A stretch of 64,000 nt of DNA from Actinomycetota bacterium (GTDB lineage Bacteria; Actinomycetota; Actinomycetes; S36-B12; UBA5976). The translations under genes were made by a program, and so were the position numbers. The stretch lies in contig CANFOW010000001.1 of assembly GCA_947448865.1 (NCBI GenBank), forward strand, positions 4,845 to 68,844, given 5' to 3'. This document shows positions 1 to 64,000 of the stretch, piece after piece (the first letter of the stretch is position 1; the number at the start of each line of letters is the position of its first letter). Under the pieces are notes generated by a model. The model saw nothing but the letters and a program-made list of their open reading frames with translations. It did no database searches and was not told where the DNA came from.

Positions 1-664
1 GAAGTGGGAAACCATAGGTTGCCGGAATTGTTTCCATAATGACCGCTGCGACATCGCGACCACGTAACGCGTCTTCCATTGCGACTAAGTCGTTGAATGG
101 AACATGCGGGAATTCTTCGGGACGATCAGACAAAAACAGTTTCGAAAACCGATCATCACCCGTACCGACAGCAAGCCCCGTGTGTCCGTGGTAGGCCTTA
201 ATAATTGACACAATTTTGCGCTTTTGTGTTGCGTGACGTGCAGTCTTCAACGCGATGTCGATTGCTTCGCCACCACCTGAGCCGTACATGACTTTGTTCA
301 AGCCAGCAGGTGCACTCTTGACCAATGCTTCGGCTAGTGCGGTACGAGCTAAGGAAGGAAAGTGGTGGTTTCCGATGTCGAAGTGCTGCATGGCCATCGT
401 GACTGCCTGAACAACTTCGTTGTTGCGATGACCCAAGTTGTAGGTACCACCGTTGAGATGAGCATCAATCAGGCGCTTACCTGACATGTCGTAAATGAAG
501 TATTCCTCGCGACGGTCAATGACCAAAGGCACACCAGAATCTAGCCAAAACTGGGTCTTGCCTGGATTCCAATATTCTTTGGATTTTTCCAGCATCTCTT
601 CTTTAGACGCATACGAAAAAACGCCATAGTCGAACTCAGGCTTTACTGCCGTTGTTTCGTCCAT
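1..664 (-). CDS. Class-III PLP-dependent aminotransferase, N-terminal 221 codons; the 3' end runs off the left edge
   Basis: Absent from the ORF track because it has no in-window stop. Reverse translation from the ATG (complement of 662-664) gives MDETTAVKPEFDYGVF...LNGGTYNLGHRNNEVV...YGSGGGEAIDIALKTARH...AYHGHTG. These strings are typical of ornithine/GABA/putrescine-type aminotransferases. An AGGAGG SD (complement of 671-676) lies 6 nt upstream. Confidence 0.8.
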   Translation of the reverse strand, partial: MDETTAVKPEFDYGVFSYASKEEMLEKSKEYWNPGKTQFWLDSGVPLVIDRREEYFIYDMSGKRLIDAHLNGGTYNLGHRNNEVVQAVTMAMQHFDIGNHHFPSLARTALAEALVKSAPAGLNKVMYGSGGGEAIDIALKTARHATQKRKIVSIIKAYHGHTGLAVGTGDDRFSKLFLSDRPEEFPHVPFNDLVAMEDALRGRDVAAVIMETIPATYGFPL

Positions 665-721
665 CGCGCACCTCCTGCTGACTTACGCACCATGTTGTCA
701 CAAAACATACCAATTGGCTAT

Positions 722-765
722 ACCAAAATCAAGGTTTTGGTTTATTTTTGGTTTAGACCAGAAAA
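722..765. promoter_or_regulatory. Candidate operator: two adjacent inverted repeats built on the ACCAAAA/TTTTGGT half-site, in a divergent promoter region
   Basis: ACCAAAA-TCAAGG-TTTTGGT (722-741) is a perfect 7-bp inverted repeat. TTTTGGT-TTAG-ACCAGAAAA (746-765) is imperfect. Another ACCAAAA copy lies at 819-825 and a further palindrome AACCG-N7-CGGTT at 848-864. No cognate regulator is identified. Confidence 0.3.
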
Positions 766-940
766 TGCCCGATTTCATTGGCTCATTGGTCCGCAGGGAG
801 TGCCGAAACCACAAGACAACCAAAACACCTTCAAGAAATAATCCGAAAACCGTTGTTGTCGGTTGCAGTTTGTGGCAGTGTGCCTAGCAATGTGTGACAC
901 GCATCACCGCTGGGGTGGTGCCAAACGAAAGGGTCGCCAA

Positions 941-2533
941 ATGACGACAGATCACAACGAAGTGGCCTTACCTGGAGATCATCAGGTAAACGTCGGACTT
1001 CGTAAGGGTGCCATCGGCATGGTTTCGGTGCTGTTCATGGCGGTTGCAAACGCAGCGCCTATTACAGCCATGAGCTTCAACGTTCCTGTTGGATTGGGTT
1101 GGGGCAACGGAATTGGAGTTCCAGGTGGATTCCTTTTTGCAACAATCATTTTGACAATCTTCACGGTCGGTTTCGCCGCGATGTCAAAGCACATCACAAC
1201 AACTGGAGCCTTTTACGGATTCATTTCACACGGTCTTGGACAGGTGTGGGGTATGGCAGCCGGTCTGTTGGCAGCGCTTGGCTACGTACTATTTGAAGGC
1301 ACTCTCATTGGTGGCTTCTCGTACTTCGCCTCCGACACAATCAAGAGCATGGCTGGAGTCAGCATCGGCTGGTTGCCAATCGCGATTCTTGGCATGTTGC
1401 TTATTTGGGTGCTTACCTACTTCGACATCACTCTTGCCGCAGCTGTTCTTGGCGTGACCTTGGTTTCTGAAGTTCTCTTGCTTCTTGCATTTGGTATTTC
1501 AGTTCTTATCAAGGGTGGACCTGATGGCTTCATGCCAGCAGACACTGTGTCACCACTTGCAGGTTTCCATAACCTTGAAGCTGGCGCACATGGTTCACAG
1601 GTCGGAGCTGGCGTTGCTGCTCTTGGTATCTTCTTCGCATTCTGGTCATGGATTGGTTACGAAACCACAGCTGTATACGGTGAAGAATCAAAGGATCCAA
1701 AGCACATCGTTCCTCGCGCAACACTGATTGCGGTAATTGGACTTGGCTTGTTCTACACATTCATGTCATGGATGGCCGTTGTTGCCAATGGCGCAAAGAC
1801 CGCAGTCGAAACCGCAGCAGGCGCAGCTCCAGTTGATGTCTGGCTGATTCCAGTCAAGGCTAACCTTGGATCGCTTCCATACGGCTTGTACCGCATTCTG
1901 CTCGTGGTTGGATCTTTCGCTTGTGCGATGGCATTCCACAACGCAGGCTCGCGTTACATCTATGCAATTGGCCGCGAACTTCCATCAAAGAAGCTTCGTG
2001 ACACAATCGGTAGCACTCACCCAACCCACCAGTCACCTGCTGTTGCTTCAACAATTGCAACTGGATTCAACATCGTCATGGTGTTGTTGTTCGCAACAAT
2101 GTCCACAGCGTTTATTACAGATGCATCGGGTAACGCAGTCTCGGAACCAACATTGATTCCTTACCAAGTTATTTACACTGTGCCTTCGTTGGTTGGAACA
2201 GCGTTCATCTTGGTTGTGCAGGTCCTGTGCTCACTAGCAGTGATTGGTTACTTCTGGAAGAAGAAGGTTCACCAAGGTAGTGTCCTTGCCACACTCGTTG
2301 CGCCAATCATTGGTGCAGCTGGCATGGTTTACGTACTGTGGCTCCTGTTCAGCAACCTGGCATTCGCTGCAGGTTTCCAGTCAGGTGCTCTTATGGTCAA
2401 GTACTTGCCATACGAAATCGCTGGTACGTTGCTCATTGGTTTGCTCTACGCCTACTGGGTTAAGGCAAAGCATGCTGACATCTACGCTGAAATCGGACGC
2501 ACTGTTTTGGCAGAAGCGCACGAACGTAAGTAA
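941..2533 (+). CDS. APC-superfamily amino acid/polyamine permease
   Basis: About 12 hydrophobic helices and APC-like composition. I prefer the ATG at 941 (MTTDHNEV, GAAAGGG upstream) over the track's TTG at 863, whose extension is Cys/His/Trp-rich and unprotein-like. Confidence 0.85.
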   Translation: MTTDHNEVALPGDHQVNVGLRKGAIGMVSVLFMAVANAAPITAMSFNVPVGLGWGNGIGVPGGFLFATIILTIFTVGFAAMSKHITTTGAFYGFISHGLGQVWGMAAGLLAALGYVLFEGTLIGGFSYFASDTIKSMAGVSIGWLPIAILGMLLIWVLTYFDITLAAAVLGVTLVSEVLLLLAFGISVLIKGGPDGFMPADTVSPLAGFHNLEAGAHGSQVGAGVAALGIFFAFWSWIGYETTAVYGEESKDPKHIVPRATLIAVIGLGLFYTFMSWMAVVANGAKTAVETAAGAAPVDVWLIPVKANLGSLPYGLYRILLVVGSFACAMAFHNAGSRYIYAIGRELPSKKLRDTIGSTHPTHQSPAVASTIATGFNIVMVLLFATMSTAFITDASGNAVSEPTLIPYQVIYTVPSLVGTAFILVVQVLCSLAVIGYFWKKKVHQGSVLATLVAPIIGAAGMVYVLWLLFSNLAFAAGFQSGALMVKYLPYEIAGTLLIGLLYAYWVKAKHADIYAEIGRTVLAEAHERK

Positions 2534-2545
2534 AAGTTAAACAAC

Positions 2546-2586
2546 CGAATAGGGGTGTGAGGCAATATGTCTCACACCCCTATTCG
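2546..2586 (+). terminator. Perfect 16-bp stem / 9-nt loop hairpin after the permease gene
   Basis: CGAATAGGGGTGTGAG (2546-2561) pairs base for base with CTCACACCCCTATTCG (2571-2586). It starts 13 nt after the stop codon. No clear U-tract follows (ACTTTA), so its terminator strength is uncertain. Confidence 0.5.
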
Positions 2587-2603
2587 ACTTTAGGAGAGAC
2601 ATC

Positions 2604-3641
2604 ATGAGCGACGACATTTGTACTTGGGCACCACAGGAAGATGCTGATCCAGCAACATTTGCTTACACATTTGGTGGACAGCAACCTGTTGTATCGGTAA
2701 AGCCAGGAACGGTTATTGACTCATGGTCGTTTGACTGCTTTGGCGGACGCGTGCGGTCGATATCAGACATGTCCACACAGGTATGCGACCCGCGTTACCT
2801 GAATCCGCAGACTGGACCTTTTTATGTTGAAGGCGCCGAACCTGGCGACACCCTCGCGGTGCACTTTGTGTCAATCGAACCGCGCTACACCTGGGGTGTG
2901 AGTACGACAGTTCCATTCTTTGGGTCGCTCACATCAACCATTACAACGGCAACCCTGCAACAACCATTGGATGAGCGCACGTGGATTTACGAACTAGATC
3001 TTGAGCAGCGCTTGGTGCATTACGAAGCACGCGATTCCAAGTTCACTGCTGCTCTTCCACTAGATCCCATGCATGGAACAGTCGGTGTAGCGCCGGGCTT
3101 AAGCGAAGTGCGCTCGTCACTCACGCCCGGAGATTGGGGCGGCAACATGGACACACCTGAAATGCGAGCTGGCGTGACGTGCTACCTCAACGTGAACGTT
3201 GAAGGCGCACTGTTCTCATTCGGAGATGGTCACGCACGTCAAGGCGAAGGAGAAACATGTGGCGTTGCAGTCGAATGTGCAATGGACACTGTGTTGATTT
3301 TGGATTTGATTAAAAACACCGGTACCCCATGGCCTCGCATTGAATCCGATACTCACATCATGACAACGGGTTCAACTAAACCTCTCGAAGACGCATTTCG
3401 GGTTGCTCATTCTCAAATGGTGCATTGGGTCAGCGATGTTACAGGCCAATCAACTTTGGACAGCTACCAGTTCGTGTCGCAGGTCGCTCAAACACCAGTT
3501 GCAAACGTTGTCGACACGAATTACACAATGGTGGCGAAAGTCGCAAAGGAACATCTGGGAGAGGTCACCATCATGAACGGAATGCATGCGAAAATGCGAG
3601 CACGAGCTGCTTCATGGCGTGCTCAGACTGGGAGAAAGTAA
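2604..3641 (+). CDS. Acetamidase/formamidase-family amidohydrolase
   Basis: Carries the family signature region WGGNMDTPEMRAGVTCYLNVNVEGALFSFGDGHARQGEGETCGVAVECAMD. GGAGAG SD lies upstream of the ATG at 2604. Confidence 0.8.
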   Translation: MSDDICTWAPQEDADPATFAYTFGGQQPVVSVKPGTVIDSWSFDCFGGRVRSISDMSTQVCDPRYLNPQTGPFYVEGAEPGDTLAVHFVSIEPRYTWGVSTTVPFFGSLTSTITTATLQQPLDERTWIYELDLEQRLVHYEARDSKFTAALPLDPMHGTVGVAPGLSEVRSSLTPGDWGGNMDTPEMRAGVTCYLNVNVEGALFSFGDGHARQGEGETCGVAVECAMDTVLILDLIKNTGTPWPRIESDTHIMTTGSTKPLEDAFRVAHSQMVHWVSDVTGQSTLDSYQFVSQVAQTPVANVVDTNYTMVAKVAKEHLGEVTIMNGMHAKMRARAASWRAQTGRK

Positions 3642-4075
3642 TGCCACGTGTTGAACGAATGGAAATTGATCTCGCACTTGCATTAGCAATGATTGAAGCT
3701 GCAACTGCAAAAGCCCGCGAAATAAACGCGCCTATGTCGATTGCCATTCTCGATGCTGGCGCAAACTTACTTGCCTTCCATCGCATGGATGGCGCTGAAC
3801 TTGCTGGTCCAAACTTAGCTATCGACAAGGCGTACACATCAGTTACCAATCGCATCGAGACTGGAGACCTCAAGTCCCGCGTTGCCCCAGACGGTGACTT
3901 GCCTGGCATGTTCGCGAATGGCAACGGACGCTACATTGCATTTGCCGGCGGTATCCCTTGCTGGGATGGCGACCGTGTCGTTGGCGCTATCGGCGTTAGC
4001 GGCGGATCGTGGGACGAAGACCAAGTATGTGCACAAGCAAGTATCACTGTGTTTGAAGCAGCGGCTCGCGCATGA
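3641..4075 (+). CDS. GlcG/DUF336 (PduO C-terminal-domain-like) putative heme/cofactor-binding protein
   Basis: Motifs AILDAGANLLAFHRMDGA, AIDKAYTS and GAIGVSGG..DEDQ. The start ATG shares one base with the upstream stop (TAATG). The track's longer ORF (3425) overlaps the formamidase gene in another frame. Confidence 0.8.
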   Translation: MPRVERMEIDLALALAMIEAATAKAREINAPMSIAILDAGANLLAFHRMDGAELAGPNLAIDKAYTSVTNRIETGDLKSRVAPDGDLPGMFANGNGRYIAFAGGIPCWDGDRVVGAIGVSGGSWDEDQVCAQASITVFEAAARA

Positions 4076-6300
4076 GTGAGGTCATTGGGCGTTTTCGTTT
4101 TATGAACGAACAGCGAGTGAATCTCGATGGGTTCGCTACGCCTGATGCAAATCTTGGACTCATAGCTTTCGATTCACCACACGATCCGCAACCATCACTG
4201 ACATTGCACAACGGCGTTGTCATTGAGATGGATGGGAAAACAAGCGACGACTTTGACACGATTGATCAATTCATTGCTCTGCATGGTTTGGATTTAGCAA
4301 TTGCAGAAGAAGCCATGGCAATCGATAGTCTGCGCTTTGCTCGCGATCTTGTTGACATGAATGTGTCGCGTGCCTCGCTTGTACGTCTGGCTGCTGGAAT
4401 GACTCCCGCAAAGCTTGCTCAGGTGTTGTCACAGCTGAATGCTGCTGAACTCGTTATCGCTATGACGAAGATGCGTGCCCGTAGTACTCCGAGCAACCAA
4501 GCACACGTGACGAATCGTTCCGATGATCCGTTACTACTTGCAGCCGATGCAGCAACTGCGGCGGCCTTTGGCTTCCGTGAAATCGAAACCACAGTTCCTG
4601 TCCTCGGTGATGCGCCATCAAACGCAGTAGCAGTCTCTATAGGTGCGGCAGTCGGTTCGCCAGGAATGCTCGTGCAATGTTCAGTCGAAGAAGCAACAGA
4701 ACTCGCACTGGGTATGCGCGGCTTAGTGTCTTATGCCGAAACCGTGTCACTGTATGGAACCGAGCAAATCTTTGTTGATGGTGATGACACTCCATGGTCC
4801 AAAGCATTTCTGACCAGTGCATATGCATCTCGCGGAATCAAAATGCGCGTGACATCTGGTGGTGGCTCGGAAGCATTAATGGGTGGCTCCGAAAAATGCA
4901 GCATGTTTTATCTCGAGGCACGTTGTGTATCACTGGCTCGCGCAATGGGAGCACAAGGCGTGCAAAACGGTGGCATTGACGCTGCATCTGTTGCTGGGTC
5001 GGTTCCCGGTGGCGTGCGATCACTGATGGCAGAAAATGTCATGGTCATGTTGCGCAATCTTGAAGCCTGTACGGGCAATGATGCCTTGATGAGCGAGTCT
5101 GAAGTACGTCGCACATCGCGCACACATCCAATTTTTATTGCGGGTTCGGATTTTATTTGCAGCGGCTTTGGATCAATTCAGCGCTACGACAACATGTTTG
5201 GTCCGAGTAACTGGAACTCCGAAGACATTGATGACTTTCTGGCGATGCAGCGTGACTGGGGTGTTGATGCGGGATTACGCACTGCAACCGAACGGGATGT
5301 AGCAGCGCTTCGTCGTCGAGCCACCGAAGCAGTCACAGCCGTGTACTCGTGGCTTGGGCTTGGGGATTTTTCTTCGGAATGGGCTGAGCAAGCAATTGAC
5401 GCAGCTGGTTCAAAAGATGTGCCCGATGCGGACCTTATGTTGCCATTGAGTGCTTCTCGCACAATCGTGGATACCGATGTCACAATGCTCGATGTCATCG
5501 CAGCACTGGCTGAAAATGGTTTCGACATTGAAGCAGAACGTTGTCTGGACATGTTGAAGGCACGTGTGCAAGGTGATTACTTGCAAACTGCGGCAATCTT
5601 TGATGAAAGCATGAATGTGTTATCGCTCATCACCGATCCGAACACATACGCAGGACCCGGCACCGGTTACCGACCATCTCCTGAACGCCAAGAAGTTATT
5701 GACACGATTCGTCAACAACAATCCGTCAGTGACATTCGTGCCGAGCAACACTCGTATGCAACGCACAACATTGTGGCAACAGGAACGGCGCACATCAGTC
5801 ATGATCCACGCGATGTTGTGATTGGTGTCTCCCCTGCCACTGGTAAAGACATCTGGCGCACTCTGTCTGGACTCAGCGTTGCTGAGGTCCTGCATGAATT
5901 TATGGCAGGGCTTGAAGAAGAAGGATGTATCGGTCGAATTGTGCGCATTAATGACACTGTCGACTTAGGAATGATTGGACTCACAGCCGCGCGCATGTCT
6001 GGTTCTGGAATCAGCATCGGTCTGCAAGCGAAAGGTACTGCGCTCATCCACCGACGCGATCTTGCACCGCTTGCAAACCTTGAGTTGTATTCGGTTGCAC
6101 CGTCTCTTAATCGAGAGCTATATCGCCAAATGGGAATCAATGCCGGACGCCATGCAAAGGGTGCAACACCCGAACCAATGCGTAACCCGTATTCCGATGA
6201 AGCCATTGAAGCTCGCTATCACACGAAGGTCGTTGGACTTGTCGCTATCGAACGTGATTGCTCAAGCGACACCGCACCAGAAACTATGGAGGTGCGCTAG
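4072..6300 (+). CDS. Coenzyme-B12-dependent diol/glycerol dehydratase, large (alpha) and medium (beta) subunits fused in one 742-aa polypeptide
   Basis: Residues 1 to ~555 are collinear with PduC/GldA as I recall it (SNQAHVTN, FREIETTV, EEATELALGM, GDDTPWSK, MFYLEARC, QGVQNG, TGNDA, GSDFICSG, YDNMFGPSN, GDYLQTAA). The C-terminal ~190 aa match PduD (RDVVIGVSPATG, SGSGISIGLQAKGTALIH, LANLELY). ATGA overlap with the upstream gene. Confidence 0.9.
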   Translation: MSEVIGRFRFMNEQRVNLDGFATPDANLGLIAFDSPHDPQPSLTLHNGVVIEMDGKTSDDFDTIDQFIALHGLDLAIAEEAMAIDSLRFARDLVDMNVSRASLVRLAAGMTPAKLAQVLSQLNAAELVIAMTKMRARSTPSNQAHVTNRSDDPLLLAADAATAAAFGFREIETTVPVLGDAPSNAVAVSIGAAVGSPGMLVQCSVEEATELALGMRGLVSYAETVSLYGTEQIFVDGDDTPWSKAFLTSAYASRGIKMRVTSGGGSEALMGGSEKCSMFYLEARCVSLARAMGAQGVQNGGIDAASVAGSVPGGVRSLMAENVMVMLRNLEACTGNDALMSESEVRRTSRTHPIFIAGSDFICSGFGSIQRYDNMFGPSNWNSEDIDDFLAMQRDWGVDAGLRTATERDVAALRRRATEAVTAVYSWLGLGDFSSEWAEQAIDAAGSKDVPDADLMLPLSASRTIVDTDVTMLDVIAALAENGFDIEAERCLDMLKARVQGDYLQTAAIFDESMNVLSLITDPNTYAGPGTGYRPSPERQEVIDTIRQQQSVSDIRAEQHSYATHNIVATGTAHISHDPRDVVIGVSPATGKDIWRTLSGLSVAEVLHEFMAGLEEEGCIGRIVRINDTVDLGMIGLTAARMSGSGISIGLQAKGTALIHRRDLAPLANLELYSVAPSLNRELYRQMGINAGRHAKGATPEPMRNPYSDEAIEARYHTKVVGLVAIERDCSSDTAPETMEVR

Positions 6301-6659
6301 TGCCACAAGGATTTTCTGGAAAAGATTCCAATGAAGTATCAGTTGATGCAATTCGCAAAGGTGAAGTCACTATTGATGATGTGCGCATTCATCCAGACAC
6401 ACTCGAACATCAGGCAACTGTTGCTGGCGAACATGGGAATGCTCAACTAGCAGCGAACTTCCGACGAGCTGCGGAACTGACTCGCATGACTGATGAATAC
6501 GTGTTGTCTCTGTATGACGCCTTGCGACCAGGCAGATCCACTCATGACACGTTGCTTGAGTACGCCCGCGACCTTGAAGCAGCCGGAGCGCCGTTAAATG
6601 CAGAACTGTTCCGACAAGCAGCTTCTGCCTACCAGCGCCGCGGATTAACTGCACAATAG
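6300..6659 (+). CDS. pduE: Diol/glycerol dehydratase small (gamma) subunit
   Basis: DDVRIHPDTLEHQA...NFRRAAELT...LYDALRPGRST...LEYARDLE matches the PduE core. GTG at 6300 overlaps the upstream TAG (TAGTG), with GGAGG at 6288-6292. The track start at 6258 lies inside the alpha-beta gene. Confidence 0.85.
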   Translation: MPQGFSGKDSNEVSVDAIRKGEVTIDDVRIHPDTLEHQATVAGEHGNAQLAANFRRAAELTRMTDEYVLSLYDALRPGRSTHDTLLEYARDLEAAGAPLNAELFRQAASAYQRRGLTAQ

Positions 6660-6663
6660 CCAT

Positions 6664-8295
6664 ATGACTGTTATCGCCGGTGTCGATATCGGCAACTCCA
6701 CTACGGAAATTGTGCTGAGCATTGACGGTCAACCACGCGCCTGGGATCGACGCCCAACCCGTGGACACAAAGGATCACTGGCAAGTGTGCAAGCAGCTGC
6801 CGCACTGCTGCGAGCCGTCGAACGCACGAGTGGACTAAACGCCGATGTTGTGGTTGTTGCACCATGGCAACCTGTCACAAGTGACACTGCAACTATTCAT
6901 GAAGCACCGCCTTTCACTGGTCGTTTTGCCATCATTGATTGCGCGAGTCACAGTGTCGTCGGAAATTCGCATGCAATCGGTGTGCCTTGGCTCGTAACAG
7001 AGCCTGCAACACCGGAAAGTGATGTCATCGCGCTTGTTCCATCCGCAATGGACTTTGCGACAGCTGCTAATACTTTGACGAGCGCGCACGATAATGGCGT
7101 ACGCATTGTTGGAGTGGCAGTTGAAAACGATGAAGCGGTATTAATTTCGGCGCGAGTTACGTTTAACGCCCCCATTGTGGATCGCATTGCTATTTCAGAC
7201 TTAGCTTCGGCTACTCAGATATTTTTAGAAGTGCGTCCCGCTGGTTCTGGCGTGACTACCGCAACAGATGTGTGGGCACTCAGTTCGGCTTTTAATGCGG
7301 CTGATCAGGAACGGGATTACTTGGCGCACATTGCTCGCTGGGTATACGGGGAACGCGCCGTCGTTCTTGCTGCGTTTCCTGAAAGCAACGCACTTCCCAT
7401 ACAACCTGAAGTCGCTCGCGTCCATACACACGACGGAGGTTGGCAGGAACTTTTTGGCCTTGTCGATAACCAATTGCACGTAAACGCAGTTGATGCGATT
7501 GCGCTTCCTGATCACGGCGAAAACACAGTGAGCGATTTGTGGGCGGTTGACGTCACGGCAAGTTTGCGCAGCCGTGGAATCCGAACCCGTTCTCACTCAC
7601 GAACCATTGCGGTAGCAACGTTGGCCGACTCACCTGCAGTTCCAAGTCAAAACCTTGCAGAAATATTTGGAGTACCCGTTCGAACTGTTCACTCCGAAGC
7701 CTCAGCTGCCGCACAAGGCGCTCGCACTACTCCGGGTATTTCGCAGAATGCAGTCATCATCGACATTGGTGGCGGCACAATCGACTTAATAGGCGATGCT
7801 CCACTGGTCGCAGCAGGTGCGGGCGACTTACTGACAGCCGCTGTGGCATTCGCGATTGATGTGCCACGAGGCGCAGCCGACTGGATTAAGCGCGGACCTG
7901 CCCAACGAGTCGAGGCACCAACTGTTGTCCTCACCGAAGATGGGGCAAAAACCTTTGTTGACCAACCCATCCCAGCACCACTGACTGGCTCGCTGGTTGC
8001 CCAAGGGCCAAGTGGCTTCCTATCTTTTGGAAGTACGTTGTCGCCAGCCGAATGGCGCATCGCTCGGCAAGGTCTCAAGTCATCAGTGCTTGCAGCCAAC
8101 GTGCACAGACTTATTGCGAGCACACAGTTAACCCAACCCGTTGACGTGATTGTTGTTGGTGGGCCAGCTGCCGACGATGAACTCATCCCACTGCTCAGTC
8201 AATTACCGAGTCTTGGCAATGTTGGTCGGGGTAATGTGGCAGGCGTACTAGGTCATCGCTATGCAGTGGCATTTGGTTTGACCCTGAGCATCTGA
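6664..8295 (+). CDS. Diol dehydratase reactivase (reactivating factor) large alpha subunit
   Basis: IAGVDIGNSTTE N-terminus, IIDIGGGTIDLIG, AGAGDLLT, VVGGPAADDE and GRGNVAGVLGHRYAVAFGL are collinear with PduG/DdrA. The protein is 543 aa versus ~610 in enteric homologues. Confidence 0.85.
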   Translation: MTVIAGVDIGNSTTEIVLSIDGQPRAWDRRPTRGHKGSLASVQAAAALLRAVERTSGLNADVVVVAPWQPVTSDTATIHEAPPFTGRFAIIDCASHSVVGNSHAIGVPWLVTEPATPESDVIALVPSAMDFATAANTLTSAHDNGVRIVGVAVENDEAVLISARVTFNAPIVDRIAISDLASATQIFLEVRPAGSGVTTATDVWALSSAFNAADQERDYLAHIARWVYGERAVVLAAFPESNALPIQPEVARVHTHDGGWQELFGLVDNQLHVNAVDAIALPDHGENTVSDLWAVDVTASLRSRGIRTRSHSRTIAVATLADSPAVPSQNLAEIFGVPVRTVHSEASAAAQGARTTPGISQNAVIIDIGGGTIDLIGDAPLVAAGAGDLLTAAVAFAIDVPRGAADWIKRGPAQRVEAPTVVLTEDGAKTFVDQPIPAPLTGSLVAQGPSGFLSFGSTLSPAEWRIARQGLKSSVLAANVHRLIASTQLTQPVDVIVVGGPAADDELIPLLSQLPSLGNVGRGNVAGVLGHRYAVAFGLTLSI

Positions 8296-8306
8296 ATCGA
8301 GGAATT

Positions 8307-9905
8307 ATGTCGACAACTGTGTGGCGAAATGGATCCGTGTGGATTAGCGCAGGACAAAGCACGCATGCACTTGCAGCTCGCGATGGCGTCATCGTGGCAC
8401 ATGGCGATGATGCACTCGCACTCATCGACCAAGCACATGACGTGATTGACCTAGATGGCAAGACTCTCGGTCCTGGCTTCGGAGATGGCCACGCACACCC
8501 TGTGTTCGGTGGAATTGAAACTTTGTTTGCGCCCGTGCGAGGACATGACACTCTGGAACATTTACTCGCGGCAGTAAAAAAGTGGGCAGACGAGAATCCC
8601 GATGCAGAATGGGTACGCGGCGAAGGGTACGACCCCAGCTTGGCGCCCCGTGGCGAGTTTGACGCGAAGTGGTTAGACGACATCGTCCCAGATCGTCCCG
8701 TTGTTTTACGCGGAATGGATTACCACACAGCATGGGTTAACACTGCGGCGTTAGAGCGAGCAGGAATTACCGGAAGCACGCCGCAACCTATTGATGGCGA
8801 CATCGCAATGCGTCCCGACGGTACTCCGATGGGAACGCTTCGTGAATGGGGTGCGTGGGGAATGGTGTACGACTTACTCCCGCCGCTAAGTAAAGAACAA
8901 CAAATCATTGCAGTTCAAGCGGCCTCTGCTGCCTTTGCTAGTTGCGGTGTGACGTGGGCGCAGGATGCGTGGGTTTCACCTGAGACGTTGGATGCGTGGC
9001 TTGCAGGTGCTCACGCAGGTGTGCTGACATTCCGCGCAAACCTGGCATGGCTTGCAGAACCCGAAGGTAAATGGCGCGATGCATTTCCCACTTTCAGCGA
9101 ATTCAAAGCTTGCGTTGATCGCGAAGCTCCCGAGTTGCTCACAGGTGGCACCATCAAGTTTTTCGCCGACGGTGTACTTGAAGGTGGCACTGCGGCAGTT
9201 CTCGAACCCTACTGTGACTGCCCTACCTCACACGGAATTCCAAACTGGCGTCGAGAAGAGCTCATTGAAGCTGTCGCGGAATGTGTTGCACTCGGTTTCC
9301 AGCCTCACATTCACGCAATCGGTGATGCGGGTGTGCGCAATGCGCTCGACGCATTCGAAAACGCCATTGCAATCCACGGAACTGCTAACAACCCGATCAT
9401 GGCGCACTGCCAACTTGTTGATGAGCAAGACATGGATCGGTATCGCGAACTCGGTGTGATTGCGAACTTCGAACCGTTGTGGGCTCAGTTAGAAGCCGAG
9501 CAAACTGTTTTGACGATCCCACGTTTGGGCCAAGAACGTGCTGACCGGCAATACCCGATTGCTACCCTGTTGCGTTCTGGTGCAAAAGTTTCGTTTGGCT
9601 CCGACTGGCCAGTGACTAGCCCCGTTCCTATGCAAGGAATCGGTATTGCAGTCACGCGTACCACAGATCATGGTGTTGGACCGTGGGTCCCGAGCGAGTG
9701 CCTGACTCTTGATGAAGCGCTCACCGCCTATACATATGGAGTTGCCGTACAAGCAGGTGAAACCCAGGCCTGGGGAGACCTCGCCATTGGCAAACGCGCT
9801 GATGTCGTGTTGTTTGATACTGACATTCATTCCGTTACGCCATTTGATTTGCGTAAGGTTGGCGTTTTAGGCACGTGGCTTGGTGGCAAACGGGTCTTCG
9901 GTTAG
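8307..9905 (+). CDS. YtcJ-like metal-dependent amidohydrolase (Amidohydro_3 type)
   Basis: GFGDGHAHPVFGG metal-binding HxH motif, HIHAIGD and a C-terminal GSDWPV block, with typical length. Confidence 0.75.
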   Translation: MSTTVWRNGSVWISAGQSTHALAARDGVIVAHGDDALALIDQAHDVIDLDGKTLGPGFGDGHAHPVFGGIETLFAPVRGHDTLEHLLAAVKKWADENPDAEWVRGEGYDPSLAPRGEFDAKWLDDIVPDRPVVLRGMDYHTAWVNTAALERAGITGSTPQPIDGDIAMRPDGTPMGTLREWGAWGMVYDLLPPLSKEQQIIAVQAASAAFASCGVTWAQDAWVSPETLDAWLAGAHAGVLTFRANLAWLAEPEGKWRDAFPTFSEFKACVDREAPELLTGGTIKFFADGVLEGGTAAVLEPYCDCPTSHGIPNWRREELIEAVAECVALGFQPHIHAIGDAGVRNALDAFENAIAIHGTANNPIMAHCQLVDEQDMDRYRELGVIANFEPLWAQLEAEQTVLTIPRLGQERADRQYPIATLLRSGAKVSFGSDWPVTSPVPMQGIGIAVTRTTDHGVGPWVPSECLTLDEALTAYTYGVAVQAGETQAWGDLAIGKRADVVLFDTDIHSVTPFDLRKVGVLGTWLGGKRVFG

Positions 9906-9920
9906 ACCAGAATCAGCATT

Positions 9921-10604
9921 GTGGAACTAACTCCAAGCGAACTTGATCGGTTGCTGATTTTCAGTGCAGCACAGCTTGCAGAGTCTCGTCGTGCTCGAGG
10001 TACGAAACTCAATCACCCTGAAGCGACTGCACTGATAGCGAACGCTGTTATCGAAGCAGCTCGTGATGGTGCCACACATGCGCAAGCAATCCACGCGGGT
10101 GTGAATGCGGTATCACCGGATGAATTACTTGACGGAATCGACTCGATGTTGTCTGGCATCAGTGTCGAAGCAGTGTTCAATGATGGACGGCGTTTAGTCG
10201 TGATTGATTTCCCCAGTAATTCCGATTCTTCGACACCGGGTTCGGTTACTCGCCTAGTTCAACAATCAGAATTGCAGTCAGATGATCTTGTGACATTAGA
10301 TGTGCACAACAATTCCACAGTCGACATTTCCGTGACTACACACATGCACTTTTTTGAAGTGAACCCGCGACTTATTTTTGATCGTGAAGCAAGTTACGGT
10401 CGCCATCTTTTTATTCCTGCAGGTGAGCATGTTGATTTCCCGGCAGGTCAAACAACGAGCGTGACTCTTGTTCCCATAACAGGCAACCGAATCATTATCG
10501 GGTTCGCAGGCCTTGTCGATGGTCCGCTTGATGCACCTGGTGCTCGCGAAGAAGCTATGCGTCGAGCCCGTGAACTTGGTTATCTCTCAGGAGACAAGTC
10601 ATGA
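9921..10604 (+). CDS. ureAB: Urease gamma-beta fusion subunit homologue
   Basis: MELTPSELDRLLIFSAAQLAESRRARGTKLNHPEA matches the UreA N-terminus. HMHFFEVNPRLIFDR and GNRIIIGFAGLVDG match UreB. GTG start. Confidence 0.85.
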   Translation: MELTPSELDRLLIFSAAQLAESRRARGTKLNHPEATALIANAVIEAARDGATHAQAIHAGVNAVSPDELLDGIDSMLSGISVEAVFNDGRRLVVIDFPSNSDSSTPGSVTRLVQQSELQSDDLVTLDVHNNSTVDISVTTHMHFFEVNPRLIFDREASYGRHLFIPAGEHVDFPAGQTTSVTLVPITGNRIIIGFAGLVDGPLDAPGAREEAMRRARELGYLSGDKS

Positions 10605-12271
10605 GTGAGCAGGACATTGCAGTTCATGGTGCACGTGCCGGCGACTTTGTGCGTCTTGGCGATACGCATCTTGTTGTCCGAGTTGAAGCAGATGATCGCC
10701 AACGCGGGAATGAACTTCAAATTGGTTTTGGCAAGAACGCTCGTGACGGCATTGGCATGCAATCTATTCGCCCAAGTAAATCGTGTGATGTTGTCATTAC
10801 CAACGTGCTCGTGATTGATGCAGTACTTGGAATTCGAGTCACAAGTATCGGCATTAACGAAGGTCGAATTAGCGCCATTGGACGTAGCGGAAACCCAGAC
10901 ACGATGGACGACATCGATGTCGTAGTCGGAAGTGGCACCGTCATCATCCCGGGCGAGGGACTCATCGCAACAGCGGGCGGAATTGATTCGCATGTTCATG
11001 CAATGGCACCTCGGGTCTGCGACGCAGCGCTCTCGAGCGGTGTGACAACGCTGATTGCCCAGGAGTTTGGGCCTTTTTGGGGCGTCGGAGTTGGGTCCAA
11101 ATGGGCACTTGGGCATGGGCATAAACAATTTGCAGCCTGGCCATTAAACGTCGGCATCCTCGGTCGAGGAGCTGGTTCAACAACTGATCCGCTTTATGAA
11201 GCACTCGAGGGTGGTGTCTGCGGATTCAAAATCCACGAAGACACTGGCGCGCATCCTCGCACGCTTGATACGACGTTGAGTTTCGCAGACGAACATGACG
11301 TCGCGGTGGCATTACATACTGATGGTCTTAACGAGATGATGCACGTTGAAGACACCATTGCTGCGATTGCTGGTCGTGCTGTGCATGCATATCACGTTGA
11401 AGGTTGTGGTGGAGGCCATGCGCCGGATGTTCTTCGACTCGCAGGACACAACAACATTTTGGCTAGTTCAACAAATCCGACATTAGCTTTCGGTATTAAT
11501 GCGGCTGACGAACATGTGGCGATGATTATTTCTGCGCATGGAATGAATCCTGAACTCCCTAGTGACATCGAGCTTGCGCGTCGTCGAGTGCGCAATGCCA
11601 CGATGGCGGCTGAAAATAAATTGCATGACATCGGCGTGATTCCTGTGACTTCCTCTGATGCACTCGGCATGGGTCGCGCAGATGACACATGGCGTAAGAC
11701 TTTTGCGATGGCCAGCATGTTTGCCGATCGCGCAATCCTCGATGGAACTGTTGCGCCTGATGATGTTGTTATCGAAAACGAGCGCGTACTTCGACACATT
11801 GCAAAAATTACAATCAACCCCGCTCTGGTACATGGCCTGAGCCACGAAGTAGGTTCACTGCAAGTCGGATTGCTCGCTGACATTGTGTTGTGGCCGTATC
11901 GCTCATTCGCCAGTAAGCCCAACATGGTCATCAAGTCTGGAATTCCGGCATGGGGTGTTGTTGGCGATCCAGGATCAACAGTTGCCAATGCACAACCTTT
12001 AACTATTAGCGCGCAGTTCGGCGCATTTGGAGCAAGCGCTGCTGAACTCGGCGTTCACTTCACTAACGCTATGAGCACCACGACTGTCGAAGGTAGACGC
12101 AGCGTGCCAGTCAAGAACACTCGCACAGTTCGCGGCACAGACATGGTGCGCCACGGAGTCCTTGGCACAATCGATGTCGACGTCCACGATTACACCGTGC
12201 GCTTCAATGGCGACATCGTCACATGTAACCCACTCAGCGAATCTCCACTAACCCGAAAGTATGTGTTGTAA
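10601..12271 (+). CDS. ureC: Urease alpha-subunit homologue; metal ligands conserved, active-site flap divergent
   Basis: GGIDSHVH (HxH), GFKIHEDTG (carbamylated-Lys position), ALHTDGLNE, HAYHVEGCGGGHAPD, SSTNPT and TSSDALGMGR (Asp ligand). The canonical MVCHHL flap motif reads IISAHGM. ATGA overlap with ureAB. Confidence 0.85.
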   Translation: MSEQDIAVHGARAGDFVRLGDTHLVVRVEADDRQRGNELQIGFGKNARDGIGMQSIRPSKSCDVVITNVLVIDAVLGIRVTSIGINEGRISAIGRSGNPDTMDDIDVVVGSGTVIIPGEGLIATAGGIDSHVHAMAPRVCDAALSSGVTTLIAQEFGPFWGVGVGSKWALGHGHKQFAAWPLNVGILGRGAGSTTDPLYEALEGGVCGFKIHEDTGAHPRTLDTTLSFADEHDVAVALHTDGLNEMMHVEDTIAAIAGRAVHAYHVEGCGGGHAPDVLRLAGHNNILASSTNPTLAFGINAADEHVAMIISAHGMNPELPSDIELARRRVRNATMAAENKLHDIGVIPVTSSDALGMGRADDTWRKTFAMASMFADRAILDGTVAPDDVVIENERVLRHIAKITINPALVHGLSHEVGSLQVGLLADIVLWPYRSFASKPNMVIKSGIPAWGVVGDPGSTVANAQPLTISAQFGAFGASAAELGVHFTNAMSTTTVEGRRSVPVKNTRTVRGTDMVRHGVLGTIDVDVHDYTVRFNGDIVTCNPLSESPLTRKYVL

Positions 12272-13267
12272 ATGTCCTATCGTGTACACGCTCAAGGAAC
12301 TGGTGCTCAACGCGGCGCCCAACTCGGCGAACAGTTCATTGAGGCACTGCCTCGAGCGTGGGATCGCTGGGTTGCGCACTTTGAAACTAACAACGTTGAT
12401 CCGCATGATTTAGCTGACCGACTCACTCGAGTAGGTGCCTGGGACACTGCCCGCAAGCACCTTCCCGACCTCGTGGACGAACTTGAGGCAATGGCGCACG
12501 CAGCCGGAATGCCGTGGCACAAGGTGGCCGCACTGTCGATGCTCGATGAGTCGTGGGCGTTAACGGGTGGAATGGCGTGTACCTCTATTGCAATCACACG
12601 TGACGGTGTTCGCGTTGCGGGACAAAACATGGATTTACCCGCCTGGACTGACACCATGCAAACCGTTCTCAATGTGAAAGATGCCAACGGACTCGGGGTG
12701 GTTGCAGCCACTTACCCTGGCTCGCTTGCGACATGTGGAGCGAACTCACAAGGTGTGGTTGTCATAGTTAATGCACTCGACCTGGCAACGGACATGAACG
12801 GTATGCCAGTGGATTTCGTAACCCGAGGTGCTTTGCATCATGACACAGCCGCCGATGCCATTGCCTTTATTCGCAGCATTCCGAATGCTGTCGGCCAGAC
12901 CTACACCGTGCTCGATGCACACGACCTATTTATGGTCGAAGCTGCGGCCGATGGCGTCATCGACGTACCGTTACACGAGGTTGTTTCAGTGCACACCAAC
13001 CACGCATTCACACGCGACCATGACATTTCAGAAAGTTCAATCACCCGCCTGACCGCAATTGAATCAACTCGAAGCTCGTTAACGTCTAGAGAGGCTCTCG
13101 AAGCATCTCTGACAAACAAAGAATCTGGCGTATGCCAAGTCCTGGGTCGATTCACTGCGGACATGTACTCGTTTATGGGCGTTCTTGGCGATTCACTTGA
13201 GCGTCGGGTCTGGGTAAATGTGTCACCTGCCACAGGTGGGCTATTCGAGGAAGTTTCATTTCTCTAA
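12272..13267 (+). CDS. Peptidase C45 / acyl-CoA:6-aminopenicillanic-acid acyltransferase-like Ntn hydrolase
   Basis: GTGAQRGAQLGEQF N-terminus and a candidate nucleophile Cys103 in GGMACTSI. This is the position of the autoproteolytic Cys in the family as I recall it. The gene starts directly after the ureC stop. Confidence 0.65.
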   Translation: MSYRVHAQGTGAQRGAQLGEQFIEALPRAWDRWVAHFETNNVDPHDLADRLTRVGAWDTARKHLPDLVDELEAMAHAAGMPWHKVAALSMLDESWALTGGMACTSIAITRDGVRVAGQNMDLPAWTDTMQTVLNVKDANGLGVVAATYPGSLATCGANSQGVVVIVNALDLATDMNGMPVDFVTRGALHHDTAADAIAFIRSIPNAVGQTYTVLDAHDLFMVEAAADGVIDVPLHEVVSVHTNHAFTRDHDISESSITRLTAIESTRSSLTSREALEASLTNKESGVCQVLGRFTADMYSFMGVLGDSLERRVWVNVSPATGGLFEEVSFL

Positions 13268-13284
13268 GGTCATAGGCTCTAGCC

Positions 13285-14535
13285 ATGGCAAATACTGATG
13301 TTCAGGTCACCGTCATTGGTGGCGGCGCTGTTGGTCGAGCAACTGCATGGCAGCTCGCAAAAGAAGGAATCAAGGTTCGAGTCGTTGACTCCGGTGAACC
13401 GCGTTTTGGAACTTCAATGGCAAATGCCGGTTGGGTTGCTCCAAGTCACATCATTCCTTTTGCGGCCCCAGGCATGGTGTCGATGGGTGTTAAAGAGCTT
13501 GTAAAGCGTTCAGGTGCCTTCGGGGTGTCACCTGCTGCGGGACCATCGCTGGCATCATGGACTTTGAAATTTATGCGTGCCTGCACGATGGAACACGTTG
13601 ATCGCAATGCGCCCGCACTTAACGAGTTGCTCCAACGCAGCATGGGCCTTTTTGATGATCTCATTGTGAACCATGGTTTGCGACGCACCGAAAAAGCGTT
13701 GTACTACATTTTTTCCTCAGATCGTGCCGAGGAACTTGCTCATGAAGAACATGACCTTTTTACAGATCATGGTGTTGCAACAAAACTTGTTGACGTTGAA
13801 TCTGCCCGCAGCGATCTTCCTATCCTTAAAGACAGTGTTAAAGCAGTACTCGAACTCACAACGGACTACGGAATTGATCCACGTCGCTTTGTGAACTTAC
13901 TCGGCGAACTCAACACCGGTTCGGGCGTGGAATACCGCACTGGCGAAACTGTTAAGAATGTTGTTCATCGTGCTGACTTAGTTCATGTCACAACGGATAA
14001 AGATTCCTGGACAAGTGATTACGTTGTTCTTGCTGCTGGCACATGGTCGGGTGAAATTGCGAAAATGGTTGGCTCGTCCTTGAGCATCATTGCAGCTAAG
14101 GGCCATTCTGTGACTCTGCCCAACATGACCAACATGCCCGATCGCCCCATGATGCTTGCCGAGCAACGTTTAGCGACTAACCCCGAAGCAAACGGCTACC
14201 GCATGAGTACTGGCTTTGCTTTAACGTCAAATAACGATCGCTCAATTAATCACAAAGCAATCGACAAGTTGTACGCAACCGCGAGTCAGGTTCTTCATTT
14301 GCCTGAGCGTGCGGCAAACATTGAGCCGTGGACCGGACTACGACCAGCCAGTCCCGATGGCCTGCCTTACATTGGACCGCTGGCCAACGCCCCACGAGTG
14401 ATTACCGCAACTGGTCACGGCATGATCGGCAACATGTTGGCACTTGGCACTGGCGCCGTAGTAGCCGACATGGTGCAAGAACGTCCGATATCAGGAGAAA
14501 TGCTTAAGTTCTCACCTTCTCGACCAAGTGCATAG
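13285..14535 (+). CDS. FAD-dependent oxidoreductase (DAO / D-amino-acid dehydrogenase-like)
   Basis: N-terminal Rossmann motif VTVIGGGAVGRATAWQLAKEGIKVRVVD and a C-terminal GHGMIG motif. Confidence 0.75.
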   Translation: MANTDVQVTVIGGGAVGRATAWQLAKEGIKVRVVDSGEPRFGTSMANAGWVAPSHIIPFAAPGMVSMGVKELVKRSGAFGVSPAAGPSLASWTLKFMRACTMEHVDRNAPALNELLQRSMGLFDDLIVNHGLRRTEKALYYIFSSDRAEELAHEEHDLFTDHGVATKLVDVESARSDLPILKDSVKAVLELTTDYGIDPRRFVNLLGELNTGSGVEYRTGETVKNVVHRADLVHVTTDKDSWTSDYVVLAAGTWSGEIAKMVGSSLSIIAAKGHSVTLPNMTNMPDRPMMLAEQRLATNPEANGYRMSTGFALTSNNDRSINHKAIDKLYATASQVLHLPERAANIEPWTGLRPASPDGLPYIGPLANAPRVITATGHGMIGNMLALGTGAVVADMVQERPISGEMLKFSPSRPSA

Positions 14536-14564
14536 GGCATTATTGCTTTATCGCCCCACACCTG

Positions 14565-15650
14565 ATGCAAAGGATTTCTGTGACTAATTCGTTCCTGAAC
14601 ATTGCCAACGTCAGCAAAGCATTTACGACCCCCGAGGGTGGCACAGTCCACGCTCTTGATGATGTTTCGCTAGACATTCGAGAAGGCGAATTCTTCGTCA
14701 TGCTTGGCCCATCAGGCTGCGGTAAGACAACGCTGCTTCGTTCTATTGCTGGACTTGAATACCCAGACAGCGGTGTCATCACACTTGATGGCCAGCGCAT
14801 TGATGATTTGCCTGCATACAGCCGACCAGTTAACACTGTGTTCCAGTCATACGCACTGTTTCCACACATGACTGTTGGGCAGAACATCGCGTTTGGTTTG
14901 GAAATGGAAGGCATAAATAAAACCGAAACTGCCAAGCGAGTTTCCGATGCTCTTGATCAGGTATCACTTTCTGGATTAGACAAACGTAAGCCCAGCCAAC
15001 TTTCTGGTGGTCAGCAACAACGCGTTGCGCTGGCTCGTGCATTAGCTAAGCAGCCGAAAGTTCTGCTACTCGACGAGCCACTGAGTGCATTGGATTTGAA
15101 ACTTCGTCGTGGCATGCAAATTGAACTCAAGCGACTTCAGCAACAAACCGGAATCACATTCGTTTTCGTCACCCATGATCAAGAAGAAGCAATGTCGATG
15201 GGTGATCGCATTGCGGTATTTAAAGATGGAAAAATTGTTCAACTTGATACACCGCAAGAAATTTATCGTCGCCCAGTAAATAGTTTCGTCGCAGACTTCA
15301 TCGGTGAAACAAACTTGCTCGATGGAATTGCTACTGCTGATGGCGTACAAGTTCCTGGTGGCGGATTCATCGCCCGGTCCGTTATCGCATCCGATTGTGT
15401 AGTTCCCGCGTCTGGCTCAGTCACGATTGCGATTCGACCTGAAGACTTGAAGATAAGTGATGGCTCAGGTTCATTAAAGGGAATTGTCCGCGATGTGATC
15501 TTTACTGGTGAAACGGTGCGAGTACACATTGACCTTGGAACCACTGAAGTGGTCGCCCACTTACCGTCTTACGGAGTTCGCGTTCCTGACCGCGGTGAAA
15601 CCGTAAGCTTCTCGCCACTAGATCAGTCCGCTCGCACGGTGGCCTCATGA
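14565..15650 (+). CDS. potA: PotA-type ABC transporter ATPase (spermidine/putrescine-import family)
   Basis: Walker A GPSGCGKTT, signature LSGGQQQRVALARAL, Walker B LLLDEPLSALD and a C-terminal TOBE-like region. An alternative GTG start at 14580 has a better SD (AAGGA). Confidence 0.85.
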   Translation: MQRISVTNSFLNIANVSKAFTTPEGGTVHALDDVSLDIREGEFFVMLGPSGCGKTTLLRSIAGLEYPDSGVITLDGQRIDDLPAYSRPVNTVFQSYALFPHMTVGQNIAFGLEMEGINKTETAKRVSDALDQVSLSGLDKRKPSQLSGGQQQRVALARALAKQPKVLLLDEPLSALDLKLRRGMQIELKRLQQQTGITFVFVTHDQEEAMSMGDRIAVFKDGKIVQLDTPQEIYRRPVNSFVADFIGETNLLDGIATADGVQVPGGGFIARSVIASDCVVPASGSVTIAIRPEDLKISDGSGSLKGIVRDVIFTGETVRVHIDLGTTEVVAHLPSYGVRVPDRGETVSFSPLDQSARTVAS

Positions 15651-16549
15651 GCAAAATAGTTCGTGGTCGCCCCGGACAAACCAGTCCCTGGCTAGCAATT
15701 CCAACAATTGCTTACCTATTCCTGACTATTGGTATTCCACTTTTCATCACGGTTGTCTACTCGTTCTTGCAACGGGCAAAAATTGGAATGGGCGTCACCT
15801 GGCACTTCTCGCCTAAGGCGTACAAGGACCTCTTTATCCTAGAAAACCTTGACGGCACAACAACTTTTGATACCCGTTACGTCAAAGTGCTCTGGCATTC
15901 ATTCCAATACTCAGCAGTAACTACTGTGGCAACCGTAGTGCTCTCAATTCCTATTGCGATGTGGATTGCAACGCGAAACGAAAGCACTCGCAATATTTTG
16001 GTCGCCGCAGTCACGTTGCCATTTTGGATTAGCATCCTGATCAGAACATATGGTCTGCGTCAGATTATTGATGACAATGGTCCCATCGGTTGGATTGCTC
16101 ACAAGCTGGGTTACGAGAATTTCCACATCATTTACACACCAATTGCGACAATGATTGGTCTGACCTACGTATTTTTACCGTTCATGATTCTGCCGATTTA
16201 CGCTAGCGCAGAACGATTTGATTTCAGACTCGCAGAAGCTGCCTATGATCTCGGGGCAAAGCGATGGACCGTTTTCCGTCGCATTGTGTTTCCATCGATT
16301 CGCCCGGGCGTGATTGCTGGAATTGCCTTGGTGTTTATTCCGGCACTGGGTTCGTTCCTGCAGTCCGACATGCTCGGTGGTGGCAAGACAAACATGATTG
16401 CCAACGTGATTGCGCTGAACTTCACGCAAGCGCGTAACTGGCCATTTGGTTGCGCACTGTCAGTTCTGCTGATTTTGCTCACGCTTCTCTTGGTGCAAGC
16501 TATCCGATTGATATCCAAGAAGTTCGGAGATCAGGTGAGCTTGGTATGA
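15647..16549 (+). CDS. potB: PotB-type ABC transporter permease
   Basis: Six-TM permease with an EAAxDLGA-type loop (AEAAYDLGAKRWTVFRRIVFP). ATGA overlap with potA. Confidence 0.8.
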   Translation: MSKIVRGRPGQTSPWLAIPTIAYLFLTIGIPLFITVVYSFLQRAKIGMGVTWHFSPKAYKDLFILENLDGTTTFDTRYVKVLWHSFQYSAVTTVATVVLSIPIAMWIATRNESTRNILVAAVTLPFWISILIRTYGLRQIIDDNGPIGWIAHKLGYENFHIIYTPIATMIGLTYVFLPFMILPIYASAERFDFRLAEAAYDLGAKRWTVFRRIVFPSIRPGVIAGIALVFIPALGSFLQSDMLGGGKTNMIANVIALNFTQARNWPFGCALSVLLILLTLLLVQAIRLISKKFGDQVSLV

Positions 16550-17349
16550 GTTCAGTAAAGACGCGCAAGCTTGTCAATCTGAGAAACTTCCCGACATTTC
16601 GTCCGGTGTCTTGGTTTGTGTTGTTTTTCTTGTACATCCCATTGGTGCACGTCATTGTGTACTCGTTTAACTCAAGTCGTATCGCAACAATTTGGGAGCA
16701 CTTCTCAACGAAGTGGTACTTCAAAACCTTCCACAATGACGACATGCAACGCGCACTCAAAAACTCTCTCAAGATTGGTTTCGCTGCCACAATCTTGTCG
16801 ACGGTCTTGGCTGTTCTTGCGGCGCTTGGCTTAGTTCGGATGCGTCGGCTCGGTTCAGCATTTGCGTGGAGCCTCATTGGTGCACCGCTGATCATCGCTG
16901 AAATCGTGTTGGCTGTGGGAACACTTGGATTCTTCATGGCAGTGCACATTCCACTGGGAATCTTTGGCATGGTGCTCGCTCACACCGCATTTTGTATTCC
17001 ATTTGCACTTTTGCCTATCCGCGCACGTCTTGGGCAACTTGATGTGGCGCCATTTGAAGCGGCGGCTGACCTCGGGGCAAATGAACGACAAATTTTGCGC
17101 CGGATTACGTTGCCGTTATTGTCGCCAGCCATTGTTTCTGGGGCTTTATTGGCATTTGCGATCTCGATTGATGACTTTATTACGTCATTTTTCATCTCCG
17201 GACCAGGGTCAACCACCCTTCCGGTTTACATTTTCGGCATGATCCGTTCGACAGTGACACCAGAAGTGGACGCAATATCCACACTGTTGCTGCTGTTCTC
17301 TGGCATTGTGTTGATTAGTTCCTACGTTCTCAACCGAAGAAGGAGATAA
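16546..17349 (+). CDS. potC: PotC-type ABC transporter permease
   Basis: FEAAADLGANERQILRRITLP loop. ATG at 16546 forms an ATGA overlap with the potB stop. The track start at 16450 lies inside potB. Confidence 0.8.
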   Translation: MSSVKTRKLVNLRNFPTFRPVSWFVLFFLYIPLVHVIVYSFNSSRIATIWEHFSTKWYFKTFHNDDMQRALKNSLKIGFAATILSTVLAVLAALGLVRMRRLGSAFAWSLIGAPLIIAEIVLAVGTLGFFMAVHIPLGIFGMVLAHTAFCIPFALLPIRARLGQLDVAPFEAAADLGANERQILRRITLPLLSPAIVSGALLAFAISIDDFITSFFISGPGSTTLPVYIFGMIRSTVTPEVDAISTLLLLFSGIVLISSYVLNRRRR

Positions 17350-17352
17350 ACA

Positions 17353-18477
17353 ATGGGAAACATCAAGAGGCGCCGTGCCTCCTACGCCGCTGCAATCGCT
17401 GCGGCAACAGCACTGTTATTGACCGCATGTGGAGGTTCGTCCACTTCCGGTACACCAACTGCTGCAGACACATCCGCCGCTTTCCCAACATCGGGTTCCG
17501 GTGAAGTTCACCTTTACAACTGGACCGATTACATCGACCCTGAACAGCTCACAGCGTTCACAGCCGAGACTGGCATCAAGGTAATCCTTGACACGTTCGA
17601 CAGCAATGAAACACTGCTTGCGAAACTGCAATCAGGTGCCACAGGCTACGACGTTGTTGTTCCGTCTGACTACATGGTTGCGCAAATGATTGAACTGAAT
17701 CTTCTTCAGAAGGTTGAGCCAGCAACATTCCCGAACGGTAAGAACATCAAGCCAAACTTGCTCAATGATATTTATTGGGATGCAGGACGTCACTACTCTG
17801 CTCCATGGATGTACGGCACAACTGGTATCGCATGTAACACCACTGCAGAACCAAAGTGCGCAAACATCAAGTCATGGCACGATTACTTCACCGCTGGTCT
17901 TCCAAAGATGGATTCACTCAAGGACCAAGTTGAAGTTGTTTCTGCTGCATTACGTGCAACAGGTGTGGCTCCTGCTGATTTGTGTACCACTGATAAGTCG
18001 AAGTATGCAGCAGCAGCTGACCTACTTAAGGGCTTCAAGCCTGCCGTGATCGATTCCGACAGTGGTATCGAACGAGTTATTGCTGGTACCAGCAACGTGC
18101 GTCACGCCTGGAATGGATCAACTCACCGCATGAAGGATAAAGTTCCTGGCGTTGAATATATCTACCCATCAGAAGGTTTGAACCTTTGGGCAGACAACTT
18201 AGTTGTTCCCGTAGGCGCTCCAAACCTAGACAACGCAAAGATCTTCATCAACTGGATGATGGATCCTGCACACGCTGGCGCTGAAAGTAACTTCTCTGGT
18301 TACGACAACGGCATCACCGGTTCAGATGCGTTCATGAGCGACTCGTTGAAATCAGACCCAGCAGTTGTTGTGCCAGCTGATAAGACTGCGCTCATCTCTG
18401 CAGTTCCTCCATGTGGCCAGGACGCTCGCGACCTGTACACCCAGGTATTCACTACTTGGTTGGGCGAACAGAACTAA
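17353..18477 (+). CDS. potD: PotD/PotF-type polyamine-binding lipoprotein (copy 1)
   Basis: Lipobox LLTACGG, then the YNWTDYIDP and SGATGYDVVVPSDY motifs of the PotD/F family. Confidence 0.8.
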   Translation: MGNIKRRRASYAAAIAAATALLLTACGGSSTSGTPTAADTSAAFPTSGSGEVHLYNWTDYIDPEQLTAFTAETGIKVILDTFDSNETLLAKLQSGATGYDVVVPSDYMVAQMIELNLLQKVEPATFPNGKNIKPNLLNDIYWDAGRHYSAPWMYGTTGIACNTTAEPKCANIKSWHDYFTAGLPKMDSLKDQVEVVSAALRATGVAPADLCTTDKSKYAAAADLLKGFKPAVIDSDSGIERVIAGTSNVRHAWNGSTHRMKDKVPGVEYIYPSEGLNLWADNLVVPVGAPNLDNAKIFINWMMDPAHAGAESNFSGYDNGITGSDAFMSDSLKSDPAVVVPADKTALISAVPPCGQDARDLYTQVFTTWLGEQN

Positions 18478-18486
18478 TTTCGATAC

Positions 18487-18526
18487 AAAAGTGGAGCCTC
18501 ACCTCAGGGTGGGGCTCCACTTTTTT
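18487..18526 (+). terminator. Rho-independent terminator
   Basis: AAAAGTGGAGCCTCACC-TCA-GGGTGGGGCTCCAC is a GC-rich stem with one mismatch, followed by TTTTTT. It starts 10 nt after the potD stop. Confidence 0.75.
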
Positions 18527-18560
18527 GCCCTCAAGGCACACTGTGCTCCATAATCCTTAA

Positions 18561-19625
18561 GTGCAAAAAGTGATGTTGCGTAGCGCCCTGAGCGCCATCC
18601 TCGCCTTAACAATGACTGCCTGTGGCGGGTCAAGTGACCCAGTAGCCACAACATCCAATGAACTCCACGTGTTCAACTGGACCGATTACATCGACCCAAA
18701 TGAAGTCAAGCGTTTTGAAAACGAGACTGGTATAAAAGTCATCCTTGATGTGTATGACAGCAATGAAACGTTGCTTGCAAAAATTCAATCCGGTGCGACT
18801 GGCTACGACATTATTTTTCCTGCGGACTACATGGCAGAACAAATGCGTGAACTCAACTTGCTTGAGCCAATTGACGTAGCGAAGTTACCCAATGGAAAAA
18901 ACATCATGCCGTCAATGATGGATGTGTATTGGGATCCAGGTCGCGTGTACACGGCGCCTTACATGTACGGAACTACGGCGATTGCTTGTAACCCCATTGA
19001 TACTTATTGCCCGACAATTAAATCGTGGCATGACTTTTTCACGACAAAAGACCCAAAGGTCAGCGTCCTGAAAGATGAAATGGAAGTTGTGTCCGCAGCA
19101 CTTCGCGCAGTCGGAGTGGCAGGAAATGATTTGTGCACGACTGACAAAACAAAGTTCCAAGCTGCAGAAGATTTGTTGCTTGGTTTCAAGCCGGCAATTA
19201 TCGAGTCCGATGGTGCGACCGAACGCATGCTCAATGGCACTAACACTTTGGAACATACGTGGAACGGTGAAGTGCATCGTATGCGTCCACAAATTCCAGA
19301 CATGATTTACATCTACCCAACTGACGGTGCGAATTTGTGGGCCGACAACATCGCAGTCCCAGTAGGTGCTCCCCACCTTGAAAATGCCAAGACTTTTATT
19401 AATTGGTTAATGGATCCCAAAAACATTGCTGCCGAAAGTAATTTCACTGGCTATGACAACAACATCGTTGGCTCGGATGCATTTATGGATAAGTCAATTC
19501 GACAAGATCCTGCTGTGATTCCACCTGCAGATGTTGTCAGTCGCCTCTCGCCAGCTCCGAACTGTCCGCAAGAAGTTCGGGATATGTACACCCAAGTATT
19601 TACGACCTGGACGTCAAGCCAATAG
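18561..19625 (+). CDS. PotD/PotF-type polyamine-binding lipoprotein (copy 2, tandem paralogue)
   Basis: Lipobox LTMTACGG. By eye it is roughly two-thirds identical to copy 1 (FNWTDYIDP, SGATGYDIIFPADY, KSWHDFFT, FTTW). The start could be GTG 18561 or ATG 18573. Confidence 0.8.
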   Translation: MQKVMLRSALSAILALTMTACGGSSDPVATTSNELHVFNWTDYIDPNEVKRFENETGIKVILDVYDSNETLLAKIQSGATGYDIIFPADYMAEQMRELNLLEPIDVAKLPNGKNIMPSMMDVYWDPGRVYTAPYMYGTTAIACNPIDTYCPTIKSWHDFFTTKDPKVSVLKDEMEVVSAALRAVGVAGNDLCTTDKTKFQAAEDLLLGFKPAIIESDGATERMLNGTNTLEHTWNGEVHRMRPQIPDMIYIYPTDGANLWADNIAVPVGAPHLENAKTFINWLMDPKNIAAESNFTGYDNNIVGSDAFMDKSIRQDPAVIPPADVVSRLSPAPNCPQEVRDMYTQVFTTWTSSQ

Positions 19626-20502
19626 CAGTATCGAGTACTGCTTGAGTGCGGCGCGTGGGACGCGCTGAGTCAAGAGTCATTGCGACCACATGAGCTGGCG
19701 GAATGTCGTCCTTAATGTCAAGCATGACAAAAGTATGACCATCCACAGTTGTGTTATGAGCCGGACGCATGTTGAGAAGTGCAACGCCCATTCCGCGAGC
19801 AACAAGCGCTCGAGCGAGTTCGGTACTACCTGTGCGATAGCGAATGTGCGGTTTAATCCCAGCTTCGTGAAAAACGCGCTCGAAATAATCTCGACTATGC
19901 GGTAAATCAAGTAGCACAATCGGCTCGTCCGCGATATCGTGCAATCGGATTGACGTGCGATGTGCCAAGCGATGTTGCGTGGGAACAACAACGTGAGCTG
20001 AAACATCAAAGAGACGCTGCACGCGAACAGCAGACGCGCGTCCAAAGTCATAACCCAAACCAATTTCAAAGCGACCACTGATCAAACCATCATTAAGTTC
20101 CGGCAAGCTCACTTCCTCAATACGTACTTCAAGATCTGGGAAATCACGCGCCAGCGCAAAAAGCAACTCAGGAACTAGATAAGGAGCAATGACACTGTAA
20201 ACACCAACGGAAATCGCACCGACGGGCGAACTACCCAGGTCGCGTGCATCTTGCTCCAACAATTCAGCATCATCGAGCATGGCTCTGGCTTTTACGAGTA
20301 AGCGCTCACCGGCGTGAGTAAGACTCACACCCTTGGCATGGTGACGTACGAGAAGCTGCAAACTGAGCGCTTTCTCGATTTCGCTGATGCCACTCGACAG
20401 CGTGGATTGCGACACATGAAGGGCAAGCGCTGCCCCGCTGACGGAGCCATACTCTGCGACAGCAACGAGGTACTCAAGTTGGCGAAGTGTGTATGACGGC
20501 AT
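19600..20502 (-). CDS. LysR-family transcriptional regulator
   Basis: MPSYTLRQLEYLVAVAEYGSVSGAALALHVSQSTLSSGISEIEKAL is a textbook LysR wHTH, followed by an effector-binding domain. I prefer the ATG at 20502 over the track's 20595. Confidence 0.85.
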   Translation of the reverse strand: MPSYTLRQLEYLVAVAEYGSVSGAALALHVSQSTLSSGISEIEKALSLQLLVRHHAKGVSLTHAGERLLVKARAMLDDAELLEQDARDLGSSPVGAISVGVYSVIAPYLVPELLFALARDFPDLEVRIEEVSLPELNDGLISGRFEIGLGYDFGRASAVRVQRLFDVSAHVVVPTQHRLAHRTSIRLHDIADEPIVLLDLPHSRDYFERVFHEAGIKPHIRYRTGSTELARALVARGMGVALLNMRPAHNTTVDGHTFVMLDIKDDIPPAHVVAMTLDSARPTRRTQAVLDTAIGLTSRS

Positions 20503-20543
20503 GTGTGGAGTGTATCGAAGCAATCGAACTTGGTTTTGCATTA

Positions 20544-20560
20544 ATTCGACTTGTCCGAAT
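20544..20560. promoter_or_regulatory. Candidate LysR box (T-N11-A within ATTCG-N7-CGAAT dyad)
   Basis: ATTCGACTTGTCCGAAT lies in the 125-bp divergent region between the LysR gene and the ridA-like operon. Confidence 0.35.
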
Positions 20561-20627
20561 AGGCGTCCAGTCCGATAATCTTGCCTGAGAGGCACCGTAT
20601 CGTGGCAGCTGAACTAGAAGGACACTC

Positions 20628-21047
20628 ATGACTCACACTCGTATTCGCCCGTTCAACACAAAAGTCACTTATCCCGAACAAAATCTCGATAATGATTTAG
20701 CCCAAGCAGTTGTAGCCGGTAACACTGTCTACTTACGTGGTCAGATTGGCCAAGACCTCGAGACACGTGAATCAGTAGGCATCGGCGATGTCACCGCTCA
20801 AGCAGAACAAGCGATGGCAAACATTGACATGTTGCTTCGCGAATCCGGATCCGAACTCGCTGACATTGTGAAGATCACGATTTACCTCACCGACATTCGA
20901 TTCCGCGAACCGGTTTATCTGGTTATGGGTCGCTGGCTCAAAGGTGTGCACTACGTGTCAACTGGTCTTGTGGTGAGTGCCCTAGCTCGACCTGAATGGC
21001 TGGTAGAAATTGATGCAACCGCTGTAATTCCTGAGAGTCGCGACTAA
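20628..21047 (+). CDS. RidA/YjgF/UK114-family reactive-intermediate deaminase
   Basis: Length and motifs (GNTVYLRGQIG, ITIYLTD, LVEIDATA). AGAAGGA SD upstream. Confidence 0.85.
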   Translation: MTHTRIRPFNTKVTYPEQNLDNDLAQAVVAGNTVYLRGQIGQDLETRESVGIGDVTAQAEQAMANIDMLLRESGSELADIVKITIYLTDIRFREPVYLVMGRWLKGVHYVSTGLVVSALARPEWLVEIDATAVIPESRD

Positions 21048-21721
21048 TGACGATTAGCATCGCCGCACGTTGTGCTCGAACAGGTGCATTCGGAGTTGCC
21101 ATCAGTAGTTCAAGTCCTGCAGTAGGTGCGCGATGCCCAAATGTGCGAGCGAGTGTGGGTGCGGTCTCTACCCAAAACGTCACTGACCCACGACTTGGAC
21201 CAGCGTTACTTGATGCCCTCGAATCTGGACGCGATGCGCATGATGCACTTACCTTAATCAGCGCGAGTGCAACACATCCCGAATATCGCCAACTCACTGT
21301 TGTCGATAGCGAAGGTCGTTCTGCTGTGTACTCAGGAAGTAAGTCACTGGGAATCAACGCCGAAGTAACTGACATAAATGTTGCAGCCGCAGGTAACTTG
21401 CTTGCCAATCCCAACGTGATTCAATCCATGGTCGATGCATTTAATGCATCTTCGGAACGTGAACTTGCTGATCGACTTATCGGCGCTCTTGAAGCAGGTG
21501 TTGCTGCAGGCGGCGAAGCAGGACCTGTGAAGTCTGCTGCGGTACTCATAGCTACTACGGTTGCCTGGCCGAGCACAAACTTGCGTGTGGACTGGGACGA
21601 TGATCCCATTACGCGGTTGCGAGAGATTTACACAGTGTGGGCGCCACAAGCTGCTGATTACGTCACGCGTGCGTTGGACCCATCTGATGCACCGTCCTAC
21701 GGTGTTCCTGGAGATGAGTAA
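21047..21721 (+). CDS. DUF1028-family protein (Ntn-hydrolase-like fold)
   Basis: MTISIAARCARTGAFGVAISSSSPAVGARCPNVRASVGAVSTQN matches the DUF1028 N-terminal consensus as I recall it. TAATG overlap with ridA. Confidence 0.7.
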   Translation: MTISIAARCARTGAFGVAISSSSPAVGARCPNVRASVGAVSTQNVTDPRLGPALLDALESGRDAHDALTLISASATHPEYRQLTVVDSEGRSAVYSGSKSLGINAEVTDINVAAAGNLLANPNVIQSMVDAFNASSERELADRLIGALEAGVAAGGEAGPVKSAAVLIATTVAWPSTNLRVDWDDDPITRLREIYTVWAPQAADYVTRALDPSDAPSYGVPGDE

Positions 21722-21723
21722 TT

Positions 21724-22890
21724 GTGAGTGATCCAAAGGTTCAAGTCCAAAACGCAGTTGATGCGATACGCAATGAATTACTCGAAGTCAGCCACTGGGT
21801 CCACGCACATCCAGAAATTGCGTGGCAAGAATTTGAATCTAGCCAGTACCTTGCAACATTTCTTGAATCGCATGGTTTTTCAGTTGAGCGAAAGTTTGTC
21901 GGACTCGACACCGCGTTTAAGGCAACCTTCGGATCCGGCGACCTAACAATTGCATTGTGTGCAGAGTATGACGCGTTACCTGGCCTTGGCCATGCCTGTG
22001 GTCATAACATCATCGCTTCAGCCTCAGTCGGTGCCGCGCTTGCACTGAAAGAAGTTGCCAATGACATTGACGCAACGATTGTGGTTTTTGGTACGCCTGC
22101 CGAAGAAGGTAGTGGCGGAAAAATTTCTATGCTTTCCCAGAATGCATTTCATGGCGTTGATGTCGCCGCATTAATTCACCCAGGACCAGTAGATGTTGAC
22201 CACGGTGATCCATTTGCAGTTAAGCACATCGATGTCGCATATACGGGTAAGGCATCACATGCTGCTGCGTATCCCGAACATGGCGTGAACGCCGCCGATG
22301 CTTTCACGATTGCTCAAGTTGCTATTGGGTTACTTCGCCAGCAACTATCTCCAACCGTGCGCGTTCATGGGATTGTGACGCGAGGTGGCGAAGCCGCAAA
22401 CGCAATTCCGGAACGTACTGAAGGTCGCTGGTATGTTCGTGCCAATACACTGGCGCAACTTGATGACATTTATCAACGCGTTGTGAAATGTTTTGAAGCC
22501 GGCGCGATTGCAACGGGTTGTGAACTGCACATCGAAGATGACCTCAATCCCTATTCAGAGTTCACTAATCATGCACAGCTCACGCAGCGTTACCGGGCTA
22601 ACGCCGAGTCACTTGGTCGTCGATTCGATGCCCCAGAACCAGCAACACGCATGAATCGCGCCAGCACAGACATGGGCAATGTGTCCGCAGTCGTGGCATC
22701 GTTTCATCCATACATCGGCATTAATTCAGGTACGGCCGTTAATCACCAGCATCAATTTGCAGCCGCAAGCATCACACCTGATGCCGATCAAGCAGTCATC
22801 GATGGTGCTAAAGGATTGGCAATGACTATGGTGGACGTGGCTACCGATCCTGTGCTTCGCCAATACGTTAAGGAGTTCTCGCGCGCATGA
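21724..22890 (+). CDS. M20-family amidohydrolase / peptidase (M20D, aminoacylase-like)
   Basis: HAHPEIAWQEFES, DALPGLGHACGHNII and GTPAEEGSGGK motifs. GTG start 2 nt after the upstream stop. Confidence 0.8.
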   Translation: MSDPKVQVQNAVDAIRNELLEVSHWVHAHPEIAWQEFESSQYLATFLESHGFSVERKFVGLDTAFKATFGSGDLTIALCAEYDALPGLGHACGHNIIASASVGAALALKEVANDIDATIVVFGTPAEEGSGGKISMLSQNAFHGVDVAALIHPGPVDVDHGDPFAVKHIDVAYTGKASHAAAYPEHGVNAADAFTIAQVAIGLLRQQLSPTVRVHGIVTRGGEAANAIPERTEGRWYVRANTLAQLDDIYQRVVKCFEAGAIATGCELHIEDDLNPYSEFTNHAQLTQRYRANAESLGRRFDAPEPATRMNRASTDMGNVSAVVASFHPYIGINSGTAVNHQHQFAAASITPDADQAVIDGAKGLAMTMVDVATDPVLRQYVKEFSRA

Positions 22891-24044
22891 CCCGTGACGT
22901 ATTTCTGGAAGGCATGAGTCGATCTGCAACAACCGTGTCAATTGTGACAACGGATGGACCAGCTGGTCGTTCCGGTGCAACCGTAAGCGCCATGAGTTCG
23001 GTTTCCGCGGATTCAGATCGTCCCTCTTTACTTGTCTGTGTAAATAAAAATTCGAAATCAGCTGACATCATCCGCGCTAACGGACGTTTTTGTGTCAATG
23101 TACTGCGCGATAGTCAAGCATGGATTTCTGATGCGTTTGCTGGTCGCACACCCATTGAAGACAAGTTCACTGCAGGCACATGGGTCGAAACGGGTTTGGG
23201 TTCTTGGTCACTTGAGAATGCGCTCGTCACTTTTGACTGTGAACTGAAAAGTGAAATCCTGTACGGAAGTCACTATGTGTTTATTGGTGAAGTAGAAAAT
23301 GCGGCAGTCGCCGAAAGTGGACCGGCGCTTGTGTATTCAAATCGCTCGTATGGATCTTCGGTTCCACTCGGTGCCACCACAGCGAGTCGTCGCGAAGTTC
23401 CTGAAGACGGCGACATTACAACTGTTGCGATTGGGTGCTACACCTCACTTGCACCATTCCTGATTCCTCGCATTATTAGCGATTATCAGTCCATCAATCC
23501 ACTTGTGAACATCAAAGTGTATGAAGGTAATCAAGATAATCTGATCCATCATTTAGGTGTTCGTGAAGCAGATTTCCTGATTACTTACCAAGCCGAAATT
23601 CCTGACTGGTGGACCGAATCAACTCAAATTGCATCCCTTGCACCTCAAGTGATTTTGCCCGCCTTACATCCGTTAGCTGATCAAGACAGTGTGAGTCTTG
23701 AACAACTTGCTGATGAGCCACTAGTGGCTCTCGATAGTCCACCACTTCGAAACTATGTCCTTTCGTTGTTTACCGATGCCGGTCTTCAGGCAAACATTGC
23801 CTACAGTTCGCCGTCGTATGAAATGGTGCGATCCATGGTGGGTAACGGTCTTGGCTTCACAATTTTGGGAACAAATCCTGCTAGCCCCATCACACTTGAT
23901 GGCCGCCTGACTGTGTCACGTCCGTTATCAAATGACAGTGCACCAAGTTCGATTGTGCTTGTGACTGACACCAGCCGAGAGATAAGTGCTGAAGCGCAAG
24001 CAGTCCACGCCTACATTGCAGAGCAACTCAACAACGCGCTGTAA
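22887..24044 (+). CDS. Chimeric protein: N-terminal flavin-reductase-like FMN-binding domain fused to a LysR-type effector-binding domain, with no HTH
   Basis: Residues 1 to ~165 (FLEGMSRSATTVSIVTT...GATVSAMSSVSADSDRPSLLVCVNKNS...FCVNVL...GSHYVFIGEV...LVYSNRSYG) fit the flavin reductase family. Residues ~178-385 (TVAIGCYTSLAPFLIPRIISDYQSINPLVNIKVYEGNQDNLIHHL...) fit the LysR substrate-binding domain. ATGA overlap with the M20 gene. Confidence 0.7.
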   Translation: MTRDVFLEGMSRSATTVSIVTTDGPAGRSGATVSAMSSVSADSDRPSLLVCVNKNSKSADIIRANGRFCVNVLRDSQAWISDAFAGRTPIEDKFTAGTWVETGLGSWSLENALVTFDCELKSEILYGSHYVFIGEVENAAVAESGPALVYSNRSYGSSVPLGATTASRREVPEDGDITTVAIGCYTSLAPFLIPRIISDYQSINPLVNIKVYEGNQDNLIHHLGVREADFLITYQAEIPDWWTESTQIASLAPQVILPALHPLADQDSVSLEQLADEPLVALDSPPLRNYVLSLFTDAGLQANIAYSSPSYEMVRSMVGNGLGFTILGTNPASPITLDGRLTVSRPLSNDSAPSSIVLVTDTSREISAEAQAVHAYIAEQLNNAL

Positions 24045-24052
24045 CGCTGGAT

Positions 24053-24652
24053 TTATTCTGCAATTCCTAGCACATCATTTAAATAGGCAAGCAAACGTTC
24101 GCGACCAAGTTGTGATGTTACAGAATTATTGCTACTCACCATGTGCAAGTTAAATGCATCTTCGAGTGCAACTGCAGTTTCGGCTATTGCGCGCGAACTA
24201 TGTAACGTTAAGAAATCTTGTGCGGCAATTCCACGTTCAATGATGTCTTGATACAACGACACTTCACGCTCCCACAACTGTGTCATCAGCTCAGCATGTG
24301 CGGCGCTGCGTCCTGCGAAAGTATGTAGCTCGTACAACATGTGAACGTCCGCAGTCACAGGTCCATCGGGAATTCCTTCGCGAACGGCTACCTGAATCGC
24401 CTCAATTGCCGAATCACATTGAGCCACATGCTCCATACGGTTCCAGTAAAACCGCTCGGTAGCTTCATGATGGGCTTCGATAAGTAAATCGTCGATTTCG
24501 GGATAGTAGTAGCTCACAGATCCAATTGACAGTCCTGCGTATTCGGCAATGTCTTTGAGGCGCAATCCCGACAAGCCACGCGCAGATACGGCATCCATGG
24601 CAGCCTGAACCAGGTTTTTGCGCTGTTGTTCTTGGGCTTTTGGCCGTGCCAC
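24053..24652 (-). CDS. TetR-family transcriptional regulator
   Basis: N-terminal HTH LVQAAMDAVSARGLSGLRLKDIAEYAGLSIGSVSYYYP. GTG start. Confidence 0.85.
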   Translation of the reverse strand: MARPKAQEQQRKNLVQAAMDAVSARGLSGLRLKDIAEYAGLSIGSVSYYYPEIDDLLIEAHHEATERFYWNRMEHVAQCDSAIEAIQVAVREGIPDGPVTADVHMLYELHTFAGRSAAHAELMTQLWEREVSLYQDIIERGIAAQDFLTLHSSRAIAETAVALEDAFNLHMVSSNNSVTSQLGRERLLAYLNDVLGIAE

Positions 24653-24723
24653 GGTTGGACTCCTGATTTCTTGTCAAAGATTTATCAGTAAAACCCTACG
24701 AGGTTGACTCCGCTTTGGCTACG

Positions 24724-24749
24724 ATTCTTTGAAATACGTTACAAAGAAT
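24724..24749. promoter_or_regulatory. Candidate TetR operator palindrome
   Basis: ATTCTTTG-N10-CAAAGAAT is a perfect 8-bp inverted repeat. It lies between the TetR gene and the divergent aldehyde dehydrogenase operon, 11 nt upstream of the first possible start. Confidence 0.4.
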
Positions 24750-24759
24750 TATTAAGCAG

Positions 24760-26247
24760 GTGATGTGCGTGAAGAACCGAGCATATTGGGACTCTTTGAC
24801 TCAATCTTTGGCTTTTGATGGCCGAGCATTCATCAACGGTGTTCGCGTCACCACAACCCAGACCAGCCCAAACTTCAGCCCTGTTACAGGCTCAAGCTTG
24901 TGCGAGGTTTCAGAATGCGGTGCATCGGAAGTTGATGCCGCGGTTGCCGGTGCCCGTGCAGCGTTTTCTGGTCCGTGGTCAGCAATGTCGCCTGGTGCTC
25001 GTAAAGGCGCACTCATGGCGTTAGCTAATCTCATTTTGGAGAATGCGGATGAACTGGCACTACTTGATGTTCTCGACATGGGCAAACCCATTTCGGATGC
25101 CACAACAATTGATGTCCCAGGATCTGCTGCGATTCTGAAGTTTTATGCAGAAGCTATCGACAAAGTCAGTGGCGAAATTCCAACGACTGATGCAGGAAAT
25201 GTTGCGCTTGTGCGACGAGTTCCTCTCGGCGTTGTGGGTGCTGTTGTGCCATGGAACTATCCGTTGGAAATGGCAATCTGGAAACTCGCACCAGCACTGG
25301 CTGCTGGAAACAGTGTTGTGCTTAAACCTGCCGAGCAATCTCCACTTTCAGCATTGCGGCTAGCCGAACTCGCTATCGCGGCAGGCTTACCTGCAGGCAC
25401 TCTCAATGTTGTTACTGGTCAAGGCGAAATCACTGGCGCACTGGTTGGTCGTCATCCTGATATTGATGTGCTGACATTTACTGGATCTACCCAAGTTGGA
25501 AAATATTTCTTGGAGTACTCCGGCCAATCAAACATGAAACAGGTATGGCTGGAATGTGGCGGAAAAAGTCCAAATATTGTTTTCGCTGATACCGATAACT
25601 TGCAAGAAGCCGCCGAGTTTGCAAGTCGCGCAATATTCTTCAATCAAGGCGAAGTATGTTCGGCCAACTCTCGTTTACTTGTCGAACGCAGCATCCTTGA
25701 AGAGTTCACCGCATTAGTGAAATCTGAATCAGATAAAATTGTGCTCGGACACCCGTTAAACGAGAACACGACAATGGGTCCACTTGTTGATCGCACCCAA
25801 ACCACTCGAGTAGTCGACTTCATCGACTCAGGTAAATTCTCCGCTGACCTGATCCGAGGTGGCAATCGACTCACAATCGAAAATTCGGATTGTTACGTGG
25901 AGCCAACAATCTTTTCCGAGGTACCAAGAGATGCCACTATTGCCCAAGAAGAAATTTTTGGACCAGTACTTTCCATCATGGCTTTTGATACGGAAGAAGA
26001 CGCCATCGCGTTAGCCAACAAAACTGAATACGGTTTGGCTGCGTCCGTGTGGACGAGCAACCTCAAGCGCGCGCATCGCGTTGCTGATGCATTGCATGTC
26101 GGAACCGTGTCAGTGAACACAGTTGATGCCCTTGGTTTAAATATTCCGTTCGGCGGCTTCAAGCAATCGGGCTTTGGTCGCGATTTATCACTTCACGCGC
26201 TAGAAAAATTCACTGGGTTAAAGACAACCTGGATTCGATACGAATAA
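24760..26247 (+). CDS. NAD(P)-dependent aldehyde dehydrogenase (aminoaldehyde / PuuC-like)
   Basis: Catalytic Glu in LECGGKSP, catalytic Cys in FFNQGEVCSANSR, and the VVPWNYP motif. The start is ambiguous (GTG 24760, ATG 24763, GTG 24769). Confidence 0.9.
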   Translation: MMCVKNRAYWDSLTQSLAFDGRAFINGVRVTTTQTSPNFSPVTGSSLCEVSECGASEVDAAVAGARAAFSGPWSAMSPGARKGALMALANLILENADELALLDVLDMGKPISDATTIDVPGSAAILKFYAEAIDKVSGEIPTTDAGNVALVRRVPLGVVGAVVPWNYPLEMAIWKLAPALAAGNSVVLKPAEQSPLSALRLAELAIAAGLPAGTLNVVTGQGEITGALVGRHPDIDVLTFTGSTQVGKYFLEYSGQSNMKQVWLECGGKSPNIVFADTDNLQEAAEFASRAIFFNQGEVCSANSRLLVERSILEEFTALVKSESDKIVLGHPLNENTTMGPLVDRTQTTRVVDFIDSGKFSADLIRGGNRLTIENSDCYVEPTIFSEVPRDATIAQEEIFGPVLSIMAFDTEEDAIALANKTEYGLAASVWTSNLKRAHRVADALHVGTVSVNTVDALGLNIPFGGFKQSGFGRDLSLHALEKFTGLKTTWIRYE

Positions 26248-26262
26248 GCACTAGGAGAAATC

Positions 26263-27603
26263 ATGAGTACAAAACAAGAACAGCTAGAAGCAATTGATCG
26301 CGCTCACATCATTCACCCTTACCTGCCAGATTCCGTAACAGAACGAGTCATCATGACCCAAGGCAAAGATTGCCAGTTGTGGGATGCCAATGGAAAAGAA
26401 TATTTGGATGCAACCGGTGGTTTGTGGCTCGCCCAAATTGGCCACGGTCGCGAAGCAATTGCCCAGGTTGCAGCTGAACAAATTTCAACTCTTGAATACT
26501 TCACAAGTTTCTGGGAGTTCAGTAATGACAAGGCAATCGCGCTTGCCGCCAAACTCGTAGAAATCTCACCCGACAACATAACGCATGTTTACTTCACAAG
26601 TGGTGGTTCTGAAGGTAACGAAGCTGCCATCAAGATGGCGCGGTACTTCCATCATCGCCGCGGTAATTCGAATCGCAACTGGATTATTGCTCGTCGCAAC
26701 TCGTATCACGGCATTGCGTATGGCGGTGGCTCACTGTCGGGATTCTCGGTGTATCACGAAGGATTCGGGCCAATGATGCCGCATGTTGAACATGTGACTC
26801 CCCCTTGGCCATACCGCCACGAACTGTACAACGGCCAAGATCCAACAGACTTCCTCATTGCTGAACTTGAAACAACAATTGAAAGAATTGGCGCAGAAAA
26901 TATCGCGGCAATGGTTGGCGAACCGATTATGGGTGTTGGCGGGATGCTCGTACCACCAGATGATTACTGGCCACGAGTTGCAGCCGTCTTAAAGAAAAAT
27001 GGAATTTTGTTGGTCTTTGACGAAGTGGTCACTGCATATGGACGCGTGGGTGAATGGTTTGCTGCACAACATTTCGGAGTTCAACCAGACATCATCATCA
27101 CCGCGAAAGGCATCACATCTGGCTACATTCCACTTGGCGCAGTTTTGGTCTCAACAGAAGTTGCCACAGAACTCGGAAAAGACTTCGGTTTCCCTATGGG
27201 CTATACCTACAACGGTCACCCAACGGCTGCTGCAGTTGCTCTTGCGAACATTGCGATTATTGAAGATGAAGGTCTGCTTGATCGTGCGAAGAAAATTGGC
27301 GAATACCTTCACAATGGACTTCGCACTTTGCTCGACCTGCCTATTGTTGGCGAAGTACGTTTCGTAGGCATGATGCACGCAGTCGAGTTAGTTGCAGATA
27401 AAGACTCGCGCGAACCGCTTCCCATGTTGCAACCGATGCTTCCTGATGTTATTCGTCGCGAAACCGGTGTAATTGTGCGCGATTGCGGACATAATTTGGT
27501 GTTATCACCTCCACTGATCATGACCGAAGAAGAAGCAGATCGTTGTGTTGAAGCAATGCGCTCAGTATTGTCTCGCACAACACCCGATGGCGTTATTCAC
27601 TAG
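26263..27603 (+). CDS. Class-III aminotransferase (omega-amino acid/putrescine:pyruvate type)
   Basis: FTSGGSEGNEAAIK, LVFDEVVTAYGRVGEWF and the PLP-lysine context IITAKGITSGYIPLG. AGGAG SD. Confidence 0.9.
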   Translation: MSTKQEQLEAIDRAHIIHPYLPDSVTERVIMTQGKDCQLWDANGKEYLDATGGLWLAQIGHGREAIAQVAAEQISTLEYFTSFWEFSNDKAIALAAKLVEISPDNITHVYFTSGGSEGNEAAIKMARYFHHRRGNSNRNWIIARRNSYHGIAYGGGSLSGFSVYHEGFGPMMPHVEHVTPPWPYRHELYNGQDPTDFLIAELETTIERIGAENIAAMVGEPIMGVGGMLVPPDDYWPRVAAVLKKNGILLVFDEVVTAYGRVGEWFAAQHFGVQPDIIITAKGITSGYIPLGAVLVSTEVATELGKDFGFPMGYTYNGHPTAAAVALANIAIIEDEGLLDRAKKIGEYLHNGLRTLLDLPIVGEVRFVGMMHAVELVADKDSREPLPMLQPMLPDVIRRETGVIVRDCGHNLVLSPPLIMTEEEADRCVEAMRSVLSRTTPDGVIH

Positions 27604-27615
27604 AAGGAGATCCCT

Positions 27616-29112
27616 ATGTCACTAGAGTCCATGTCCACCAAACTTGCTATTGAGCAGGAAAAGAAACTTGTTAAGTCGCTGCGACGTAGTGACGTTGTTT
27701 TATTTATCGTTGCAGCGGTCATTGCCCTCGACACAATTGGAACGATTGCATCAGGCGGACTTGAGTCGTTGTTCTGGGGCGTAGTCCTCATTGTCACGTT
27801 CATGATTCCGTTCGCAATGATTTTCGCTGAGACAGGTGGCGCATTTCCTCAAGAAGGTGGCCCTTATCAGTGGGTTAAGTTCGCGTACGGTCGCCTTGCC
27901 GCTGGCATCGTGAGTGTTTTGTATTGGATTACTAATCCAATTTGGCTCGGCGGGTCGCTCGCGTTCATTGCGTATGAAGCGTTTAGTGCCTATGTCATTA
28001 ATATTCCTGCAGGTTCTGCTGGTGACTGGGCATTCAAAATCGCATTCGTGTGGGTTGCTATCTTGCTCGCTGTTGTGAGTTTGAAAACCGGAAAAATCTT
28101 CGTCAACATTGGCGCCTGGGCCAAGCTCATTGTGCTGCTACTTCTTGTAGTCACAACAGTTGCCTACGGCCTAAAGAATGGTTTCCAGCCGCTGAACCTT
28201 GGACAGCTTGCGCCATCCATCGGTGGCTTCTTAGCTGTGGCTCCGATTTTGCTCTTTGCATTTGTCGGCTTTGAAGCACCTAATGCAGCGTCTGAAGAAA
28301 TGGTTGACCCAGCGGGAGATACTGCGCCGTCTATTCGACGTGGCAGCTTGATTTCGATGGTTGCCTACTTACTTCCTGTTCTTGCGATTCTTTTGGTGAT
28401 TCCTGCTGATCAAGTCAGTGGCGTAGACAGTTTCATGGGCGCAGTGGAAACCGTGTTTTCGGTCTACGGCGCAGCCGGCGGCACTCTGTTGAAAATCACC
28501 GCAGTGCTGTTGGTCTATGCATTGGTGAATCAGGGTAGTTCGTGGATGATTGCAACCGATCGCATCCAAGCAATGGCCGCAGCTGACGGCACATTCTTCT
28601 CAGGTTACTTCGGAGAATTTAACGAAAAACTTGGAACACCGCTTCGAGTCAACATTTTGTCTGGCGTGACATCAACAGTATTTATTGCAGCGGCTATGAC
28701 TCTGGTGAATGGAAGTGTTGCGGCTGTGTTCGCAGTTGTTTTGACATGCGCAATCACCACGTTGCTTGTGTCATACATCGTGATTGTTCCAGCATTGATG
28801 AAACTCAAGCGCGTCTACCACGATGTCCCTCGCACGTATGTAGTTCCTGGTGGAAATCTTGGCTTCCAGTTATTGGGCGGCATCGTCACGATTTACATTC
28901 TGATCGGAAGTATCGCTTCGCTATTCCCAGGTGTTCTCGAAGGACTTTTCGGAATTTCCTACTCTTTTGAAGACACATGGGGAGTCACGCAGGTTGGCTT
29001 TGAAATATTTACGCTGGGCACATTAGGCGTAGTTATTGTGATTGGAATTCTTGGTTACGCATTTGCAGGAAAAGTGCGGGCTGGCGAAGTAACTGATTCG
29101 TCAAACGACTGA
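27616..29112 (+). CDS. APC-superfamily amino acid/polyamine permease
   Basis: 12-TM profile, with AETGGAFPQEGGPYQW typical of the APC family. GAAGGAG SD. Confidence 0.85.
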   Translation: MSLESMSTKLAIEQEKKLVKSLRRSDVVLFIVAAVIALDTIGTIASGGLESLFWGVVLIVTFMIPFAMIFAETGGAFPQEGGPYQWVKFAYGRLAAGIVSVLYWITNPIWLGGSLAFIAYEAFSAYVINIPAGSAGDWAFKIAFVWVAILLAVVSLKTGKIFVNIGAWAKLIVLLLLVVTTVAYGLKNGFQPLNLGQLAPSIGGFLAVAPILLFAFVGFEAPNAASEEMVDPAGDTAPSIRRGSLISMVAYLLPVLAILLVIPADQVSGVDSFMGAVETVFSVYGAAGGTLLKITAVLLVYALVNQGSSWMIATDRIQAMAAADGTFFSGYFGEFNEKLGTPLRVNILSGVTSTVFIAAAMTLVNGSVAAVFAVVLTCAITTLLVSYIVIVPALMKLKRVYHDVPRTYVVPGGNLGFQLLGGIVTIYILIGSIASLFPGVLEGLFGISYSFEDTWGVTQVGFEIFTLGTLGVVIVIGILGYAFAGKVRAGEVTDSSND

Positions 29113-29748
29113 GTTGATGACGGGGACGAGTACTGCGACACCGAGAACGACCATCACAACGCCACCAATTGTGCGCAGCGTGACAAGTCGATTTCGTGAG
29201 GTTACAAACCAATCGCGGCTCGTCCCCACAACTACTCCCCATGTACCGTCTAGCAAAACCGCTAAACCAGAAAAAATAAAGCCAAACATTAAAAGCTGAA
29301 AAGTTACTGAACCGGCTTTAGCGTCCACAAACTGCGGAAAAATTGCCGAAAAGAAAACTAGTGCTTTTGGATTAAGTACACCGACCATAAATCCTTGTTT
29401 GATGATGTGCACAGGTGTGGGTTTGCTGTCTTCGAGTTTGACCATGTCATCAGCATGTTCTTGTCGGTGCTTAAGTGCTTCATAGCCAAGATAAATCAAA
29501 TACAGTCCACCGGCTGCTTGGACCGTGAGCAACAACGCATGTGATCTTTCCAGCAGCGGTCCGAGTCCCAACGCAATAAATGTGGACAGAACAACCATTC
29601 CCAATGCGTTACCAATAACGGTGAGCATCGCGGTAGCTCGTCCCCAGGCAACTGCTCGCGCTATCACGAACATCACACTTGGACCTGGAATCAAGATAAT
29701 GGCCACACTGGCAACGATGAACTCAATGAGACGGTTTCCACTGATCAC
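29101..29748 (-). CDS. LysE/RhtB-family amino-acid exporter
   Basis: PGPSVMFVIARAVAWG N-terminal motif and six-TM size. GTG start. The 3' end overlaps the convergent permease gene by 12 nt. Confidence 0.8.
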   Translation of the reverse strand: MISGNRLIEFIVASVAIILIPGPSVMFVIARAVAWGRATAMLTVIGNALGMVVLSTFIALGLGPLLERSHALLLTVQAAGGLYLIYLGYEALKHRQEHADDMVKLEDSKPTPVHIIKQGFMVGVLNPKALVFFSAIFPQFVDAKAGSVTFQLLMFGFIFSGLAVLLDGTWGVVVGTSRDWFVTSRNRLVTLRTIGGVVMVVLGVAVLVPVINSVV

Positions 29749-29820
29749 GACACTGACTCTAGTCCAGAGCAGAGTTACATCGAAAGCAACTTAGACTTAA
29801 GAGTCCAGTGAGGAGGGGTC

Positions 29821-30405
29821 ATGTCAAGAAAAGCAATTTTTGCTATCTTTCTGAGCGTCACTTTGACCTCTGCCATCGCTGGCCCAGCTCATGCTGATGC
29901 TCCGATCGACTTTTGTGGAAATGCACAAACTGCGGTTGTCACCACAATCTCAACTGGCACGTGTCCTACGGGAACGCTCTCACTTGGACCGGGTGTAGTT
30001 AATCACGGTGACAAGCGTCCCACTGCACTACTTCCGCAATTGAACAATCGATGGAAAGTTGCGAAAAAGGCTGCTGCTAAAGCAGGCCACAAACTGACCA
30101 TCACAAGTGGCTGGCGCAGTTTGGCAACTCAAGAATATTTATTTAAGCGCGCTGTGAAAAACAATGGCTCAGTAAAAGAGGCCATGAAGTGGGTGCTGCC
30201 CGCCAAACTCTCGCATCACCCTTGGGGTGTCGCGATCGATGTGAACTACCAATATGGAGACCCTAAAGGCGCACATTGGCTTGAAGCTAACGGCTACAAA
30301 TACGGTTTGTGTCGGGCCTATAAAAACGAATGGTGGCACTTTGAGCCACTAACGGCTCCTGGAACTAAATGTCCGAAACCGAAAAAGTGGCCTACGAGTA
30401 AGTAG
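29821..30405 (+). CDS. Secreted M15B (VanY-like) D-alanyl-D-alanine carboxypeptidase
   Basis: Signal peptide ending AHADAP. Motifs SGWRSLATQEYLF, SHHPWGVAIDV and EWWHFE (Zn ligands of the VanY family). GAGGAGGGG SD. Confidence 0.75.
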   Translation: MSRKAIFAIFLSVTLTSAIAGPAHADAPIDFCGNAQTAVVTTISTGTCPTGTLSLGPGVVNHGDKRPTALLPQLNNRWKVAKKAAAKAGHKLTITSGWRSLATQEYLFKRAVKNNGSVKEAMKWVLPAKLSHHPWGVAIDVNYQYGDPKGAHWLEANGYKYGLCRAYKNEWWHFEPLTAPGTKCPKPKKWPTSK

Positions 30406-31234
30406 CGAAGTACTGGTCTAGTGCAAACCTAATTTCTGAAAAAGCCAGCGCTGGTGTGTAAGCAACATTCGTGTAATAAGGCGCAAAATCAATTTCGCGC
30501 AAAGCATCGAGGGCTCGCGGTTCAAGCAATTTGAGATACATCATCGTCGTATTAGGAACTCGCGGAAATTCAGTGAGAACCGTTCCGCATCCATATCCAA
30601 AAACGCGCATTGCAATGTCTGCGTCTTGCGGAGTGCTCTTATTGACATAAATTGAATCTGGGACTTTCACTACATCACGAAGTGTTGTTGACTTTTTCCA
30701 AATTTGTAAACATGTTTGCAAACTATTTTTCGCATACACATCGTCACCTGTGACGTTGACGTAATTGATTGATAAGTCATGATCGAGGACTACATGAAAT
30801 GAACGGTCCAGCCGATTAGTCACACTCCACTTTCGCCACGACCGCGGAACGATAAAAGCAATGACGTCACACATTGTGGCTGCGTGATTAAAAAATGGAA
30901 TCGATAATGCGTTATTTCGACCAAATGGAGGATTACCCACTGCAACCATTTCCGTTTGCGTATTCGTCCACTCCAAGAAGTTCGCTCGGACAACTGCGTC
31001 ATGATGCGGCTCTATGTCAACGCCTACGACGTCGGTTAGACCACGAATAGCTAACGCATCAATAAACGAACCTGTACCTGCACTTGGTTCAAGCCAAGTA
31101 CGTGTCCGAGTATCAGGCAGTGCCGCAAGAACTTGATCAACAACCCACAATGCAGTTTGCGCCGGCGTGTAAAACTGCTCTTTGCCAGTGACACGAGTGT
31201 TGCCTGGTTTGGCGGGCTTCACGGGTGCAGACAC
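30392..31234 (-). CDS. N6-adenine DNA methyltransferase, gamma-class motif order, no adjacent endonuclease
   Basis: Motif I LEPSAGTGSF precedes motif IV GNPPFG. The C-terminal ~150 aa are unassignable and presumably form the target-recognition domain. Confidence 0.7.
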   Translation of the reverse strand: MSAPVKPAKPGNTRVTGKEQFYTPAQTALWVVDQVLAALPDTRTRTWLEPSAGTGSFIDALAIRGLTDVVGVDIEPHHDAVVRANFLEWTNTQTEMVAVGNPPFGRNNALSIPFFNHAATMCDVIAFIVPRSWRKWSVTNRLDRSFHVVLDHDLSINYVNVTGDDVYAKNSLQTCLQIWKKSTTLRDVVKVPDSIYVNKSTPQDADIAMRVFGYGCGTVLTEFPRVPNTTMMYLKLLEPRALDALREIDFAPYYTNVAYTPALAFSEIRFALDQYFATYS

Positions 31235-31250
31235 TTACTCAATATATCGG

Positions 31251-31323
31251 TGCCCACGAGAGGAATCGAACCTACGACCTTCTGCTCCGGAGGCAGACGC
31301 TCTATCCACTGAGCTACGTGGGC
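31251..31323 (-). tRNA. tRNA-Arg (anticodon CCG), CCA not encoded
   Basis: The reverse complement folds as a cloverleaf. Acceptor GCCCACG/CGTGGGC is perfect, D-arm is GCTC-AGTGGATA-GAGC, and anticodon arm is TCTGC-CTCCGGA-GCAGA. The T-arm GTAGG-TTCGATT-CCTCT has one G-U pair and one U-C mismatch. Confidence 0.85.
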
Positions 31324-31365
31324 GGTGGACTTAGGCGACTTTACCAGCCAACCAATACACTGATA

Positions 31366-31456
31366 ACTACACGGGAGCTCACCACAAGTGGGCTGAGAGG
31401 GCGACATCGGGTCGCCGACCGTTAAACCAGTCGGGTAATGCCGACGTGTGAAGGGA
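31366..31456 (+). promoter_or_regulatory. TPP (THI-box) riboswitch
   Basis: ACGGGAGC...GGCTGAGAGG...GACCGTTAAACCAGTCGGGTAATGCCGACGTGTGAAGGGA matches the conserved GGGnGC / CTGAGA / ACC..GAACC..GGnTAATnCC..CG..AGGGA blocks. The terminal AAGGGA also serves as the SD, 5 nt before the pnuT ATG. Confidence 0.85.
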
Positions 31457-31461
31457 AAATA

Positions 31462-32037
31462 ATGAACGTTTTGGCGTCTCCATTTACTATCTGGGACTAC
31501 GAAGTCACCTACTTAGAACTCGCAGCCGTGATTACGTCGGCAATAGGTGTGTGGCTTGGAACGACGGGCAAAAAGATCACGTGGCCATGGTGGGCAATCA
31601 GTAGTGCGTTATACGGCTGGTTGTTTTGGGAGTGGAAGCTCTATGCAAGTGCTGCGGTGCAAATTGTCTTTATCGCAGCAGCAATCTGGGGCTGGTTTGG
31701 TTGGGGTCCCCAAGGTGCACAACCTCGCGTGGCGAGTACTCGAAATCGACTCATCGTTGTCGTAGTCGGACTTGGGTTCACTGCGGCGCTCGCTCCGTGG
31801 CTTGCATCCATTGGCGCAGCAGCTACTTGGCCAGATTCATTCGGTTTGATTTTTAGTGTGGTCGCGCAAGTCATTATGGTGCGCGAATATCGCGAAAACT
31901 GGATTGTGTGGTTCATTGTTGATGCGGTCTACACAATTGAATATGCCTGGCAAGGCTTGTACTTCACAGCAGTGTTGTATGCAGTCTTTACTGCAATCGC
32001 AGTGCGCGGCTGGGTGCATTGGAAACTCAAAGCGTAA
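31462..32037 (+). CDS. pnuT: PnuC-family vitamin transporter, predicted thiamine-specific (PnuT) from the riboswitch context
   Basis: Trp-rich 7-TM protein (WPWWAISSALYGWLFWEWKLY, IWGWFGWG) typical of the PnuC family. The track start at 31438 lies inside the riboswitch aptamer. Confidence 0.75.
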   Translation: MNVLASPFTIWDYEVTYLELAAVITSAIGVWLGTTGKKITWPWWAISSALYGWLFWEWKLYASAAVQIVFIAAAIWGWFGWGPQGAQPRVASTRNRLIVVVVGLGFTAALAPWLASIGAAATWPDSFGLIFSVVAQVIMVREYRENWIVWFIVDAVYTIEYAWQGLYFTAVLYAVFTAIAVRGWVHWKLKA

Positions 32038-32591
32038 TGTACAGCGACATCATTGATTCGCTGGTCTCGAGCATCGTCTCTGGGCCAGCGCGCAATGGTG
32101 ACGTACGAGTCATCACAATTGATGGATCGGCCGGTTCTGGAAAAACAACACTCGCACAGGAATTGAGTACTGCGCTGAATACTTGCCAAGTCATTCATAT
32201 GGATGATGTGTATTCAGGGTGGAACCAAGACCTTGAGCATGAACTCGCACTACGAATTGTTCGTGACATTTTGATGCCAATCGCGAACGGCAAAACCGCC
32301 AGATACGAACGGTTCGACTGGTACGCAAACGCCTTTGCAGAAACTCATGATGTGCCTGTATCTGACTACCTCATCTTGGAAGGCGTCGGTTCAAGTCATC
32401 CAGACATTCGTGCTCGGGCAACCATGTCGCTATGGGTTGAAGCCAGTAGTGAATTACTCGTCGAACGAATAGTTGCACGCGACGGCGAACAAGTCAGAGA
32501 AGAGATCGGTCGTTGGCAAAAACGAGAAGCAGACTACTTCACGAAATACAACGTAAAAGAAAATAGTGACCTCGTAATCCGAGGCGAATAA
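32037..32591 (+). CDS. P-loop nucleoside/vitamin-kinase-like protein (uridine-kinase fold), translationally coupled to pnuT
   Basis: Walker A IDGSAGSGKTT and Walker-B-like VIHMDDVY. The ATG overlaps the pnuT stop (TAATG). Substrate is unknown. Confidence 0.6.
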   Translation: MYSDIIDSLVSSIVSGPARNGDVRVITIDGSAGSGKTTLAQELSTALNTCQVIHMDDVYSGWNQDLEHELALRIVRDILMPIANGKTARYERFDWYANAFAETHDVPVSDYLILEGVGSSHPDIRARATMSLWVEASSELLVERIVARDGEQVREEIGRWQKREADYFTKYNVKENSDLVIRGE

Positions 32592-33308
32592 TTACCACGG
32601 AACAATCTGTCGGTCTTCCCACAACACACCAGTGACAATGTCCGCCGTGTGTTCGCGAGTCGCAAGCCACACAATTGTGTCAGCAGATTCTTGGGGACTG
32701 CGTGGTGCATCTGGCCCACCCATATCGGTACGTGTGTGATTCGGACACATCGCATCAACAAGAATTCCGCGAGTACCCGAACCGAGTTCCGCCGCCAAAT
32801 TCTTCGTCAGTGCATTTACTCCAGCTTTTGAGATGCGGTAAGGCGCTAACCCACCAGCAAGACCCGGACCAGAGAATCGGCCAAGGCATGCGGACACGGT
32901 AATTATTCGACCCGAGCGACGTTGCACCATGGCCGGAGCAATTGCAGAAATCGCATTGAAGGTTCCGTTCAGATTCACACCCATCACACGGTCCCATTCC
33001 GCAGCAGAGGTACGCAGTGTCTTAGCCATTTTTTCTGACATCACACCAGCACAAGTGACGAGGACCTCAGCGTCTTGAGCCAGCGGATGTTCGCCTAATT
33101 CACGCATCACTACCTCGGAATCTGCAACATCAACCACGATCGGAACAGCCTCGACCCCGAAACTCACGAGCTCGCTCACAGCCTGATCTACTCGCGGTTC
33201 GTGTTGACCAACAATCACCAGACTGAATCCCTTACGCCCTAGTTCATGGGCGGCCGCTAAACCGATTCCGCGAGATCCACCTGTGATTACTGCAATGCGC
33301 TGCGTCAT
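32592..33308 (-). CDS. Short-chain dehydrogenase/reductase (SDR)
   Basis: TGGSRGIG cofactor motif and a YxxxK catalytic motif (YRISK). I prefer the ATG at 33308 (MTQRIAVITGG) over the track's 33398. Confidence 0.85.
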   Translation of the reverse strand: MTQRIAVITGGSRGIGLAAAHELGRKGFSLVIVGQHEPRVDQAVSELVSFGVEAVPIVVDVADSEVVMRELGEHPLAQDAEVLVTCAGVMSEKMAKTLRTSAAEWDRVMGVNLNGTFNAISAIAPAMVQRRSGRIITVSACLGRFSGPGLAGGLAPYRISKAGVNALTKNLAAELGSGTRGILVDAMCPNHTRTDMGGPDAPRSPQESADTIVWLATREHTADIVTGVLWEDRQIVPW

Positions 33309-33416
33309 ATCACTAGCGTGCCGTAGCCCACGGCAGCGTGCATTTTTTAGGCAGGTTTTTGCCCGGCCCAGCGGGCTACTACTCTTAGAAGTACGCAATA
33401 CGAAGGATGGTCACAG

Positions 33417-36400
33417 GTGTCCGGTCCAAATCCGACCCAGTTTGGAGCCAATGATTGGCTCGTCGATGAGATGTACCAGCAGTACCTCGAAGACAAGGAA
33501 TCAGTAGACCCAGCGTGGTGGGAGTTCTTCGCGGACTACACACCGACTGACTATTCCGCAGCAAAAGCAGCTTCTGTTTCAGCAATCACAGCACCGGTTG
33601 CTGCTGCTCCTGTAGCACCGACCAGTGCGCCCGTTGCAACCAGCGTGCCAGTTGCAGCCACTTCGCCCGATGCAGAAAAACTCAAAGGTCCTGCGGCTCG
33701 AGTTGTTGTGAATATGGAAGCCAGCCTTGAAGTCCCCACCGCGACAAGTGTGCGGGCTGTCCCAGCAAAATTGATGGTCGACAACCGAATAGTCATAAAC
33801 AATCACCTTGCTCGCAACCGTGGTGGAAAAATAAGTTTCACTCATATCATTGGATACGCATTAGTGCGCGCTCTTAAAGATGTTCCTGATATGAACGTCG
33901 CGTATACGACTCTTGATGACAAACCAGCAATCATTCGGCATCCGCACGTCGGTCTCGGTCTAGCAATCGACTTGGCAAAAGAAGATGGAACACGTCAGTT
34001 ACTTGTTCCTTGCATTAAACAAGCAGACACTCTCGACTTTGCATCATTCTGGGCTAGTTATGAAGACGTTGTACGCAAAGCACGCCAAGGTAAACTAGCA
34101 GTTGAAGATTTCCAAGGCACCACAGTTAGCCTGACTAATCCTGGAACTATTGGCACGGTTCATTCAGTGCCGCGTCTCATGCAAGGTCAAGGTGTCATCA
34201 TTGGCGTTGGCGCGATGGAATACCCCGCAGAATGGCAAGGCGCTTCCGAAGTTATTTTGGCGCGCAATGGCATTAGCAAAATTATGACCTTAACAAGCAC
34301 CTACGATCATCGCGTCATTCAAGGCGCGCAGTCCGGTGAGTTCCTTCGTCGTATCCACCAACTGCTGCTTGGTGAATTTGGTTTCTACGATGACATTTTC
34401 AAGTCACTCGGAATCCCCTACGAACCAATCCGTTGGGCGCAAGACATTGCGACATCACATGACGATGAACTAGATAAGACAGCTCGGGTTCAGGAAATGA
34501 TCCACGCCTATCGTGTGCGTGGCCACCTCATGGCTGACATTGACCCACTTGAGTACCAGGTTCGTACACATCCTGATTTGGACATTGCAAATCATGGCTT
34601 GACTTTGTGGGACTTGGATCGCGAGTTTGCAACTGGCGGATTCGGCGGTAAGTCATTTGCAATGCTGCGCGATATTCTTGGTGTTCTTCGTGATGCCTAC
34701 TGTCGCACTATCGGTATTGAATACATGCACATTCAAGATCCAGAACAGCGCAAATGGATTCAAGACCGTGTCGAAGTGCGTCATGCGAAAACAGATCGCG
34801 TCGAACAACTTCGCATTCTGCACAAGTTGAATGAAGCCGAAGCGTTTGAAACGTTTTTACAAACAAAGTACGTAGGACAAAAACGATTCAGCCTCGAAGG
34901 TGGCGAAAGCGCAATTCCACTTCTCGAACACATCCTGTACTTGTCGTCACACGACGGACTTGATGAAGTATGCATTGGCATGCCACACCGTGGACGACTC
35001 AATGTGCTCGCAAATATTGCGGGCAAGAGTTACGAACGCATTTTCAATGAATTTGAAGGAAACTACGGCGAAGAATCTGTGCAAGGTTCCGGCGACGTGA
35101 AGTACCACCTCGGAACCGAAGGTCAATACACAAGTGTTGATGGCAAGTCGATAAATGTGTACCTCGCTGCAAATCCGTCACACCTTGAAGCCGTCAATCC
35201 TGTCCTTGAAGGCATTGTGCGGGCAAAGCAAGACCTCATTAATGAAAAAGAAAAGTACTCAGTATTGCCGCTGTTGATGCATGGCGATGCGGCCTTCGCT
35301 GGTCAAGGTGTTGTCGCAGAGACGCTTCAATTCAGCCAACTACAGGGTTACCGTGTTGGTGGCACTATTCACCTTGTTATTAACAACCAAGTCGGCTTTA
35401 CCACGTCTCCGCGGTATAGCCGTACCAGCGTGTATGCAACCGATGTCGCACGCATGATTCAAGCGCCAATTTTCCACGTCAATGGCGATGATCCTGAAGC
35501 AGTAGTTCGGGTTGCCAAAATGGCGTACGACTACCGTCAGGCATTCCATAAAGATGTTGTTATCGATATGGTGTGTTACCGCCGACGTGGTCATAACGAA
35601 GCCGATGATCCTTCACTCACCCAACCGTTAATGTACGAAGTTATCGACCAAAAGCGCTCAACGCGCAAGTTGTACACCGAAGCGCTTATTGGTCGCGGTG
35701 ACATTACTGTCGAAGAAGCGGAAGCAGCACTGAAGCACTACCAGGACGAGTTGGAAAAAGTTTTCCAAGCAACCAAGGCGTCATCCGGTGAGCACTTCAA
35801 TGCGGGTAGCAATGAAGTTGTTGCAACGGGTCAGCAGAGTTTGGAACCTCAAACTCCGTCAATTGATGTTCCGACCGGAATTTCACGTGAAGTAGTCGAC
35901 CGCGTTGTGGCATCGCAATTAAATATGCCCGAGGGCTTTACTGTTCATCCACGCCTGCTGCCGCAATTGCAGCGTCGTGCCGAAATGGTCGCAACTGATC
36001 AGATCGACTGGGGCATGGGAGAAGCACTCGCAATCGGGTCGCTACTCACCGAAGGCACAACTGTTCGCCTTTCAGGTCAAGATTCACGGCGCGGAACTTT
36101 TGGTCATCGTCATGCCGTCATCGTAGACAAGCAGACTGGTTGGCAATACAAGCCGCTCAAGCAGTGTTACGAAAATGGCGCACGACTGTACGTCTACGAC
36201 TCACTGCTGAGTGAATACGCTGCGATGGGTTTCGAGTACGGATATTCAGTGGTTCGCCCTAACGCACTGGTGTTGTGGGAAGCCCAATTCGGTGACTTTG
36301 TCAACGGAGCTCAAACCATCATTGACGAATTCATTTCCGCCGGTGAACAAAAGTGGGCGCAACGAAGCGATGTCACGTTGCTCTTGCCGCATGGTTTTGA

Positions 36401-37019
36401 AGGCCAAGGTCCTGATCACTCATCAGCACGTGTCGAGCGCTTCTTACAACTATGCGCTCAAGACAACATCACTGTCGCGATGCCATCTACTCCAGCGTCA
36501 TATTTCCACCTATTGCGCTGGCAGGTGCACTCACCTTTAGTGCGTCCACTTGTTGTATTCACACCGAAGTCATTACTGCGAGCAAAGTTTGCGACGTCCG
36601 CAGTCAGTGACTTCACAAGTGGAACGTTCACATCAATCATTCGAGACACGACTGTGAACTCGAATGACGTAACAACAGTTTTGTTGTGTTCGGGCAAGGT
36701 GTACTACGACCTGGTTGCCGAGCGAGAAAAGTCTGGCCGACGTGACGTCGCAATCATTAGAGTGGAGCGACTGTACCCACTTCCGTCGTTGCTTTTGCCA
36801 CAGGCTCTGGCTGAATATCCAGGACTTAAGAATGTGCGTTGGGTACAAGAAGAACCTCGTAACCAAGGTGCAGGTGGATTTATGTTGCTGAACTTGCCCG
36901 AAGTTATTAACCGCCCACTCACACTCGTGTCACGTCCAGCGTCTTCATCGCCAGCGGTTGGCTCGCACCACCGCCACGAAGTTGAACAAGCTGCGCTCGT
37001 CGCACAAGCATTCGAGTAA
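33417..37019 (+). CDS. kgd: Multifunctional 2-oxoglutarate decarboxylase/dehydrogenase E1 with N-terminal E2-type acyltransferase domain (actinobacterial Kgd/OdhA)
   Basis: 1200 aa. Ala/Pro linker, E2 catalytic [17 protein letters not shown], and E1 ThDP motifs ([25 protein letters not shown]). GTG start with GAAGGA SD. Confidence 0.95.
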
Positions 37020-37021
37020 AC

Positions 37022-37204
37022 ATGTACTTCACTGACCGTGGAATTGAAGAATTAGCTAAACGGCGTGGCGAAGAAGATGTCACACTTGAATGGCTTGCTG
37101 ATCAGTTGCGCATGTTTGTGGACATCAATCCCGACTTCGAGATTCCAATTGAACGCTTTGCTACCTGGCTTGCCCGACTTGATGATGATGTAGAGGAAGA
37201 CTAA
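37022..37204 (+). CDS. Small acidic conserved hypothetical protein (60 aa)
   Basis: Starts 2 nt after the kgd stop, and its own stop overlaps the next ATG (TAATG). Acidic C-terminus DDDVEED. No function is recognisable. Confidence 0.5.
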   Translation: MYFTDRGIEELAKRRGEEDVTLEWLADQLRMFVDINPDFEIPIERFATWLARLDDDVEED

Positions 37205-38166
37205 TGCGTGCTGCTATTGCAACAAGTTTTGATTCAGACAACCCAGTCGCTGGACTGACAATCGGTGAACATCCTGATCCTGAAATCAAGGACGGATGGA
37301 TTCGGGTGCACGTGAAAGCTGCCTCGTTAAATCATCACGATGTCTGGACTTTACGTGGAGTTGCTACAACAGCCGACCGCTTACCTATTGTCTTGGGCAC
37401 AGATGCCTCAGGTGTACTTGATGACGGAACCGAAGTCATTGTGCATGCTGTTATCGGCGATGCAAGTGATGGCGATGAAACACTTGATCCAAAGCGATCG
37501 CTCTTAAGTGAAATCTACGACGGTACCTTCGCTGAATTCGTCACTGTGCCAGCCCGTAACGTCATTGACAAGCCGGATTTCCTGACCTTTGAAGAAGCGT
37601 CGTGCCTACCGACTGCCTGGCTTACTGCCTATCGCATGCTTTTCACCAAGTCAGGACTTAAGCCCGGCGATACTGTGCTCATCCAAGGTGCTGGCGGCGG
37701 AGTTGCTACCGCTTTGATTCAACTTGCACACGCTGCCGGTTTTACGGTGTGGGTGACATCTCGTGATGCCGCCAAACGCGAATATGCACTCACCCTTGGC
37801 GCAGATGAAGCATTCGAAGTCGGCGCGAAGTTGCCAGGCAAAGTTGATGCGGTGATGGAAAGCGTCGGTGAGGCAACGTGGTCGCACTCTATGCGTTCAC
37901 TTCGTCCCGGTGGTCGTATTGTCATTTGCGGTGCCACATCCGGAGCTAACCCGCCAGCTGATCTCAATCGCTTGTTTTTCTTGCAACTCGAAGTAGTTGG
38001 TTCAACGATGGGAACTCGCGAAGAGTTTTCGCAGCTCGTGGCATTCTTGGGCAAAACGGGACTTCGTCCACAAATTCAACAAACCTTCGGTTTGTCCGAG
38101 ACGGATCAAGCGATTGCGCTCATGGCCAGCGGCGATGTTCGAGGAAAGCTCGTAATCGTTCCCTAG
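37204..38166 (+). CDS. Medium-chain (zinc-type) dehydrogenase/reductase, NADPH:quinone-oxidoreductase-like
   Basis: MDR architecture with GAGGGVATALIQLA Rossmann motif and N-terminal GroES-like domain. Confidence 0.8.
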   Translation: MRAAIATSFDSDNPVAGLTIGEHPDPEIKDGWIRVHVKAASLNHHDVWTLRGVATTADRLPIVLGTDASGVLDDGTEVIVHAVIGDASDGDETLDPKRSLLSEIYDGTFAEFVTVPARNVIDKPDFLTFEEASCLPTAWLTAYRMLFTKSGLKPGDTVLIQGAGGGVATALIQLAHAAGFTVWVTSRDAAKREYALTLGADEAFEVGAKLPGKVDAVMESVGEATWSHSMRSLRPGGRIVICGATSGANPPADLNRLFFLQLEVVGSTMGTREEFSQLVAFLGKTGLRPQIQQTFGLSETDQAIALMASGDVRGKLVIVP

Positions 38167-38174
38167 TGTGAACT

Positions 38175-38204
38175 TTGACCTGCACAATGGTGCGTTGCTA
38201 ATTA
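38175..38204 (+). promoter_or_regulatory. Possible sigma-70-type promoter for the heliorhodopsin gene
   Basis: TTGACC (38175-38180), an 18-nt spacer, then TAATTA (38199-38204). A GGAG SD lies 4 nt before the ATG at 38215. Read-through from the upstream gene is equally possible. Confidence 0.3.
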
Positions 38205-38214
38205 CAGTTGGAGC

Positions 38215-38973
38215 ATGAGTAACCCTACGCACGCAAAATTACGTCGTTTTAATCTGATTGCTGGAATCCTGCACTTGCTTCAACTCGCAGCAGTGTTGGC
38301 ATTGTCCACCGACTTCACACTTCCTGTTCGTGCTTCTTACATGGCCGGCCCGCCAGGAACTGACTTCACCGAACCCATTGTGTTGTTCCATTCGCCATTG
38401 GCACTTGGTGTTGCTTTGTTCCTTGCGCTGTCATCTGTGGCGCACTTCATTGTGGCTAGCCCTGCGTTCTTCGCACGTTACTCGCAGGGACTTACCCAGC
38501 ACCGCAACTATTTCCGTTGGGTTGAATACGGCATTAGCTCATCGGTCATGATTGTGCTCATCGCGCAAGTATGTGGAGTCACAGATATTGCTGCGCTCAT
38601 CGCAATCTTCGGCGTGAATGCGTCCATGATTCTGTTCGGATGGCTACAAGAAAAGTTTTGCGAACCAGGTAGCGGCGAATGGTTGCCGTTTATCTTTGGT
38701 TGTATCGCAGGAATTGTCCCGTGGCTTGCAATTGTCATTTATATCCTTAGCCCTAAGTCACCTGTGCAAGCTGATCCTCCGGGATTCGTTTACGGCATCG
38801 TTGTGTCGCTGTTCGTGATGTTTAATTCGTTTGCCTATGTGCAGTTCAAGCAATATCAAGCAAAGGGCAAATGGAGCGACTACCTTCGTGGCGAGCGCGC
38901 CTACATCGTCCTGAGTTTGGTCGCGAAGTCTCTGCTGGCTTGGCAAATCTTTGCCAACACGCTCATTCCTTAA
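38215..38973 (+). CDS. Heliorhodopsin (inverted-topology retinal-binding 7-TM protein)
   Basis: Collinear with heliorhodopsin 48C12 as I recall it: FNLIAGILHLLQ, FRWVEYGISSSVMIVLIAQ, FGVNASMILFGWLQEK, GCIAGIVPW, GFVYGI, KGKWSDYLRGERAYIVLSLVAKSLLAWQIF. The Schiff-base Lys is K238 (AAG at 38926-38928). Confidence 0.9.
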   Translation: MSNPTHAKLRRFNLIAGILHLLQLAAVLALSTDFTLPVRASYMAGPPGTDFTEPIVLFHSPLALGVALFLALSSVAHFIVASPAFFARYSQGLTQHRNYFRWVEYGISSSVMIVLIAQVCGVTDIAALIAIFGVNASMILFGWLQEKFCEPGSGEWLPFIFGCIAGIVPWLAIVIYILSPKSPVQADPPGFVYGIVVSLFVMFNSFAYVQFKQYQAKGKWSDYLRGERAYIVLSLVAKSLLAWQIFANTLIP

Positions 38974-39284
38974 TGAGAGCTGCCTAGATTCGCAAGGAAT
39001 CGCAAGGATTGAGGTAATCGCCACTTTACGGTGGCGATTACCTGGCTTGAAGTAAGAGCACCATACTGACGGGAATCGTGGCTCACTTCGGCGTTGTCAC
39101 CGTGGACAAAAACATGTGAGCCTTCAATACGTGTGACCCGCTTAATCTCAGTTCGCTCACCTTGATCAATAAGCACCACATCATTAACAGCGAACGAACT
39201 GCCGTAGCGCACTAAGACAACGTCGCCTGGCGCCAAATACGGAACCATAGACAGTCCCGTAACACGAGCTAACCCAAGAGCCAT
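38970..39284 (-). CDS. sodX: Ni-SOD maturation protease SodX (S26 signal-peptidase family)
   Basis: GLSMVPYL Ser-nucleophile motif and a KRV..I block. It is divergent from sodN, as in Streptomyces. Its stop shares a TTAA tetranucleotide with the heliorhodopsin stop. Confidence 0.8.
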   Translation of the reverse strand: MALGLARVTGLSMVPYLAPGDVVLVRYGSSFAVNDVVLIDQGERTEIKRVTRIEGSHVFVHGDNAEVSHDSRQYGALTSSQVIATVKWRLPQSLRFLANLGSSH

Positions 39285-39377
39285 AGCCCTATTGTTCCAG
39301 CCTTGGTGATGCCAACCGCACCTCTGTGTCGTAGCCTTGTCCTAGCGGTTAGCCGCAACCAATCTTCGGAGGACACT

Positions 39378-39773
39378 ATGAAGTTTTTTGCACCAACAAT
39401 CACAGTCAGCGCACACTGCGACTTGCCATGTGGCGTTTACGACCCAGCCCAGGCGCGTATCGAAGCATTGTCAGTTAAGGCATGCATGGAGAAGTACCAC
39501 GCATCCGACGACGCCAACTTCAAGGCTCGCGCCATTGCAATCAAAGAAGATCGCTCACACATGGTCAAGGATCACCTGTGGGTTCTGTGGACTGACTACT
39601 TCAAGGCACCACACTTTGAAAAGTACCCACAGTTGCACCAACTCTTCAACGAAGCCACAAAACTTGCTGGCGCAGCTGGCACCAAGGGCACCGTTGACGT
39701 AGCAGTTGCTGATCAGCTACTTGCAAAGATTGACGAAATCGCCGACATCTTCGCTGATTCCAAAAAGGCCTAA
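39378..39773 (+). CDS. sodN: Nickel superoxide dismutase precursor
   Basis: A 12-aa leader MKFFAPTITVSA is followed by the Ni-hook HCDLPCGVYDPA. GGAGGA SD. The track start at 39303 is an upstream extension. Confidence 0.95.
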   Translation: MKFFAPTITVSAHCDLPCGVYDPAQARIEALSVKACMEKYHASDDANFKARAIAIKEDRSHMVKDHLWVLWTDYFKAPHFEKYPQLHQLFNEATKLAGAAGTKGTVDVAVADQLLAKIDEIADIFADSKKA

Positions 39774-39782
39774 TCACTCAAC

Positions 39783-40265
39783 ATGTCCATCGTCGTTCGT
39801 CGCGCTACACCTGATGATGTAGCCCAGATGCACGAGATGATTCTCGAACTTGCAATTTTCGAGAATGAACCAGACGCTGTAACCGCCACCGCAGAGGACC
39901 TTCACCAGGCTCTCTTCGGTGGCGTTTCGCTTTCTGCACATGTTATTGACGCACCGGACGGACATGGCCTTGCTGCCATGGCGATCTGGTTCTTGAATTA
40001 CAGTACTTGGGACGGAAAGCACGGCGTATATCTTGAAGACCTTTATGTACGCGAACCTTTTCGTGGTCAAGGACTTGGTAAGGCGCTGATGCGCGAATTA
40101 GCAGCCATTTGTGTTGACAACGGATATTCAAGATTCCAATGGTGGGTACTCGACTGGAACCAGAAAGCCATTGATGTGTATCGCAGACTCGGTGCTGTGC
40201 CTATGGATGAGTGGACGGTCTATCGGCTCTCAGGCGAGCCATTGAACGAACTTGGTGGTTCGTAG
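39783..40265 (+). CDS. GNAT-family N-acetyltransferase
   Basis: Acetyl-CoA motif RGQGLGKALMREL. It starts 9 nt downstream of sodN. Confidence 0.8.
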   Translation: MSIVVRRATPDDVAQMHEMILELAIFENEPDAVTATAEDLHQALFGGVSLSAHVIDAPDGHGLAAMAIWFLNYSTWDGKHGVYLEDLYVREPFRGQGLGKALMRELAAICVDNGYSRFQWWVLDWNQKAIDVYRRLGAVPMDEWTVYRLSGEPLNELGGS

Positions 40266-40279
40266 GTTAGCGTTTTGTC

Positions 40280-40645
40280 GTGACCTCAATTCATCTCACT
40301 GTGCCAGCGCAAGCAACTTTTGTCGCGCTCGTGCGCACCAGTGCAGCGCATCTAGGCGCGCACATCAATCTCTCTGTTGATCAAATCGAAGACTTGCGAC
40401 TCGCTGTAGACGAAGCTTTTGCTGCAGTGTTATGCGAGTCCGACGAATCTGTCGACATCACCTTCGAATGCGACACTGATTCGATTACCGCAACTCTGAC
40501 CGGCCCTCGCGGCGCTAGCGAACCTGACAAAGCAGGCTTCGGATGGACAGTTATGGCTGCACTAGTCAACAACGTCAGTAGTTCAACTACTGAGGACGGC
40601 CGAGTCAGTATCTCGTTAACAACGAAGGTCACTGCGAGTGCATAA
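40280..40645 (+). CDS. Putative anti-sigma factor (short RsbW/UsfX-like protein) coupled to the SigF/B-type sigma gene
   Basis: 121 aa, GTG start, 8-nt overlap with the sigma gene. Position and size match the anti-sigma partners of SigF-type factors. Sequence similarity is judged only loosely. Confidence 0.55.
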   Translation: MTSIHLTVPAQATFVALVRTSAAHLGAHINLSVDQIEDLRLAVDEAFAAVLCESDESVDITFECDTDSITATLTGPRGASEPDKAGFGWTVMAALVNNVSSSTTEDGRVSISLTTKVTASA

Positions 40646-41396
40646 AGACAGTGACTTGCGATCTCACGATCGCGAGATGCTTGAGCAGTTAGGCGCTCTA
40701 GAAACTAACACTCCCGAACACGAGTCACTTCGCGCTGCCCTCATTGAGCGGCACCTGCCACTTGTGCACTTCCTTGCGCGCAAGTTCGCTGATCGTGGTG
40801 AACCGTTGGACGATTTGGTGCAAGTCGGCACTATCGGACTGATTAAGTCACTTGATCGATTTGATGCATCCTTAGGTTTTGAATTTTCCACATATGCAAC
40901 GCCTACAATCGTCGGTGAAATTAAGCGCTACTTTCGAGACAAGACCTGGGCTATCCGCATTCCCCGACGGTTACAAGAACTTGGTGCTCAAGTCAGCAAA
41001 GCTCGCGAGGAACTTACACATCAGTTGGATCGCTCACCAACACCGCAAGACATTGCCACACGTTTGTCGATTTCGGTAGACGATGTCATGGAAGCAATCG
41101 AAGCAAACTCTGCATACTCCACCGTAAGTCTTAGTGATAGTCACGATGATGAATCGCAATCATTGTCAGACAGATTGGGCTTTATCGATGAATCATTAGA
41201 AAATGTCGAGTACCGAGAATCACTTCGACCGCTTCTTGAAGCACTCGATGCACGGGAAAAGAAAATTTTAGTCATGCGATTTTTTGATAATAAGAGTCAA
41301 TCTGAAATCGCTTCGGAATTAGGAATTTCGCAAATGCATGTGTCGCGATTACTTGCTAAGACGCTCGCGCATTTGCGCACTGAACTACAAGGTTAG
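40638..41396 (+). CDS. Group-3 RNA polymerase sigma factor (SigB/SigF type)
   Basis: Region 2 DDLVQVGTIGLIKSLDRFD..FSTYATPTIVGEIKRYFRD, and region 4 SQSEIASELGISQMHVSRLL. Confidence 0.85.
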   Translation: MHKDSDLRSHDREMLEQLGALETNTPEHESLRAALIERHLPLVHFLARKFADRGEPLDDLVQVGTIGLIKSLDRFDASLGFEFSTYATPTIVGEIKRYFRDKTWAIRIPRRLQELGAQVSKAREELTHQLDRSPTPQDIATRLSISVDDVMEAIEANSAYSTVSLSDSHDDESQSLSDRLGFIDESLENVEYRESLRPLLEALDAREKKILVMRFFDNKSQSEIASELGISQMHVSRLLAKTLAHLRTELQG

Positions 41397-41737
41397 TTTG
41401 ACGACTTCACAGCGGCGACAAATGCTGTGATTCCAATGACACCAACGAGTGCGCCAACGAATTTTGCATTCCACCCAGTTCCGCTCAGCAACGTGTAGGC
41501 AATAATCCCAGCAAAAATTTGTAGCAACAAATATGGCGTTCGTGACCAGGTCTGTCCTTTGTGGTGCGCAAAAGACAGCGCTATAAGACCTAAGGCAAAC
41601 ACAGTAAAGATGATTGCCTGCACACTCGGTGAACCGACGGTGCTGTGATCACGGTGTGCGTTAATAACAATGGACACGGCAAACACAATTAACGATATTG
41701 CTTCAATGAAACCAAGGGCCACCGCAATTTTCCGCAT
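41393..41737 (-). CDS. Small integral membrane protein (4 predicted TM), function unknown
   Basis: Four hydrophobic stretches and clean start/stop. No recognisable motif. Confidence 0.5.
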   Translation of the reverse strand: MRKIAVALGFIEAISLIVFAVSIVINAHRDHSTVGSPSVQAIIFTVFALGLIALSFAHHKGQTWSRTPYLLLQIFAGIIAYTLLSGTGWNAKFVGALVGVIGITAFVAAVKSSN

Positions 41738-41788
41738 ACTCTTACGCTATCGCTCATTCCTGCAGGTGCCGAAAGATAGGCTTGCGGC

Positions 41789-42712
41789 ATGCGCGCATTA
41801 CTTGTGGTCAACACATATGCGACTACCACTACTGAAGCCCTCAGCGAAGTAATCGTCGCAGCGTTGCGTAGCCGCCTTGAACTTACAGTTGAACATACAT
41901 CGCAGCGCGGACATGCCCAAGAACTCGCGCAACAGGCGGCTCACGAAAACTTTGATGTCGTACTCGCTCTTGGTGGTGATGGCACTGTCAATGAAATTGC
42001 AAACGGCCTCATGACATGTGACGACGTCTTGCGCAGACCGTTACTCGGAATAATCCCAGGTGGCAACGCCAATGTCTTTGTGCGCAATCTTGGATACCCC
42101 GCGGATCCCGTGGAAGCAACTCGCCAAGTACTCGCTGCAATTGATCGCACGAGCGTGACACCCATTGGACTTGGCAGAGTTAAGGCCGATGACATTGATC
42201 GCTATTTTTTGTTCAATGCCGGTTTCGGGGCAGATGCCGCGGTGCTGTCTCGGATGGAGCAACACCGATCTGGAACCCGAAAAGCAAGCGATGCACGATA
42301 TGCCCTTTACGCAGCTCAAGAACTTTTTTCCCGGCTTGACCGCAAGAAACCCCACATAAAAATTCCTGATCTTTCAATCGAGGCGTTTTTCGCCATGGTT
42401 GTGAACTTTTCGCCGTGGACCTACCTTGGGGCACGAGCCCTCAACCCTCAACCTGCAGCAGCGCAAGACACACAATTGACGGTTTATGCGCCCACTCGTC
42501 TGCGAATTTCAGACATAATGCGGTTAGCTCGCACAGTCATTGCAGGTGGTGATTTAGCCGCCCTAGACGGCGTTGTCACGGCTCATGACACTGACGCAGT
42601 CCATATGAGAGCAGACGTTCCTACGTGGCTTCAGGTGGACGGAGAGGCACTAGGAACTGTCCAGCTGGCTCACTTCAGTCATGTCCCTAACGCATTGCGA
42701 GTTCTGGCATAG
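41789..42712 (+). CDS. Diacylglycerol-kinase-family lipid kinase
   Basis: DAGK catalytic motif VLALGGDGTVNEIANGL and GIIPGGNANVF. Confidence 0.8.
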   Translation: MRALLVVNTYATTTTEALSEVIVAALRSRLELTVEHTSQRGHAQELAQQAAHENFDVVLALGGDGTVNEIANGLMTCDDVLRRPLLGIIPGGNANVFVRNLGYPADPVEATRQVLAAIDRTSVTPIGLGRVKADDIDRYFLFNAGFGADAAVLSRMEQHRSGTRKASDARYALYAAQELFSRLDRKKPHIKIPDLSIEAFFAMVVNFSPWTYLGARALNPQPAAAQDTQLTVYAPTRLRISDIMRLARTVIAGGDLAALDGVVTAHDTDAVHMRADVPTWLQVDGEALGTVQLAHFSHVPNALRVLA

Positions 42713-42718
42713 CCTCAC

Positions 42719-42749
42719 TGGTGTGTGAGCCACTCAACACCCATTTTTT
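42719..42749 (+). terminator. Probable rho-independent terminator
   Basis: TGGTGTGTGAG-CCA-CTCAACACCCA forms ~10 bp with two bulges, followed by TTTTTT. It starts 7 nt after the kinase stop. Confidence 0.45.
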
Positions 42750-42772
42750 ATAAAGAGTTTGGGCTAAATGGT

Positions 42773-42788
42773 TGTGAAAACCTTCACG
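42773..42788. promoter_or_regulatory. CRP/FNR-family (Crp/GlxR-type) binding-site candidate upstream of whiB1
   Basis: TGTGAaaacctTCACg matches 9 of 10 positions of TGTGA-N6-TCACA. It lies ~100 nt upstream of the whiB1 start. Confidence 0.45.
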
Positions 42789-42883
42789 AAGTGAGAGGGT
42801 AGTACTTCCCGACGTGAGTGGGGAAACGCTATTTTCTCAGGAAATAAGCCATTTTTGCCCGCATCTAGACCTTGGAGGAACGC

Positions 42884-43174
42884 GTGGACTGGCGCCACCA
42901 GGCAGCGTGTCGTGAGGAAGATCCGGAATTATTCTTCCCAATCGGTAATACCGGCCCGGCACTGCTACAAATCGAGGAAGCGAAGGCTGTATGCCGTCGC
43001 TGTCCCGTTATTGAGCCATGTCTGAAATGGGCGTTGGAAACCGGTCAGGATTCAGGTGTCTGGGGTGGAACAAGCGAAGACGAACGCCGCGCTATCAAGC
43101 GTCGTGCTCAACGTGCTCGCGCTCGTGGTCTCGAGCCAGCACCACACGTATTCGACACTGACTTAGCTCTTTAA
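42884..43174 (+). CDS. whiB1: WhiB-family [4Fe-4S] redox/NO-sensing transcription factor, WhiB1 orthologue
   Basis: VDWRHQAACREEDPELFFPIGNTGPALLQIEEAKAVCRRCPVIEPCLKWALETGQDSGVWGGTSEDERR is nearly collinear with M. tuberculosis WhiB1 as I recall it. GTG at 42884 with GGAGGA 5 nt upstream. Confidence 0.9.
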   Translation: MDWRHQAACREEDPELFFPIGNTGPALLQIEEAKAVCRRCPVIEPCLKWALETGQDSGVWGGTSEDERRAIKRRAQRARARGLEPAPHVFDTDLAL

Positions 43175-43183
43175 GTTTCTGCG

Positions 43184-44641
43184 CTAAAACCCGACAGTTA
43201 CCCGAGTGCCACGCAAAGTCGCGGCAGAGTCAACATGCTCAAAGGTAATTGTGCCTTGTAACTCTTCAGTTACCAGAGTCGACACAATCGCTAACCCGAG
43301 GCCACGCGATGGATCAACTGGCAACTCAATACCGGGGCCGTTGTCTGTAACTGTGACGTGATGACGCTCGTCGACATGATCAACTTCGATAACAACAACT
43401 AATGCGTTCTGGCCAGGCGAACCATGCTCAACCGAGTTAGCAACAAGCTCGGCAACCACCAGCGCCATGGTCGTTGCTTGATCACTAGGAAGAACGCCAA
43501 ACTTTCCTTGAATCGACGTTCGTACTTGCGAGTTAAGTGATGTTTCGATTGTCAAAGAAACAACGCGATGTGCAACTTCGTCAAAGTCCACACTCGCTCC
43601 TGGATTATGGGCAAGTAAATCGTGCACCACCGCAATAGTTGCTACACGGCGACCAGCTTCTGCAATGGCGTTGCGTGATGCTTCATCAGGAAGTCGACGT
43701 CCTTGTAAACGCAGCAAGGATGCAACAGTTTGTAAGTTATTTTTTACGCGATGATGAATTTCTCGAATTGCAGCATCTTTGCCTACGAGTGCCTGCTCGC
43801 GTCGACGGATGTCCGTGACATCGCGAATAAGCATCAAAGTATGTGGTTGCGTTTTTGGCCGGCTCAATGGAATCGACCTCACGGTGGCAGACGATTGCTG
43901 ACCTTGAACTTCTGACGTGGCTTGGATTCGTCCGCGAACTACCAGACTTAACGTGTCATTAATAGGCACGCCATGTCGATTAAGGCTCGAGACAATATCG
44001 GCAAGTACTTGATTTTCAATATCTATTGCGACGCCAAGTCGACGAAATGCCGAGCGTGCATTAGGGCTTGCAAAAGTGATTCGCCCATCCGAATCAAGCA
44101 ACATTAAACCGTCACCTACTCGAGGCGCTCCACCGCGGCCACCTGTGCCCTGATCATTGTCGGTGTGGCGAGGAAATTCACCCGAGGCAACCATATGAAT
44201 TAAATCGTCAGCACACAGTGTGTAAACCTCTTCAAGACGACCTGCGGTGGGATTTCCCGAATAACGTCCGATTAAAGCAATCACTTCCCCATCACGACGG
44301 ATAGGGATTGCTTGTGTTAATTCATGTTTGGCAGTTGAAGCACCTAAGCAAATTTCACCAGTGGCAAACGCGCGATCAAGTTCGGCATGTCGACCACGCG
44401 GTGCAAAGTGACCAATAAGGTCTTCTGGAATATGAGTGCGTCCTGTTGTCGGACGGATTTGCGCCGCTGCAATAAAGCCTGCTTCATTCCACGTCGGAAG
44501 CCATAACAGCAGATCTGCAAATGCCAGGTCAGCTATTAAAGTCCAGTCAGTCAGGAGAAGCTGTAAATAATCAATGTCAGCAGGCGTCAAGTCTGTTCGC
44601 TGCGCTGCGATATCTGGCATTTGTGCACTAGTAACTGACAC
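43184..44641 (-). CDS. pdtaS: PdtaS-type cytoplasmic sensor histidine kinase (GAF-PAS-HisKA_2-HATPase)
   Basis: H-box EIHHRVKNNLQTVASLLRLQ, HATPase blocks ELVANSVEHG and DNGPGI, and no TM segments. It is adjacent to whiB1, as in mycobacteria. Confidence 0.8.
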   Translation of the reverse strand: MSVTSAQMPDIAAQRTDLTPADIDYLQLLLTDWTLIADLAFADLLLWLPTWNEAGFIAAAQIRPTTGRTHIPEDLIGHFAPRGRHAELDRAFATGEICLGASTAKHELTQAIPIRRDGEVIALIGRYSGNPTAGRLEEVYTLCADDLIHMVASGEFPRHTDNDQGTGGRGGAPRVGDGLMLLDSDGRITFASPNARSAFRRLGVAIDIENQVLADIVSSLNRHGVPINDTLSLVVRGRIQATSEVQGQQSSATVRSIPLSRPKTQPHTLMLIRDVTDIRRREQALVGKDAAIREIHHRVKNNLQTVASLLRLQGRRLPDEASRNAIAEAGRRVATIAVVHDLLAHNPGASVDFDEVAHRVVSLTIETSLNSQVRTSIQGKFGVLPSDQATTMALVVAELVANSVEHGSPGQNALVVVIEVDHVDERHHVTVTDNGPGIELPVDPSRGLGLAIVSTLVTEELQGTITFEHVDSAATLRGTRVTVGF

Positions 44642-44665
44642 GCTTCTTAGGCTAGCGTATGGACT

Positions 44666-44875
44666 ATGCCTGAGATTCGCGCTGACATGGTCGCCAACGT
44701 TATGGAAATCTATGTTTCCGAAGGCGACACTGTTGCTATCGGCGACACAATCGTGTTGCTCGAATCTATGAAAATGGAAATTCCAGTAATTGCGGAAAAC
44801 GCGGGTACTGTGACCCGCGTTGCCGTATCAATTGGAGATGTTGTTCAAGAAGGCGATTTAATAATCGAAATCTAG
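44666..44875 (+). CDS. Small biotin/lipoyl-attachment protein (BCCP-like, TB7.3-type)
   Basis: 69 aa with the biotinyl-lysine motif LESMKMEIPV. Confidence 0.85.
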   Translation: MPEIRADMVANVMEIYVSEGDTVAIGDTIVLLESMKMEIPVIAENAGTVTRVAVSIGDVVQEGDLIIEI

Positions 44876-44946
44876 GCGTTTGGACGACGGCCGTGATTTG
44901 CTTTGTTCTTCTTGCGATCACGCTTCTTGCGACCACGCTTGCTCAT
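44872..44946 (-). CDS. 24-aa highly basic peptide, probable ribosomal protein bL37
   Basis: Too short for the ORF track. My translation is MSKRGRKKRDRKKNKANHGRRPNA. AAGGAG SD lies 7 nt upstream. It resembles the actinobacteria-specific bL37 peptide as I recall it. Confidence 0.7.
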   Translation of the reverse strand: MSKRGRKKRDRKKNKANHGRRPNA

Positions 44947-44993
44947 GAGATGACTCCTTGTATTTCAAAACGTTTAGGTTCCAAGAATAGGGC

Positions 44994-45278
44994 CTAATCG
45001 ACCTGCCGAATGACACGGGTTATTTCGACCTGAATTTGCGTGATTTGTAGCGATATTTTAGCCCAGACCGCGTCTGGCGCGGGTTCCTCACAACAGGCCC
45101 GAGCCACGAGCGACTTCACAACCTGTATGGCATCGGCTTCCTGGGCACAAGGCGGGCATTCTTCAAGATGGTGGCGAAGAACTGTTGCCTCCATGTCGCT
45201 GTGCTCTTGATCAAGGAAAGCGCTCAGTGAGTCTGCAATCTGTGAGCAAGGTACCTCGTGGTGCTGACCGCAACTCAT
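44994..45278 (-). CDS. rshA: Zinc-associated anti-sigma factor RshA/RsrA
   Basis: ZAS motif HLEECPPC plus an upstream Cys. ATGA overlap with sigH. Confidence 0.85.
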
Positions 45279-45919
45279 GACTTCGGCCCTTTCACGAATC
45301 CATTTTCAATCGCGTAATCGGCGAGAAGTTCACGCAACATTTTGCGTCCGCGATTGAGTCGGGACATGACTGTTCCAATCGGACTATCCATAATTTCGGC
45401 AATTTCTTTGTAACTAAATCCATCAACGTCAGCCAAATACACGGCTTGGCTGAACTCAAGCGGAATTGACTTCAACGCGTTTGAAATCACATCGTTTGGC
45501 AAAAGGTCTAATGCTTCTGCTTCAGCAGATCGAAGACCACCCGACGTGTGGCGCTCTGCTCGAGCCATCTGCCAATCTTCGATTGTGTCAGTGGGATCAA
45601 TTGCTGGTCCGCGCTGATTCCTGCGGTACAGGTTGATGTACGTGTTAGTAAGAATGCGAAATAGCCACGCTTTAAGATTTGTGCCGTCTTCGTATTGATC
45701 AAAGGCTCGGTACGCCTTGATGTAGGTCTCTTGAACAAGGTCTTCGGCATCGGAAGGATTCTTTGTCATCCGAAGTGCGCCGGCATACAACTGATCAAGG
45801 TGCGGCATCGCATCACGCTCAAAGCGAGCGGTGCGTTCAGCTGCCGTTTCCTTCACAATTACTAAGGCTAACGGTCTGTCCAATACAGGCATACCGCTCA
45901 CAACCTTTGGCTGGCGCAA
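45275..45919 (-). CDS. sigH: ECF sigma factor SigH/SigR (thiol-oxidative and heat stress)
   Basis: [43 protein letters not shown] and [20 protein letters not shown]. The start is uncertain: TTG 45919 abuts the upstream stop, and ATG 45892 is an alternative. Confidence 0.85.
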
Positions 45920-45920
45920 A

Positions 45921-46592
45921 TTATTCCCGAGGAACTATTAAGTCCGAGCTGTTGTTGCGCACATTTCCGACTTCTTTACCAACCGGCCAGCAAGTGATGT
46001 TGTATGCGGTGTCACTTGCTTCCAGCACAGCATCGAGCGGAGCAGAGCCATCGTTAAGCCACACGGACCTTAAACGTTTGTTTACTAGCAACGGCATTCG
46101 CTCGTGCACGTAAGCGATGTGACTCTGTGCCGCTGTGGTGATGATGCTTGTTGACCACACGACCACACCATCAGGCGCCGTCCAACGTTCGTAAATTCCA
46201 GCCATCCCAATGAGCTCGCCCTGGCTATCCGAAAAGTAATAAGGAACTTTTACTTTGTCGATGTTTTGCCACTCGTACCAACCATCTGCAGGAATAATGC
46301 AACGCCGTTTCTCAATTGCACTGCGAAACGACGGTTTCTCAGTAATAGTTTCTACTCGGGCATTAATCATGTGGCTTCCAATAGCTGGGTCTTTTGCCCA
46401 ACTTGGTATCAGTCCCCACGACATTGCGCCCATTGTGACAACTCCTTCACGAGCCACAATCACGGGCACTGCGTGGGTCGGCGCAGTGTTGTAGTTAGGT
46501 CGCAGGTCCTCGAGTTCAGGAAGGATTGTGGTCACATCAAATTGCGCCGCAATCATTCGAGGGTCAGTCTTTAGGGTGTAACGTCCGCACAT
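45921..46592 (-). CDS. SOS-response-associated peptidase (SRAP/YedK), abasic-site DNA-protein crosslinking enzyme
   Basis: Invariant N-terminal MCGRY with catalytic Cys2, plus NARxET and PADGWYEW motifs. Confidence 0.85.
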
Positions 46593-46627
46593 AAAACCTC
46601 AGTCTGCCAGCCGTTAGGCTTGAGACC

Positions 46628-47908
46628 GTGAATGACTTATGGCATGCCCCAACGCGCACGCAGGCGCTTGATGCACAGGTGCGCATTCCAGGGTCCAAGT
46701 CACTCACGAATCGCTGGTTAGTGCTGGCTGCCTTATCTAGCGGCCCGAGCCACATCCACCAACCGCTGAAGGCTCGCGACACATTGCTGATGGCTTCCGC
46801 GCTCTCAAGCCTTGGCGCCGCAGTCGAAGACACTGAAACTGGGTGGCTTGTGACGCCTGGGCCACTTGTTGGTCCAGGCGAGGTGGACTGCGGACTCGCA
46901 GGAACTGTCATGCGATTCGTGCCGCCAGTAGCTGCCTTAGCCGCCGGAGACATTCGTTTTGATGGTGACCCTCGGGCCCGCGTGCGACCAATGCAAAAGA
47001 TTATTTCCTCGCTACGCGATCTTGATGTTTCTGTTGATGATGATGGTCGAGGCACACTTCCGTTTACGGTTCACGGCACAGGACATGTTGAAGGTCGAGA
47101 CATTGAGCTTGACGCGTCGGCATCATCGCAATTTGTGTCTGCACTTTTGCTCGCAGGTTCGCGCTACGACGGCGGGCTTACGATTCGCCACAGTGGCGGG
47201 ATGCTGCCGTCACTTCCCCACATCGACATGTCAATCGAAACCTTGGCGCACGTCGGCATTCGGGTTGATGCTCACGTGACTGACGCATACAACGCGACGT
47301 GGGTGGTTCATCCTGGAATTGCAGAACCATTTAGTGTCACAGTTGAACCAGACTTATCAAACGCAGCCGCATTTTTGGCTGCGGCACTTGTCTGCGGTGG
47401 AAGCGTCACGATTCCAGATTGGCCAGAACAGACAACCCAAGCAGGCGATCACTTGAGATGGATTTTGCGTGACATGGGGGCTCACATCACTCAAAGTTCA
47501 CAGTCATTAACAATTACTGGAACCGGTGCCATTCATGGAATTGATGTCGATTTGCATGACGTCGGTGAACTCACGCCAGTCGTCACTGCACTGGCAGCGC
47601 TTGCTGATTCGCCAAGCCAATTGCGCGGCATTGCACACCTTCGAGGTCATGAAACAGATCGCCTTGCGGCGCTTGCAACCGAGATCAACAACCTTGGTGG
47701 TCGAGTAACAGAAACCGAAGACGGACTCATTATCGAACCACAACCAATGCATGGTGGAACGTTTTCTACGTACGACGATCATCGGATGGCTATGGCTGCT
47801 GTAGTCATTGGTCTGGCAGTACCTGATGTACTTGTTGAAAATATCGCCACGACTGCAAAGACACTTCCAGAGTTTGCAGACATGTGGCTCACGTTGGTGA
47901 GCCAGTGA
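46628..47908 (+). CDS. aroA: 3-phosphoshikimate 1-carboxyvinyltransferase (EPSP synthase)
   Basis: IPGSKSLTNRWLVLAAL, and LRGHETDRLAAL plus DDHRMAMA near the C-terminus. GTG start. Confidence 0.9.
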   Translation: MNDLWHAPTRTQALDAQVRIPGSKSLTNRWLVLAALSSGPSHIHQPLKARDTLLMASALSSLGAAVEDTETGWLVTPGPLVGPGEVDCGLAGTVMRFVPPVAALAAGDIRFDGDPRARVRPMQKIISSLRDLDVSVDDDGRGTLPFTVHGTGHVEGRDIELDASASSQFVSALLLAGSRYDGGLTIRHSGGMLPSLPHIDMSIETLAHVGIRVDAHVTDAYNATWVVHPGIAEPFSVTVEPDLSNAAAFLAAALVCGGSVTIPDWPEQTTQAGDHLRWILRDMGAHITQSSQSLTITGTGAIHGIDVDLHDVGELTPVVTALAALADSPSQLRGIAHLRGHETDRLAALATEINNLGGRVTETEDGLIIEPQPMHGGTFSTYDDHRMAMAAVVIGLAVPDVLVENIATTAKTLPEFADMWLTLVSQ

Positions 47909-48936
47909 ATCGTTACGACGAAGATTCCATCGGAGTGCGCCCCAATCGGGCAAACTCTCGACGTCGTAGCAAAGACCGGCCCGATTTTTCGCAGGCGGAT
48001 ATAGGACAAGTAGTCACAGTAGATCGCGGTCGCATTACCTGCGTGTATCCACTCGGGGTTCCGCATGAACAACAAACAACAGTGATTGCTGTCAAAGCTC
48101 GCGAGCTCGGACGCAAAGGTGCGGTCGTGGGTGATCGCGTGCGACTTGTGGGTGACTTGAGTGGAACGGTTGACACACTCGCTCGCTTGGTAGAAATACT
48201 TGACCGCGACACTGTGCTGATGCGCACCGCAGACGATAGCGATCCTGTTGAACGAGTCATAGTTGCAAATGCGGATCAAATGGCAATCGTGGTGGCTGCG
48301 GCTAACCCAGAGCCACGCATAGGTCTCATTGATCGCGCACTGGTGGCTGCCTTCGAAGCAGGATTAGAAGCATTACTCATCATTACTAAAGTTGATGTTG
48401 CAAGCGCGACCCCAATTATCGATAACTACTCGACAATGGATCTGAATTTCATTGAAGTCAATCAAAAAACTGGCGCCGGAATCGATGCAGTGCGTGATGC
48501 GTTACATGACCGAATCACCGTTTTTATTGGCCATTCCGGTGTTGGCAAGTCCACGCTCGTTAATTCGCTCGTTCCAGACGCACACCGCACAACTGGTGAC
48601 GTTAACGATGTCACAGGTCGCGGCAAACACACATCAACCTCAGCAATTGCTTTGCCTCTGCCACAAGACACCGGCTGGGTAATCGATACTCCGGGTATTC
48701 GCTCGTTTGGTCTTGCGCATGTCAATCCGAGCGACATCATTGAATCTTTTCCTGAACTTGTTGATGGCGCTAATGATTGTCCTCGAGCATGCACGCATGT
48801 TAACGATGTAGGCGGCTCACCGCCGGACTGTGCCTTAGATGCGTGGGCCACTTCGGGTCACGCTGGCGACTCTGGGCTTGCACGTCTGGAATCGTTACGT
48901 CGACTACTTGTTGCATTACACACGCCGTCGAGTTAG
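47905..48936 (+). CDS. rsgA: Ribosome small-subunit-dependent GTPase A
   Basis: Circularly permuted GTPase (ITKVD before GHSGVGKSTLVN) and a C-terminal Zn cluster C..C.H......C. I prefer GTG at 47905 (GTGA overlap with aroA). ATG 47884 is an alternative. Confidence 0.85.
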   Translation: MNRYDEDSIGVRPNRANSRRRSKDRPDFSQADIGQVVTVDRGRITCVYPLGVPHEQQTTVIAVKARELGRKGAVVGDRVRLVGDLSGTVDTLARLVEILDRDTVLMRTADDSDPVERVIVANADQMAIVVAAANPEPRIGLIDRALVAAFEAGLEALLIITKVDVASATPIIDNYSTMDLNFIEVNQKTGAGIDAVRDALHDRITVFIGHSGVGKSTLVNSLVPDAHRTTGDVNDVTGRGKHTSTSAIALPLPQDTGWVIDTPGIRSFGLAHVNPSDIIESFPELVDGANDCPRACTHVNDVGGSPPDCALDAWATSGHAGDSGLARLESLRRLLVALHTPSS

Positions 48937-48980
48937 CACACCATGCTCGGACGAAGTGCCGAGGCACTACGGTTATTGAT

Positions 48981-49760
48981 ATGAACATCGACTTGGAATT
49001 TGCATTGCGTATGGCAGCTGAAGCCGACATTATGACGATGTCCCGGTATCGCGCATTGGATCTGGCGATTGAAACTAAACCAGACCGCACACCAGTAACT
49101 GAAGCAGACAAAAACACCGAACAACTGTTACGCGGCATGATCGCGCAAGAACGACCAGAAGATGGGATTGTCGGCGAAGAATATCAGGCAGTCAATCCGT
49201 CATCCTCGCGACAATGGGTACTCGACCCAATTGACGGTACTCGTAACTATCTTCGCGGTGTTCCCGTCTGGGCAACCTTAATTGCATTGCTGGTTGATGG
49301 CGAGCCACAAGTCGGTGTGGTTTCGGCCCCAGCGTTACGACGTAAGTGGTGGGCAGCAATCGGTGAAGGCGCCTTCACACAAGACGTAGACGATTCAGTG
49401 CGATCAATTCAGGTGTCGAAAATTAGCAACATCGCCGATGCATCATTTTCATTTTCAGATCCCATTGGCTGGGAAGCTTTTGGCAAGGGTGGCGGACTTG
49501 CAGCGATTCAATCACGCGTAGACCGAATCCGCGCATATGGAGATTTTTGGTCACATATGATGGTTGCCGAAGGTGTTGTGGACATTGCAGCAGAACCTGA
49601 ACTGAGTCCTTGGGATCAAGCGGCGCTCGTACCAGTGGTTCGCGAAGCGGGTGGCACTGTCACCGGACTTGATGGCAAACCACTTTTTGATTCAGGAAGC
49701 TCACTCACAACAAATGGTCGTCTTCATGACGCAGTTCTAGATCTGATTGCTACGAATTAA
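48981..49760 (+). CDS. hisN: Inositol-monophosphatase-family enzyme, likely histidinol-phosphatase HisN
   Basis: KPDRTPVTEADK, GEE and WVLDPIDGTRNY motifs. I prefer the ATG at 48981 over the track's 48843, whose extension overlaps rsgA. Confidence 0.75.
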   Translation: MNIDLEFALRMAAEADIMTMSRYRALDLAIETKPDRTPVTEADKNTEQLLRGMIAQERPEDGIVGEEYQAVNPSSSRQWVLDPIDGTRNYLRGVPVWATLIALLVDGEPQVGVVSAPALRRKWWAAIGEGAFTQDVDDSVRSIQVSKISNIADASFSFSDPIGWEAFGKGGGLAAIQSRVDRIRAYGDFWSHMMVAEGVVDIAAEPELSPWDQAALVPVVREAGGTVTGLDGKPLFDSGSSLTTNGRLHDAVLDLIATN

Positions 49761-51094
49761 CGTCGACTTACCCGCAGTGGAAGTCCATGAGCTGGTCGAA
49801 GCGTGACTGATGCATCGATTGATACCTCACCTGACACAACGGGCTCAAACTTCCAGCGCGAACTGAGATCCGCAAGAATCATCGATGCCTCTAGTCGTGC
49901 CATGTCGCGGCCGATGCACTGGCGAGGTCCGGCGCCAAACGGTAAGTAACCCATTTGTGGCACACCACCAGCAAAACGATCGGGAATAAATTGCTCCGCG
50001 TCATTCCACACGCTCGCATGTCGGTGAACTAACCACGGGCTGACAATCACCATGGACTCAGCAGGGATAACAAAACCGTCAATCTCAATGTCCTCAAGCA
50101 CACGCCGCGTGATGACCCACGCTGGTGGGTACAAACGCAATGCTTCATCGAACACCATGTTCGCGCGCTGCGTATCTGCAGCTAACAACTCCTGCTCTGA
50201 TGAATCACGGCTTAAGAGATGCCATGCCCATGTCAGTCCGCTAGCCACGGTTTCATGTCCGGCAACTATGAATGTTGCGACCTCATCGCGCACTTGTTGT
50301 GGAGTCAGTGGCACGTCAACATCTGGATCAAGCAACACGTCTAGCATGTCGCGAATGGGACTATTGGGATCATGTGGTTGTGCTTGTCGCGCATTCACTA
50401 TCGCGGAAATAGAACGATCAAGCTGTCTAATTGCGCGACGCATACCAAGGTTGTTTCGTGTGGGAATCGACATCGGCATGGGAAGTGGATTTCGGGCACG
50501 TTGTATCACGCCATGTAATGCAGCCAGTGTGGCTTCCGTAATGACTGCCGCATCGTCGGCGAGGTCCACACCAAATAATGTTGCCCCCGTGATTTCTAAG
50601 GCGAGTTCCATCATTGCTTGATCAACATCAATAAGCGCTGGACCGTCTTGGGTTAAATTCGCCCAGTGTGCGTTTAATCGCTCCAACGCATTGACAACAT
50701 GCCCTCGCGTTAGCGCCACCATCTCATGATGGAAAGCGGGCTGAAGCATCCGTCGGCGAGGTCGCCAGGCATGAGTGTCAGATGTGAGTAAACCCGTGCC
50801 TGTCACTAAGGACAACGTTGTGTATTGAACAGTTCGCTTGCCCATCGCTTTGTTGTGATTTACTAAAATTTCTCGAGCACCCGCAGGTGACGACACGAGA
50901 TACGTAGCTGGTCGGGGTATCGGGAATTGAACTACGTCGCCGCTGTCATGCCACACCTGATGTAAATAACTCAGCGGGTCATGTTGAATGCGGCGAATTC
51001 CCCGCAACATTTGTCCACCATCTGGTCCAGGTGCGGTGACCGGAGTGTTCCAGCCATAGCGTTTTGGAAAATCTTCAGGTGCTTCCCACGGCAT
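49757..51094 (-). CDS. Cytochrome P450 monooxygenase
   Basis: Heme-thiolate loop FGAGPRQCIG, ExxR (EALRLYP) and I-helix AGHETV. I prefer the ATG at 51094, 2 nt after the upstream stop. Confidence 0.9.
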   Translation of the reverse strand: MPWEAPEDFPKRYGWNTPVTAPGPDGGQMLRGIRRIQHDPLSYLHQVWHDSGDVVQFPIPRPATYLVSSPAGAREILVNHNKAMGKRTVQYTTLSLVTGTGLLTSDTHAWRPRRRMLQPAFHHEMVALTRGHVVNALERLNAHWANLTQDGPALIDVDQAMMELALEITGATLFGVDLADDAAVITEATLAALHGVIQRARNPLPMPMSIPTRNNLGMRRAIRQLDRSISAIVNARQAQPHDPNSPIRDMLDVLLDPDVDVPLTPQQVRDEVATFIVAGHETVASGLTWAWHLLSRDSSEQELLAADTQRANMVFDEALRLYPPAWVITRRVLEDIEIDGFVIPAESMVIVSPWLVHRHASVWNDAEQFIPDRFAGGVPQMGYLPFGAGPRQCIGRDMARLEASMILADLSSRWKFEPVVSGEVSIDASVTLRPAHGLPLRVSRR

Positions 51095-51096
51095 GC

Positions 51097-52032
51097 TTAA
51101 CCCAAGTCTCGAATTGAATCCATCATCATGTTCCAAAATCGGTCGACATTCAGATCCATGGCCACATGCACATTCGCTTCGCGTCCCGTCACACTATGAA
51201 CATCAACTACTGTGGCTCCGCGAGTCAATGTGCCATTCAACTCAATTGATACTGGCAAGAATTCAGTGGACACAATGCTTGGGTCAATAACGCATGCAAC
51301 TGCAACAGGATCATGCAATGGCGGATCTGGCATCCCAAATACATCGCGATATGTGTGAGCAAAAAATTTCAACAGGTCCACACAGGTTGTCGCAAGGTGA
51401 GTTCCGAGTGCATCAATGCGATCAAGTACTTCCGGCGTTGCTAAGGCCATGTGTGACACGTTCAAACCCGTCATCACAATCGGAAGTCCCGAAGTCAGAA
51501 CAACGTCAGCAGCTTCTGGATCAGCCCAAATGTTAAATTCCGCGTACGGCGTCCAGTTTCCGCGCGTCACACTGCCGCCCATAAATGAAATTTTTTCAAT
51601 TCTCGAATGAAGTTCAGGGTGCGCCAGCAAGAACGAAGCGATGTTGGTCATTGGACCCGTCGGAATTAAAGTCACAGGGCGGTCGCATTCCCGAACGAGT
51701 TCGGCAATTAACTCAACAGCAGAAAGCGGGCTCACGTCGTATGCAGGTTCTGGTAACTCTGCCCCATCAAGCGCACTTGCGCCGTGAATCGTTGGAGCCG
51801 CACTCGCTTTTCCTACGAGTGGGTCATTTGCGCCGCGGGCAATAGGTGGAGCAATACCAGCCAATGTGCAAATCCGCTGCGCGTTGTAGGTGACTTTGTC
51901 TAGCGAACCATTCCCAGACACCGTCGTGATGCCGAGCAGTTCAACAGCGGGATTTGCCGCCGCCAACAAGATGGCCATAGCGTCATCATGACCTGGATCG
52001 CAATCAAGAATTACCGGAATAGGTTGGTTCAC
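51097..52032 (-). CDS. Inosine/uridine-preferring nucleoside hydrolase family protein
   Basis: N-terminal Ca-binding fingerprint VILDCDPGHDDAMAI. The GTG start overlaps the kinase stop (GTGA). Confidence 0.85.
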   Translation of the reverse strand: MNQPIPVILDCDPGHDDAMAILLAAANPAVELLGITTVSGNGSLDKVTYNAQRICTLAGIAPPIARGANDPLVGKASAAPTIHGASALDGAELPEPAYDVSPLSAVELIAELVRECDRPVTLIPTGPMTNIASFLLAHPELHSRIEKISFMGGSVTRGNWTPYAEFNIWADPEAADVVLTSGLPIVMTGLNVSHMALATPEVLDRIDALGTHLATTCVDLLKFFAHTYRDVFGMPDPPLHDPVAVACVIDPSIVSTEFLPVSIELNGTLTRGATVVDVHSVTGREANVHVAMDLNVDRFWNMMMDSIRDLG

Positions 52033-53807
52033 GCTTCTATTGTGCTAGATACGGGTTCCAGAGCCACGCTCGCCATCAAACACATGCCGCCAGCCTTGGG
52101 AGACAGCGACCAATCGATAGTAATTTCATCAAGCATGCGAGAGCCAAGTCCTCGGGTCTGAGAATCCCCTACTCCACCGTCATTGCACACTTCGATGTGT
52201 AAAACGCCTGGACTCGCCAAAGTCAGAAAAATCTCAATATTTTGTGAATTCCCATGGCGAATACTGTTACTCACAGCCTCTTTGAAAATTTCTGCGACCG
52301 CATGAGACGTTGCTTCCTGCGCATCAATGACATCTAGTAGGTCAACGCCCTCTACTAATGAAATGTTGCATACGCCATCCCACAGTTGTGTGATTTCATC
52401 AAGCGCGATGCGAGCACTTGAATGGATATTTCCGATGTCAACAAGGCTTCGAGCTAATCCAGCTATCTCTTCGCGAATCTGGTTGATTTCCAATTGCGTT
52501 AGATGAGTCGTTCGAACTAATCTCAAGCTCGCAGCTGTGAGTCCAGCTTGAACTCGTCCATGCAAGTGCAATGCCGCAGACCTTTGAATGTGCCACACAT
52601 TTTTAGCACTCCGGCTAATTTCAAGCGACGATAACTGATTTGCAACTGCAAATTCTGATTCGTATTGCAGCGCTTGCTGGTCATAGGCAAGCGTGACAGC
52701 CATGAGAAAAGCCACAATCGTCATCCCAGGATATCCAGACAATGTCACAGCGCCAATCTTGTATACATCAACGAACAATGCGGCCACATGAACGACAGAA
52801 ACCAAGGCAACCACTTGAAGGGCTACGACTTCAACAATTCCAAGCGCCAGAGGTATCAAGCGGCTCGATATAACGTATCGCTTAAAAAAAGTAATAAGAA
52901 AGAAGAGCGTAGCTCCGAATATGCCGGCATACGCCAATGCGTAAACACCTACTCGTGCGAACATAGACGGAACACCCACAAGAAACATCAATGCTGTAGT
53001 CGCCGCAGGATTGACTAACAGTTTGGCGTTTATGCGCGAGGTAAGAAGGCGACTTCTGGGTTGTTCGGACTGCCACTCATCAACAGAAGTTGGGATTAAC
53101 GGCTTGTCATACAAGATTTGGGTTAACGGTCTCAAAATCTTGTCAACTAGTTGCGAAATTCGCTCGCCTAAAGTCTGAAGTTCGTCAACATCATCAATGC
53201 CTAGATGTTCAAAACGTATGGTGATGTCACGAAGCGCGGGTTCAATGTCGGCAGCAATCAATCGATGTACTTCATCGTGCTTACGAAGTATATCTGCTTG
53301 ACCATTGTGATGAAGTGCAACGAGTCGACCTCGTTCTCGAGCCAACTCGAATCGAGCATGCTCACGTTCTCGCGACACTGACACGAACACCGCAGCAAAT
53401 GAAAGGACTCCAAGTGCCGAGATACCACCACCAATAATTCGGTATGCCCACTCAAAGGAATCATTAAATCCGAGTTTAAGTTCAACAATCCCGACGAAAA
53501 TTCCCCTGAAGACTCCACAGATCATGAATGCGAAAAGAGTCATCATGGGACGTGACTCGCGCTCAGAGGTGGGCAGCACAGTCATCACAAATAACACTGC
53601 CACCGAGACCGCCACCGCGTGACTGGCAAGTCCGACAAGAATCCAGGTCGTCAAGGGCCCGCCAAAGCGACTTCGATCAAATCCGGCAGTGGAAAAAAGT
53701 GAAAATGGAATCGTTGTGACAGCAAGAATCCAACTCATCGAGTGTTGGCTTCCTACCCGATTGAGAATTGAATGTACAGAGTAGCGGTTTGTTGACTCTT
53801 TACTCAT
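52029..53807 (-). CDS. Atypical polytopic membrane sensor histidine kinase
   Basis: Two clusters of TM helices are separated by a charged, coiled-coil-like segment. C-terminal H-box-like AALHLHGRVQAGL and HATPase blocks EAVSNSIRHG and GLGSRMLDE. ATG at 53807 overlaps the regulator stop by 8 nt. Confidence 0.7.
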   Translation of the reverse strand: MSKESTNRYSVHSILNRVGSQHSMSWILAVTTIPFSLFSTAGFDRSRFGGPLTTWILVGLASHAVAVSVAVLFVMTVLPTSERESRPMMTLFAFMICGVFRGIFVGIVELKLGFNDSFEWAYRIIGGGISALGVLSFAAVFVSVSREREHARFELARERGRLVALHHNGQADILRKHDEVHRLIAADIEPALRDITIRFEHLGIDDVDELQTLGERISQLVDKILRPLTQILYDKPLIPTSVDEWQSEQPRSRLLTSRINAKLLVNPAATTALMFLVGVPSMFARVGVYALAYAGIFGATLFFLITFFKRYVISSRLIPLALGIVEVVALQVVALVSVVHVAALFVDVYKIGAVTLSGYPGMTIVAFLMAVTLAYDQQALQYESEFAVANQLSSLEISRSAKNVWHIQRSAALHLHGRVQAGLTAASLRLVRTTHLTQLEINQIREEIAGLARSLVDIGNIHSSARIALDEITQLWDGVCNISLVEGVDLLDVIDAQEATSHAVAEIFKEAVSNSIRHGNSQNIEIFLTLASPGVLHIEVCNDGGVGDSQTRGLGSRMLDEITIDWSLSPKAGGMCLMASVALEPVSSTIEA

Positions 53808-54450
53808 GGTCGAAAGGGATACCAGCGGATTGCACGTAAGCGCGCGCAGCTTTAGTTCGAGAATTAATGGATTGGTCGCTTTCAATACCTGCTGCCTCAA
53901 ACGTTCGACCGATTAAATGCTCAACTGCGCGAATAGATGTGCCACGACGTTGCGCAATTTCAGAATTGGAAAACCCAAGCGCAATCGCGCGTAGTACACC
54001 AATCTGGGAGCGGGATAAACCAGCAAGTGGGCGTTGCGGCTCGAGGTCATCTCGCGTGACTCGTTTCATTTGCTCAGTGAATGCAGTATCAACAACTTTC
54101 AGCAAGGCGCCACGTTGAGCAATCGTGTCTTTGCGGACATAACTCACACCCTTAGGGATCGAACGTGACTCTTGACCAATAAATCGTGGGTCCGGCAAAT
54201 GCGTTAATAACACAACAGCAACGTAGGGAAATTGACTTCGTAGATACTCTGCGAAGTCAATTCCAGTCGGCCCAGCACCAAGTTCGATGTCAACCAGGGC
54301 GACGTCTGGATCAAACTCAAGCGCCATGCGTTTGCCCTCTGCAGCAGTAGCGGCAACGGCTACTTCGTAGTTTTCGGAGGTCAACAAATCGGCAGTTAAG
54401 GACCGGAGTAATGCATCATCTTCCACAATGAGGACACGGCACGCTGTCAT
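53800..54450 (-). CDS. NarL/LuxR-family response regulator
   Basis: Receiver domain (VLIVEDD, DVALVDIEL) and C-terminal LuxR HTH LSRSQIGVLRAIALGFSNSEIAQRRGTSIRAVEHLI. Confidence 0.85.
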   Translation of the reverse strand: MTACRVLIVEDDALLRSLTADLLTSENYEVAVAATAAEGKRMALEFDPDVALVDIELGAGPTGIDFAEYLRSQFPYVAVVLLTHLPDPRFIGQESRSIPKGVSYVRKDTIAQRGALLKVVDTAFTEQMKRVTRDDLEPQRPLAGLSRSQIGVLRAIALGFSNSEIAQRRGTSIRAVEHLIGRTFEAAGIESDQSINSRTKAARAYVQSAGIPFDHE

Positions 54451-54481
54451 GCCACTAACTTATCGGCTATCGGAAAATCGG

Positions 54482-57400
54482 CTAGTTGGCGCCTTGTCCG
54501 ACAAGCGTGCGAATTGCTCGCAAAGCAACAGACAGTGTTGCCAGGTCCACTTGCTCGCTGATGGCAATCTCTCCAAGAGTGGCTCGGGTTCTTGCTACTC
54601 CCTCGGCAAACCGCTCTTCCCACGCAAGAATTCGGCTATCGACATTCTCGGTGTTTTCTGTTGCGTTAACGACCCTTGAGGTCAGGCCGGCAAGCGCCGC
54701 ATAGAGGTCGCTTCTCAGCGCTGAACGGGCATTCGATGCCCAACGATCATCGCGCGGCAAGTGCGTGATATGGGCAAGCAGGCGATCTACCTCGAAACGC
54801 TCACTCATGCTGAAATACAACGAGGTGACATGCTGCGCATCGGCATCGGCTTTGAGTGCAATGTCAACAATGTCGAGCAACGAGAACTCATCAAGGAGAC
54901 CTGCTATCCGTCCCGCGAGTTCCGCAGGTGCTCCGAGAGCCACAAGTCGAGCAGCGTGGTTATCGTAGCGTTCCCGCTCGGCACCACGAAGCATTCCAGG
55001 AATGAGCGGGCTCATCTGCGCAACCGTTGATTGGAAACGCGAAATTTCACCCGACACATCTAATCGTCCACCACGGGTTTGCAAGAACCAACGGGTCGCG
55101 CGATCTAATAATCTGCGCGACTCCAAGTACAACTCTGTCTGGCACTCAGTAGACACTCGTCCATCTAGAGCTTCAATCTGACTCCACAACGCCGAGAAAT
55201 TAAATATCTCGCGCGACACACGATAGGCGCGAAGCACTTCGCTGGTACCAGCACCAGTTTCTTCCATCGCGCGCCAGGCAAAAGTAATTCCTCCATGGTT
55301 CACCATGTCGTTTGCAAGTACTGTTGCAATAATTTGACGGCGCAACGGATGTGTTGGCATCAAGTCGGAATACTTTTGGCGCAAAGCCGTGGGGAAATAA
55401 TGAGCCAGTAATTCTTGAGCCCATTCTTCATCGAATAACTCGTCGTCTGCTCGCACACTCTTAAGATCAATTTTTACGTACGCCATTAAGACAGCTAGTT
55501 CCGGCGACGTGAGACCAAGTCCAGATGCATGTAGAGAGTCAATCGCAGAATCTGTAGGAAGATACTCAACTGTTCGATTGAGCAACTCTTGTGACTCCAA
55601 CCCTTGCATGAGTCGTTGATGAACCCGCAACATGGCATCTGAATGTGAACGTGACTGCTCAAGAATTGCATTTTGCTCATAGTTATCGCGCAATACTTGT
55701 AAGCCAACTTCGTCAGTCATCGTCGCCAGCAGCACATTTCTTGCATCCGGCTGCAGTGCGCCTGAAATCACTGCCTGGTCCAACAAAATCTTGATATTGA
55801 CTTCGTGATCTGAAGTGTCCACACCAGCCGAATTATCGATGGCATCCGTGTTCAGTTTCACGCCACTTCGGGCAGCCTCAATCCGACCAAGTTGTGTGAA
55901 GCCAAGGTTTCCACCTTCACCTACGACTCGGGCGCGCAATTGCTGACCATCCACGCGCAAACTGTCGTTCGCCTTGTCACCTACTTGGGAATTAGTTTCC
56001 GATTGTGATTTAACGTAGGTACCAATGCCACCGTTCCATAACAAATCAACACGGGCACGAAGGATGTGTGAAATCAGTTCGGACGGAGTCATTGACTCGC
56101 TGTCACTTTGTATATCGAGCGCTACTCGAATTTCCGGAGAGATAGGAAGCGATTTAGCATTTCGTGGGAATACCCCACCACCGCTACTTATCAGAGTTGG
56201 TGAATAGTCTTCCCACGACGATCGTGGTAACGCGAATAGTCGCTGACGTTCTGCAAAAGACGCGGCGGCGTTTGGATTCGGGTCCAAAAAGATATGTCGA
56301 TGATCGAAAGCTGCAATCACTCGGGTGTGTTCGGAAAGCAACATGCCATTTCCAAATACGTCGCCACTCATGTCGCCAACACCGACTGCGGTGAACTCTT
56401 CCGCTTGGCAATCAATTCCTAATTCGAGGAAGTGACGTTTAACTGATTCCCAAGCACCGCGTGCTGTGATTCCCATCGCCTTGTGGTCGTAGCCGATTGA
56501 CCCGCCAGATGCAAAGGCATCGCCCATCCAAAAGCCACGGTCCAAGGAAATCTTGTTAGCAATGTCGGAAAAAGTTGCTGTGCCCTTATCGGCTGCAACG
56601 ACAAGGTATGGATCATCTGAGTCGTGACGAACAACATTCACGGGCGCAACAGTGTCGCCCTTAATCAAATTATCCGTGACATCAAGCAGTGCCCCGATAA
56701 ACATTTGGTAGCAGGCAATTCCTTCGGCAAGCCAGGCATCGCGATCTATGGGCTCTGGTCCGCGCTTCACAACAAAGCCACCCTTTGCGCCAGATGGCAC
56801 AATGACAGTGTTCTTGACCATTTGCGCCTTAACAAGTCCGAGAACTTCGGTGCGGAAATCTTCTAAACGATCTGACCAACGCAATCCACCACGGGCAACA
56901 GTTGCGAAACGCAAATGAATACCTTCAACTCGCGGCGAGAAAACCCAGATTTCAAACATCGGTAGCGGTAACGGCAGATCGGGAACGCGACGTGGGTCAA
57001 GTTTGAATGCCATGACAGATTGTGGCTTGCCATCAGCATCAAGCTGGTAAACGTTTGTACGCAATGTCGCTCGAACTAAGGCAACGCTAGCTCGCATAAT
57101 TCGGTCATGGTCGAGACTCGATACTTCGTCTAAGGCCGAATTAATGGCACCGACGAGCTGCACCTCAGCATCGGCGCGATCACCGGAGTACTCGGGATCG
57201 AAACGCGCTCGAAACAAGTCAAGAACTTTTTGCACAATGCCCACATTTGTGCGCAACACTTGCTGCAAATACCCCTGGCTAAACGGAGTTCCTGCTTGAC
57301 GCAAATATGCCGAATAGGCGCGAATGATTGCAACATTGCGGGCATTTAACCCACCGTGCACAACTAATGCGTTAAAGCCATCTGTATCTATGTCGCCAGA

Positions 57401-59305
57401 CCAGGCAGACATAAATGTTTCACAAAAGCGCTGTGAAAGCGTGTCAAGTCCTGGTGTTTCTGACTCTTCGAATCCAATTCCAAAGTCATACACCCATGCC
57501 GTGTGAGCACCCGCACGTCGAATGTCATACGCGCGCTCATCAATCACTTCAATACCCATGTCATGCAACATAGGTAGAACTGATGACAGCGTGATTGGTT
57601 TGCCAAGTCGGTAAATCGTAAAACGTCGTGCACCTTCATCAGCATCACTTGATGCATTAAGCGCTACCGAAATCGCACCGACCTCTTGAGATTCAAGTGC
57701 CTCAAGACGCAATAAATGTTCAACAGCATCTCGAGCAGGGATGTCTTCCTTAAATGATTCTGGGAAGGCTGTTTTCCAGGCACGCGTGATACGCACCATT
57801 TCCTCTTCGCCGCGTTGGCTGAGAAGTTCATCGGCAAAATCATCTTCCCAAAATCGTGTTGCATGGGCTAACGCGCTTTCAAGTGTCTCTAGATTTACCG
57901 GCGGAGTGTGAACCCCTACTGGCATTCGCACTTCAAAGTGCAGGCGGGCTAAAACCGAGTCAGTCAGTCGCGCTGTGAAATCAACATTGTCTGCACCATA
58001 AGTATCGAGGAGAACCTGTTCCATTTTCAGACGTACATCGGTGTTGTACCGATCGCGCGGGAAGTACACCAGAACACTGGCATAGCGACCGAGAACTTCA
58101 TCGCGGACAAATATTTTTACCTGTCGTCGCTCTTGAAGCTGCAAAACTCCACGAGCGATGACTTCGAGCTCTTGCGCTGTTGCTTGAAAAATCTGATCGC
58201 GAGGGTAGGTTTCTAAAAATTGCACAAGATCTTTGCCACTGTGCGACTCAGAGCCAAGAGCAAACGCATCGACAACAGATTGCGCTTTGGCAGCGACCAT
58301 CGGTATTTCAAAAACAGACTGGGTATATGCACTTGAACTGTAAAGACCAATGAATCGGTATTCACCGATCACTTTTCCAGTTGCATCCGTTTTAGCTAGC
58401 GAGACGTGATCGGTATAAGACGAGCGATGCACCATAGAGCGCGTGTCACTTTTTGTGACGAGTAACAATGCGTGTGGGCGCAGTTCACTGTCGGTTTCGG
58501 ATGAGTCTGCTCGCAAGATTCCAAGTCCCGTGCCAGGAACACTTTGCAAATCTGAGGATTGCGAATGGGAATATTCGCAATAGCCGGTGAATGTGAAATG
58601 GTCATCTGCTAGCCAAGTCAGAAATGCACTTGCTTCCTGACGCTGTTCTAAATCAAACTCGCGCGAGCCTGGATCAACTAAGTTGCGCGCAATGTCTCGA
58701 GCTTTGTCGCGCATACGAGACCAGTCTTCAACTGCCGCTCGTACATCCGCGAGCACGTGTTGAAGCTGATCCTCTAGATGGCGTAAATCTTCATCGTCTG
58801 TTTCACGATCAATTTCGAAACACATCCACGATTCAGTGGAATAGCCACTTGGAACATTCGTAGCATTTGTGACTTCTTCGGCAAGTACATCAACGAGGTT
58901 TCCGGCACCATCGCGCTTGACCATATAGATCGGGTGAATAACTAGATGAATCGAATGCTGAGCTCGTGACAGTGCGGCCGAGACGGAGTCGACAAGGAAC
59001 GGCATGTCGTCAGTAACAATCTGAACAACTGTGTGAGCAGAAAACCATCCGTCACGACCCAAGACTGGGGCCGATGCCTGAACCCGAGCGCTGCCAAGCG
59101 TCCGAGTTTGGGCGAGCGTGACATGCTGGGCAATCATCTCGGTTAAGTCGCGCACCTCACGACCAACAAGGTCTTCTGCAGCTACGAGTTCAAAATATCG
59201 AGAGGCCACATGTGCGGCATTTGGTGGGGCTGATTTAACGACTTGGGCTACTAAACCTTGCAATGCCTCTTCAAGACGTCGCGTACTCCGCGGAGCATCA
59301 GACAT
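54482..59305 (-). CDS. gdh: Large NAD-specific glutamate dehydrogenase (about 1600 aa, GdhB/L180 class)
   Basis: Size, and the catalytic core ARGGLRWSDR..DFRTEVLGLVKAQMVKNTVIVPSGAKGGF. I prefer the ATG at 59305 (MSDAPRS, GGAGG 8 nt upstream) over 59320. Confidence 0.9.
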   Translation of the reverse strand: MSDAPRSTRRLEEALQGLVAQVVKSAPPNAAHVASRYFELVAAEDLVGREVRDLTEMIAQHVTLAQTRTLGSARVQASAPVLGRDGWFSAHTVVQIVTDDMPFLVDSVSAALSRAQHSIHLVIHPIYMVKRDGAGNLVDVLAEEVTNATNVPSGYSTESWMCFEIDRETDDEDLRHLEDQLQHVLADVRAAVEDWSRMRDKARDIARNLVDPGSREFDLEQRQEASAFLTWLADDHFTFTGYCEYSHSQSSDLQSVPGTGLGILRADSSETDSELRPHALLLVTKSDTRSMVHRSSYTDHVSLAKTDATGKVIGEYRFIGLYSSSAYTQSVFEIPMVAAKAQSVVDAFALGSESHSGKDLVQFLETYPRDQIFQATAQELEVIARGVLQLQERRQVKIFVRDEVLGRYASVLVYFPRDRYNTDVRLKMEQVLLDTYGADNVDFTARLTDSVLARLHFEVRMPVGVHTPPVNLETLESALAHATRFWEDDFADELLSQRGEEEMVRITRAWKTAFPESFKEDIPARDAVEHLLRLEALESQEVGAISVALNASSDADEGARRFTIYRLGKPITLSSVLPMLHDMGIEVIDERAYDIRRAGAHTAWVYDFGIGFEESETPGLDTLSQRFCETFMSAWSGDIDTDGFNALVVHGGLNARNVAIIRAYSAYLRQAGTPFSQGYLQQVLRTNVGIVQKVLDLFRARFDPEYSGDRADAEVQLVGAINSALDEVSSLDHDRIMRASVALVRATLRTNVYQLDADGKPQSVMAFKLDPRRVPDLPLPLPMFEIWVFSPRVEGIHLRFATVARGGLRWSDRLEDFRTEVLGLVKAQMVKNTVIVPSGAKGGFVVKRGPEPIDRDAWLAEGIACYQMFIGALLDVTDNLIKGDTVAPVNVVRHDSDDPYLVVAADKGTATFSDIANKISLDRGFWMGDAFASGGSIGYDHKAMGITARGAWESVKRHFLELGIDCQAEEFTAVGVGDMSGDVFGNGMLLSEHTRVIAAFDHRHIFLDPNPNAAASFAERQRLFALPRSSWEDYSPTLISSGGGVFPRNAKSLPISPEIRVALDIQSDSESMTPSELISHILRARVDLLWNGGIGTYVKSQSETNSQVGDKANDSLRVDGQQLRARVVGEGGNLGFTQLGRIEAARSGVKLNTDAIDNSAGVDTSDHEVNIKILLDQAVISGALQPDARNVLLATMTDEVGLQVLRDNYEQNAILEQSRSHSDAMLRVHQRLMQGLESQELLNRTVEYLPTDSAIDSLHASGLGLTSPELAVLMAYVKIDLKSVRADDELFDEEWAQELLAHYFPTALRQKYSDLMPTHPLRRQIIATVLANDMVNHGGITFAWRAMEETGAGTSEVLRAYRVSREIFNFSALWSQIEALDGRVSTECQTELYLESRRLLDRATRWFLQTRGGRLDVSGEISRFQSTVAQMSPLIPGMLRGAERERYDNHAARLVALGAPAELAGRIAGLLDEFSLLDIVDIALKADADAQHVTSLYFSMSERFEVDRLLAHITHLPRDDRWASNARSALRSDLYAALAGLTSRVVNATENTENVDSRILAWEERFAEGVARTRATLGEIAISEQVDLATLSVALRAIRTLVGQGAN

Positions 59306-59391
59306 GAAAAATGCCTCCATACAACGCCCACCTCGTCGTGTGCGTACAGGGTCAGCCTACCGATTGGCCGTCCGTAGGCAAAGATAGGAAG

Positions 59392-59880
59392 GTGCCTACC
59401 GATTTTGCAACATCACTTCACTTCCCCGCCCGACTTGAGTCCGTCTGGACCATGCTGCGAAGCGAGTCCTATTTGCTCGCTAAATGTGCCGACACCAGCG
59501 AACACACATTTTCTGTTGTAGACAACGAAGGCACCTGCACGGTCACTGTGGAAAGAACACTCAATACTGAACTTCCTCCCATTGCTCGAAACTTAGTCGG
59601 AGACCGCGTGACTTTGCGCGAAGTGCAAGTCTGGACGTCATCGAAAACTAGCCACTCTGGCGCGTTCGATATTTCGGTTCCCAATGCCCCAATTTCCGTT
59701 CGAGCAACAGCCAACCTCGAGGCAGTAGGTGCTGAGTGCGTGATGAGCATCACAGGCACAATCACAGTTACCGTGCCGCTGTTCTCGAACATGGCTGAGT
59801 CATTTATGCGCAGTCAAATAGATGAGGTGCTCGCAGCAGAGCACGCAGTTGGCTTAGCCTGGCTTGCGGAGAATGCGTGA
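59392..59880 (+). CDS. SRPBCC-like conserved hypothetical protein (DUF2505-like, from memory)
   Basis: About 160 aa. GTG at 59392 with AGGAAG upstream. The track's longer ORF overlaps the gdh start. The family assignment is tentative. Confidence 0.5.
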   Translation: MPTDFATSLHFPARLESVWTMLRSESYLLAKCADTSEHTFSVVDNEGTCTVTVERTLNTELPPIARNLVGDRVTLREVQVWTSSKTSHSGAFDISVPNAPISVRATANLEAVGAECVMSITGTITVTVPLFSNMAESFMRSQIDEVLAAEHAVGLAWLAENA

Positions 59881-61088
59881 GCCTCGACATCGCATGGCTA
59901 GCGTCCGCGGAAGGTCAGCTACTGATTGCACAAGCACGATCGGTGCGCGCAACGGCAACCGATATTGATCGCCTTCGCCGCGCTAATCCGCATCTTGATG
60001 TCGAGCTGATTGGAAGCGCCCTGCATCAGGCTTGGCTTGGACAGCGAGCAGCAGCTCGCTGGGGAACCGAAACCCAGTTTCTGTTAACTACTGATGGGCT
60101 TGCGCAGGCAACGCGTCCAGCAGTTTCGCAGTTTCATGCCCAATGGGTTACCGAGAACATTTCACCGCTTGCGCATGTTGTCGACTTAACCTGCGGACTT
60201 GGTTTTGACGCCTACGCTTTCGCGAAAGCCGGTCATCGGGTCACAGCCATTGAACGCGACCCAGAAATTGCTGCACTGGCACAACATAATTTAAGAAATC
60301 TCGACGTAACTGTTCTTCACGCTGACGCCGTGGAGTACGAAATCCCACGCGACGCCGATGTCATCTTTGTTGATCCGGCTCGACGCGACCCAGATGCTGC
60401 AAAGACTGCTGAAGGCAACACGGTTCGCTCATTGAATCCGCATACCTGGTCGCCATCATGGTCATTCGTCAAGTCACTTGCTCACACTCATCGGGTAATG
60501 GCCAAAGTTGCACCAGGGATTGACGACAGTGCTATCGGTGACTGGGATGCTGCGTTTGTAAGTTGTGATCGCGATCTTGTTGAAGCCATGGTGACATCGC
60601 ACGGGAGTGCGGCTCGCAGCGCAGTTCTACTTGAAAACGGTCACAGCGAAGTCATCCCAGGGAGTGATACCGCATCACCATCACCGATTGGTCAGTACCT
60701 AGTCGTGCCTGATCCTGCCTTAACACGAGCGCGTGCCTTGGGATGGCTCTCGCACGTGGTGGACGGTGGACTTGTAAACGAGCACATTGGATGGATTACG
60801 ACTAGCAACATTGATGCCATCGTTGCTCTCGAGCAACGCAGTCCTCGTTTAGCAATGGTAGTCAAGATTGACGCAGACATCGCCTATTCGCCAAAAACTA
60901 TCAAGCGTGCGGTTGCTGAACATTCTCCCAGCTCAGTCACCATCATGACCCGTGGCGTGAAACTTGATGTCGAAGCAGTGCGTCGACAATTGTCATCAAC
61001 TTTTGTTTCAAGTGGTTACGAGCTCGTCATTGCTATTTATCGCGACGACAACGGCACACGTGCGCTACTGTGCCGACGACTGACGTAG
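59877..61088 (+). CDS. Class-I SAM-dependent methyltransferase with C-terminal THUMP-like region
   Basis: SAM motif VVDLTCGLGFDAYAFA..AIERD and VIFVDPARR. GTGA overlap with the upstream gene. Confidence 0.6.
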   Translation: MSLDIAWLASAEGQLLIAQARSVRATATDIDRLRRANPHLDVELIGSALHQAWLGQRAAARWGTETQFLLTTDGLAQATRPAVSQFHAQWVTENISPLAHVVDLTCGLGFDAYAFAKAGHRVTAIERDPEIAALAQHNLRNLDVTVLHADAVEYEIPRDADVIFVDPARRDPDAAKTAEGNTVRSLNPHTWSPSWSFVKSLAHTHRVMAKVAPGIDDSAIGDWDAAFVSCDRDLVEAMVTSHGSAARSAVLLENGHSEVIPGSDTASPSPIGQYLVVPDPALTRARALGWLSHVVDGGLVNEHIGWITTSNIDAIVALEQRSPRLAMVVKIDADIAYSPKTIKRAVAEHSPSSVTIMTRGVKLDVEAVRRQLSSTFVSSGYELVIAIYRDDNGTRALLCRRLT

Positions 61089-61991
61089 TTCGTCGAGTTG
61101 CTCGTCAATTGCTCGAATTGCGCGTGGACCTAAACCACAGCAACCACCAATCATGGCGCTACCCAGTAAAGCCCATTCGCGAACGGACTCTGGATCCACT
61201 AAATGTCGTGGCTCACCCATCCAAACGTGATTGTCTGGATCCCATAGTCGACCAGCATTGGGATAGACCACAAATGGTTTCACAGTATGTTCGCGCATTG
61301 TGCTAAACAATTGCGAAATGTGCTGCGGCATTGTGCAGTTTGCGCCAATTGCCACAACGTTGTCATGGTCGCGAGTCACTAGCGCAAGCTCACTTATCGG
61401 TTGACCAGCACATGTGAAATCGCCATCTGCGCAACTCATTGTGATCCACGCAGGTATGTGCGGGTAGTCGGCTAAGACCTCAAGGAGCGCTTTAACTTCG
61501 ACAATGTCGGGAATCGTTTCGCAAGCAAACAGATCAGGACCGGCAGCGGCCAAAACTTCTATGCGTTCGCGATGAAAAGTCACAAGGTCGTCATGGCTGA
61601 CGCCATAATTACCGATGTACTCCTCGCCACCGCCAAGCACTGCGCCATAGGGTCCAACGCTGGCTGCAACCCACACTTTGCTGGATGCAGAGTCGGCAAC
61701 CTCACGCGCAAGCACAATCGATTGTGCGATTAACGCATCGGCTTGAATGTCCGTGAGCCCTGTCGACATGAATCCACGACGACTTGCCTGATACGAAGCC
61801 GTGATGATGACTCGAGCACCGGCTTCGACGTATTGGCGATGGACCTGCGCAATGGATTCTGGGGAGTCACGTAGTAACCGGGCTGACCACAAGTCATCCG
61901 AAAGGTCGTGTCCTAAGTTTTCAAGTTCACCCGAGAGTCCACCGTCTATTGGCCACGGACCTTGGGTCAACCATTGCGCTAATTCGCTCAT
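61065..61991 (-). CDS. mmuM: Homocysteine S-methyltransferase
   Basis: [10 protein letters not shown]-terminal motif and Zn-binding Cys residues, including the C-terminal IGGCCG. Confidence 0.85.
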
Positions 61992-63031
61992 GCCACTACT
62001 TCCGTGATATTCATCGATGACTGGGTACCAAAATCAAGGCGGCTCTCGGATCGACCGCGACGAACTAATTCACTTCCAAGCGCAGCGACCATGGCGCCGT
62101 TGTCCGTGCACAAAGCTGGACTTGGAATGCGCAATGTGATGTTGTGTTCCTGACAGCGCTCCCGCGCAATTGTGCGCAACCTACTATTCGCAGCTACTCC
62201 GCCGCCGATTACCAAAGTATTCACATCGTAGGTAAGACACGCATCAATCGCTTTTCTCATCAGCACATCGACAACTGCTTCTTGAAATGATGCTGCAACG
62301 TCATTCACAATAACTGCGTTTCCACTGTTTTGTTCGCGCTCGACCCATCGCGCCACTGCGGTTTTGAGACCGGAAAATGACACGTCGAAACGATGTTTCA
62401 CTAAATCTTTGGGACTGGTCAGCCCACGCGGAAAATCAATCGCATGTGGATTTCCGTCTTGTGCCGCTCGATCAATGTAAGGACCTCCTGGAAAAGGTAA
62501 TCCCAATACCCGAGCAATCTTGTCGAAAGCCTCACCGGCAGCATCATCGATTGTTTGACCCAAAGGCTCGATGTCTTGAGTCACATCCGCAACTCGAAGC
62601 AGAGATGAATGTCCACCGGAAACAAGCAGCGCAATGCTTGGTTGGTCCAAGTAACCGTGTTCTAGTTGATCAACGCACACATGCGCAGCAAGATGGTTAA
62701 CGCCATAAATCGGCTTATTCAAAGCAACGGCAAGCGCTTTAGCAGCTGCTACTCCCACGAGTAGCGCACCTGCAAGACCAGGACCTGATGTCACACTAAT
62801 CGCGTCAACATCATCTAATCGAATACCGGCAGTCATACAGGCTCGTTCAATAGTAGGAACCATTGCTTCGAGATGCGCCCTGCTTGCCACTTCTGGAACT
62901 ACTCCGCCAAATCGAGCATGCTCATCCACACTCGACGCCACAGCGTCGGCTAACAAAGTTGTGCCACGCACGATTCCAATACCTGTTTCGTCGCAGGACG
63001 TTTCAATGCCAAGGACTAATGGTTCAGTCAT
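61988..63031 (-). CDS. tsaD: tRNA N6-adenosine threonylcarbamoyltransferase
   Basis: [19 protein letters not shown] and SGGHS motifs. ATGA overlaps at both ends. Confidence 0.95.
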
Positions 63032-63495
63032 GATGCGATTCGTTTTCTCATGACAATCGCATGTACATCGGTACCGTAGTAATTACGGCGCTGATCAATC
63101 TGTTCATATCCGCGACTGACATACATCGACATGGCTGGTGCATTATCACTTCGAACGTCAAGAAATAGTTGCGTCACACCATGTGTGATTGCTGTCGCTT
63201 CTAGCCAGGCAATCATGTGTTTGCCAACTCCCTGACCTTGATAATCCGAATGCACTGCAATCGTGTTTACATCTCCATCCGATCCAACAAAACGCAATGA
63301 CACATAGCCGACAATTGCATTATTAATAACTGCAACCATCACCTCACGACTTTCTGGAACTTGTGCTAGCTCACTCCAAAAAAGTTCTGGGGTCCACGGA
63401 TCATCTAAAAACAAATCTTTTTCGATAGCTACGACGTCATCAATATCGAGCCATGTCATCGCGCGCAAAACCACAGGATGTAATTCGGTTGTCAC
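63028..63495 (-). CDS. rimI: Ribosomal-protein-alanine N-acetyltransferase
   Basis: GNAT motif [13 protein letters not shown], and the conserved position between tsaB and tsaD. Confidence 0.85.
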
Positions 63496-64000
63496 GGTGT
63501 CACCAACTTGCGGGATACCGGTTCAACCGCATCAGGTTTGCGCAAATACATCGGGACCACATCTCGTAGTTGCGCCGCACCAGCGACAAACATATTCGCT
63601 AAAGCTCCTGCGCGTAATGCAATGTCAGTTCCAGAAATAACATCCGGATAAATGCTCGTGCCGGGCCCGAAAAATTTTGCTTCCGGAAAATTCTCATGAA
63701 GATATAAAGGTGTTGCTACCTGCGGGTTCGATGACTCACCGTTGCGGTAATGCGCCCAATACAACTCTTTACGTCGAGCATCGGTTACCACAATGAAATC
63801 TGTGAGCTCAGTGGTGGAACGTACGTCGTGTGCGATGGCATCTAATGAGCACACACCGTGAACGCGAATTCCCCGAGCATGCCCAAAAACCAGGCCCGTT
63901 GTAATTCCAACACGTAAACCTGTGTAAGGACCTGGACCAACGCCAACGACAACATCGGTGATATCTGAAACCTGCACGCCGCTTGCTGTCAGCACATCCT
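63492..64000 (-). CDS. tsaB: tRNA threonylcarbamoyladenosine biosynthesis protein TsaB; the N-terminus lies beyond the right edge
   Basis: VVGVGPGPYTGLRVGITTG motif. The reading frame is open to position 64000. The track's Met at 63995 is internal. Confidence 0.85.
   Translation of the reverse strand, partial: DVLTASGVQVSDITDVVVGVGPGPYTGLRVGITTGLVFGHARGIRVHGVCSLDAIAHDVRSTTELTDFIVVTDARRKELYWAHYRNGESSNPQVATPLYLHENFPEAKFFGPGTSIYPDVISGTDIALRAGALANMFVAGAAQLRDVVPMYLRKPDAVEPVSRKLVTP

Follow-up and report, generated by a model that had tools for sequence, protein, structure and literature searches.

A putative nitrogen-scavenging array built in nested modules around a non-canonical urease pair in freshwater Nanopelagicales

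The source of the DNA analysed here, a 64-kb stretch referred to as the window, is a member of the Nanopelagicales, actinobacteria of fresh water. The window carries an array of 14 genes, all on the + strand, between positions 2604 and 18477 (Table 1). The starts, stops and strand given for these genes in an earlier note on this DNA were verified by an ORF check, and the intergenic distances (-1, -4, -1, +4, +11, +15, -4, 0, +17, +29, -4, -4 and +3 nt) proved exact. The family assignments made at that time were likewise all upheld by Pfam and NCBIfam, which returned FmdA_AmdA, HbpS/GlcG, a Dehydratase_LU and MU fusion, Dehydratase_SU and DDR for genes 1-5, Amidohydro_3, Urease_gamma plus beta, Urease_alpha, AAT/C45 and DAO for genes 6-10, and ABC_tran plus TOBE_2, two BPD_transp_1 domains and SBP_bac_8 for genes 11-14. 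The orthologues agree better with the PotC start at ATG 16546 (267 aa) than with the automatic 201-aa calls.

Table 1. Features of the array and its surroundings, in window coordinates.
Feature	Position	Strand	Evidence or remark
Divergent APC-type permease; cassette member by co-occurrence	863..2533	+	Weak AA_permease match
Hairpin (19 bp) after permease; terminator or attenuator	2546..2586	+	-34.9 kcal/mol
Acetamidase/formamidase-family amidase, FmdA-like	2604..3641	+	PF03069, 82 bits
GlcG/HbpS-like (DUF336) protein	3641..4075	+	PF03928, 120 bits
AdoCbl diol/glycerol dehydratase, fused alpha-beta, 'Asp-type'	4072..6300	+	NF011979, 831 bits vs 788 cut-off
Dehydratase gamma (small) subunit	6300..6659	+	PF02287, 116 bits
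Reactivase alpha-like ATPase	6664..8295	+	PF08841 + PF18427
YtcJ-type binuclear-metal amidohydrolase (Amh3)	8307..9905	+	PF07969, 325 bits
Fused urease gamma-beta, ure(AB)	9921..10604	+	NF009671 'bifunctional urease subunit gamma/beta', 255 bits vs 243 cut-off
Non-canonical urease alpha (UreC); locus anchor gene	10601..12271	+	Pocket remodelled, ligands and catalytic residues kept
C45-family Ntn hydrolase	12272..13267	+	NF040521, 144 bits vs 85 cut-off
DAO-family FAD amine/amino-acid oxidoreductase	13285..14535	+	PF01266, 172 bits
PotA-type ATPase	14565..15650	+	TIGR01187 polyamine subfamily, 372 bits vs 355.6 cut-off
PotB-like permease	15647-16549	+	PF00528
PotC-like permease	16546-17349	+	PF00528
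PotD/PotF-family solute-binding protein 1	17353..18477	+	SBP_bac_8
Intrinsic terminator at array end	18487..18526	+	13-bp GC-rich stem + TTTTTT; -30.9 kcal/mol
Second PotD/PotF-family binding protein, beyond terminator	18561..19625	+	
LysR-type regulator, divergent from RidA-DUF1028-M20 genes	19600..20595	-	
RidA, DUF1028, M20 amidohydrolase; variable accessory module	20628..22890	+	
PuuC-like aldehyde dehydrogenase, class-III aminotransferase, APC permease; variable accessory module	24760..29112	+	

A sliding 50-nt fold across the first 32 kb of the window places the two strongest hairpins at the flanks of the array, as had been claimed, and finds none below -23 kcal/mol in its interior. Fourteen orthologous loci have a hairpin where the upstream one stands in the window; the stems are specific to each lineage, and most have a T-run behind them. 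In the window lineage only 18 nt, RBS included, lie between it and the FmdA ATG. An equivalent of the downstream terminator, likewise followed by a T-run in the window, stands after the last binding-protein gene in orthologous loci. Inside the array neither promoter-like motifs (9 against 16.5 expected) nor terminator-like motifs (23 against 20.5 expected) are enriched relative to shuffles. With its genes on one strand, its gaps short or overlapping, and terminators at both flanks and none between them, the array behaves as one terminator-bounded transcription unit whose genes are presumably co-transcribed. Neighbouring operons of this streamlined genome also have short or overlapping gaps, for example at 20628-24044; because the same spacing is usual there, tight spacing is weak evidence for common function.

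The urease pair has the gamma, beta and alpha domains of the family (PF00547, PF00699, and PF00449 with PF01979) and is placed by its sequence in a non-canonical ure(AB)C clade. UreC stays under the TIGR01792 urease-alpha equivalog cut-off (543 vs 680) and passes the subfamily model NF009686 only. A residue-by-residue alignment with the K. aerogenes enzyme (1fwa_C) finds the metal ligands and the carbamylatable lysine kept (H134, H136, K217, H246, H272 and D360), together with the catalytic residues H219, D221, H320 and R336. The urea-pocket and flap set (the Ala167 loop, HEDWG, Cys319 and SQAM 361-364) is not conserved: the loop carrying Ala167 is four residues shorter than in K. aerogenes, the pocket bears the changes W222T, A276C, C319A, H321G, S361A, Q362L and A363G, and these motif changes are conserved or nearly so throughout the clade, down to 58% identity. 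A UreG probe matched nothing in the window and none of the 77 non-canonical loci, as against 46 of the 59 canonical ones (up to 64 kb per genome examined); UreDEFG could sit elsewhere in these genomes, beyond that span. The equivalog score, the remodelled pocket and the lack of a nearby UreG bear out the earlier description of this gene as a urease homologue and set it apart from an ordinary urease.

With the canonical nickel urease UreABC/UreDEFG of Klebsiella aerogenes and Sporosarcina pasteurii the pair shares domains, ligands and catalytic residues, and UreC is about 45% identical to solved ureases, but here gamma and beta are fused, UreG/DEF were not found nearby, and the clade has deiminase and polyamine genes, not urea transporters, for neighbours. 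Helicobacter mustelae UreA2B2, a close paralogue of canonical urease that hydrolyses urea, is an accessory-independent iron urease working without UreDEFG, and we take the window clade to be comparable in that it is a urease homologue without accessory genes nearby. The same two-gene architecture without accessory genes, to which NF009671 and NF009686 also apply, is known from Streptomyces-type ure(AB)C clusters, which surveys merely count as 'urease genes' (PMC5489568); the literature searched offers neither a function of their own nor an analysis of their pocket or a link to deiminases.

Genes of the PAD_porph (agmatine deiminase) family adjoin the urease pair in four other sub-clades (L042, L059, L060 and L147). 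In Kribbella (L042) PAD_porph is joined by Pot genes, aminotransferases, AlaDH and aldehyde dehydrogenases, and in L060 a divergent, complete OTCase/permease/deiminase/carbamate-kinase operon lies beside the pair. A second non-canonical clade has PAD_porph next to its urease pair in L050 and carbamate kinase in L047, L048, L056 and L057, with OTCase also in L047 and L057. By comparison, PAD_porph is near only two of the 59 canonical loci (Fisher p ~7e-4, for lineages that are not fully independent). Deiminases yield ureido compounds, and these independent contexts of the urease clade point the same way as the ureido or guanidino chemistry that the earlier note had suggested. The agmatine deiminase pathway consists of AguA with the CN-hydrolase AguB, or of AguA with putrescine carbamoyltransferase and carbamate kinase; the overall chemistry proposed here would be alike (guanidino to ureido to amine plus CO2 and NH3), and PAD_porph, OTCase and carbamate kinase genes lie by the urease clade in other lineages, but a urease-fold enzyme would stand in for AguB (AguA/AguB chemistry is summarised in PMC9397018). 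The 64-kb window itself contains no PAD_porph, so that a ureido substrate would have no evident source there, a point against the reading given below, and in the array an Amidohydro_3 enzyme holds the adjacent position. L060, moreover, has the putrescine carbamoyltransferase route for N-carbamoylputrescine, and a hydrolase would therefore be redundant there.

The HxH, K, H, H and D motif residues of Amh3 are invariant in 24 orthologues and its linkage with the urease pair is found in two more lineages (L009 and L061), while the C45 nucleophile Cys103 is invariant in 25 orthologues and the gene order UreC-C45-PotABCD recurs in L061/L062. The nearest solved relatives of the DAO protein are glycine oxidases. 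That the importer is of the polyamine type, as previously noted, is supported by PotA, which passes the polyamine subfamily cut-off as PotABCD/PotFGHI importers would lead one to expect, and by the binding protein, whose best solved relatives all bind polyamines; its scores of 161-171 are nevertheless far under the PotD/PotF equivalog cut-offs (582-636). PuuB and PuuC of the putrescine pathway have counterparts of similar family in the DAO enzyme and the PuuC-like aldehyde dehydrogenase, but a PuuA-type gamma-glutamyl ligase is absent from the locus. Of the genes beyond the terminator, many orthologous loci share the second binding-protein gene, and many, not all, the LysR-type regulator; the RidA-DUF1028-M20 module occurs in some architectures and is missing from L015. 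The aldehyde dehydrogenase/aminotransferase module that had been placed at 24.7-29.1 kb does contain both enzymes, but its third gene encodes an APC-type permease and there is no second dehydrogenase. It sits between the array and the conserved LysE-VanY flank.

On the left lies the dehydratase cassette, which begins with a permease for which no NCBIfam or PDB relative was found; this gene is present whenever FmdA, GlcG and the dehydratase are, and missing from cassette-less loci. The best solved relative of the FmdA-like amidase is an uncharacterised 'putative acetamidase/formamidase' (5ubu). The dehydratase comprises large, medium and small subunit domains (PF02286, PF02288 and PF02287) and keeps the Ca2+/substrate ligands Q142, H144, E171, E222, Q297 and D336 (K. 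pneumoniae numbering, alignment to 9vii_B). In its C3-pocket Ser302 is replaced by Asp and Gln337 by Ala, both invariant in 11 orthologues, at positions that contact the glycerol C3-OH in the classical enzyme (PMC7674605). Asp occupies the 302 position in 119 of 119 alphaproteobacterial relatives checked as well, and the Asp/Ala pattern defines a large, uncharacterised fused alpha-beta subfamily. Fused alpha-beta dehydratases have been described in Mesorhizobium, Mycobacterium and Hyphomicrobium (Liu 2010, cited by PMC7674605 and PMC4777399), and alphaproteobacterial examples match the window enzyme in architecture at about 50% identity. The Pdu/Dha dehydratases have the three domains and the Ca/substrate ligands in common with it (about 55% identity to K. 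pneumoniae), but differ at both pocket positions (S302D and Q337A), and the window locus lacks microcompartment, PduO/PduS and 1,3-propanediol genes and places the enzyme beside C-N hydrolases in an aerobic B12 auxotroph. That acI relatives depend on an outside supply of B12 (PMC5301498) speaks against the reading proposed below. Unlike the two-subunit DdrAB/PduGH reactivases, the locus has only an alpha-like protein, no ORF for a beta subunit being found within the array; the reactivase scores 166 against TIGR04491 (cut-off 400) and is the fastest-evolving gene of the array, at about 47-72% identity among orthologues in the 32 loci described below, where UreC is 76-91% identical.

Elsewhere, Asp-type dehydratases (Mesorhizobium, L145, L146) have SDR neighbours, in Mesorhizobium also sugar-type ABC genes, and no ureases. 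In one distant locus, that of Tepidamorphus (L064), the neighbours of an Asp/Ala-type dehydratase are an amidohydrolase of the isochorismatase family (RutB and BiuH match best, both under cut-off), a PotA-like ATPase and a binding protein that is weakly PotD-like. Where the dehydratase would fit into polyamine or ureide chemistry is not evident, which also speaks against the reading below.

The linkage of dehydratase, urease and transporter, for which a neighbourhood check had been proposed, recurs in 32 loci, all within one order, and is therefore not a one-off. Comparison of related genomes reveals nested sets of modules that all occupy one chromosomal site, bounded on the left by thrB-thrC-hom-lysA-argS-FCD-CoA-transferase and on the right by LysE-VanY-beta-lactamase-PnuC (LysE-VanY at 29101-30405 in the window). 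Besides the 32 full arrays there are loci with the urease pair only (4), with the pair and DAO (3), with Amh3, the pair and DAO (1), and with Amh3, the pair, C45, DAO and Pot but without the dehydratase (4). The nested order of gain runs from the urease pair through DAO, the first gene to join it, and Amidohydro_3 to C45 with PotABCD, and finally to permease-FmdA-GlcG-dehydratase-reactivase; none of the related loci at the site has the dehydratase cassette without the right-hand module. The segment Amh3-UreAB-UreC-C45-PotABCD recurs in L061 with a UreC identity of 67%. Outside the order, neither the fused dehydratase subfamily adjoining a urease nor the urease clade adjoining a dehydratase was found in the loci examined, and a literature search yielded no paper on this cluster. 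The earlier proposal of one unit for one compound holds as far as the single terminator-bounded unit is concerned, but is not supported for the single compound, given nested modules and a cassette absent from four loci.

We tentatively read the array, with slightly less than even confidence in the reading as a whole, as a modular nitrogen-scavenging island of freshwater Nanopelagicales anchored by an accessory-free ure(AB)C; substrates, co-transcription and the metal used are throughout what we infer. Cationic polyamine-class compounds, N-capped ones included, would enter through the PotABCD-type importer and its one or two binding proteins. The urease paralogue probably splits urea-like groups off polyamine-type compounds, and the best reading of its substrate is N-carbamoyl amines brought in by the Pot system: it would apply ordinary urease chemistry to a urea bearing one substituent, N-carbamoylputrescine for example (R-NH-CO-NH2 + H2O -> R-NH-COO- + NH4+, then -> R-NH2 + CO2) and so take the role held elsewhere by the CN-hydrolase AguB. 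The Amidohydro_3 enzyme, the C45 Ntn hydrolase and the FmdA-like amidase may remove other amidino or acyl caps, and the DAO flavoenzyme may oxidise the amine so released, giving NH4+ and an imine or aldehyde; these four roles are generic. The permease-FmdA-GlcG-fused dehydratase-reactivase cassette would be the outermost, separately acquired add-on, using imported B12 to make an aldehyde from a polyol or vicinal diol, or perhaps from an amino-diol.

It is unlikely, though deserving of serious weight, that the array simply juxtaposes ordinary parts, a true urease that activates itself or is matured by accessory genes outside the locus and a plain glycerol/propanediol dehydratase, which are neighbours merely because nitrogen- and carbon-scavenging cassettes are crowded into one variable hot spot of a streamlined genome. 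The locus is clearly a hot spot of insertion and deletion and tight spacing is genome-wide, but the nested order of module gain speaks against random juxtaposition. The urease-identical catalytic core is equally compatible with plain urea hydrolysis, the Ca/substrate ligands of the dehydratase are kept too, the NCBIfam subfamily models read urease and propanediol/glycerol dehydratase, and the Streptomyces surveys count such clusters as ureases (PMC5489568). Against this stand the clade-invariant remodelling of the urea pocket, including the four-residue deletion in the Ala167 loop, the UreG counts, a recurrent deiminase neighbourhood that makes no urea, and the change of both C3-contact residues in the dehydratase.

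Somewhat less probable again is a single pathway of all 14 genes for one imported N-rich ureido or amide compound with a vicinal diol or amino-alcohol, in which the hydrolases would take the nitrogen off the very carbon skeleton on which the dehydratase acts. The co-directional, terminator-bounded genes without internal signals would suit it, as would the confinement of the cassette to loci with the complete right-hand module, but four loci have Amh3-Ure-C45-DAO-Pot without the cassette, eight keep only the urease pair, in some cases together with DAO or Amh3, and the cassette carries its own permease. S302D and Q337A at the C3-OH contacts (PMC7674605) could accommodate a larger cationic substituent, and Tepidamorphus pairs its Asp/Ala-type dehydratase with amidohydrolase and Pot-like importer genes; the Asp-type dehydratases of Mesorhizobium, L145 and L146, however, are not beside ureases, the urease clade elsewhere lies beside deiminases and never dehydratases, and there is no known candidate compound. 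We are more doubtful still that the ure(AB)C clade embodies an activity new to the urease family, a self-maturing ureidohydrolase for N-substituted ureas (N-carbamoyl-polyamines), that the Asp-type fused enzyme is an amino-polyol dehydratase, and that the two, in one operon of the most abundant freshwater bacterioplankton, mineralise a ureido/guanidino amino-diol of lake dissolved organic nitrogen. A role of the urease paralogue in binding or regulation, or its persistence as a relic without catalysis, might be suggested by the failure to find accessory genes nearby, but is scarcely credible for a clade that is very abundant in metagenomes and in which, between 91% and 58% identity, no ligand or catalytic residue is lost, its own motifs being conserved or nearly so.

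Nanopelagicales (acI-type Actinobacteria) dominate lake bacterioplankton and feed on nitrogen-rich organic compounds, and the cluster is abundant in freshwater metagenomes, which hold thousands of matches for the urease paralogue and for the dehydratase. Should the paralogue be something other than a urease, counts of 'ureC' in lake metagenomes, and in soil Actinobacteria carrying ure(AB)C, would overstate ureolysis and would also overlook an agmatine or N-carbamoyl-polyamine nitrogen route. A urease-fold member without accessory genes and with a remodelled pocket would be of enzymological interest for metal loading and substrate scope. The large Asp-type fused dehydratase subfamily has, to our knowledge, no known substrate; in an aerobic B12 auxotroph such an enzyme would be a catabolic trait tied to community-supplied cobalamin. 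Finally, the nested architectures offer a natural experiment in the accretion of catabolic modules around an anchor enzyme.

The plus-strand genes run unbroken from 863 to 19625 in the ORF listing, and the 14-gene array within this run is as compact as the earlier note had proposed, with spacings of -1, -4, -1, +4, +11, +15, -4, 0, +17, +29, -4, -4 and +3 nt when the gene starts of that note are used. All family assignments made there for 2604-18477 were borne out by Pfam and NCBIfam (table below), as was the contention that the strongest hairpins flank the array: when the first 32 kb of the window are folded in sliding 50-nt segments, they rank first and second, a T-run accompanies the downstream one, and no fold below -23 kcal/mol lies within the array. 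Within the region, motifs resembling promoters or terminators are no more frequent than in shuffled sequence. As a caveat to the spacing, genes in adjacent operons of this compact genome likewise tend to overlap or to be separated by very short spacers. PotC starts at an overlapping ATG, which yields a protein of 267 aa (272 aa in the L007 orthologue), and is shortened to 201 aa in the automatic gene calls on record (L001 16144-16749).

Features of the window and of comparison loci from other genomes or contigs (L-numbers); percentages are UreC identities
Feature	Position	Strand	Match or remark
Permease	863-2533	+	
Hairpin before array	2546-2586		rank 1, -34.9 kcal/mol
Array	2604-18477	+	14 genes
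FmdA/AmdA family		+	Pfam/NCBIfam
GlcG/HbpS-like		+	Pfam/NCBIfam
Dehydratase large+medium fusion		+	NF011979, 831 bits (cut-off 788)
Dehydratase small subunit		+	Pfam/NCBIfam
Reactivase alpha-like		+	Pfam/NCBIfam
Amidohydro_3 (Amh3)		+	Pfam/NCBIfam
Urease gamma-beta, fused (UreAB)		+	NF009671
Urease alpha (UreC)		+	Pfam/NCBIfam
C45 proenzyme family		+	Pfam/NCBIfam
DAO (FAD oxidoreductase)		+	Pfam/NCBIfam
PotA		+	TIGR01187, 372 bits (cut-off 355.6)
Permeases, two (PotB, PotC)	PotC 16546-17349	+	Pfam/NCBIfam
PotD/PotF-like binding protein		+	Pfam/NCBIfam
Hairpin after array	~18487-18526		rank 2, -30.9 kcal/mol
Flavin-reductase/LysR-domain fusion	22887-24044	+	
Right flank	29101-32037		LysE-VanY-(280-aa ORF)-tRNA-PnuC
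tRNA gene	31251-31323	-	Rfam; inside right flank
Fused E2/E1 2-oxoglutarate dehydrogenase	33417-37019	+	1200 aa
Heliorhodopsin	38215-38973	+	PF18761, 327 bits
MeaB/ArgK-type GTPase	L009 8180-9139; L010 61-1020		directly upstream of UreAB
969-aa ORF	L032 4768-7677	-	
L009			61%; Amh3 nearby
L042 (Kribbella)			58%; Pot-type ABC, class-III aminotransferase, alanine dehydrogenase, aldehyde dehydrogenases, two PAD_porph proteins
L059			61%; PAD_porph directly downstream of UreAB-UreC
L060			61%; divergent TetR-OTCase-permease-PAD_porph-carbamate kinase, the classical agmatine deiminase operon
L061/L062			67%; Amh3-UreAB-UreC-C45-PotABCD
L147			~61%; TetR and PAD_porph upstream of UreC
L063 (Mesorhizobium)			dehydratase beside sugar-type ABC, SDR
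L064 (Tepidamorphus gemmatus)	12716-17559		Asp/Ala-type fused dehydratase, then isochorismatase-family amidohydrolase (RutB/BiuH-like, below cut-off)
L145			dehydratase beside reactivase, SDR
L146			dehydratase beside SDR

The hairpin ahead of FmdA had been entertained as a regulatory RNA, a candidate that was dropped because only its position is conserved among relatives, where stems are unrelated between lineages and a T-run is usual; it is a terminator or attenuator of the permease gene. When the spacer (2534-2603) is compared across loci L007-L075, 18 nt separate the hairpin from the FmdA start in the lineage of the window, L011 and L065, and 50-130 nt in the others, so that in the former a promoter could not fit between hairpin and gene, and FmdA transcription must either read through the hairpin or begin upstream. 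Across the whole window Rfam matched one tRNA only and no cobalamin or guanidine riboswitch, which therefore do not explain the regulation.

UreC is about 45% identical to solved ureases and scores 543, below the curated urease-alpha equivalog threshold of 680. Aligned to K. aerogenes UreC, it keeps H134, H136, K217, H219, D221, H246, H272, H320, R336 and D360. The loop GGGTGPAAGTHATTCTPG has become QEFGPFWGVGV-GS, with four residues deleted at the Ala167 position, HEDWGAT reads HEDTGAH, EGAGGGH reads EGCGGGH, SSDSQAMGR reads SSDALGMGR, and Cys319 is replaced by alanine. In urease structures the urea site is lined by the flap with Cys319 and His320 together with the Ala167 and Ala363 carbonyls. 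With the ligands and catalytic residues kept and the urea-site positions changed, the catalytic machinery appears to be retained and the substrate cavity rebuilt. Down to 58% identity, all members of the clade, ure(AB)C, keep the altered motifs exactly or almost so, and its signature is QE-x-GP-[FY]-WGVG / HEDTGA.

A UreG probe, validated solely by matches of 54-64% identity beside canonical ureases, places UreG next to 46 of 59 canonical urease loci and none of 77 non-canonical ones, and found none within the 64-kb window. A second non-canonical clade in Solirubrobacterales-type MAGs (L045, L047, L048, L050, L056, L057) has the motifs QDFGPVWNLG, HEDV-x-AG and EGVGGGH, and here too UreG was not found nearby. 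A metagenome scan with P0068, intended as an independent-lineage test, found no close relative of that lineage and returned mainly canonical gut ureases, which were reused as controls. In L009 and L010, a Nanopelagicales lineage at 61% identity, there is a G3E GTPase of the UreG superfamily (table), which might be an alternative metallochaperone or might belong to the preceding thiolase gene. Streptomyces ure(AB)C clusters share the two-gene layout of the array pair and are mentioned only as a gene-count category (PMC5489568).

Proteins of the agmatine deiminase family (PAD_porph) recur among the ure(AB)C neighbours (table). The second clade has PAD_porph near L050, carbamate kinase near L047, L048, L056 and L057, and OTCase also near L047 and L057, and PAD_porph lies near only 2 of the 59 canonical loci (Fisher p ~7e-4, for lineages that are not fully independent). 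Deiminases convert guanidino groups to ureido groups. Most simply, ure(AB)C would hydrolyse a mono-substituted urea by urease chemistry; hydrolysis of plain urea is a possible alternative. The usual enzymes for cleaving N-carbamoylputrescine are AguB, a CN-hydrolase, and putrescine carbamoyltransferase (PMC9397018), and the literature yielded no account of a non-urea substrate for any urease paralogue.

Compared with the K. pneumoniae enzyme, the fused dehydratase keeps the Ca and substrate ligands Q142, H144, E171, E222, Q297 and D336 and carries aspartate for Ser302 and alanine for Gln337, both invariant in 11 orthologues. In the classical enzyme the glycerol conformer that causes inactivation has its C3-OH in contact with Ser301, and the S301A and Q336A mutants have altered inactivation and kinetics (PMC7674605). 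Three pocket types emerged when 1.84 billion cluster representatives were searched, namely Ser/Gln (Pdu/Dha; 6 clusters), Ser/Ala (21) and Asp with a small residue (about 34). Of 119 relatives of the fused form found in Alphaproteobacteria (Mesorhizobium, Shinella, Bradyrhizobium and others), every one has the aspartate. That form is already known, as an uncharacterised enzyme, and earlier papers comment on its 'slightly different active site' and on its lack of a reactivase (PMC4777399, PMC7674605). Asp302/Ala337 as proof of a cationic substrate was toned down, since all alphaproteobacterial fused dehydratases have the aspartate and some Asp-type dehydratases adjoin sugar-type ABC and SDR genes. 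The idea that the subfamily may act on a nitrogen-bearing diol is kept alive by L064, which also holds an SDR, a TAT-signal binding protein that is weakly PotD-like, a PotA-like ATPase and permeases, with inositol-type genes nearby; the literature yielded no description of an Asp-type substrate. Urease is absent from L063, L064, L145 and L146, dehydratase loci outside Nanopelagicales, so the dehydratase-urease linkage is confined to that group; the contigs of further Asp-type representatives (P0121, P0125, P0123) are short or frameshifted and bear no ureases. Cultured acI strains lack cobalamin synthesis and import the cofactor (PMC5301498), and some Planktophila strains salvage it (PMC12817590). 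A true urease and an ordinary dehydratase, side by side in a hot spot, would sit well with the ligands kept in both proteins; set beside the altered pockets, this explanation strikes us as rather unlikely.

Among the other components, Amh3 keeps the metal-site residues HxH, K, H, H and D, and C45 its nucleophile Cys103, all invariant in 24-25 orthologues; neither these two nor FmdA have a characterised close relative among solved structures. Glycine oxidases are the closest solved relatives of DAO, the top solved relatives of the array binding protein are all polyamine binders, and NCBIfam and PDB gave no informative relative for the permease at 863-2533.

An identical urease-alpha protein occurs on seven metagenome contigs in the same gene order, and a scan of one genome per species produced 47 loci, of which those nearest to the window come from freshwater Actinomycetota MAGs, including several under the name Candidatus Nanopelagicales. 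The full order perm-FmdA-GlcG-DDalpha/beta-DDgamma-DDR-Amh3-UreAB-UreC-C45-DAO-PotABCD is conserved in the tblastn synteny table, with identities of 76-91% for UreC, 47-72% for the reactivase and 51-94% for DAO. In 32 loci, about eight of which are duplicate places or come from the organism of the window, the dehydratase genes are contiguous with Amh3 and the urease pair; the dehydratase-urease-transporter linkage thus recurs, where the earlier note had allowed for a fortuitous juxtaposition. The window also encodes a heliorhodopsin, which fits a freshwater actinobacterial origin, a PnuC-type transporter and a 2-oxoglutarate dehydrogenase of the actinobacterial OdhA/Kgd type.

Related genomes share the flanks of this variable island, thrB-thrC-hom-lysA-argS-FCD regulator-CoA-transferase on the left and LysE-VanY-beta-lactamase-PnuC on the right. 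In L032 a single ORF covers arginyl-tRNA synthetase and diaminopimelate/ornithine decarboxylase domains, which match as separate stretches in L033; it may be a read-through or assembly artefact. Five nested architectures are seen between the flanks: UreAB-UreC only (4 loci), UreAB-UreC-DAO (3), Amh3-UreAB-UreC-DAO (1), Amh3-UreAB-UreC-C45-DAO-PotABCD with or without RidA-DUF1028 and lacking the dehydratase genes (4), and the full array (32). The permease at 863-2533 is present or absent in step with FmdA-GlcG-dehydratase-reactivase, which marks this block as a cassette with its own transporter, and among the compared loci this cassette always came together with the right-hand module. The urease pair is thus the anchor and the dehydratase cassette the outermost layer; beside this nesting the single-substrate pathway of the earlier note, which would suit the unbroken gene run, is doubtful and slightly less probable than the hot-spot explanation. 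Downstream, LysR, RidA-DUF1028-M20, TetR, a PuuC-like aldehyde dehydrogenase, a class-III aminotransferase and an APC permease vary among genomes, as does the flavin-reductase/LysR-domain fusion, in the window an unusual single ORF downstream of RidA-DUF1028-M20 that joins a flavin reductase to a LysR substrate-binding domain and has no HTH.

The array is genuine and recurs in other genomes, its parts come from known families, and no description of this gene cluster was found in the literature. Judging from their sequences, two of the parts, the accessory-free ure(AB)C clade and the fused dehydratase of Asp type, are uncharacterised variants in which the pocket is altered. Our preference, held tentatively and with somewhat less than even confidence, is for a nitrogen-scavenging island that would have been assembled stepwise and whose genes would be co-transcribed, in which a Pot-type system would import N-carbamoyl amines, the urease paralogue would cleave them, and the B12 dehydratase cassette would be an add-on.

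Follow-up and report, generated by a model that had tools for sequence, protein, structure and literature searches.

A fused diol dehydratase and a reactivase lacking a neighbouring beta subunit gene in freshwater planktonic Actinomycetota: the probable dehydratase arm of a microcompartment locus of the RMM2 type

Gene organization of the locus

The window, by which we mean the whole 64,000-nucleotide stretch of DNA analysed, comes from an actinobacterium of the freshwater plankton with Nanopelagicales as relatives. RMM (Rhodococcus/Mycobacterium microcompartment) denotes the aminoacetone/aminopropanol microcompartment, whose M. smegmatis version is thought to make propionaldehyde from aminoacetone or 1-amino-2-propanol inside the shell. 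The following features were recognized at the left end of the window (coordinates, strand, description, basis in parentheses).

2..664, minus strand: class-III aminotransferase-fold gene, N-terminal 221 codons (Pfam Aminotran_3, E 3e-24)
665..940, no strand: intergenic region from which the RMM operon and the permease-dehydratase operon diverge (sequence and inverted repeats)
941..2533, plus strand: APC-family permease, amino acid/ethanolamine-permease-like, heading the dehydratase-side operon (Pfam AA_permease)
2604..3641, plus strand: acetamidase/formamidase-family amidase, FmdA_AmdA (Pfam, E 5e-23)
3641..4075, plus strand: GlcG/HbpS-like (DUF336) protein (Pfam HbpS-like, E 1e-34)
4072..6300, plus strand: fused large (alpha) and medium (beta) subunits of a B12-dependent dehydratase of the diol/glycerol family, 742 aa (Pfam, NCBIfam)
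6300..6659, plus strand: small (gamma) subunit, 119 aa (Pfam Dehydratase_SU, E 3e-33)
6664..8295, plus strand: reactivase alpha, actin/Hsp70-like ATPase and swiveling domain, 543 aa (Pfam DDR_swiveling, DDR)
8307..14535, plus strand: tightly packed Amidohydro_3, urease gamma/beta-like, urease alpha-like, C45 hydrolase and DAO-type flavoenzyme genes (Pfam, NCBIfam)

The order of the rightward operon is permease - amidase - GlcG - fused alpha-beta dehydratase - gamma - reactivase alpha. All genes described in the first-pass annotation, which was made from the sequence alone, were borne out: the GlcG-like protein, the 742-aa fusion, the small subunit and the 543-aa reactivase alpha. They are translationally coupled. 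The GlcG-like gene overlaps the dehydratase start by ATGA, the amidase stop and the GlcG start overlap in TAATG, and the likely gamma start, GTG at 6300, overlaps the TAG stop of the dehydratase gene, has GGAGG 7 nt upstream and agrees with the gene call at the related locus L083.

The permease gave weak NCBIfam matches to amino-acid and ethanolamine permeases, and an identical 530-aa product is called on a second contig, L084 (see below). Of the related loci, 41 have flanks of 8 kb or more on either side (the full-flank set); among these, the permease is kept beside the cluster in 31 and the amidase is found in 20. The GlcG-like protein belongs to the fold family of the PduO C-terminal domain; in phmmer searches it matched PduO (E 1e-16) and a haloarchaeal 'heme-binding protein' (E 1e-30). 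The latter is encoded next to unfused dehydratase genes, so that the GlcG/DUF336 neighbour is not the special feature for which it had been taken.

Two palindromes resembling HutC/GntR operators, TTGGCTATACCA at 714-725 and TGGTTTAGACCA at 749-760, lie in the intergenic region. The pattern is also present in L084 and in the related locus L001 but holds up poorly at greater evolutionary distance, which makes it a weak lead for co-regulation. At the other end, the genes following the reactivase continue with a Pot-like ABC transporter after the DAO-type flavoenzyme (to 19625). This downstream block was found only in a Nanopelagicales-like subgroup (L001-L016) and is absent from the other loci; it is probably a lineage-specific nitrogen-compound module outside the dehydratase system.

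The fused dehydratase and its substrate pocket

Both dehydratase domains lie in one frame, Dehydratase_LU at residues 7-552 (Pfam, E 3e-232) and Dehydratase_MU at residues 602-700 (E 2e-23), and the protein scored 831 against the NCBIfam large-subunit subfamily (cut-off 788). With the small subunit gene, the domains of all three subunits are present. The fused protein aligns end to end with 9vii and its relatives, which are structures of engineered alpha-beta fusions, and with 1iwp and 1dio. Its best 120 homologues are all 733-759 aa long and carry both domains, and identity is ~82% across Nanopelagicales-like lineages. Thousands of ~744-aa homologues exist; the fusion proposed in the first-pass annotation is genuine and is no frameshift artefact.

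In comparison with PduCDE/DhaB123/PddABC (1dio, 1iwp), identity is ~50-55%, and the three subunit domains, the calcium ligands and the catalytic His143, Glu170 and Asp335 are shared. In contrast to these enzymes, alpha and beta are on one polypeptide, and two terminal segments are missing. The first of these is the N-terminus of the free beta chain, whose absence had already been noticed: the PduD-like part corresponds to residues 52-200 in beta chains of the PduD type, and the ~50 residues before it are replaced by a linker. The second is the ~55-residue N-terminal extension of PduE, the gamma subunit covering positions 58-168 of the 174 in the NCBIfam profile. The PduL, PduO and PduQ neighbours of the Pdu context are likewise missing.

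The novelty that had been implied for the fusion did not hold. Liu et al. 2010, whom PMC7674605 and PMC4777399 cite, already reported natural alpha-beta fusions from Mycobacterium and Mesorhizobium, and the fused glycerol dehydratases of M. smegmatis, Mesorhizobium and Hyphomicrobium (Liu et al. 2010; Martins-Pinheiro et al. 2016) share the fusion and the separate small subunit with the present protein. For those genera the same literature reports no reactivation-factor genes, whereas in the present subfamily a divergent reactivase alpha is encoded at 38 of the 41 full-flank loci. Other fused subfamilies also differ in keeping Ser301 and in sitting in other contexts. M. smegmatis is annotated with three 'large subunit' genes of this kind, and a gene for a medium subunit is absent from its annotation.

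In PduC numbering, the window protein retains Q141, H143, E170, E221, Q296, D335, S362 and F374, and in it the ligands of Ca2+ and substrate (Gln141, Glu170, Glu221, Gln296, Ser362) and the catalytic His143 and Asp335 are unchanged, as they are in all 80 related sequences. Thus the catalytic and calcium residues, which had been described as intact from their motif contexts, are so on alignment, but one context had been misassigned: E221 lies not in 'EEATELALG' but in 'SYAETVS', which is also intact. The fused protein is predicted to dehydrate vicinal diols by the standard radical mechanism and to require adenosylcobalamin and Ca for this.

The pocket around substrate carbon 3 is different. All 80 sequences have Gly299/Asp301/Ala336/Leu337, whereas the canonical residues are Ser/Ser/Gln/Thr; Ser301 and Gln336, expected of an enzyme for 1,2-propanediol or glycerol, are present in canonical bacterial and archaeal enzymes and absent here. 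The substitutions S301D and Q336A, which differ from all canonical enzymes, had been overlooked in the earlier annotation. Yamanishi et al. 2012 reportedly found that mutations at these C3-contact positions cut suicide inactivation by glycerol and broaden the chain-length range. In canonical enzymes the C3-OH of glycerol points to Ser301 (PMC7674605). Replacement of Gln336 by Ala implies a larger pocket and, together with Asp301, implies that the native substrate may be something other than 1,2-propanediol; to judge from these residues, the enzyme may prefer diols whose C3 substituent is polar or cationic.

The reactivase

The reactivase alpha, which combines actin-like ATPase and swiveling domains, matched the PDB sequences 2d0o_A and 1nbw_A, and its AF2 model (pLDDT 86) aligned to 2d0o with a TM of 0.67 (Foldseek E 6e-40). 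Across 26 homologues, the nucleotide-binding motifs DIGNSTTE, DIGGGTID and VGGP do not vary. The NCBIfam score was 166 bits, below the equivalog cut-off of 400. The domain architecture, the phosphate-binding motifs and the position of the alpha gene directly 3' of the small dehydratase subunit gene are shared with DdrAB/GdrAB/PduGH (2d0o, 1nbw). Unlike in those systems, the beta subunit gene is missing, and the alpha chain is ~65 residues shorter than PduG, mostly within PduG 271-326. Furthermore, the segment 'NEA.PVIGDVAMETITETIITESTMIGH' (PduG ~66-97), near-invariant in canonical alphas, is not conserved in the present reactivase.

A beta gene was searched for with an HMM built from five DdrB seeds in six frames of the window, of contig L084 and of 80 related actinobacterial loci, in the latter within ~10 kb of the dehydratase. 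No DdrB/PduH gene was found in any of these, although the profile detected every dehydratase beta domain (E 1e-6 to 1e-13) and nothing else. The earlier claim of a reactivase without its small subunit therefore stands at the level of the locus, and it applies family-wide (80 loci). Genes for a reactivase beta subunit, an adenosyltransferase or B12 uptake could be located elsewhere in the genome. At a Klebsiella plasmid locus, no beta gene is annotated beside the alpha gene.

The left edge of the window

The gene at 2-664 is the opening gene of a divergent RMM operon and is truncated by the window edge. Its protein fragment is 99.6% identical to that of L001, and its DNA is ~80% identical to the full-length gene in L008, L010, L012 and others. 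By analogy with RMM loci the product is read as a putative amino-alcohol-phosphate phospho-lyase. Contig L084 is 99.2% identical to positions 1-3595 of the window and extends further upstream, where it completes the aminotransferase-fold gene and adds AldDH, BMC, BMC-P, BMC-H, BMC-T, APH, SDR and GntR genes. The shell and enzyme genes of the RMM were thus read on L084 and on syntenic relatives, outside the window itself. The L084 kinase matched the M. smegmatis RMM structure 6ef6 (E 4e-96) and the SDR matched 6ci8/6ci9 (E ~1e-98), and the best PDB matches of two shell proteins were the RMM shell proteins MSM0271 (5suh, E 7e-94) and MSM0272 (5l38, E 4e-40).

As defined by Axen et al. 2014 (PMC4207490), RMM2 consists of the RMM genes and diol dehydratase genes on the opposite strand. 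The amino-alcohol kinase, class-III aminotransferase-fold lyase, SDR, AldDH, GntR regulator and permease are all in the L084 gene list, shell genes are present on L084 and in 33 of the 41 full-flank relatives, and the dehydratase genes adjoin the RMM genes on the opposite strand, diverging across 665-940. The class-III aminotransferase-fold protein, AldDH, BMC-H/T/P, APH-type kinase, SDR, GntR, permease and opposite-strand dehydratase are likewise shared with RMM2 as described by Axen et al. 2014 and Sutter et al. 2021. The differences are the host, which is freshwater planktonic and Nanopelagicales-related here and a soil mycobacterium in the known case, and the extra lineage-specific amidohydrolase/urease-like/C45/DAO/ABC block downstream.

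These observations replace the description of the locus as a minimal, shell-less module, since the dehydratase operon lies back to back with a complete RMM operon beyond the window edge. The statement that shell genes and an aldehyde dehydrogenase are lacking holds inside the 64-kb window and fails for the locus, as both are upstream on L084. The shell-less appearance is an artefact of the window edge, which falls within the gene that heads the divergent RMM operon. That this is a truly minimal B12 module, with a new mechanism of reactivation in a genome devoid of a beta subunit, shell and downstream aldehyde enzymes, is very improbable: none of these genes occurs within the window and the alpha-only reactivase is family-wide, but shell proteins, aldehyde dehydrogenase, kinase and lyase are encoded directly upstream on the 99.2%-identical contig and in syntenic relatives, and the edge-cut gene with the L084 RMM set refutes the shell-less part outright. 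The locus does not fit a Pdu metabolosome, in which PduL, PduP, PduQ, the PduO/PduS cofactor enzymes and Pdu shell paralogues share an operon with pduCDE: no BMC shell (including PduA/N), PduL or PduO-type adenosyltransferase match was obtained in six frames of the window, and the adjoining operon is of the RMM type.

Linkage of the dehydratase to the kinase and lyase

A kinase and/or lyase gene was found within 10 kb of the dehydratase in 40 of the 41 full-flank loci, and the linkage is kept in divergent, co-directional and convergent arrangements. Where the arrangement is co-directional, the dehydratase genes come immediately after the RMM operon's GntR gene. Five loci (L046, L047, L050, L057, L075) have lost the shell and kept the kinase/lyase linkage, which indicates that the link is to these enzymes and not necessarily to the compartment. 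An Agrobacterium plasmid carries a 49%-identical fused dehydratase, also with Asp301, whose operon further encodes an SDR, a phosphotransferase, a class-III aminotransferase-fold protein and a GntR regulator.

These data bear on whether the dehydratase is an independent cytosolic enzyme, acting on 1,2-propanediol, glycerol or ethylene glycol, that neighbours the RMM without a functional tie, the reading that Axen et al. 2014 (PMC4207490) discuss and prefer. No encapsulation peptide was evident on the fused protein, gamma or reactivase, and a general aldehyde dehydrogenase is encoded elsewhere in the window (24760-26247), both of which would suit such an enzyme. However, with linkage in 40 of 41 loci, in three gene orders and two phyla, and with co-directional loci placing the dehydratase directly 3' of the RMM GntR gene, chance adjacency is hard to accept, and we regard this reading as unlikely.

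Discussion

The region probably represents the dehydratase side of a microcompartment locus of the RMM2 type, carried by an actinobacterium of the freshwater plankton. The locus type is already known, and the gene set described here is a further RMM2 representative. In this best explanation the dehydratase would be encapsulated and its aldehyde product, propionaldehyde if the substrate is 1,2-propanediol, would pass to the same aldehyde dehydrogenase as that of the RMM. Against it count the lack of an evident encapsulation peptide, a gamma subunit devoid of the PduE N-terminal extension, the shell-less variants and the Asp301/Ala336 pocket. In addition, the RMM set contains no alcohol dehydrogenase or phosphotransacylase for cofactor balance in a plain propanediol route.

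A different substrate is conceivable but unlikely. The Gly299/Asp301/Ala336 subfamily could be an amino-diol dehydratase rather than a propanediol/glycerol enzyme, with Asp301 anchoring the ammonium group of, for example, 3-amino-1,2-propanediol or a longer compound, and with the product entering the kinase, phospho-lyase and SDR in one linear pathway. Besides the pocket itself, the Agrobacterium operon, the amino-acid/ethanolamine-like permease and the translationally coupled amidase point in this direction, and families of fused paralogues in which Ser301 is retained (P0242 type) are found in unrelated contexts without kinase or lyase. On the other hand, normal regiochemistry would yield 3-aminopropanal, which has no obvious entry to the kinase and lyase; Asp301 could equally hydrogen-bond a hydroxyl or exclude glycerol; and we know of no such amino-diol established as an abundant natural metabolite. 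There is a similarly low chance that the Asp301/Ala336 fused dehydratases form a distinct cationic-amino-diol class which, with kinase, phospho-lyase and SDR and with or without a shell, constitutes a new catabolic pathway widespread in Actinomycetota and also present in Rhizobiaceae, and that the alpha-only reactivase means that tethering of the dehydratase beta makes the reactivase's beta subunit unnecessary. If true, this would discriminate between two versions of the 'beta-subunit swap' model.

Returning to the RMM2 reading, we propose that after suicide inactivation the alpha-only reactivase would spend ATP to eject the damaged cobalamin, with the beta domain tethered in the fused dehydratase as its immediate docking site. 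With direct docking the 'placeholder' beta subunit of the reactivase would be dispensable. With a tethered beta domain and a beta-less reactivase, the beta-swap hypothesis cannot run as it is usually drawn.

As to the cofactor, the suggestion of a B12 enzyme in plankton thought not to make cobalamin was supported, the host being related to Nanopelagicales, whose cultivated members lack de novo B12 synthesis (PMC12817590). It follows from this property of the cultivated relatives that the dehydratase pathway would depend on external corrinoids. No cob or btu genes were detected in Pfam scans of the window's larger ORFs, and the literature searched contained no link of Nanopelagicales to microcompartments or diol dehydratase.

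The locus illustrates that half of a divergent locus can be hidden by a window edge. The tight cross-phylum linkage to kinase and lyase speaks against the published idea of RMM2 compartments that take no account of the neighbouring dehydratase. Both the alpha-only reactivase and the Asp301 pocket are under-described; the invariant Asp301/Ala336 pocket at C3-contact positions is relevant to the engineering of glycerol and diol dehydratases. With its tethered beta domain and a reactivase without beta, the family is a natural experiment for the repair of B12 enzymes, and a working alpha-only reactivase would speak for that version of the swap in which the reactivase alpha is engaged by the beta of the dehydratase itself. 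An RMM2-type microcompartment with an adenosylcobalamin enzyme is now placed, at the probability given above, in an abundant freshwater actinobacterial lineage.

Genes of the dehydratase operon

Open reading frames combined with Pfam and NCBIfam assignments delineate a tight run of genes on the plus strand, extending from 863 to about 19600. The features at the left end of the window are as follows.

2-664, minus strand, first 221 residues of a class-III aminotransferase-fold protein, running off the left edge
941-2533, plus strand, APC-family permease (530-aa product from the ATG at 941, the same call as on public contigs)
2604-3641, plus strand, acetamidase/formamidase-family amidase
3641-4075, plus strand, GlcG/HbpS-like protein
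4072-6300, plus strand, 742-aa fused dehydratase (Pfam Dehydratase_LU at residues 7-552, Dehydratase_MU at 602-700)
6300-6659, plus strand, dehydratase small subunit
6664-8295, plus strand, 543-aa reactivase alpha (DDR_swiveling and DDR domains)
8307-19625, plus strand, downstream of reactivase alpha: Amidohydro_3, urease gamma/beta-like, urease alpha-like, C45 hydrolase, DAO-type flavoenzyme and Pot-like ABC transporter genes, with a PotA-like ATPase carrying TOBE, two permeases and two solute-binding proteins

The genes from the amidase to the small subunit are translationally coupled, as the overlapping junctions TAATG (3639-3643), ATGA (4072-4075) and TAGTG (6298-6302, preceded by GGAGG) show. 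Together with the domain assignments, these overlaps show that the first-pass annotation described the genes correctly (a coupled GlcG gene, the fused dehydratase, the small subunit and reactivase alpha). It had also pointed to the neighbouring GlcG/DUF336 gene; such genes are common beside B12 dehydratases. The GlcG domain matches PduO, and a homologous 'heme-binding protein' adjoins unfused haloarchaeal dehydratase genes. GlcG as a stand-in for reactivase beta was set aside, because it is present in only 25 of the 41 related loci with full flanks.

The block at 8307-19625 is appended to the dehydratase operon only in a Nanopelagicales-like subgroup (L001-L016) and is absent in the other Actinomycetota compared. 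Its urease gamma/beta-fusion-like and alpha-like genes (9921-12271) lie after reactivase alpha, between the Amidohydro_3 and C45 hydrolase genes. By eye, the nickel-site motifs DSHVH, FKIHED, ALHTD, YHVEG and SSDALGMG appear intact; the alpha-like protein, with a score of 543, is below the NCBIfam urease-alpha equivalog cut-off of 680, and Pfam scans of the window turned up no ureDEFG accessory genes. The pair could encode a urease-like amidohydrolase with another substrate.

Several genes elsewhere in the window were also recorded. A 385-aa ORF (22887-24044) shows an unusual pairing of domains, one flavin-reductase-like and the other a LysR substrate-binding domain, and has no HTH domain. A heliorhodopsin gene (38215-38973, Pfam E 7e-98), consistent with a freshwater actinobacterial origin, and a nickel superoxide dismutase gene (39303-39773) were found, as were two minus-strand ORFs that both adjoin a response-regulator gene: one of 623 aa (52029-53900), with no Pfam matches, and one of 1612 aa (54482-59320).

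A microcompartment operon across the left window edge

The module had been described as shell-less, which is an artefact of the window edge. Overall, the first observation is confirmed in part, and its interpretation is borne out in part. An ENA contig found via the exact permease protein (L084) is 99.2% identical to window positions 1-3595 without a single gap and reaches 7.4 kb further upstream. The genes of this stretch all lie on the minus strand and encode the full-length aminotransferase-fold protein, an aldehyde dehydrogenase, a BMC-domain protein, a 153-aa protein of unknown function, BMC-P (EutN), BMC-H, a tandem BMC-T, an APH-family kinase, an SDR and a GntR/UTRA regulator. In a comparison with PDB sequences these proteins matched solved M. 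smegmatis proteins of the Rhodococcus/Mycobacterium microcompartment (RMM, the aminoacetone/aminopropanol type): the kinase 6ef6 (E 4e-96), the SDR 3pk0, 6ci8 and 6ci9 (E ~1e-98), BMC-T 5suh (MSM0271, E 7e-94) and BMC-H 5l38 (MSM0272, E 4e-40). The same layout was found in the related loci L008, L010, L012, L014, L015 and L020. Axen et al. (PMC4207490) define RMM2 loci as those in which the RMM genes are accompanied by diol dehydratase genes encoded on the other strand, and the window locus fits this definition. It is a further locus of an already known type, in a freshwater planktonic actinobacterium; literature searches found no microcompartment or diol dehydratase in Nanopelagicales.

Several independent MAG contigs (L001, L002, L004) start no more than a few hundred bases from where the window begins, either in the aminotransferase-fold gene or just past it, which indicates that assemblies or bins tend to break between the shell and dehydratase operons. 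No repeat explaining breaks in this gene was found within the window. The palindromes TTGGCTATACCA (714-725) and TGGTTTAGACCA (749-760), located in the divergent promoter region that separates the permease gene from the RMM operon, resemble HutC/GntR-type operators. They are present in the window, L084 and L001, and conservation is limited to these closest relatives; the case for a conserved GntR operator is therefore weak.

The fused alpha-beta subunit

The fusion of the large and medium subunits, as claimed in the first reading, is genuine, and such fusions were known before. Thousands of homologues came up among 5.8 billion proteins searched; the top 120 all have 733-759 aa and contain both Pfam domains, and natural fusions have been published from Mycobacterium smegmatis, Mesorhizobium and Hyphomicrobium (PMC7674605, PMC4777399); a frameshift artefact is thereby ruled out. 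The M. smegmatis annotation has three 'large subunit' genes of the fused kind and no medium subunit gene. In the proposed alignment to known structures, the 742-aa protein could be matched over its whole length to engineered alpha-beta fusions from Klebsiella (9vii and relatives) and to 1iwp and 1dio. Its beta portion corresponds to residues 52-200 of the free beta chain, with a linker in place of the N-terminal ~50 residues.

Freshwater MAGs with the label Actinomycetes or Candidatus Nanopelagicales are the closest genomes; Kineosporia, Nocardioides, Microbispora, Cryptosporangium and Actinoplanes are among the more distant relatives. The dehydratase genes of two MAGs labelled Gammaproteobacteria (L017, L018) are ~80% identical to those of actinobacteria and are accompanied by the same reactivase, probably through mis-binning or recent transfer.

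Pfam scans of the larger window ORFs gave no genes for the synthesis or transport of cobalamin and no adenosyltransferase gene. Nanopelagicales in culture reportedly do not make B12 de novo, and a few strains have a route for cobinamide salvage (PMC12817590), so that the earlier remark on the ecological interest of a B12 enzyme seems reasonable.

Linkage of the dehydratase to the kinase/lyase module

Eighty related loci were compared, and features within 10 kb were counted in the 41 whose dehydratase gene has 8 kb or more of flanking sequence on either side. A kinase and/or aminotransferase-fold gene was present in 40 of the 41, reactivase alpha in 38, and shell genes and aldehyde dehydrogenase in 33 each. 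The linkage is kept across three gene orders, namely divergent (as in the window), co-directional (dehydratase genes directly after GntR) and convergent, and despite shell loss in L046, L047, L050, L057 and L075. It extends to another phylum: on the Agrobacterium cucumeris plasmid pO132a (L090, 5811-16831) a 49%-identical fused dehydratase with Asp301 (PduC numbering) and its small subunit lie within a sugar-type ABC transporter operon, followed by SDRs, a phosphotransferase, a class-III aminotransferase-fold gene and GntR. This operon, in which no shell genes or reactivase were found, represents the same enzyme set in a proteobacterium, without the shell.

The published preference is that the RMM2 compartment ignores the dehydratase (Axen et al., PMC4207490). 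No encapsulation-peptide-like terminal extension was seen, and the small subunit lacks the N-terminal extension of PduE. The linkage pattern argues against this preference and also against chance adjacency; as judged from gene neighbourhoods, the dehydratase would be functionally tied to the kinase/lyase module.

Active site of the subfamily

The catalytic and calcium-binding residues, reported as intact in the first pass, hold in the alignment: Gln141, His143, Glu170, Glu221, Gln296, Asp335, Ser362 and Phe374 (PduC numbering) are invariant in 80/80 family members. Four neighbouring positions are equally invariant in the family, with Gly299, Asp301, Ala336 and Leu337, whereas all canonical dehydratases examined have Ser, Ser, Gln and Thr. 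The Ser301Ala and Gln336Ala mutants of Yamanishi et al. (2012) reportedly resist glycerol inactivation and accept longer 1,2-diols. In the inactivation-prone conformation the C3-OH of glycerol points to Ser301 (review PMC7674605).

Gly299 and Asp301 are shared by the Agrobacterium homologue. Asp301 is not a hallmark of all fused enzymes, since three clusters of paralogous fusions (P0242, P0247, P0286) keep Ser301 along with Ala336; one of them has an unrelated gene context, without reactivase or kinase/lyase. By this distribution Asp301 marks the subfamily linked to the amino-alcohol module, and a rival reading builds on it: the native substrate may bear a polar or cationic group at C3.

An alpha-only reactivase

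By sequence, DdrA and GdrA are matches of the 543-aa protein, and an AlphaFold model built from 26 homologues (pLDDT 86) matches 2d0o (Foldseek E 6e-40, TM 0.67). Across these homologues there is no variation in the nucleotide-binding motifs DIGNSTTE, DIGGGTID and VGGP. In contrast to PduG, which is ~65 residues longer, the window protein has deletions mainly within PduG 271-326, and it lacks a segment around PduG 66-97 that is near-invariant in canonical reactivase alphas. Reactivases show ~50% identity where the dehydratases show ~82%, and thus evolve much faster.

The absence of a reactivase beta (DdrB/PduH) gene was confirmed and extended. All stop-to-stop pieces of at least 30 aa were searched by two-seed phmmer and by an HMM from five seeds (Salmonella, Ilyobacter, Cetobacterium and two haloarchaea). 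The HMM picks up every dehydratase beta subunit or domain (E 1e-6 to 1e-13), and across all frames of the window, of L084 and of the 80 loci it detected no separate DdrB-like ORF. A ddrB hidden in small or overlapping frames is ruled out, as both searches gave only the fused beta domain. A beta gene could lie elsewhere in the genome; at a Klebsiella plasmid locus, too, none is annotated beside the alpha gene.

The 'beta-subunit swap' hypothesis (reviewed in PMC7674605) cannot run as drawn where a reactivase beta is missing and the beta of the dehydratase is tethered. In the simplest working model, reactivase alpha would dock directly on the tethered beta domain. A joint reading, in which an amino-diol pathway would go together with reactivation independent of beta, is rather unlikely. 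The Asp301/Ala336 substrate pocket and the pairing of an alpha-only reactivase with a fused dehydratase are themselves real, family-wide and under-described.

Follow-up and report, generated by a model that had tools for sequence, protein, structure and literature searches.

A short-loop clade of urease-family proteins in Actinomycetota, candidate hydrolases of N-carbamoylputrescine-like amines

Canonical nickel ureases (UreABC) are the textbook case of dependence on a dedicated, GTP-dependent machinery for nickel insertion. Accessory-independent ureases are also known, namely the di-iron UreA2B2 of Helicobacter mustelae and UreABC of Bacillus subtilis, whose structural genes occur without ureDEFG and whose urease scaffold is metallated without dedicated chaperones; neither is known to be anything but a true urease, with a canonical pocket sequence. 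H. mustelae UreA2B2 (PDB 3qga) has a fused gamma-beta subunit, as does the protein encoded in the 64,000-nucleotide stretch of actinomycetotal DNA analysed here (the window). In Streptomyces and its relatives, orphan ure(AB)C pairs, likewise composed of a fused gamma-beta subunit and an alpha subunit, are a recognised, uncharacterised arrangement with no accessory genes alongside (PMC5489568); an earlier sequence-only reading of the window had named this gene arrangement correctly.

Agmatine deiminase (AguA) generates N-carbamoylputrescine, not urea. For the subsequent step only AguB/NCPAH, which catalyses the conversion of N-carbamoylputrescine to putrescine, CO2 and NH3 and has AguA as its genomic partner, and putrescine carbamoyltransferase (PTC) are known (PMC13625781, PMC9397018). 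AguB/NCPAH is a Cys-Glu-Lys thiol amidase of the nitrilase superfamily, whereas the window protein is a dinuclear metallohydrolase of unrelated fold; a CN_hydrolase fold with a Glu-Lys-Cys triad was not found in it, its fold being that of urease and the amidohydrolases. The alternative decarbamoylation by PTC and carbamate kinase (in Enterococcus and others) is phosphorolytic, yields ATP, involves unrelated proteins and is absent from the window.

The gamma-beta fusion followed by an alpha subunit that had been proposed at 9921-12271 was confirmed as two open reading frames carrying the three Pfam urease domains, with the following elements:

9921..10604, + strand: ureAB-like gene, fused gamma-beta subunit, GTG start, 227 aa (ORF and Pfam)
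10589..10604, + strand: translational coupling element, an AGGAGA Shine-Dalgarno-like motif and then the ureC ATG (sequence read)
10601..12271, + strand: ureC-like gene, alpha (catalytic) subunit of the short-loop clade, 556 aa (Pfam)

The genes overlap in an ATGA, the ureC ATG sharing bases with the ureAB TGA, and AGGAGA lies at 10589-10594. Urease_gamma covers residues 1-98 and Urease_beta residues 121-201 of the ureAB product, which aligned end to end with Helicobacter pylori UreA (1e9y_A) and passed the NCBIfam model NF009671 'bifunctional urease subunit gamma/beta' (254.9 vs cutoff 243), while the ureC product carries Urease_alpha and Amidohydro_1; the gamma, beta and alpha scores (107.6, 84.7 and 111.4 bits) all exceed the Pfam cutoffs (23.9, 25 and 23). 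The only urease alpha model in NCBIfam passed by the ureC product was the subfamily NF009686 (624 vs 354), and it fell below the urease equivalog cutoff of TIGR01792 (543 vs 680) as well as those of NF009834 (520 vs 1001) and NF009685 (507 vs 907). Its identity to solved ureases was 39-45%, with the H. mustelae chain 3qga_C no closer than the Ni-ureases (415 vs 454 bits). An AlphaFold model matched urease alpha chains at TM 0.83-0.86, with a moderate pLDDT of 67 and values below 50 in the active-site loops, so that the pocket enlargement proposed below is read from sequence only. In the source annotation the protein is named 'urease subunit alpha', and one cluster holds 369 member sequences.

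Compared with the canonical Ni-ureases of Klebsiella aerogenes (Ka, the reference numbering for the equivalences below), Sporosarcina pasteurii and Yersinia (PDB 2kau, 4ubp, 6yl3), the window pair has the same gamma, beta and alpha domains and the same fold. The active-site regions are as follows:

10976..11011, + strand: GGIDSHVHAMAP, including GGIDSHVH, with the HxH pair of metal ligands, His131 and His133 (Ka His134/His136), which do not vary among 113 clade members
11060..11098, + strand: QEFGPFWGVGVGS, rewritten loop with a 4-residue deletion, replacing the canonical GGGTGPAxGTNATTCTPG (alignments)
11222..11260, + strand: GFKIHEDTGAHPR, carbamylated-Lys region, retaining Lys210 (Ka Lys217), His212 (Ka His219) and Asp214 (Ka Asp221)
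11306..11335, + strand: VALHTDGLNE, with metal ligand His239 (Ka His246) (alignment, DNA mapping)
11384..11428, + strand: HAYHVEGCGGGHAPD, with ligand His265 (Ka His272) and Cys269 (Ka Ala276), the latter invariant in the clade
11522..11593, + strand: MIISAHGMNPELPSDIELARRRVR, mobile-flap region, retaining His313 (Ka His320) and Arg329 (Ka Arg336)
11648..11677, + strand: TSSDALGMGR, with ligand Asp353 (Ka Asp360) (alignment, DNA mapping)

As the sequence-only reading had claimed, all metal-binding positions (HxH, carbamyl-Lys, His, His, Asp) are retained, and every motif it quoted was present and mapped to the DNA; the equivalents of catalytic His219, Asp221, His320 and Arg336 are also there. 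The pocket, in contrast, departs from the canonical one: in place of the GTNATTCTPG loop, HEDWG, MVCHH and DSQAMGR, the window protein reads a shortened loop, HEDTG, IISAHG and SDALGMGR. The flap motif IISAHGMNPELPSD, mapped to the DNA, does carry the reported losses (Ka Cys319 to Ala, Ka His321 to Gly), but the weight put on the flap was only partly justified: catalytic His320 and Arg336 persist, and the more telling change, overlooked at that time, is the loss of four residues from the urea-binding loop at Ka 164-173 (GTNATTCTPG), which holds Ala167 with its urea-binding carbonyl. The rewritten loop brings in Gln154/Glu155, which are invariant. In the carbamyl-Lys region GFKIHEDTG, the alignment bore out the change from KIHEDWG to KIHEDTG (Trp222 to Thr215) and added Thr225 to His218 and Ala227 to Arg220, and TSSDALGMGR differs at Ka Ser361 (Ala), Gln362 (Leu) and Ala363 (Gly356). 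The loop deletion, Ala276 to Cys and Ala363 to Gly all go beyond the earlier reading. Overall, the changes concentrate at urea-contacting or pocket positions (loop deletion, W222T, A276C, A363G and new charged or polar residues). The deletion is common to all short-loop members and absent from every canonical urease examined, and conservation at the ten catalytic positions was 100% across 113 full-length homologues (identities of 59-92%) and equally across 11 more distant short-loop representatives; judged from these alignments, the catalytic machinery of the clade is under selection.

In a distance-based neighbor-joining (NJ) tree on a limited sample, the canonical and short-loop ureases were split in 100/100 bootstraps, the window clade including Kribbella likewise received 100/100, and the window protein was placed outside the characterised ureases. 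This separation, together with the scores below the equivalog cutoffs, contradicts the placement inside ordinary ureases that had been named beforehand as refuting; the clade is deep and separate, and the differences are not lineage noise. By sequence, the window enzyme belongs to a clade of urease-family proteins that is distinct and as yet uncharacterised, here called 'short-loop'. The comparison with Streptomyces-type orphan pairs is confined to the plasmid copies L051-L053, as distinct from the chromosomal SCO5525/5526-type pair; these copies share the short loop, read HEDMGAH and EGCGGGH, group with the window clade at a moderate 63/100, are ~50% identical to the window protein, retain Ala363, and are embedded in a biosynthetic cluster of NRPS type as opposed to the catabolic/transport island of the window. 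The representative library also includes urease-like proteins without metal ligands (P0143, P0158, P0160 and others). A full-text literature search, with most subscription journals outside its coverage, returned nothing on the short-loop clade, on a Nanopelagicales urease or on a urease-type N-carbamoylputrescine hydrolase.

The reported absence of ureDEFG from the 64 kb was upheld: tblastn and six-frame phmmer searches with Pfam-validated UreD/E/F/G probes gave no hit at E<=10, and Pfam scans of 38 window ORFs, including those of UreD/E/F/G-compatible size, detected no accessory family. A P-loop ORF at 32019-32591 was rejected as UreG, with 19.8 bits against the cobW/UreG threshold of 20.7 and a position adjoining PnuC. 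Beyond the window, ~140 related loci were checked with flanks of up to 7-10 kb on each side. No accessory gene was detected beside the short-loop ureases in 38 genome, 3 plasmid and 80 metagenomic loci, and no urea transporter was seen beside them in the ~140 loci, whereas the canonical loci used for comparison (L039, L041, L042) have ureEFGD or ureFGD directly 3' of ureC. In L055/L056 a gene for a MeaB-type G3E GTPase immediately precedes ureAB, and six syntenic loci have one 2-4 kb upstream; because it scores above the MeaB equivalog cutoff and its distribution looks like lineage synteny, it was not adopted as a substitute for UreG. The window encodes NiSOD (39303-39773), indicating that the cell uses nickel.

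The pair is flanked by other amidohydrolases rather than by a urea transporter, which the Pfam and NCBIfam profiles of the neighbours bear out:

8307..9905, + strand: Amidohydro_3 (YtcJ-like metal hydrolase) gene (PF07969, 324.7 bits), 15-nt gap to ureAB
12272..13267, + strand: C45-family autoproteolytic (Ntn) hydrolase/acyltransferase gene, beginning one base past the ureC stop; synteny conserved
13285..14535, + strand: FAD amine/amino-acid oxidoreductase of the DAO family, resembling a D-amino-acid dehydrogenase or glycine oxidase; synteny conserved
14565..19625, + strand: polyamine-type ABC transporter block (profile matches); synteny conserved
14565-15650, + strand: PotA-like ATPase of this block, passing the TIGR01187 subfamily (372 vs 355.6)
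15647-16549 and 16546-17350, + strand: two permeases of the transporter
17353-18477 and 18561-19625, + strand: two PotD/PotF-like binding proteins (best matches PotD/PotF)
19600..20595, - strand: LysR-family protein, candidate regulator, convergent with the block end and kept in orthologous loci
24760-26247, + strand: aldehyde dehydrogenase, part of 24760..27603
26263-27603, + strand: class-III omega-aminotransferase, part of 24760..27603

In the window subclade, the urease pair sits between the Amidohydro_3 gene, kept upstream of ureAB in most orthologous loci, and the C45 hydrolase, amine oxidoreductase and polyamine-type transporter genes. The island also contains four further amide hydrolases of unassigned specificity. 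Characterised PDB homologues of the neighbours were limited to an 'uncharacterized metal-dependent hydrolase', a 'putative acetamidase' and distant glycine oxidases, and the C45 protein had no PDB match. An Rfam gathering-threshold scan for riboswitches in the window and four related loci returned only tRNAs. Sites predicted by promoter and terminator scans in 1-20000 were no more numerous than in shuffled sequence, for which reason operon boundaries are drawn from gene spacing only.

Gene contexts of the relatives point towards polyamine metabolism. AguA-family genes were found in 26 of the 80 metagenomic loci, directly adjacent in 20, beside relatives 58-80% identical to the window protein, and these loci fall into four arrangement classes and 14 of the 50 clusters at 90% identity. 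AguA-family genes also adjoin the pair in L054 (where AguA passes the TIGR03380 equivalog, 538 vs 381.8), L057, L058, L059/L060, Kribbella L032 and Baekduia L040. In L058 the pair lies beside a full PTC-permease-AguA-carbamate kinase operon, and the Solirubrobacteraceae loci have putrescine-carbamoyltransferase-like genes and/or carbamate kinase adjacent, with no AguA beside the urease genes. In L118, L122 and L136 a ureAB-ureC-AguA trio is set amid unrelated housekeeping genes, and among the ten flanking ORFs scanned there was no nitrilase or carbamoyltransferase, leaving the N-carbamoylputrescine-consuming step otherwise missing locally. Moreover, a PotD-like gene lies directly upstream of ureAB in L099, and aminotransferase, alanine dehydrogenase and aldehyde dehydrogenase genes follow ureC in Kribbella L032. 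Amidohydro_3 homologues (28-41% identical; 72% in window-type loci) flank ureAB-ureC in 14/80 metagenomic loci, directly in 11, and co-occur with AguA in one locus only. Of the metagenomic loci whose flanks were usable, roughly half had neither partner, and AguA, PTC and carbamate kinase were not found near the pair in the window or its 30 closest orthologous loci. The orthologues L025-L027 are stand-alone ureAB-ureC pairs with no partner genes in streamlined genomes, and the representatives at 50% identity, P0121, P0124 and P0128, lie on contigs of 2-4 kb, too short for their contexts to be informative. A three-gene module shared with the NRPS-linked Streptomycetaceae loci was rejected, as the Amidohydro_3 protein and their 528-aa 'hypothetical protein' gave BLASTP E>=1, and their downstream genes are unrelated to those of the window.

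Since relatives adjoin agmatine deiminase or polyamine transporters, a carbamoyl-amine substrate is probable: the enzyme probably takes the carbamoyl group off N-carbamoylputrescine-like amines rather than off urea. The full proposal, in which a hydrolase derived from urease acts on N-carbamoylputrescine or a comparable carbamoyl-amine and matures without UreDEFG, is about as likely as not. The suggestion in the sequence-only reading of a substituted urea as substrate gains comparative-genomic support from the recurrent AguA adjacency of relatives, but the window locus itself has no AguA; for the window subclade, the link to the agmatine deiminase pathway would run through homology (~60% identity) and the polyamine-type transporter. 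In L058 and the Solirubrobacteraceae loci, moreover, a hydrolase of N-carbamoylputrescine would be redundant, as a carbamoyltransferase route already exists there. In the proposed mechanism, a dinuclear metal centre bridged by carbamyl-lysine in the urease fold would, by analogy with urease chemistry, hold a bridging hydroxide that attacks the carbonyl of the ureido group, with His212, Asp214, flap His313 and Arg329 acting as Ka His219, Asp221, His320 and Arg336. The pocket would be reshaped for an N-substituent by the loss of four residues from the Ala167 loop, Trp222 to Thr and Ala363 to Gly, and by the new invariant residues Gln154/Glu155, His218 and Arg220. N-carbamoylputrescine or a close N-carbamoyl-(poly)amine would most likely be the substrate, imported by the adjacent PotABCD-type transporter or made by the adjacent Amidohydro_3 enzyme, and the products would be the free amine, CO2 and NH3, as in the AguB/NCPAH reaction on a different scaffold. 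The window enzyme would then be non-homologous and isofunctional to AguB/NCPAH, the shared activity being convergent. The released amine may pass to the DAO oxidoreductase and to the nearby aminotransferase and aldehyde dehydrogenase, a possible downstream diamine route whose enzyme types also stand directly after ureC in Kribbella L032. Assembly would proceed without dedicated UreD/E/F/G, presumably by self-maturation as for other carbamyl-lysine amidohydrolases.

As the main rival, a genuine urease of divergent lineage, becoming active on its own, through accessory proteins from another part of the genome or with a non-Ni metal, would finish nitrogen scavenging from urea freed by neighbouring hydrolases or present in lake water. 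The invariant ligands and catalytic residues, the identical fold, the stand-alone pairs in streamlined genomes (L025-L027), the precedent of B. subtilis and H. mustelae UreA2B2, a nickel-using cell (NiSOD) and the sources' annotation are consistent with it, and activity on urea may persist, as all urea-hydrolysis residues, including His219 and His320, are kept. Against these stand the clade-wide deletion and rewriting of the Ala167 loop with the other pocket changes (100/100 split), the scores under the urease equivalog cutoffs, ~140 loci with neither urea transporter nor ureDEFG adjacent, relatives embedded in an NRPS cluster, and a recurrent partner, agmatine deiminase, that makes no urea; on balance, a genuine urease is unlikely. 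A decaying or non-catalytic relic left after loss of the accessory genes, for which the ligand-less proteins in the library (P0143, P0158, P0160 and others) offer a parallel, is very improbable and effectively refuted by the conservation data, namely the retention of every one of the ten catalytic residues in all 113 sequences, the most distant at 59% identity, with intact, translationally coupled ORFs and synteny kept in genome-streamlined bacteria.

Another small nitrogen compound could be the substrate, such as a guanidino compound (with the enzyme as a deiminase replacing AguA), formamide or acetamide, or a product of the Amidohydro_3 or C45 enzymes, in which case the AguA association would reflect a subclade-specific function absent from the window enzyme. 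Amidohydrolase-superfamily enzymes often deaminate amidine or guanidine carbons, the partner in the window subclade is Amidohydro_3 rather than AguA with overlap in one locus only, and the island holds its four unassigned amide hydrolases. In addition, the Solirubrobacteraceae loci have carbamoyltransferase and carbamate kinase with no AguA beside the urease genes, which could leave the role of a deiminase unfilled there. However, the pocket residues hardly differ between enzymes linked to AguA, those linked to Amidohydro_3 and those of window type, which speaks for a single class of substrate; the AguA trios of L118, L122 and L136 have no alternative N-carbamoylputrescine consumer among their ten flanking ORFs, and the chemistry inherited from urease is ureido C-N hydrolysis. 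A different nitrogen compound is quite unlikely. The wider form of the carbamoyl-amine proposal, that the whole branch is not urease but, next to nitrilase-type AguB and putrescine carbamoyltransferase, a third and non-homologous way of turning N-carbamoylputrescine or other carbamoyl-polyamines into the free amine, with a dinuclear site self-assembled without UreDEFG, is put forward tentatively, at a little under even likelihood.

The clade is widespread, occurring in freshwater Nanopelagicales, soil Actinomycetota and Solirubrobacterales. The ureC gene commonly serves as a marker for urea use, and annotation pipelines name the proteins of this clade 'urease subunit alpha'; if they act on carbamoyl-amines, many 'ureC' annotations would be wrong, as would many counts of this marker gene for urea use in lakes and soils, and urea-cycling inferences for very abundant freshwater bacterioplankton and soil actinobacteria would need correcting. 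Two genes and commercial substrates suffice for a direct test of the carbamoyl-amine proposal. A sister clade that shares the ligand set but has no accessory genes nearby would reveal the structural basis of chaperone dependence and show whether nickel is required for urease-type chemistry, making the family, if the proposal is true, a natural experiment on what encodes the specificity of urease and its dependence on chaperones. The N-carbamoylputrescine step of agmatine and polyamine metabolism would also gain a third, non-homologous solution, which may explain genomes that have AguA without AguB or PtcA.

The urease-like genes of the window form a tightly coupled pair, in which an ATGA overlap joins the ureC ATG to the ureAB TGA and an AGGAGA motif precedes ureC in the sequence:

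9921-10604, + strand: ureAB, 227 aa, GTG start, fused urease gamma-beta subunit
10589-10594, + strand: AGGAGA before ureC
10601-12271, + strand: ureC, 556 aa, urease alpha subunit (Urease_alpha and Amidohydro_1)

In the ureAB product, Pfam placed Urease_gamma at residues 1-98 and Urease_beta at 121-201, and the NCBIfam model "bifunctional urease subunit gamma/beta" was passed (254.9 vs a cutoff of 243); in addition, H. pylori UreA aligned with it end to end. The ureC product passed a single NCBIfam model, the subfamily model NF009686 (624 vs 354), and fell below the cutoff of every urease equivalog model (e.g., TIGR01792, 543 vs 680). It shares 39-45% identity with solved ureases, and characterized ureases are generally more alike than that among themselves. 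Its AlphaFold model (pLDDT 67, pTM 0.75, with low-confidence active-site loops) matched urease alpha chains at TM 0.83-0.86.

Alignment to Klebsiella aerogenes UreC (1fwa, the C319A variant), rechecked in larger alignments, revealed that the metal ligands His131/His133, Lys210, His239, His265, and Asp353 are kept (K. aerogenes His134/His136, carbamylated Lys217, His246, His272, and Asp360, respectively), as are the catalytic residues His212, Asp214, flap His313, and Arg329 (His219, Asp221, His320, and Arg336). The ureC motifs quoted in the sequence-only reading were all correct. Its description of a rewritten flap holds insofar as Ala replaces Cys319 and Gly replaces His321 (K. aerogenes numbering), but the catalytic flap His313 is retained, and the larger change is one that it overlooked, namely a 4-residue deletion in the Ala167 segment, where the canonical GGGTGPAxGTNATTCTPG becomes QEFGPFWGVGVGS (11060-11098). 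The backbone carbonyl of Ala167 in this segment binds urea in solved ureases. Furthermore, positions invariant in seven canonical sequences, different in the clade, and at least 95% conserved within it yielded the substitutions G157Q, G158E, T165V, W222T, T225H, A227R, T273V, A276C, and A363G.

These features were followed through 1.84 billion searched representatives at 50% identity, 120 closer homologues, and genome and plasmid loci. The loop deletion and the absence of Trp222 are common to a broad urease-like group (the short-loop proteins) with all ligands kept; Cys319 and His321 are also absent from most of its members, and Gly363 occurs in all but three NRPS-linked plasmid copies. In a distance-based tree of modest sample (Kimura-distance NJ, 100 bootstraps), canonical ureases (K. 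aerogenes, representatives P0127 and P0129, loci L039 and L044) split from the short-loop group in 100/100 replicates, indicating a set-apart group and not the lineage noise that the earlier note had allowed for. The window clade, including Kribbella (58% identical), was likewise monophyletic in 100/100 NJ replicates. Conservation of the ten catalytic positions is complete (100%), both across 113 full-length members of the clade (59-92% identical) and across 11 further short-loop representatives. Selection therefore acts on the enzyme as a catalyst, and a pseudo-enzyme reading of the ureC product is excluded by this conservation. A third group of representatives, to which the window protein does not belong, comprises apparent pseudo-ureases, judged by sequence: P0143, P0158, P0160, P0169, P0173, P0195, P0217, P0229, and P0241 are full-length and urease-alpha-like, with most metal ligands and the carbamyl-lysine lost.

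The NRPS-linked copies lie on three Streptomycetaceae plasmids, L051 (NZ_CP109401.1), L052 (NZ_CP108786.1), and L053 (NZ_CP109047.1), whose short-loop ure(AB)-ureC pairs are ~50% identical to the window's and lack ureDEFG in their loci. Each pair sits within one conserved NRPS-type cluster (about 1-12300 of each locus) in the order adenylation protein, condensation protein, APH-type phosphotransferase, 528-aa protein with a weak B12-binding match, ureAB, ureC, and 2OG-Fe(II) oxygenase-like protein. In these plasmids, natural-product chemistry has apparently co-opted a urease homologue. In Streptomyces, the orphan ure(AB)C arrangement is known at gene level only (PMC5489568).

The lack of ureDEFG noted for the 64 kb was borne out. 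Pfam-validated UreE, UreF, UreG, and UreD probes from canonical loci gave zero matches in the window (tblastn and six-frame phmmer, E<=10), and Pfam scans of the window ORFs, accessory-protein-sized ones included, gave zero accessory families. Across 38 genome loci of relatives, covering as much as 10 kb on either side, the same probes returned only noise (E>=0.09); they gave a single match in three plasmid loci (E=0.1) and zero matches in 80 metagenomic loci (1e-8 cutoff). Canonical comparison loci carry ureE-F-G-D (L041/L042) or ureF-G-D (L039) immediately after ureC. The lack of adjacent accessory genes across loci is therefore a clade trait. Two annotated window genes concern nickel:

38970-39284, - strand: SodX-like S26 peptidase gene, beside SodN
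39303-39773: nickel superoxide dismutase (SodN)

Since SodN is encoded, the cell acquires and uses nickel. Several metal-related or GTPase genes were also recorded. A MeaB-type G3E GTPase gene lies directly upstream of ureAB in a single lineage, in L055 (8180-9139) and L056 (61-1020), and 2.3-3.9 kb upstream of ureC in six syntenic loci (L071, L074, L075, L077, L078, and L081). The GTPase passes the MeaB equivalog and shares a superfamily with UreG, HypB, and CobW; the location is probably lineage synteny, with a metallochaperone role still conceivable. In the window, the P-loop protein at 32019-32591, adjoining a PnuC transporter, scored below threshold for cobW/HypB/UreG (19.8 vs 20.7 bits); a metallochaperone is a less likely identity for it than a kinase of nucleosides or nicotinamide riboside. 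In L054 (1.085-Mb contig), genes for a CsoR-type metal repressor, a P-type ATPase, and two proteins resembling HMA metallochaperones (6288-9201), divergent and directly upstream of ureAB, probably serve copper homeostasis and are coincidental though metal-related.

The genomic context of relatives bears on function. Members of the 100%-supported window clade at ~60% identity adjoin a gene of the agmatine deiminase (AguA) family (PF04371), as does a more distant Baekduia locus:

L054: directly downstream of ureC; passes the AguA equivalog TIGR03380 (538 vs 381.8)
L057: directly upstream of ureAB
L059, L060: adjacent, divergent
L058: ureAB-ureC divergent from a full operon of putrescine-carbamoyltransferase-like gene, permease, AguA, and carbamate kinase
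L032 (Kribbella): adjacent, divergent; two further paralogues in the locus
L040 (Baekduia, 46% identity): adjacent, divergent

Among 80 loci from an independent metagenome scan (58-80% identity, partly related to one another), 26 had an AguA-family gene in the available flank; of the 57 whose usable flank reached 1.5 kb or more, 23 had one. When the loci were dereplicated at 90% identity, an AguA-linked member was present in 14 of 50 clusters. In 14 loci the gene follows ureC in the same orientation at a distance of 230 nt or less; in five it comes immediately before ureAB, also in the same orientation, in one it is divergent, and in six it is 2-3.7 kb away. Moreover, in L118, L122, and L136, the ureAB-ureC-AguA trio stands amid unrelated housekeeping genes, with no nitrilase or carbamoyltransferase among the flanking ORFs scanned. 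The product of AguA is N-carbamoylputrescine. In Kribbella, a PotA-type transporter precedes ureAB, and ureC is followed by class-III aminotransferase, alanine dehydrogenase, and aldehyde dehydrogenase genes. The Kribbella sp. NPDC056861 locus (L032) holds three agmatine-deiminase-family paralogues within 20 kb around ureAB-ureC (1607-3226, 7967-9133, and 17595-19013), none of which reaches the AguA equivalog cutoff, a hint that these deiminases may between them act on several guanidino substrates. In Solirubrobacteraceae (~45% identity), the loci carry a divergent carbamoyltransferase-permease-carbamate kinase set, and their transferases match the putrescine carbamoyltransferase model best (455-470 bits vs 341-362 for ornithine carbamoyltransferase).

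Nearly all orthologues of the window pair at 75-91% identity come from MAGs of freshwater actinobacteria, many of which carry the label Candidatus Nanopelagicales, and the window GC of ~50% fits the upper range reported for that order (PMC12817590). The following gene order is kept in most orthologous loci:

Conserved neighbourhood of ureAB-ureC, in gene order
1. Amino-acid permease
2. FmdA/AmdA-like amidase
3. About 3641-4075: HbpS-like protein
4. B12 diol-dehydratase large and medium fusion (4072-6300), small subunit, reactivase (alpha-like)
5. 8307-9905: Amidohydro_3 (YtcJ-like), directly upstream of ureAB
6. ureAB, ureC
7. C45 Ntn-hydrolase
8. DAO-family oxidoreductase
9. PotA-type ABC ATPase, two permeases, two PotD/PotF-like binding proteins
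10. LysR regulator

Aldehyde dehydrogenase and omega-aminotransferase genes follow ~12 kb downstream; no riboswitches, and no promoter or terminator signals above chance, were found. The upstream module from permease to reactivase (863-8295), which gives a genome-streamlined freshwater actinobacterium a B12 radical enzyme set (the B12-dependent diol/glycerol dehydratase), is always beside the amide-hydrolase island. Elsewhere in the window, an unusual gene at 22887-24044 fuses a flavin-reductase domain to a LysR-type substrate-binding domain without HTH, after RidA, DUF1028, and M20 amidohydrolase genes (20628-22890), and a heliorhodopsin gene lies at 38215-38973 (Pfam PF18761, 327 bits).

Neither the window nor any of the 30 orthologous loci closest to it contains an AguA, carbamoyltransferase, or carbamate kinase gene, and the Amidohydro_3 gene takes AguA's place directly upstream of ureAB. 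It is a second recurrent immediate neighbour (metagenomic loci L068, L070, L085, L090, L094, L096, L103, L111, L119, and window 8307-9905); its homologues flank ureAB-ureC in 14/80 metagenomic loci, only one of which also has AguA, suggesting that Amidohydro_3 may be an alternative first-step partner enzyme. Pocket-lining residues are essentially alike in window-type, Amidohydro_3-linked, and AguA-linked enzymes (QE-GP-WGVG with the deletion, HED(T/M/L)GAH-R, EGCGGGH, and SSDA(Q/L)GMGR), and the window's Thr215 and Leu355 are found among AguA-linked members too. Given this likeness and the polyamine-type transporter, the substrate most economically proposed for the window enzyme is a carbamoyl-(poly)amine; which amine, and the parts played by the Amidohydro_3, C45, and DAO proteins, we only infer.

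A true, self-activating urease is the main rival reading, though a less likely one; it would agree with the presence of every residue needed for urea hydrolysis and with the existence of some stand-alone orthologues. At the corresponding chromosomal position, L022, L023, and L025-L027 have only ureAB-ureC, either by itself or together with DAO. Less probable still is a non-ureido substrate, such as a guanidino compound with the enzyme as deiminase, a role favored especially by loci with carbamoyltransferase and kinase but without AguA.

For the proposed carbamoyl-amine hydrolase, a mechanism can be drawn by analogy with established urease chemistry. A hydroxide bridging two metals on carbamylated Lys210 would attack the ureido carbonyl, polarized by one metal and His212, while flap His313 with Asp214 and Arg329 would aid leaving-group protonation, giving NH3 and an N-alkyl carbamate that decarboxylates, or carbamate and amine. 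Room for the alkyl chain may come from the shortening of the loop together with the Trp-to-Thr and Ala-to-Gly exchanges, and Glu155, which is new and invariant, could provide the counter-charge to the distal ammonium group. Other carbamyl-lysine amidohydrolases (dihydroorotase, hydantoinase, and phosphotriesterase) self-assemble with CO2 and metal, and maturation without UreDEFG is therefore mechanistically plausible.

A search of full-text literature, covering few subscription journals, turned up neither a paper on the short-loop clade nor one describing a urease-type hydrolase of carbamoylputrescine. Only two consumers of N-carbamoylputrescine are known, AguB/NCPAH of the nitrilase type and putrescine carbamoyltransferase (PMC13625781, PMC9397018). 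A urease-derived ureidohydrolase would fill the missing N-carbamoylputrescine step.
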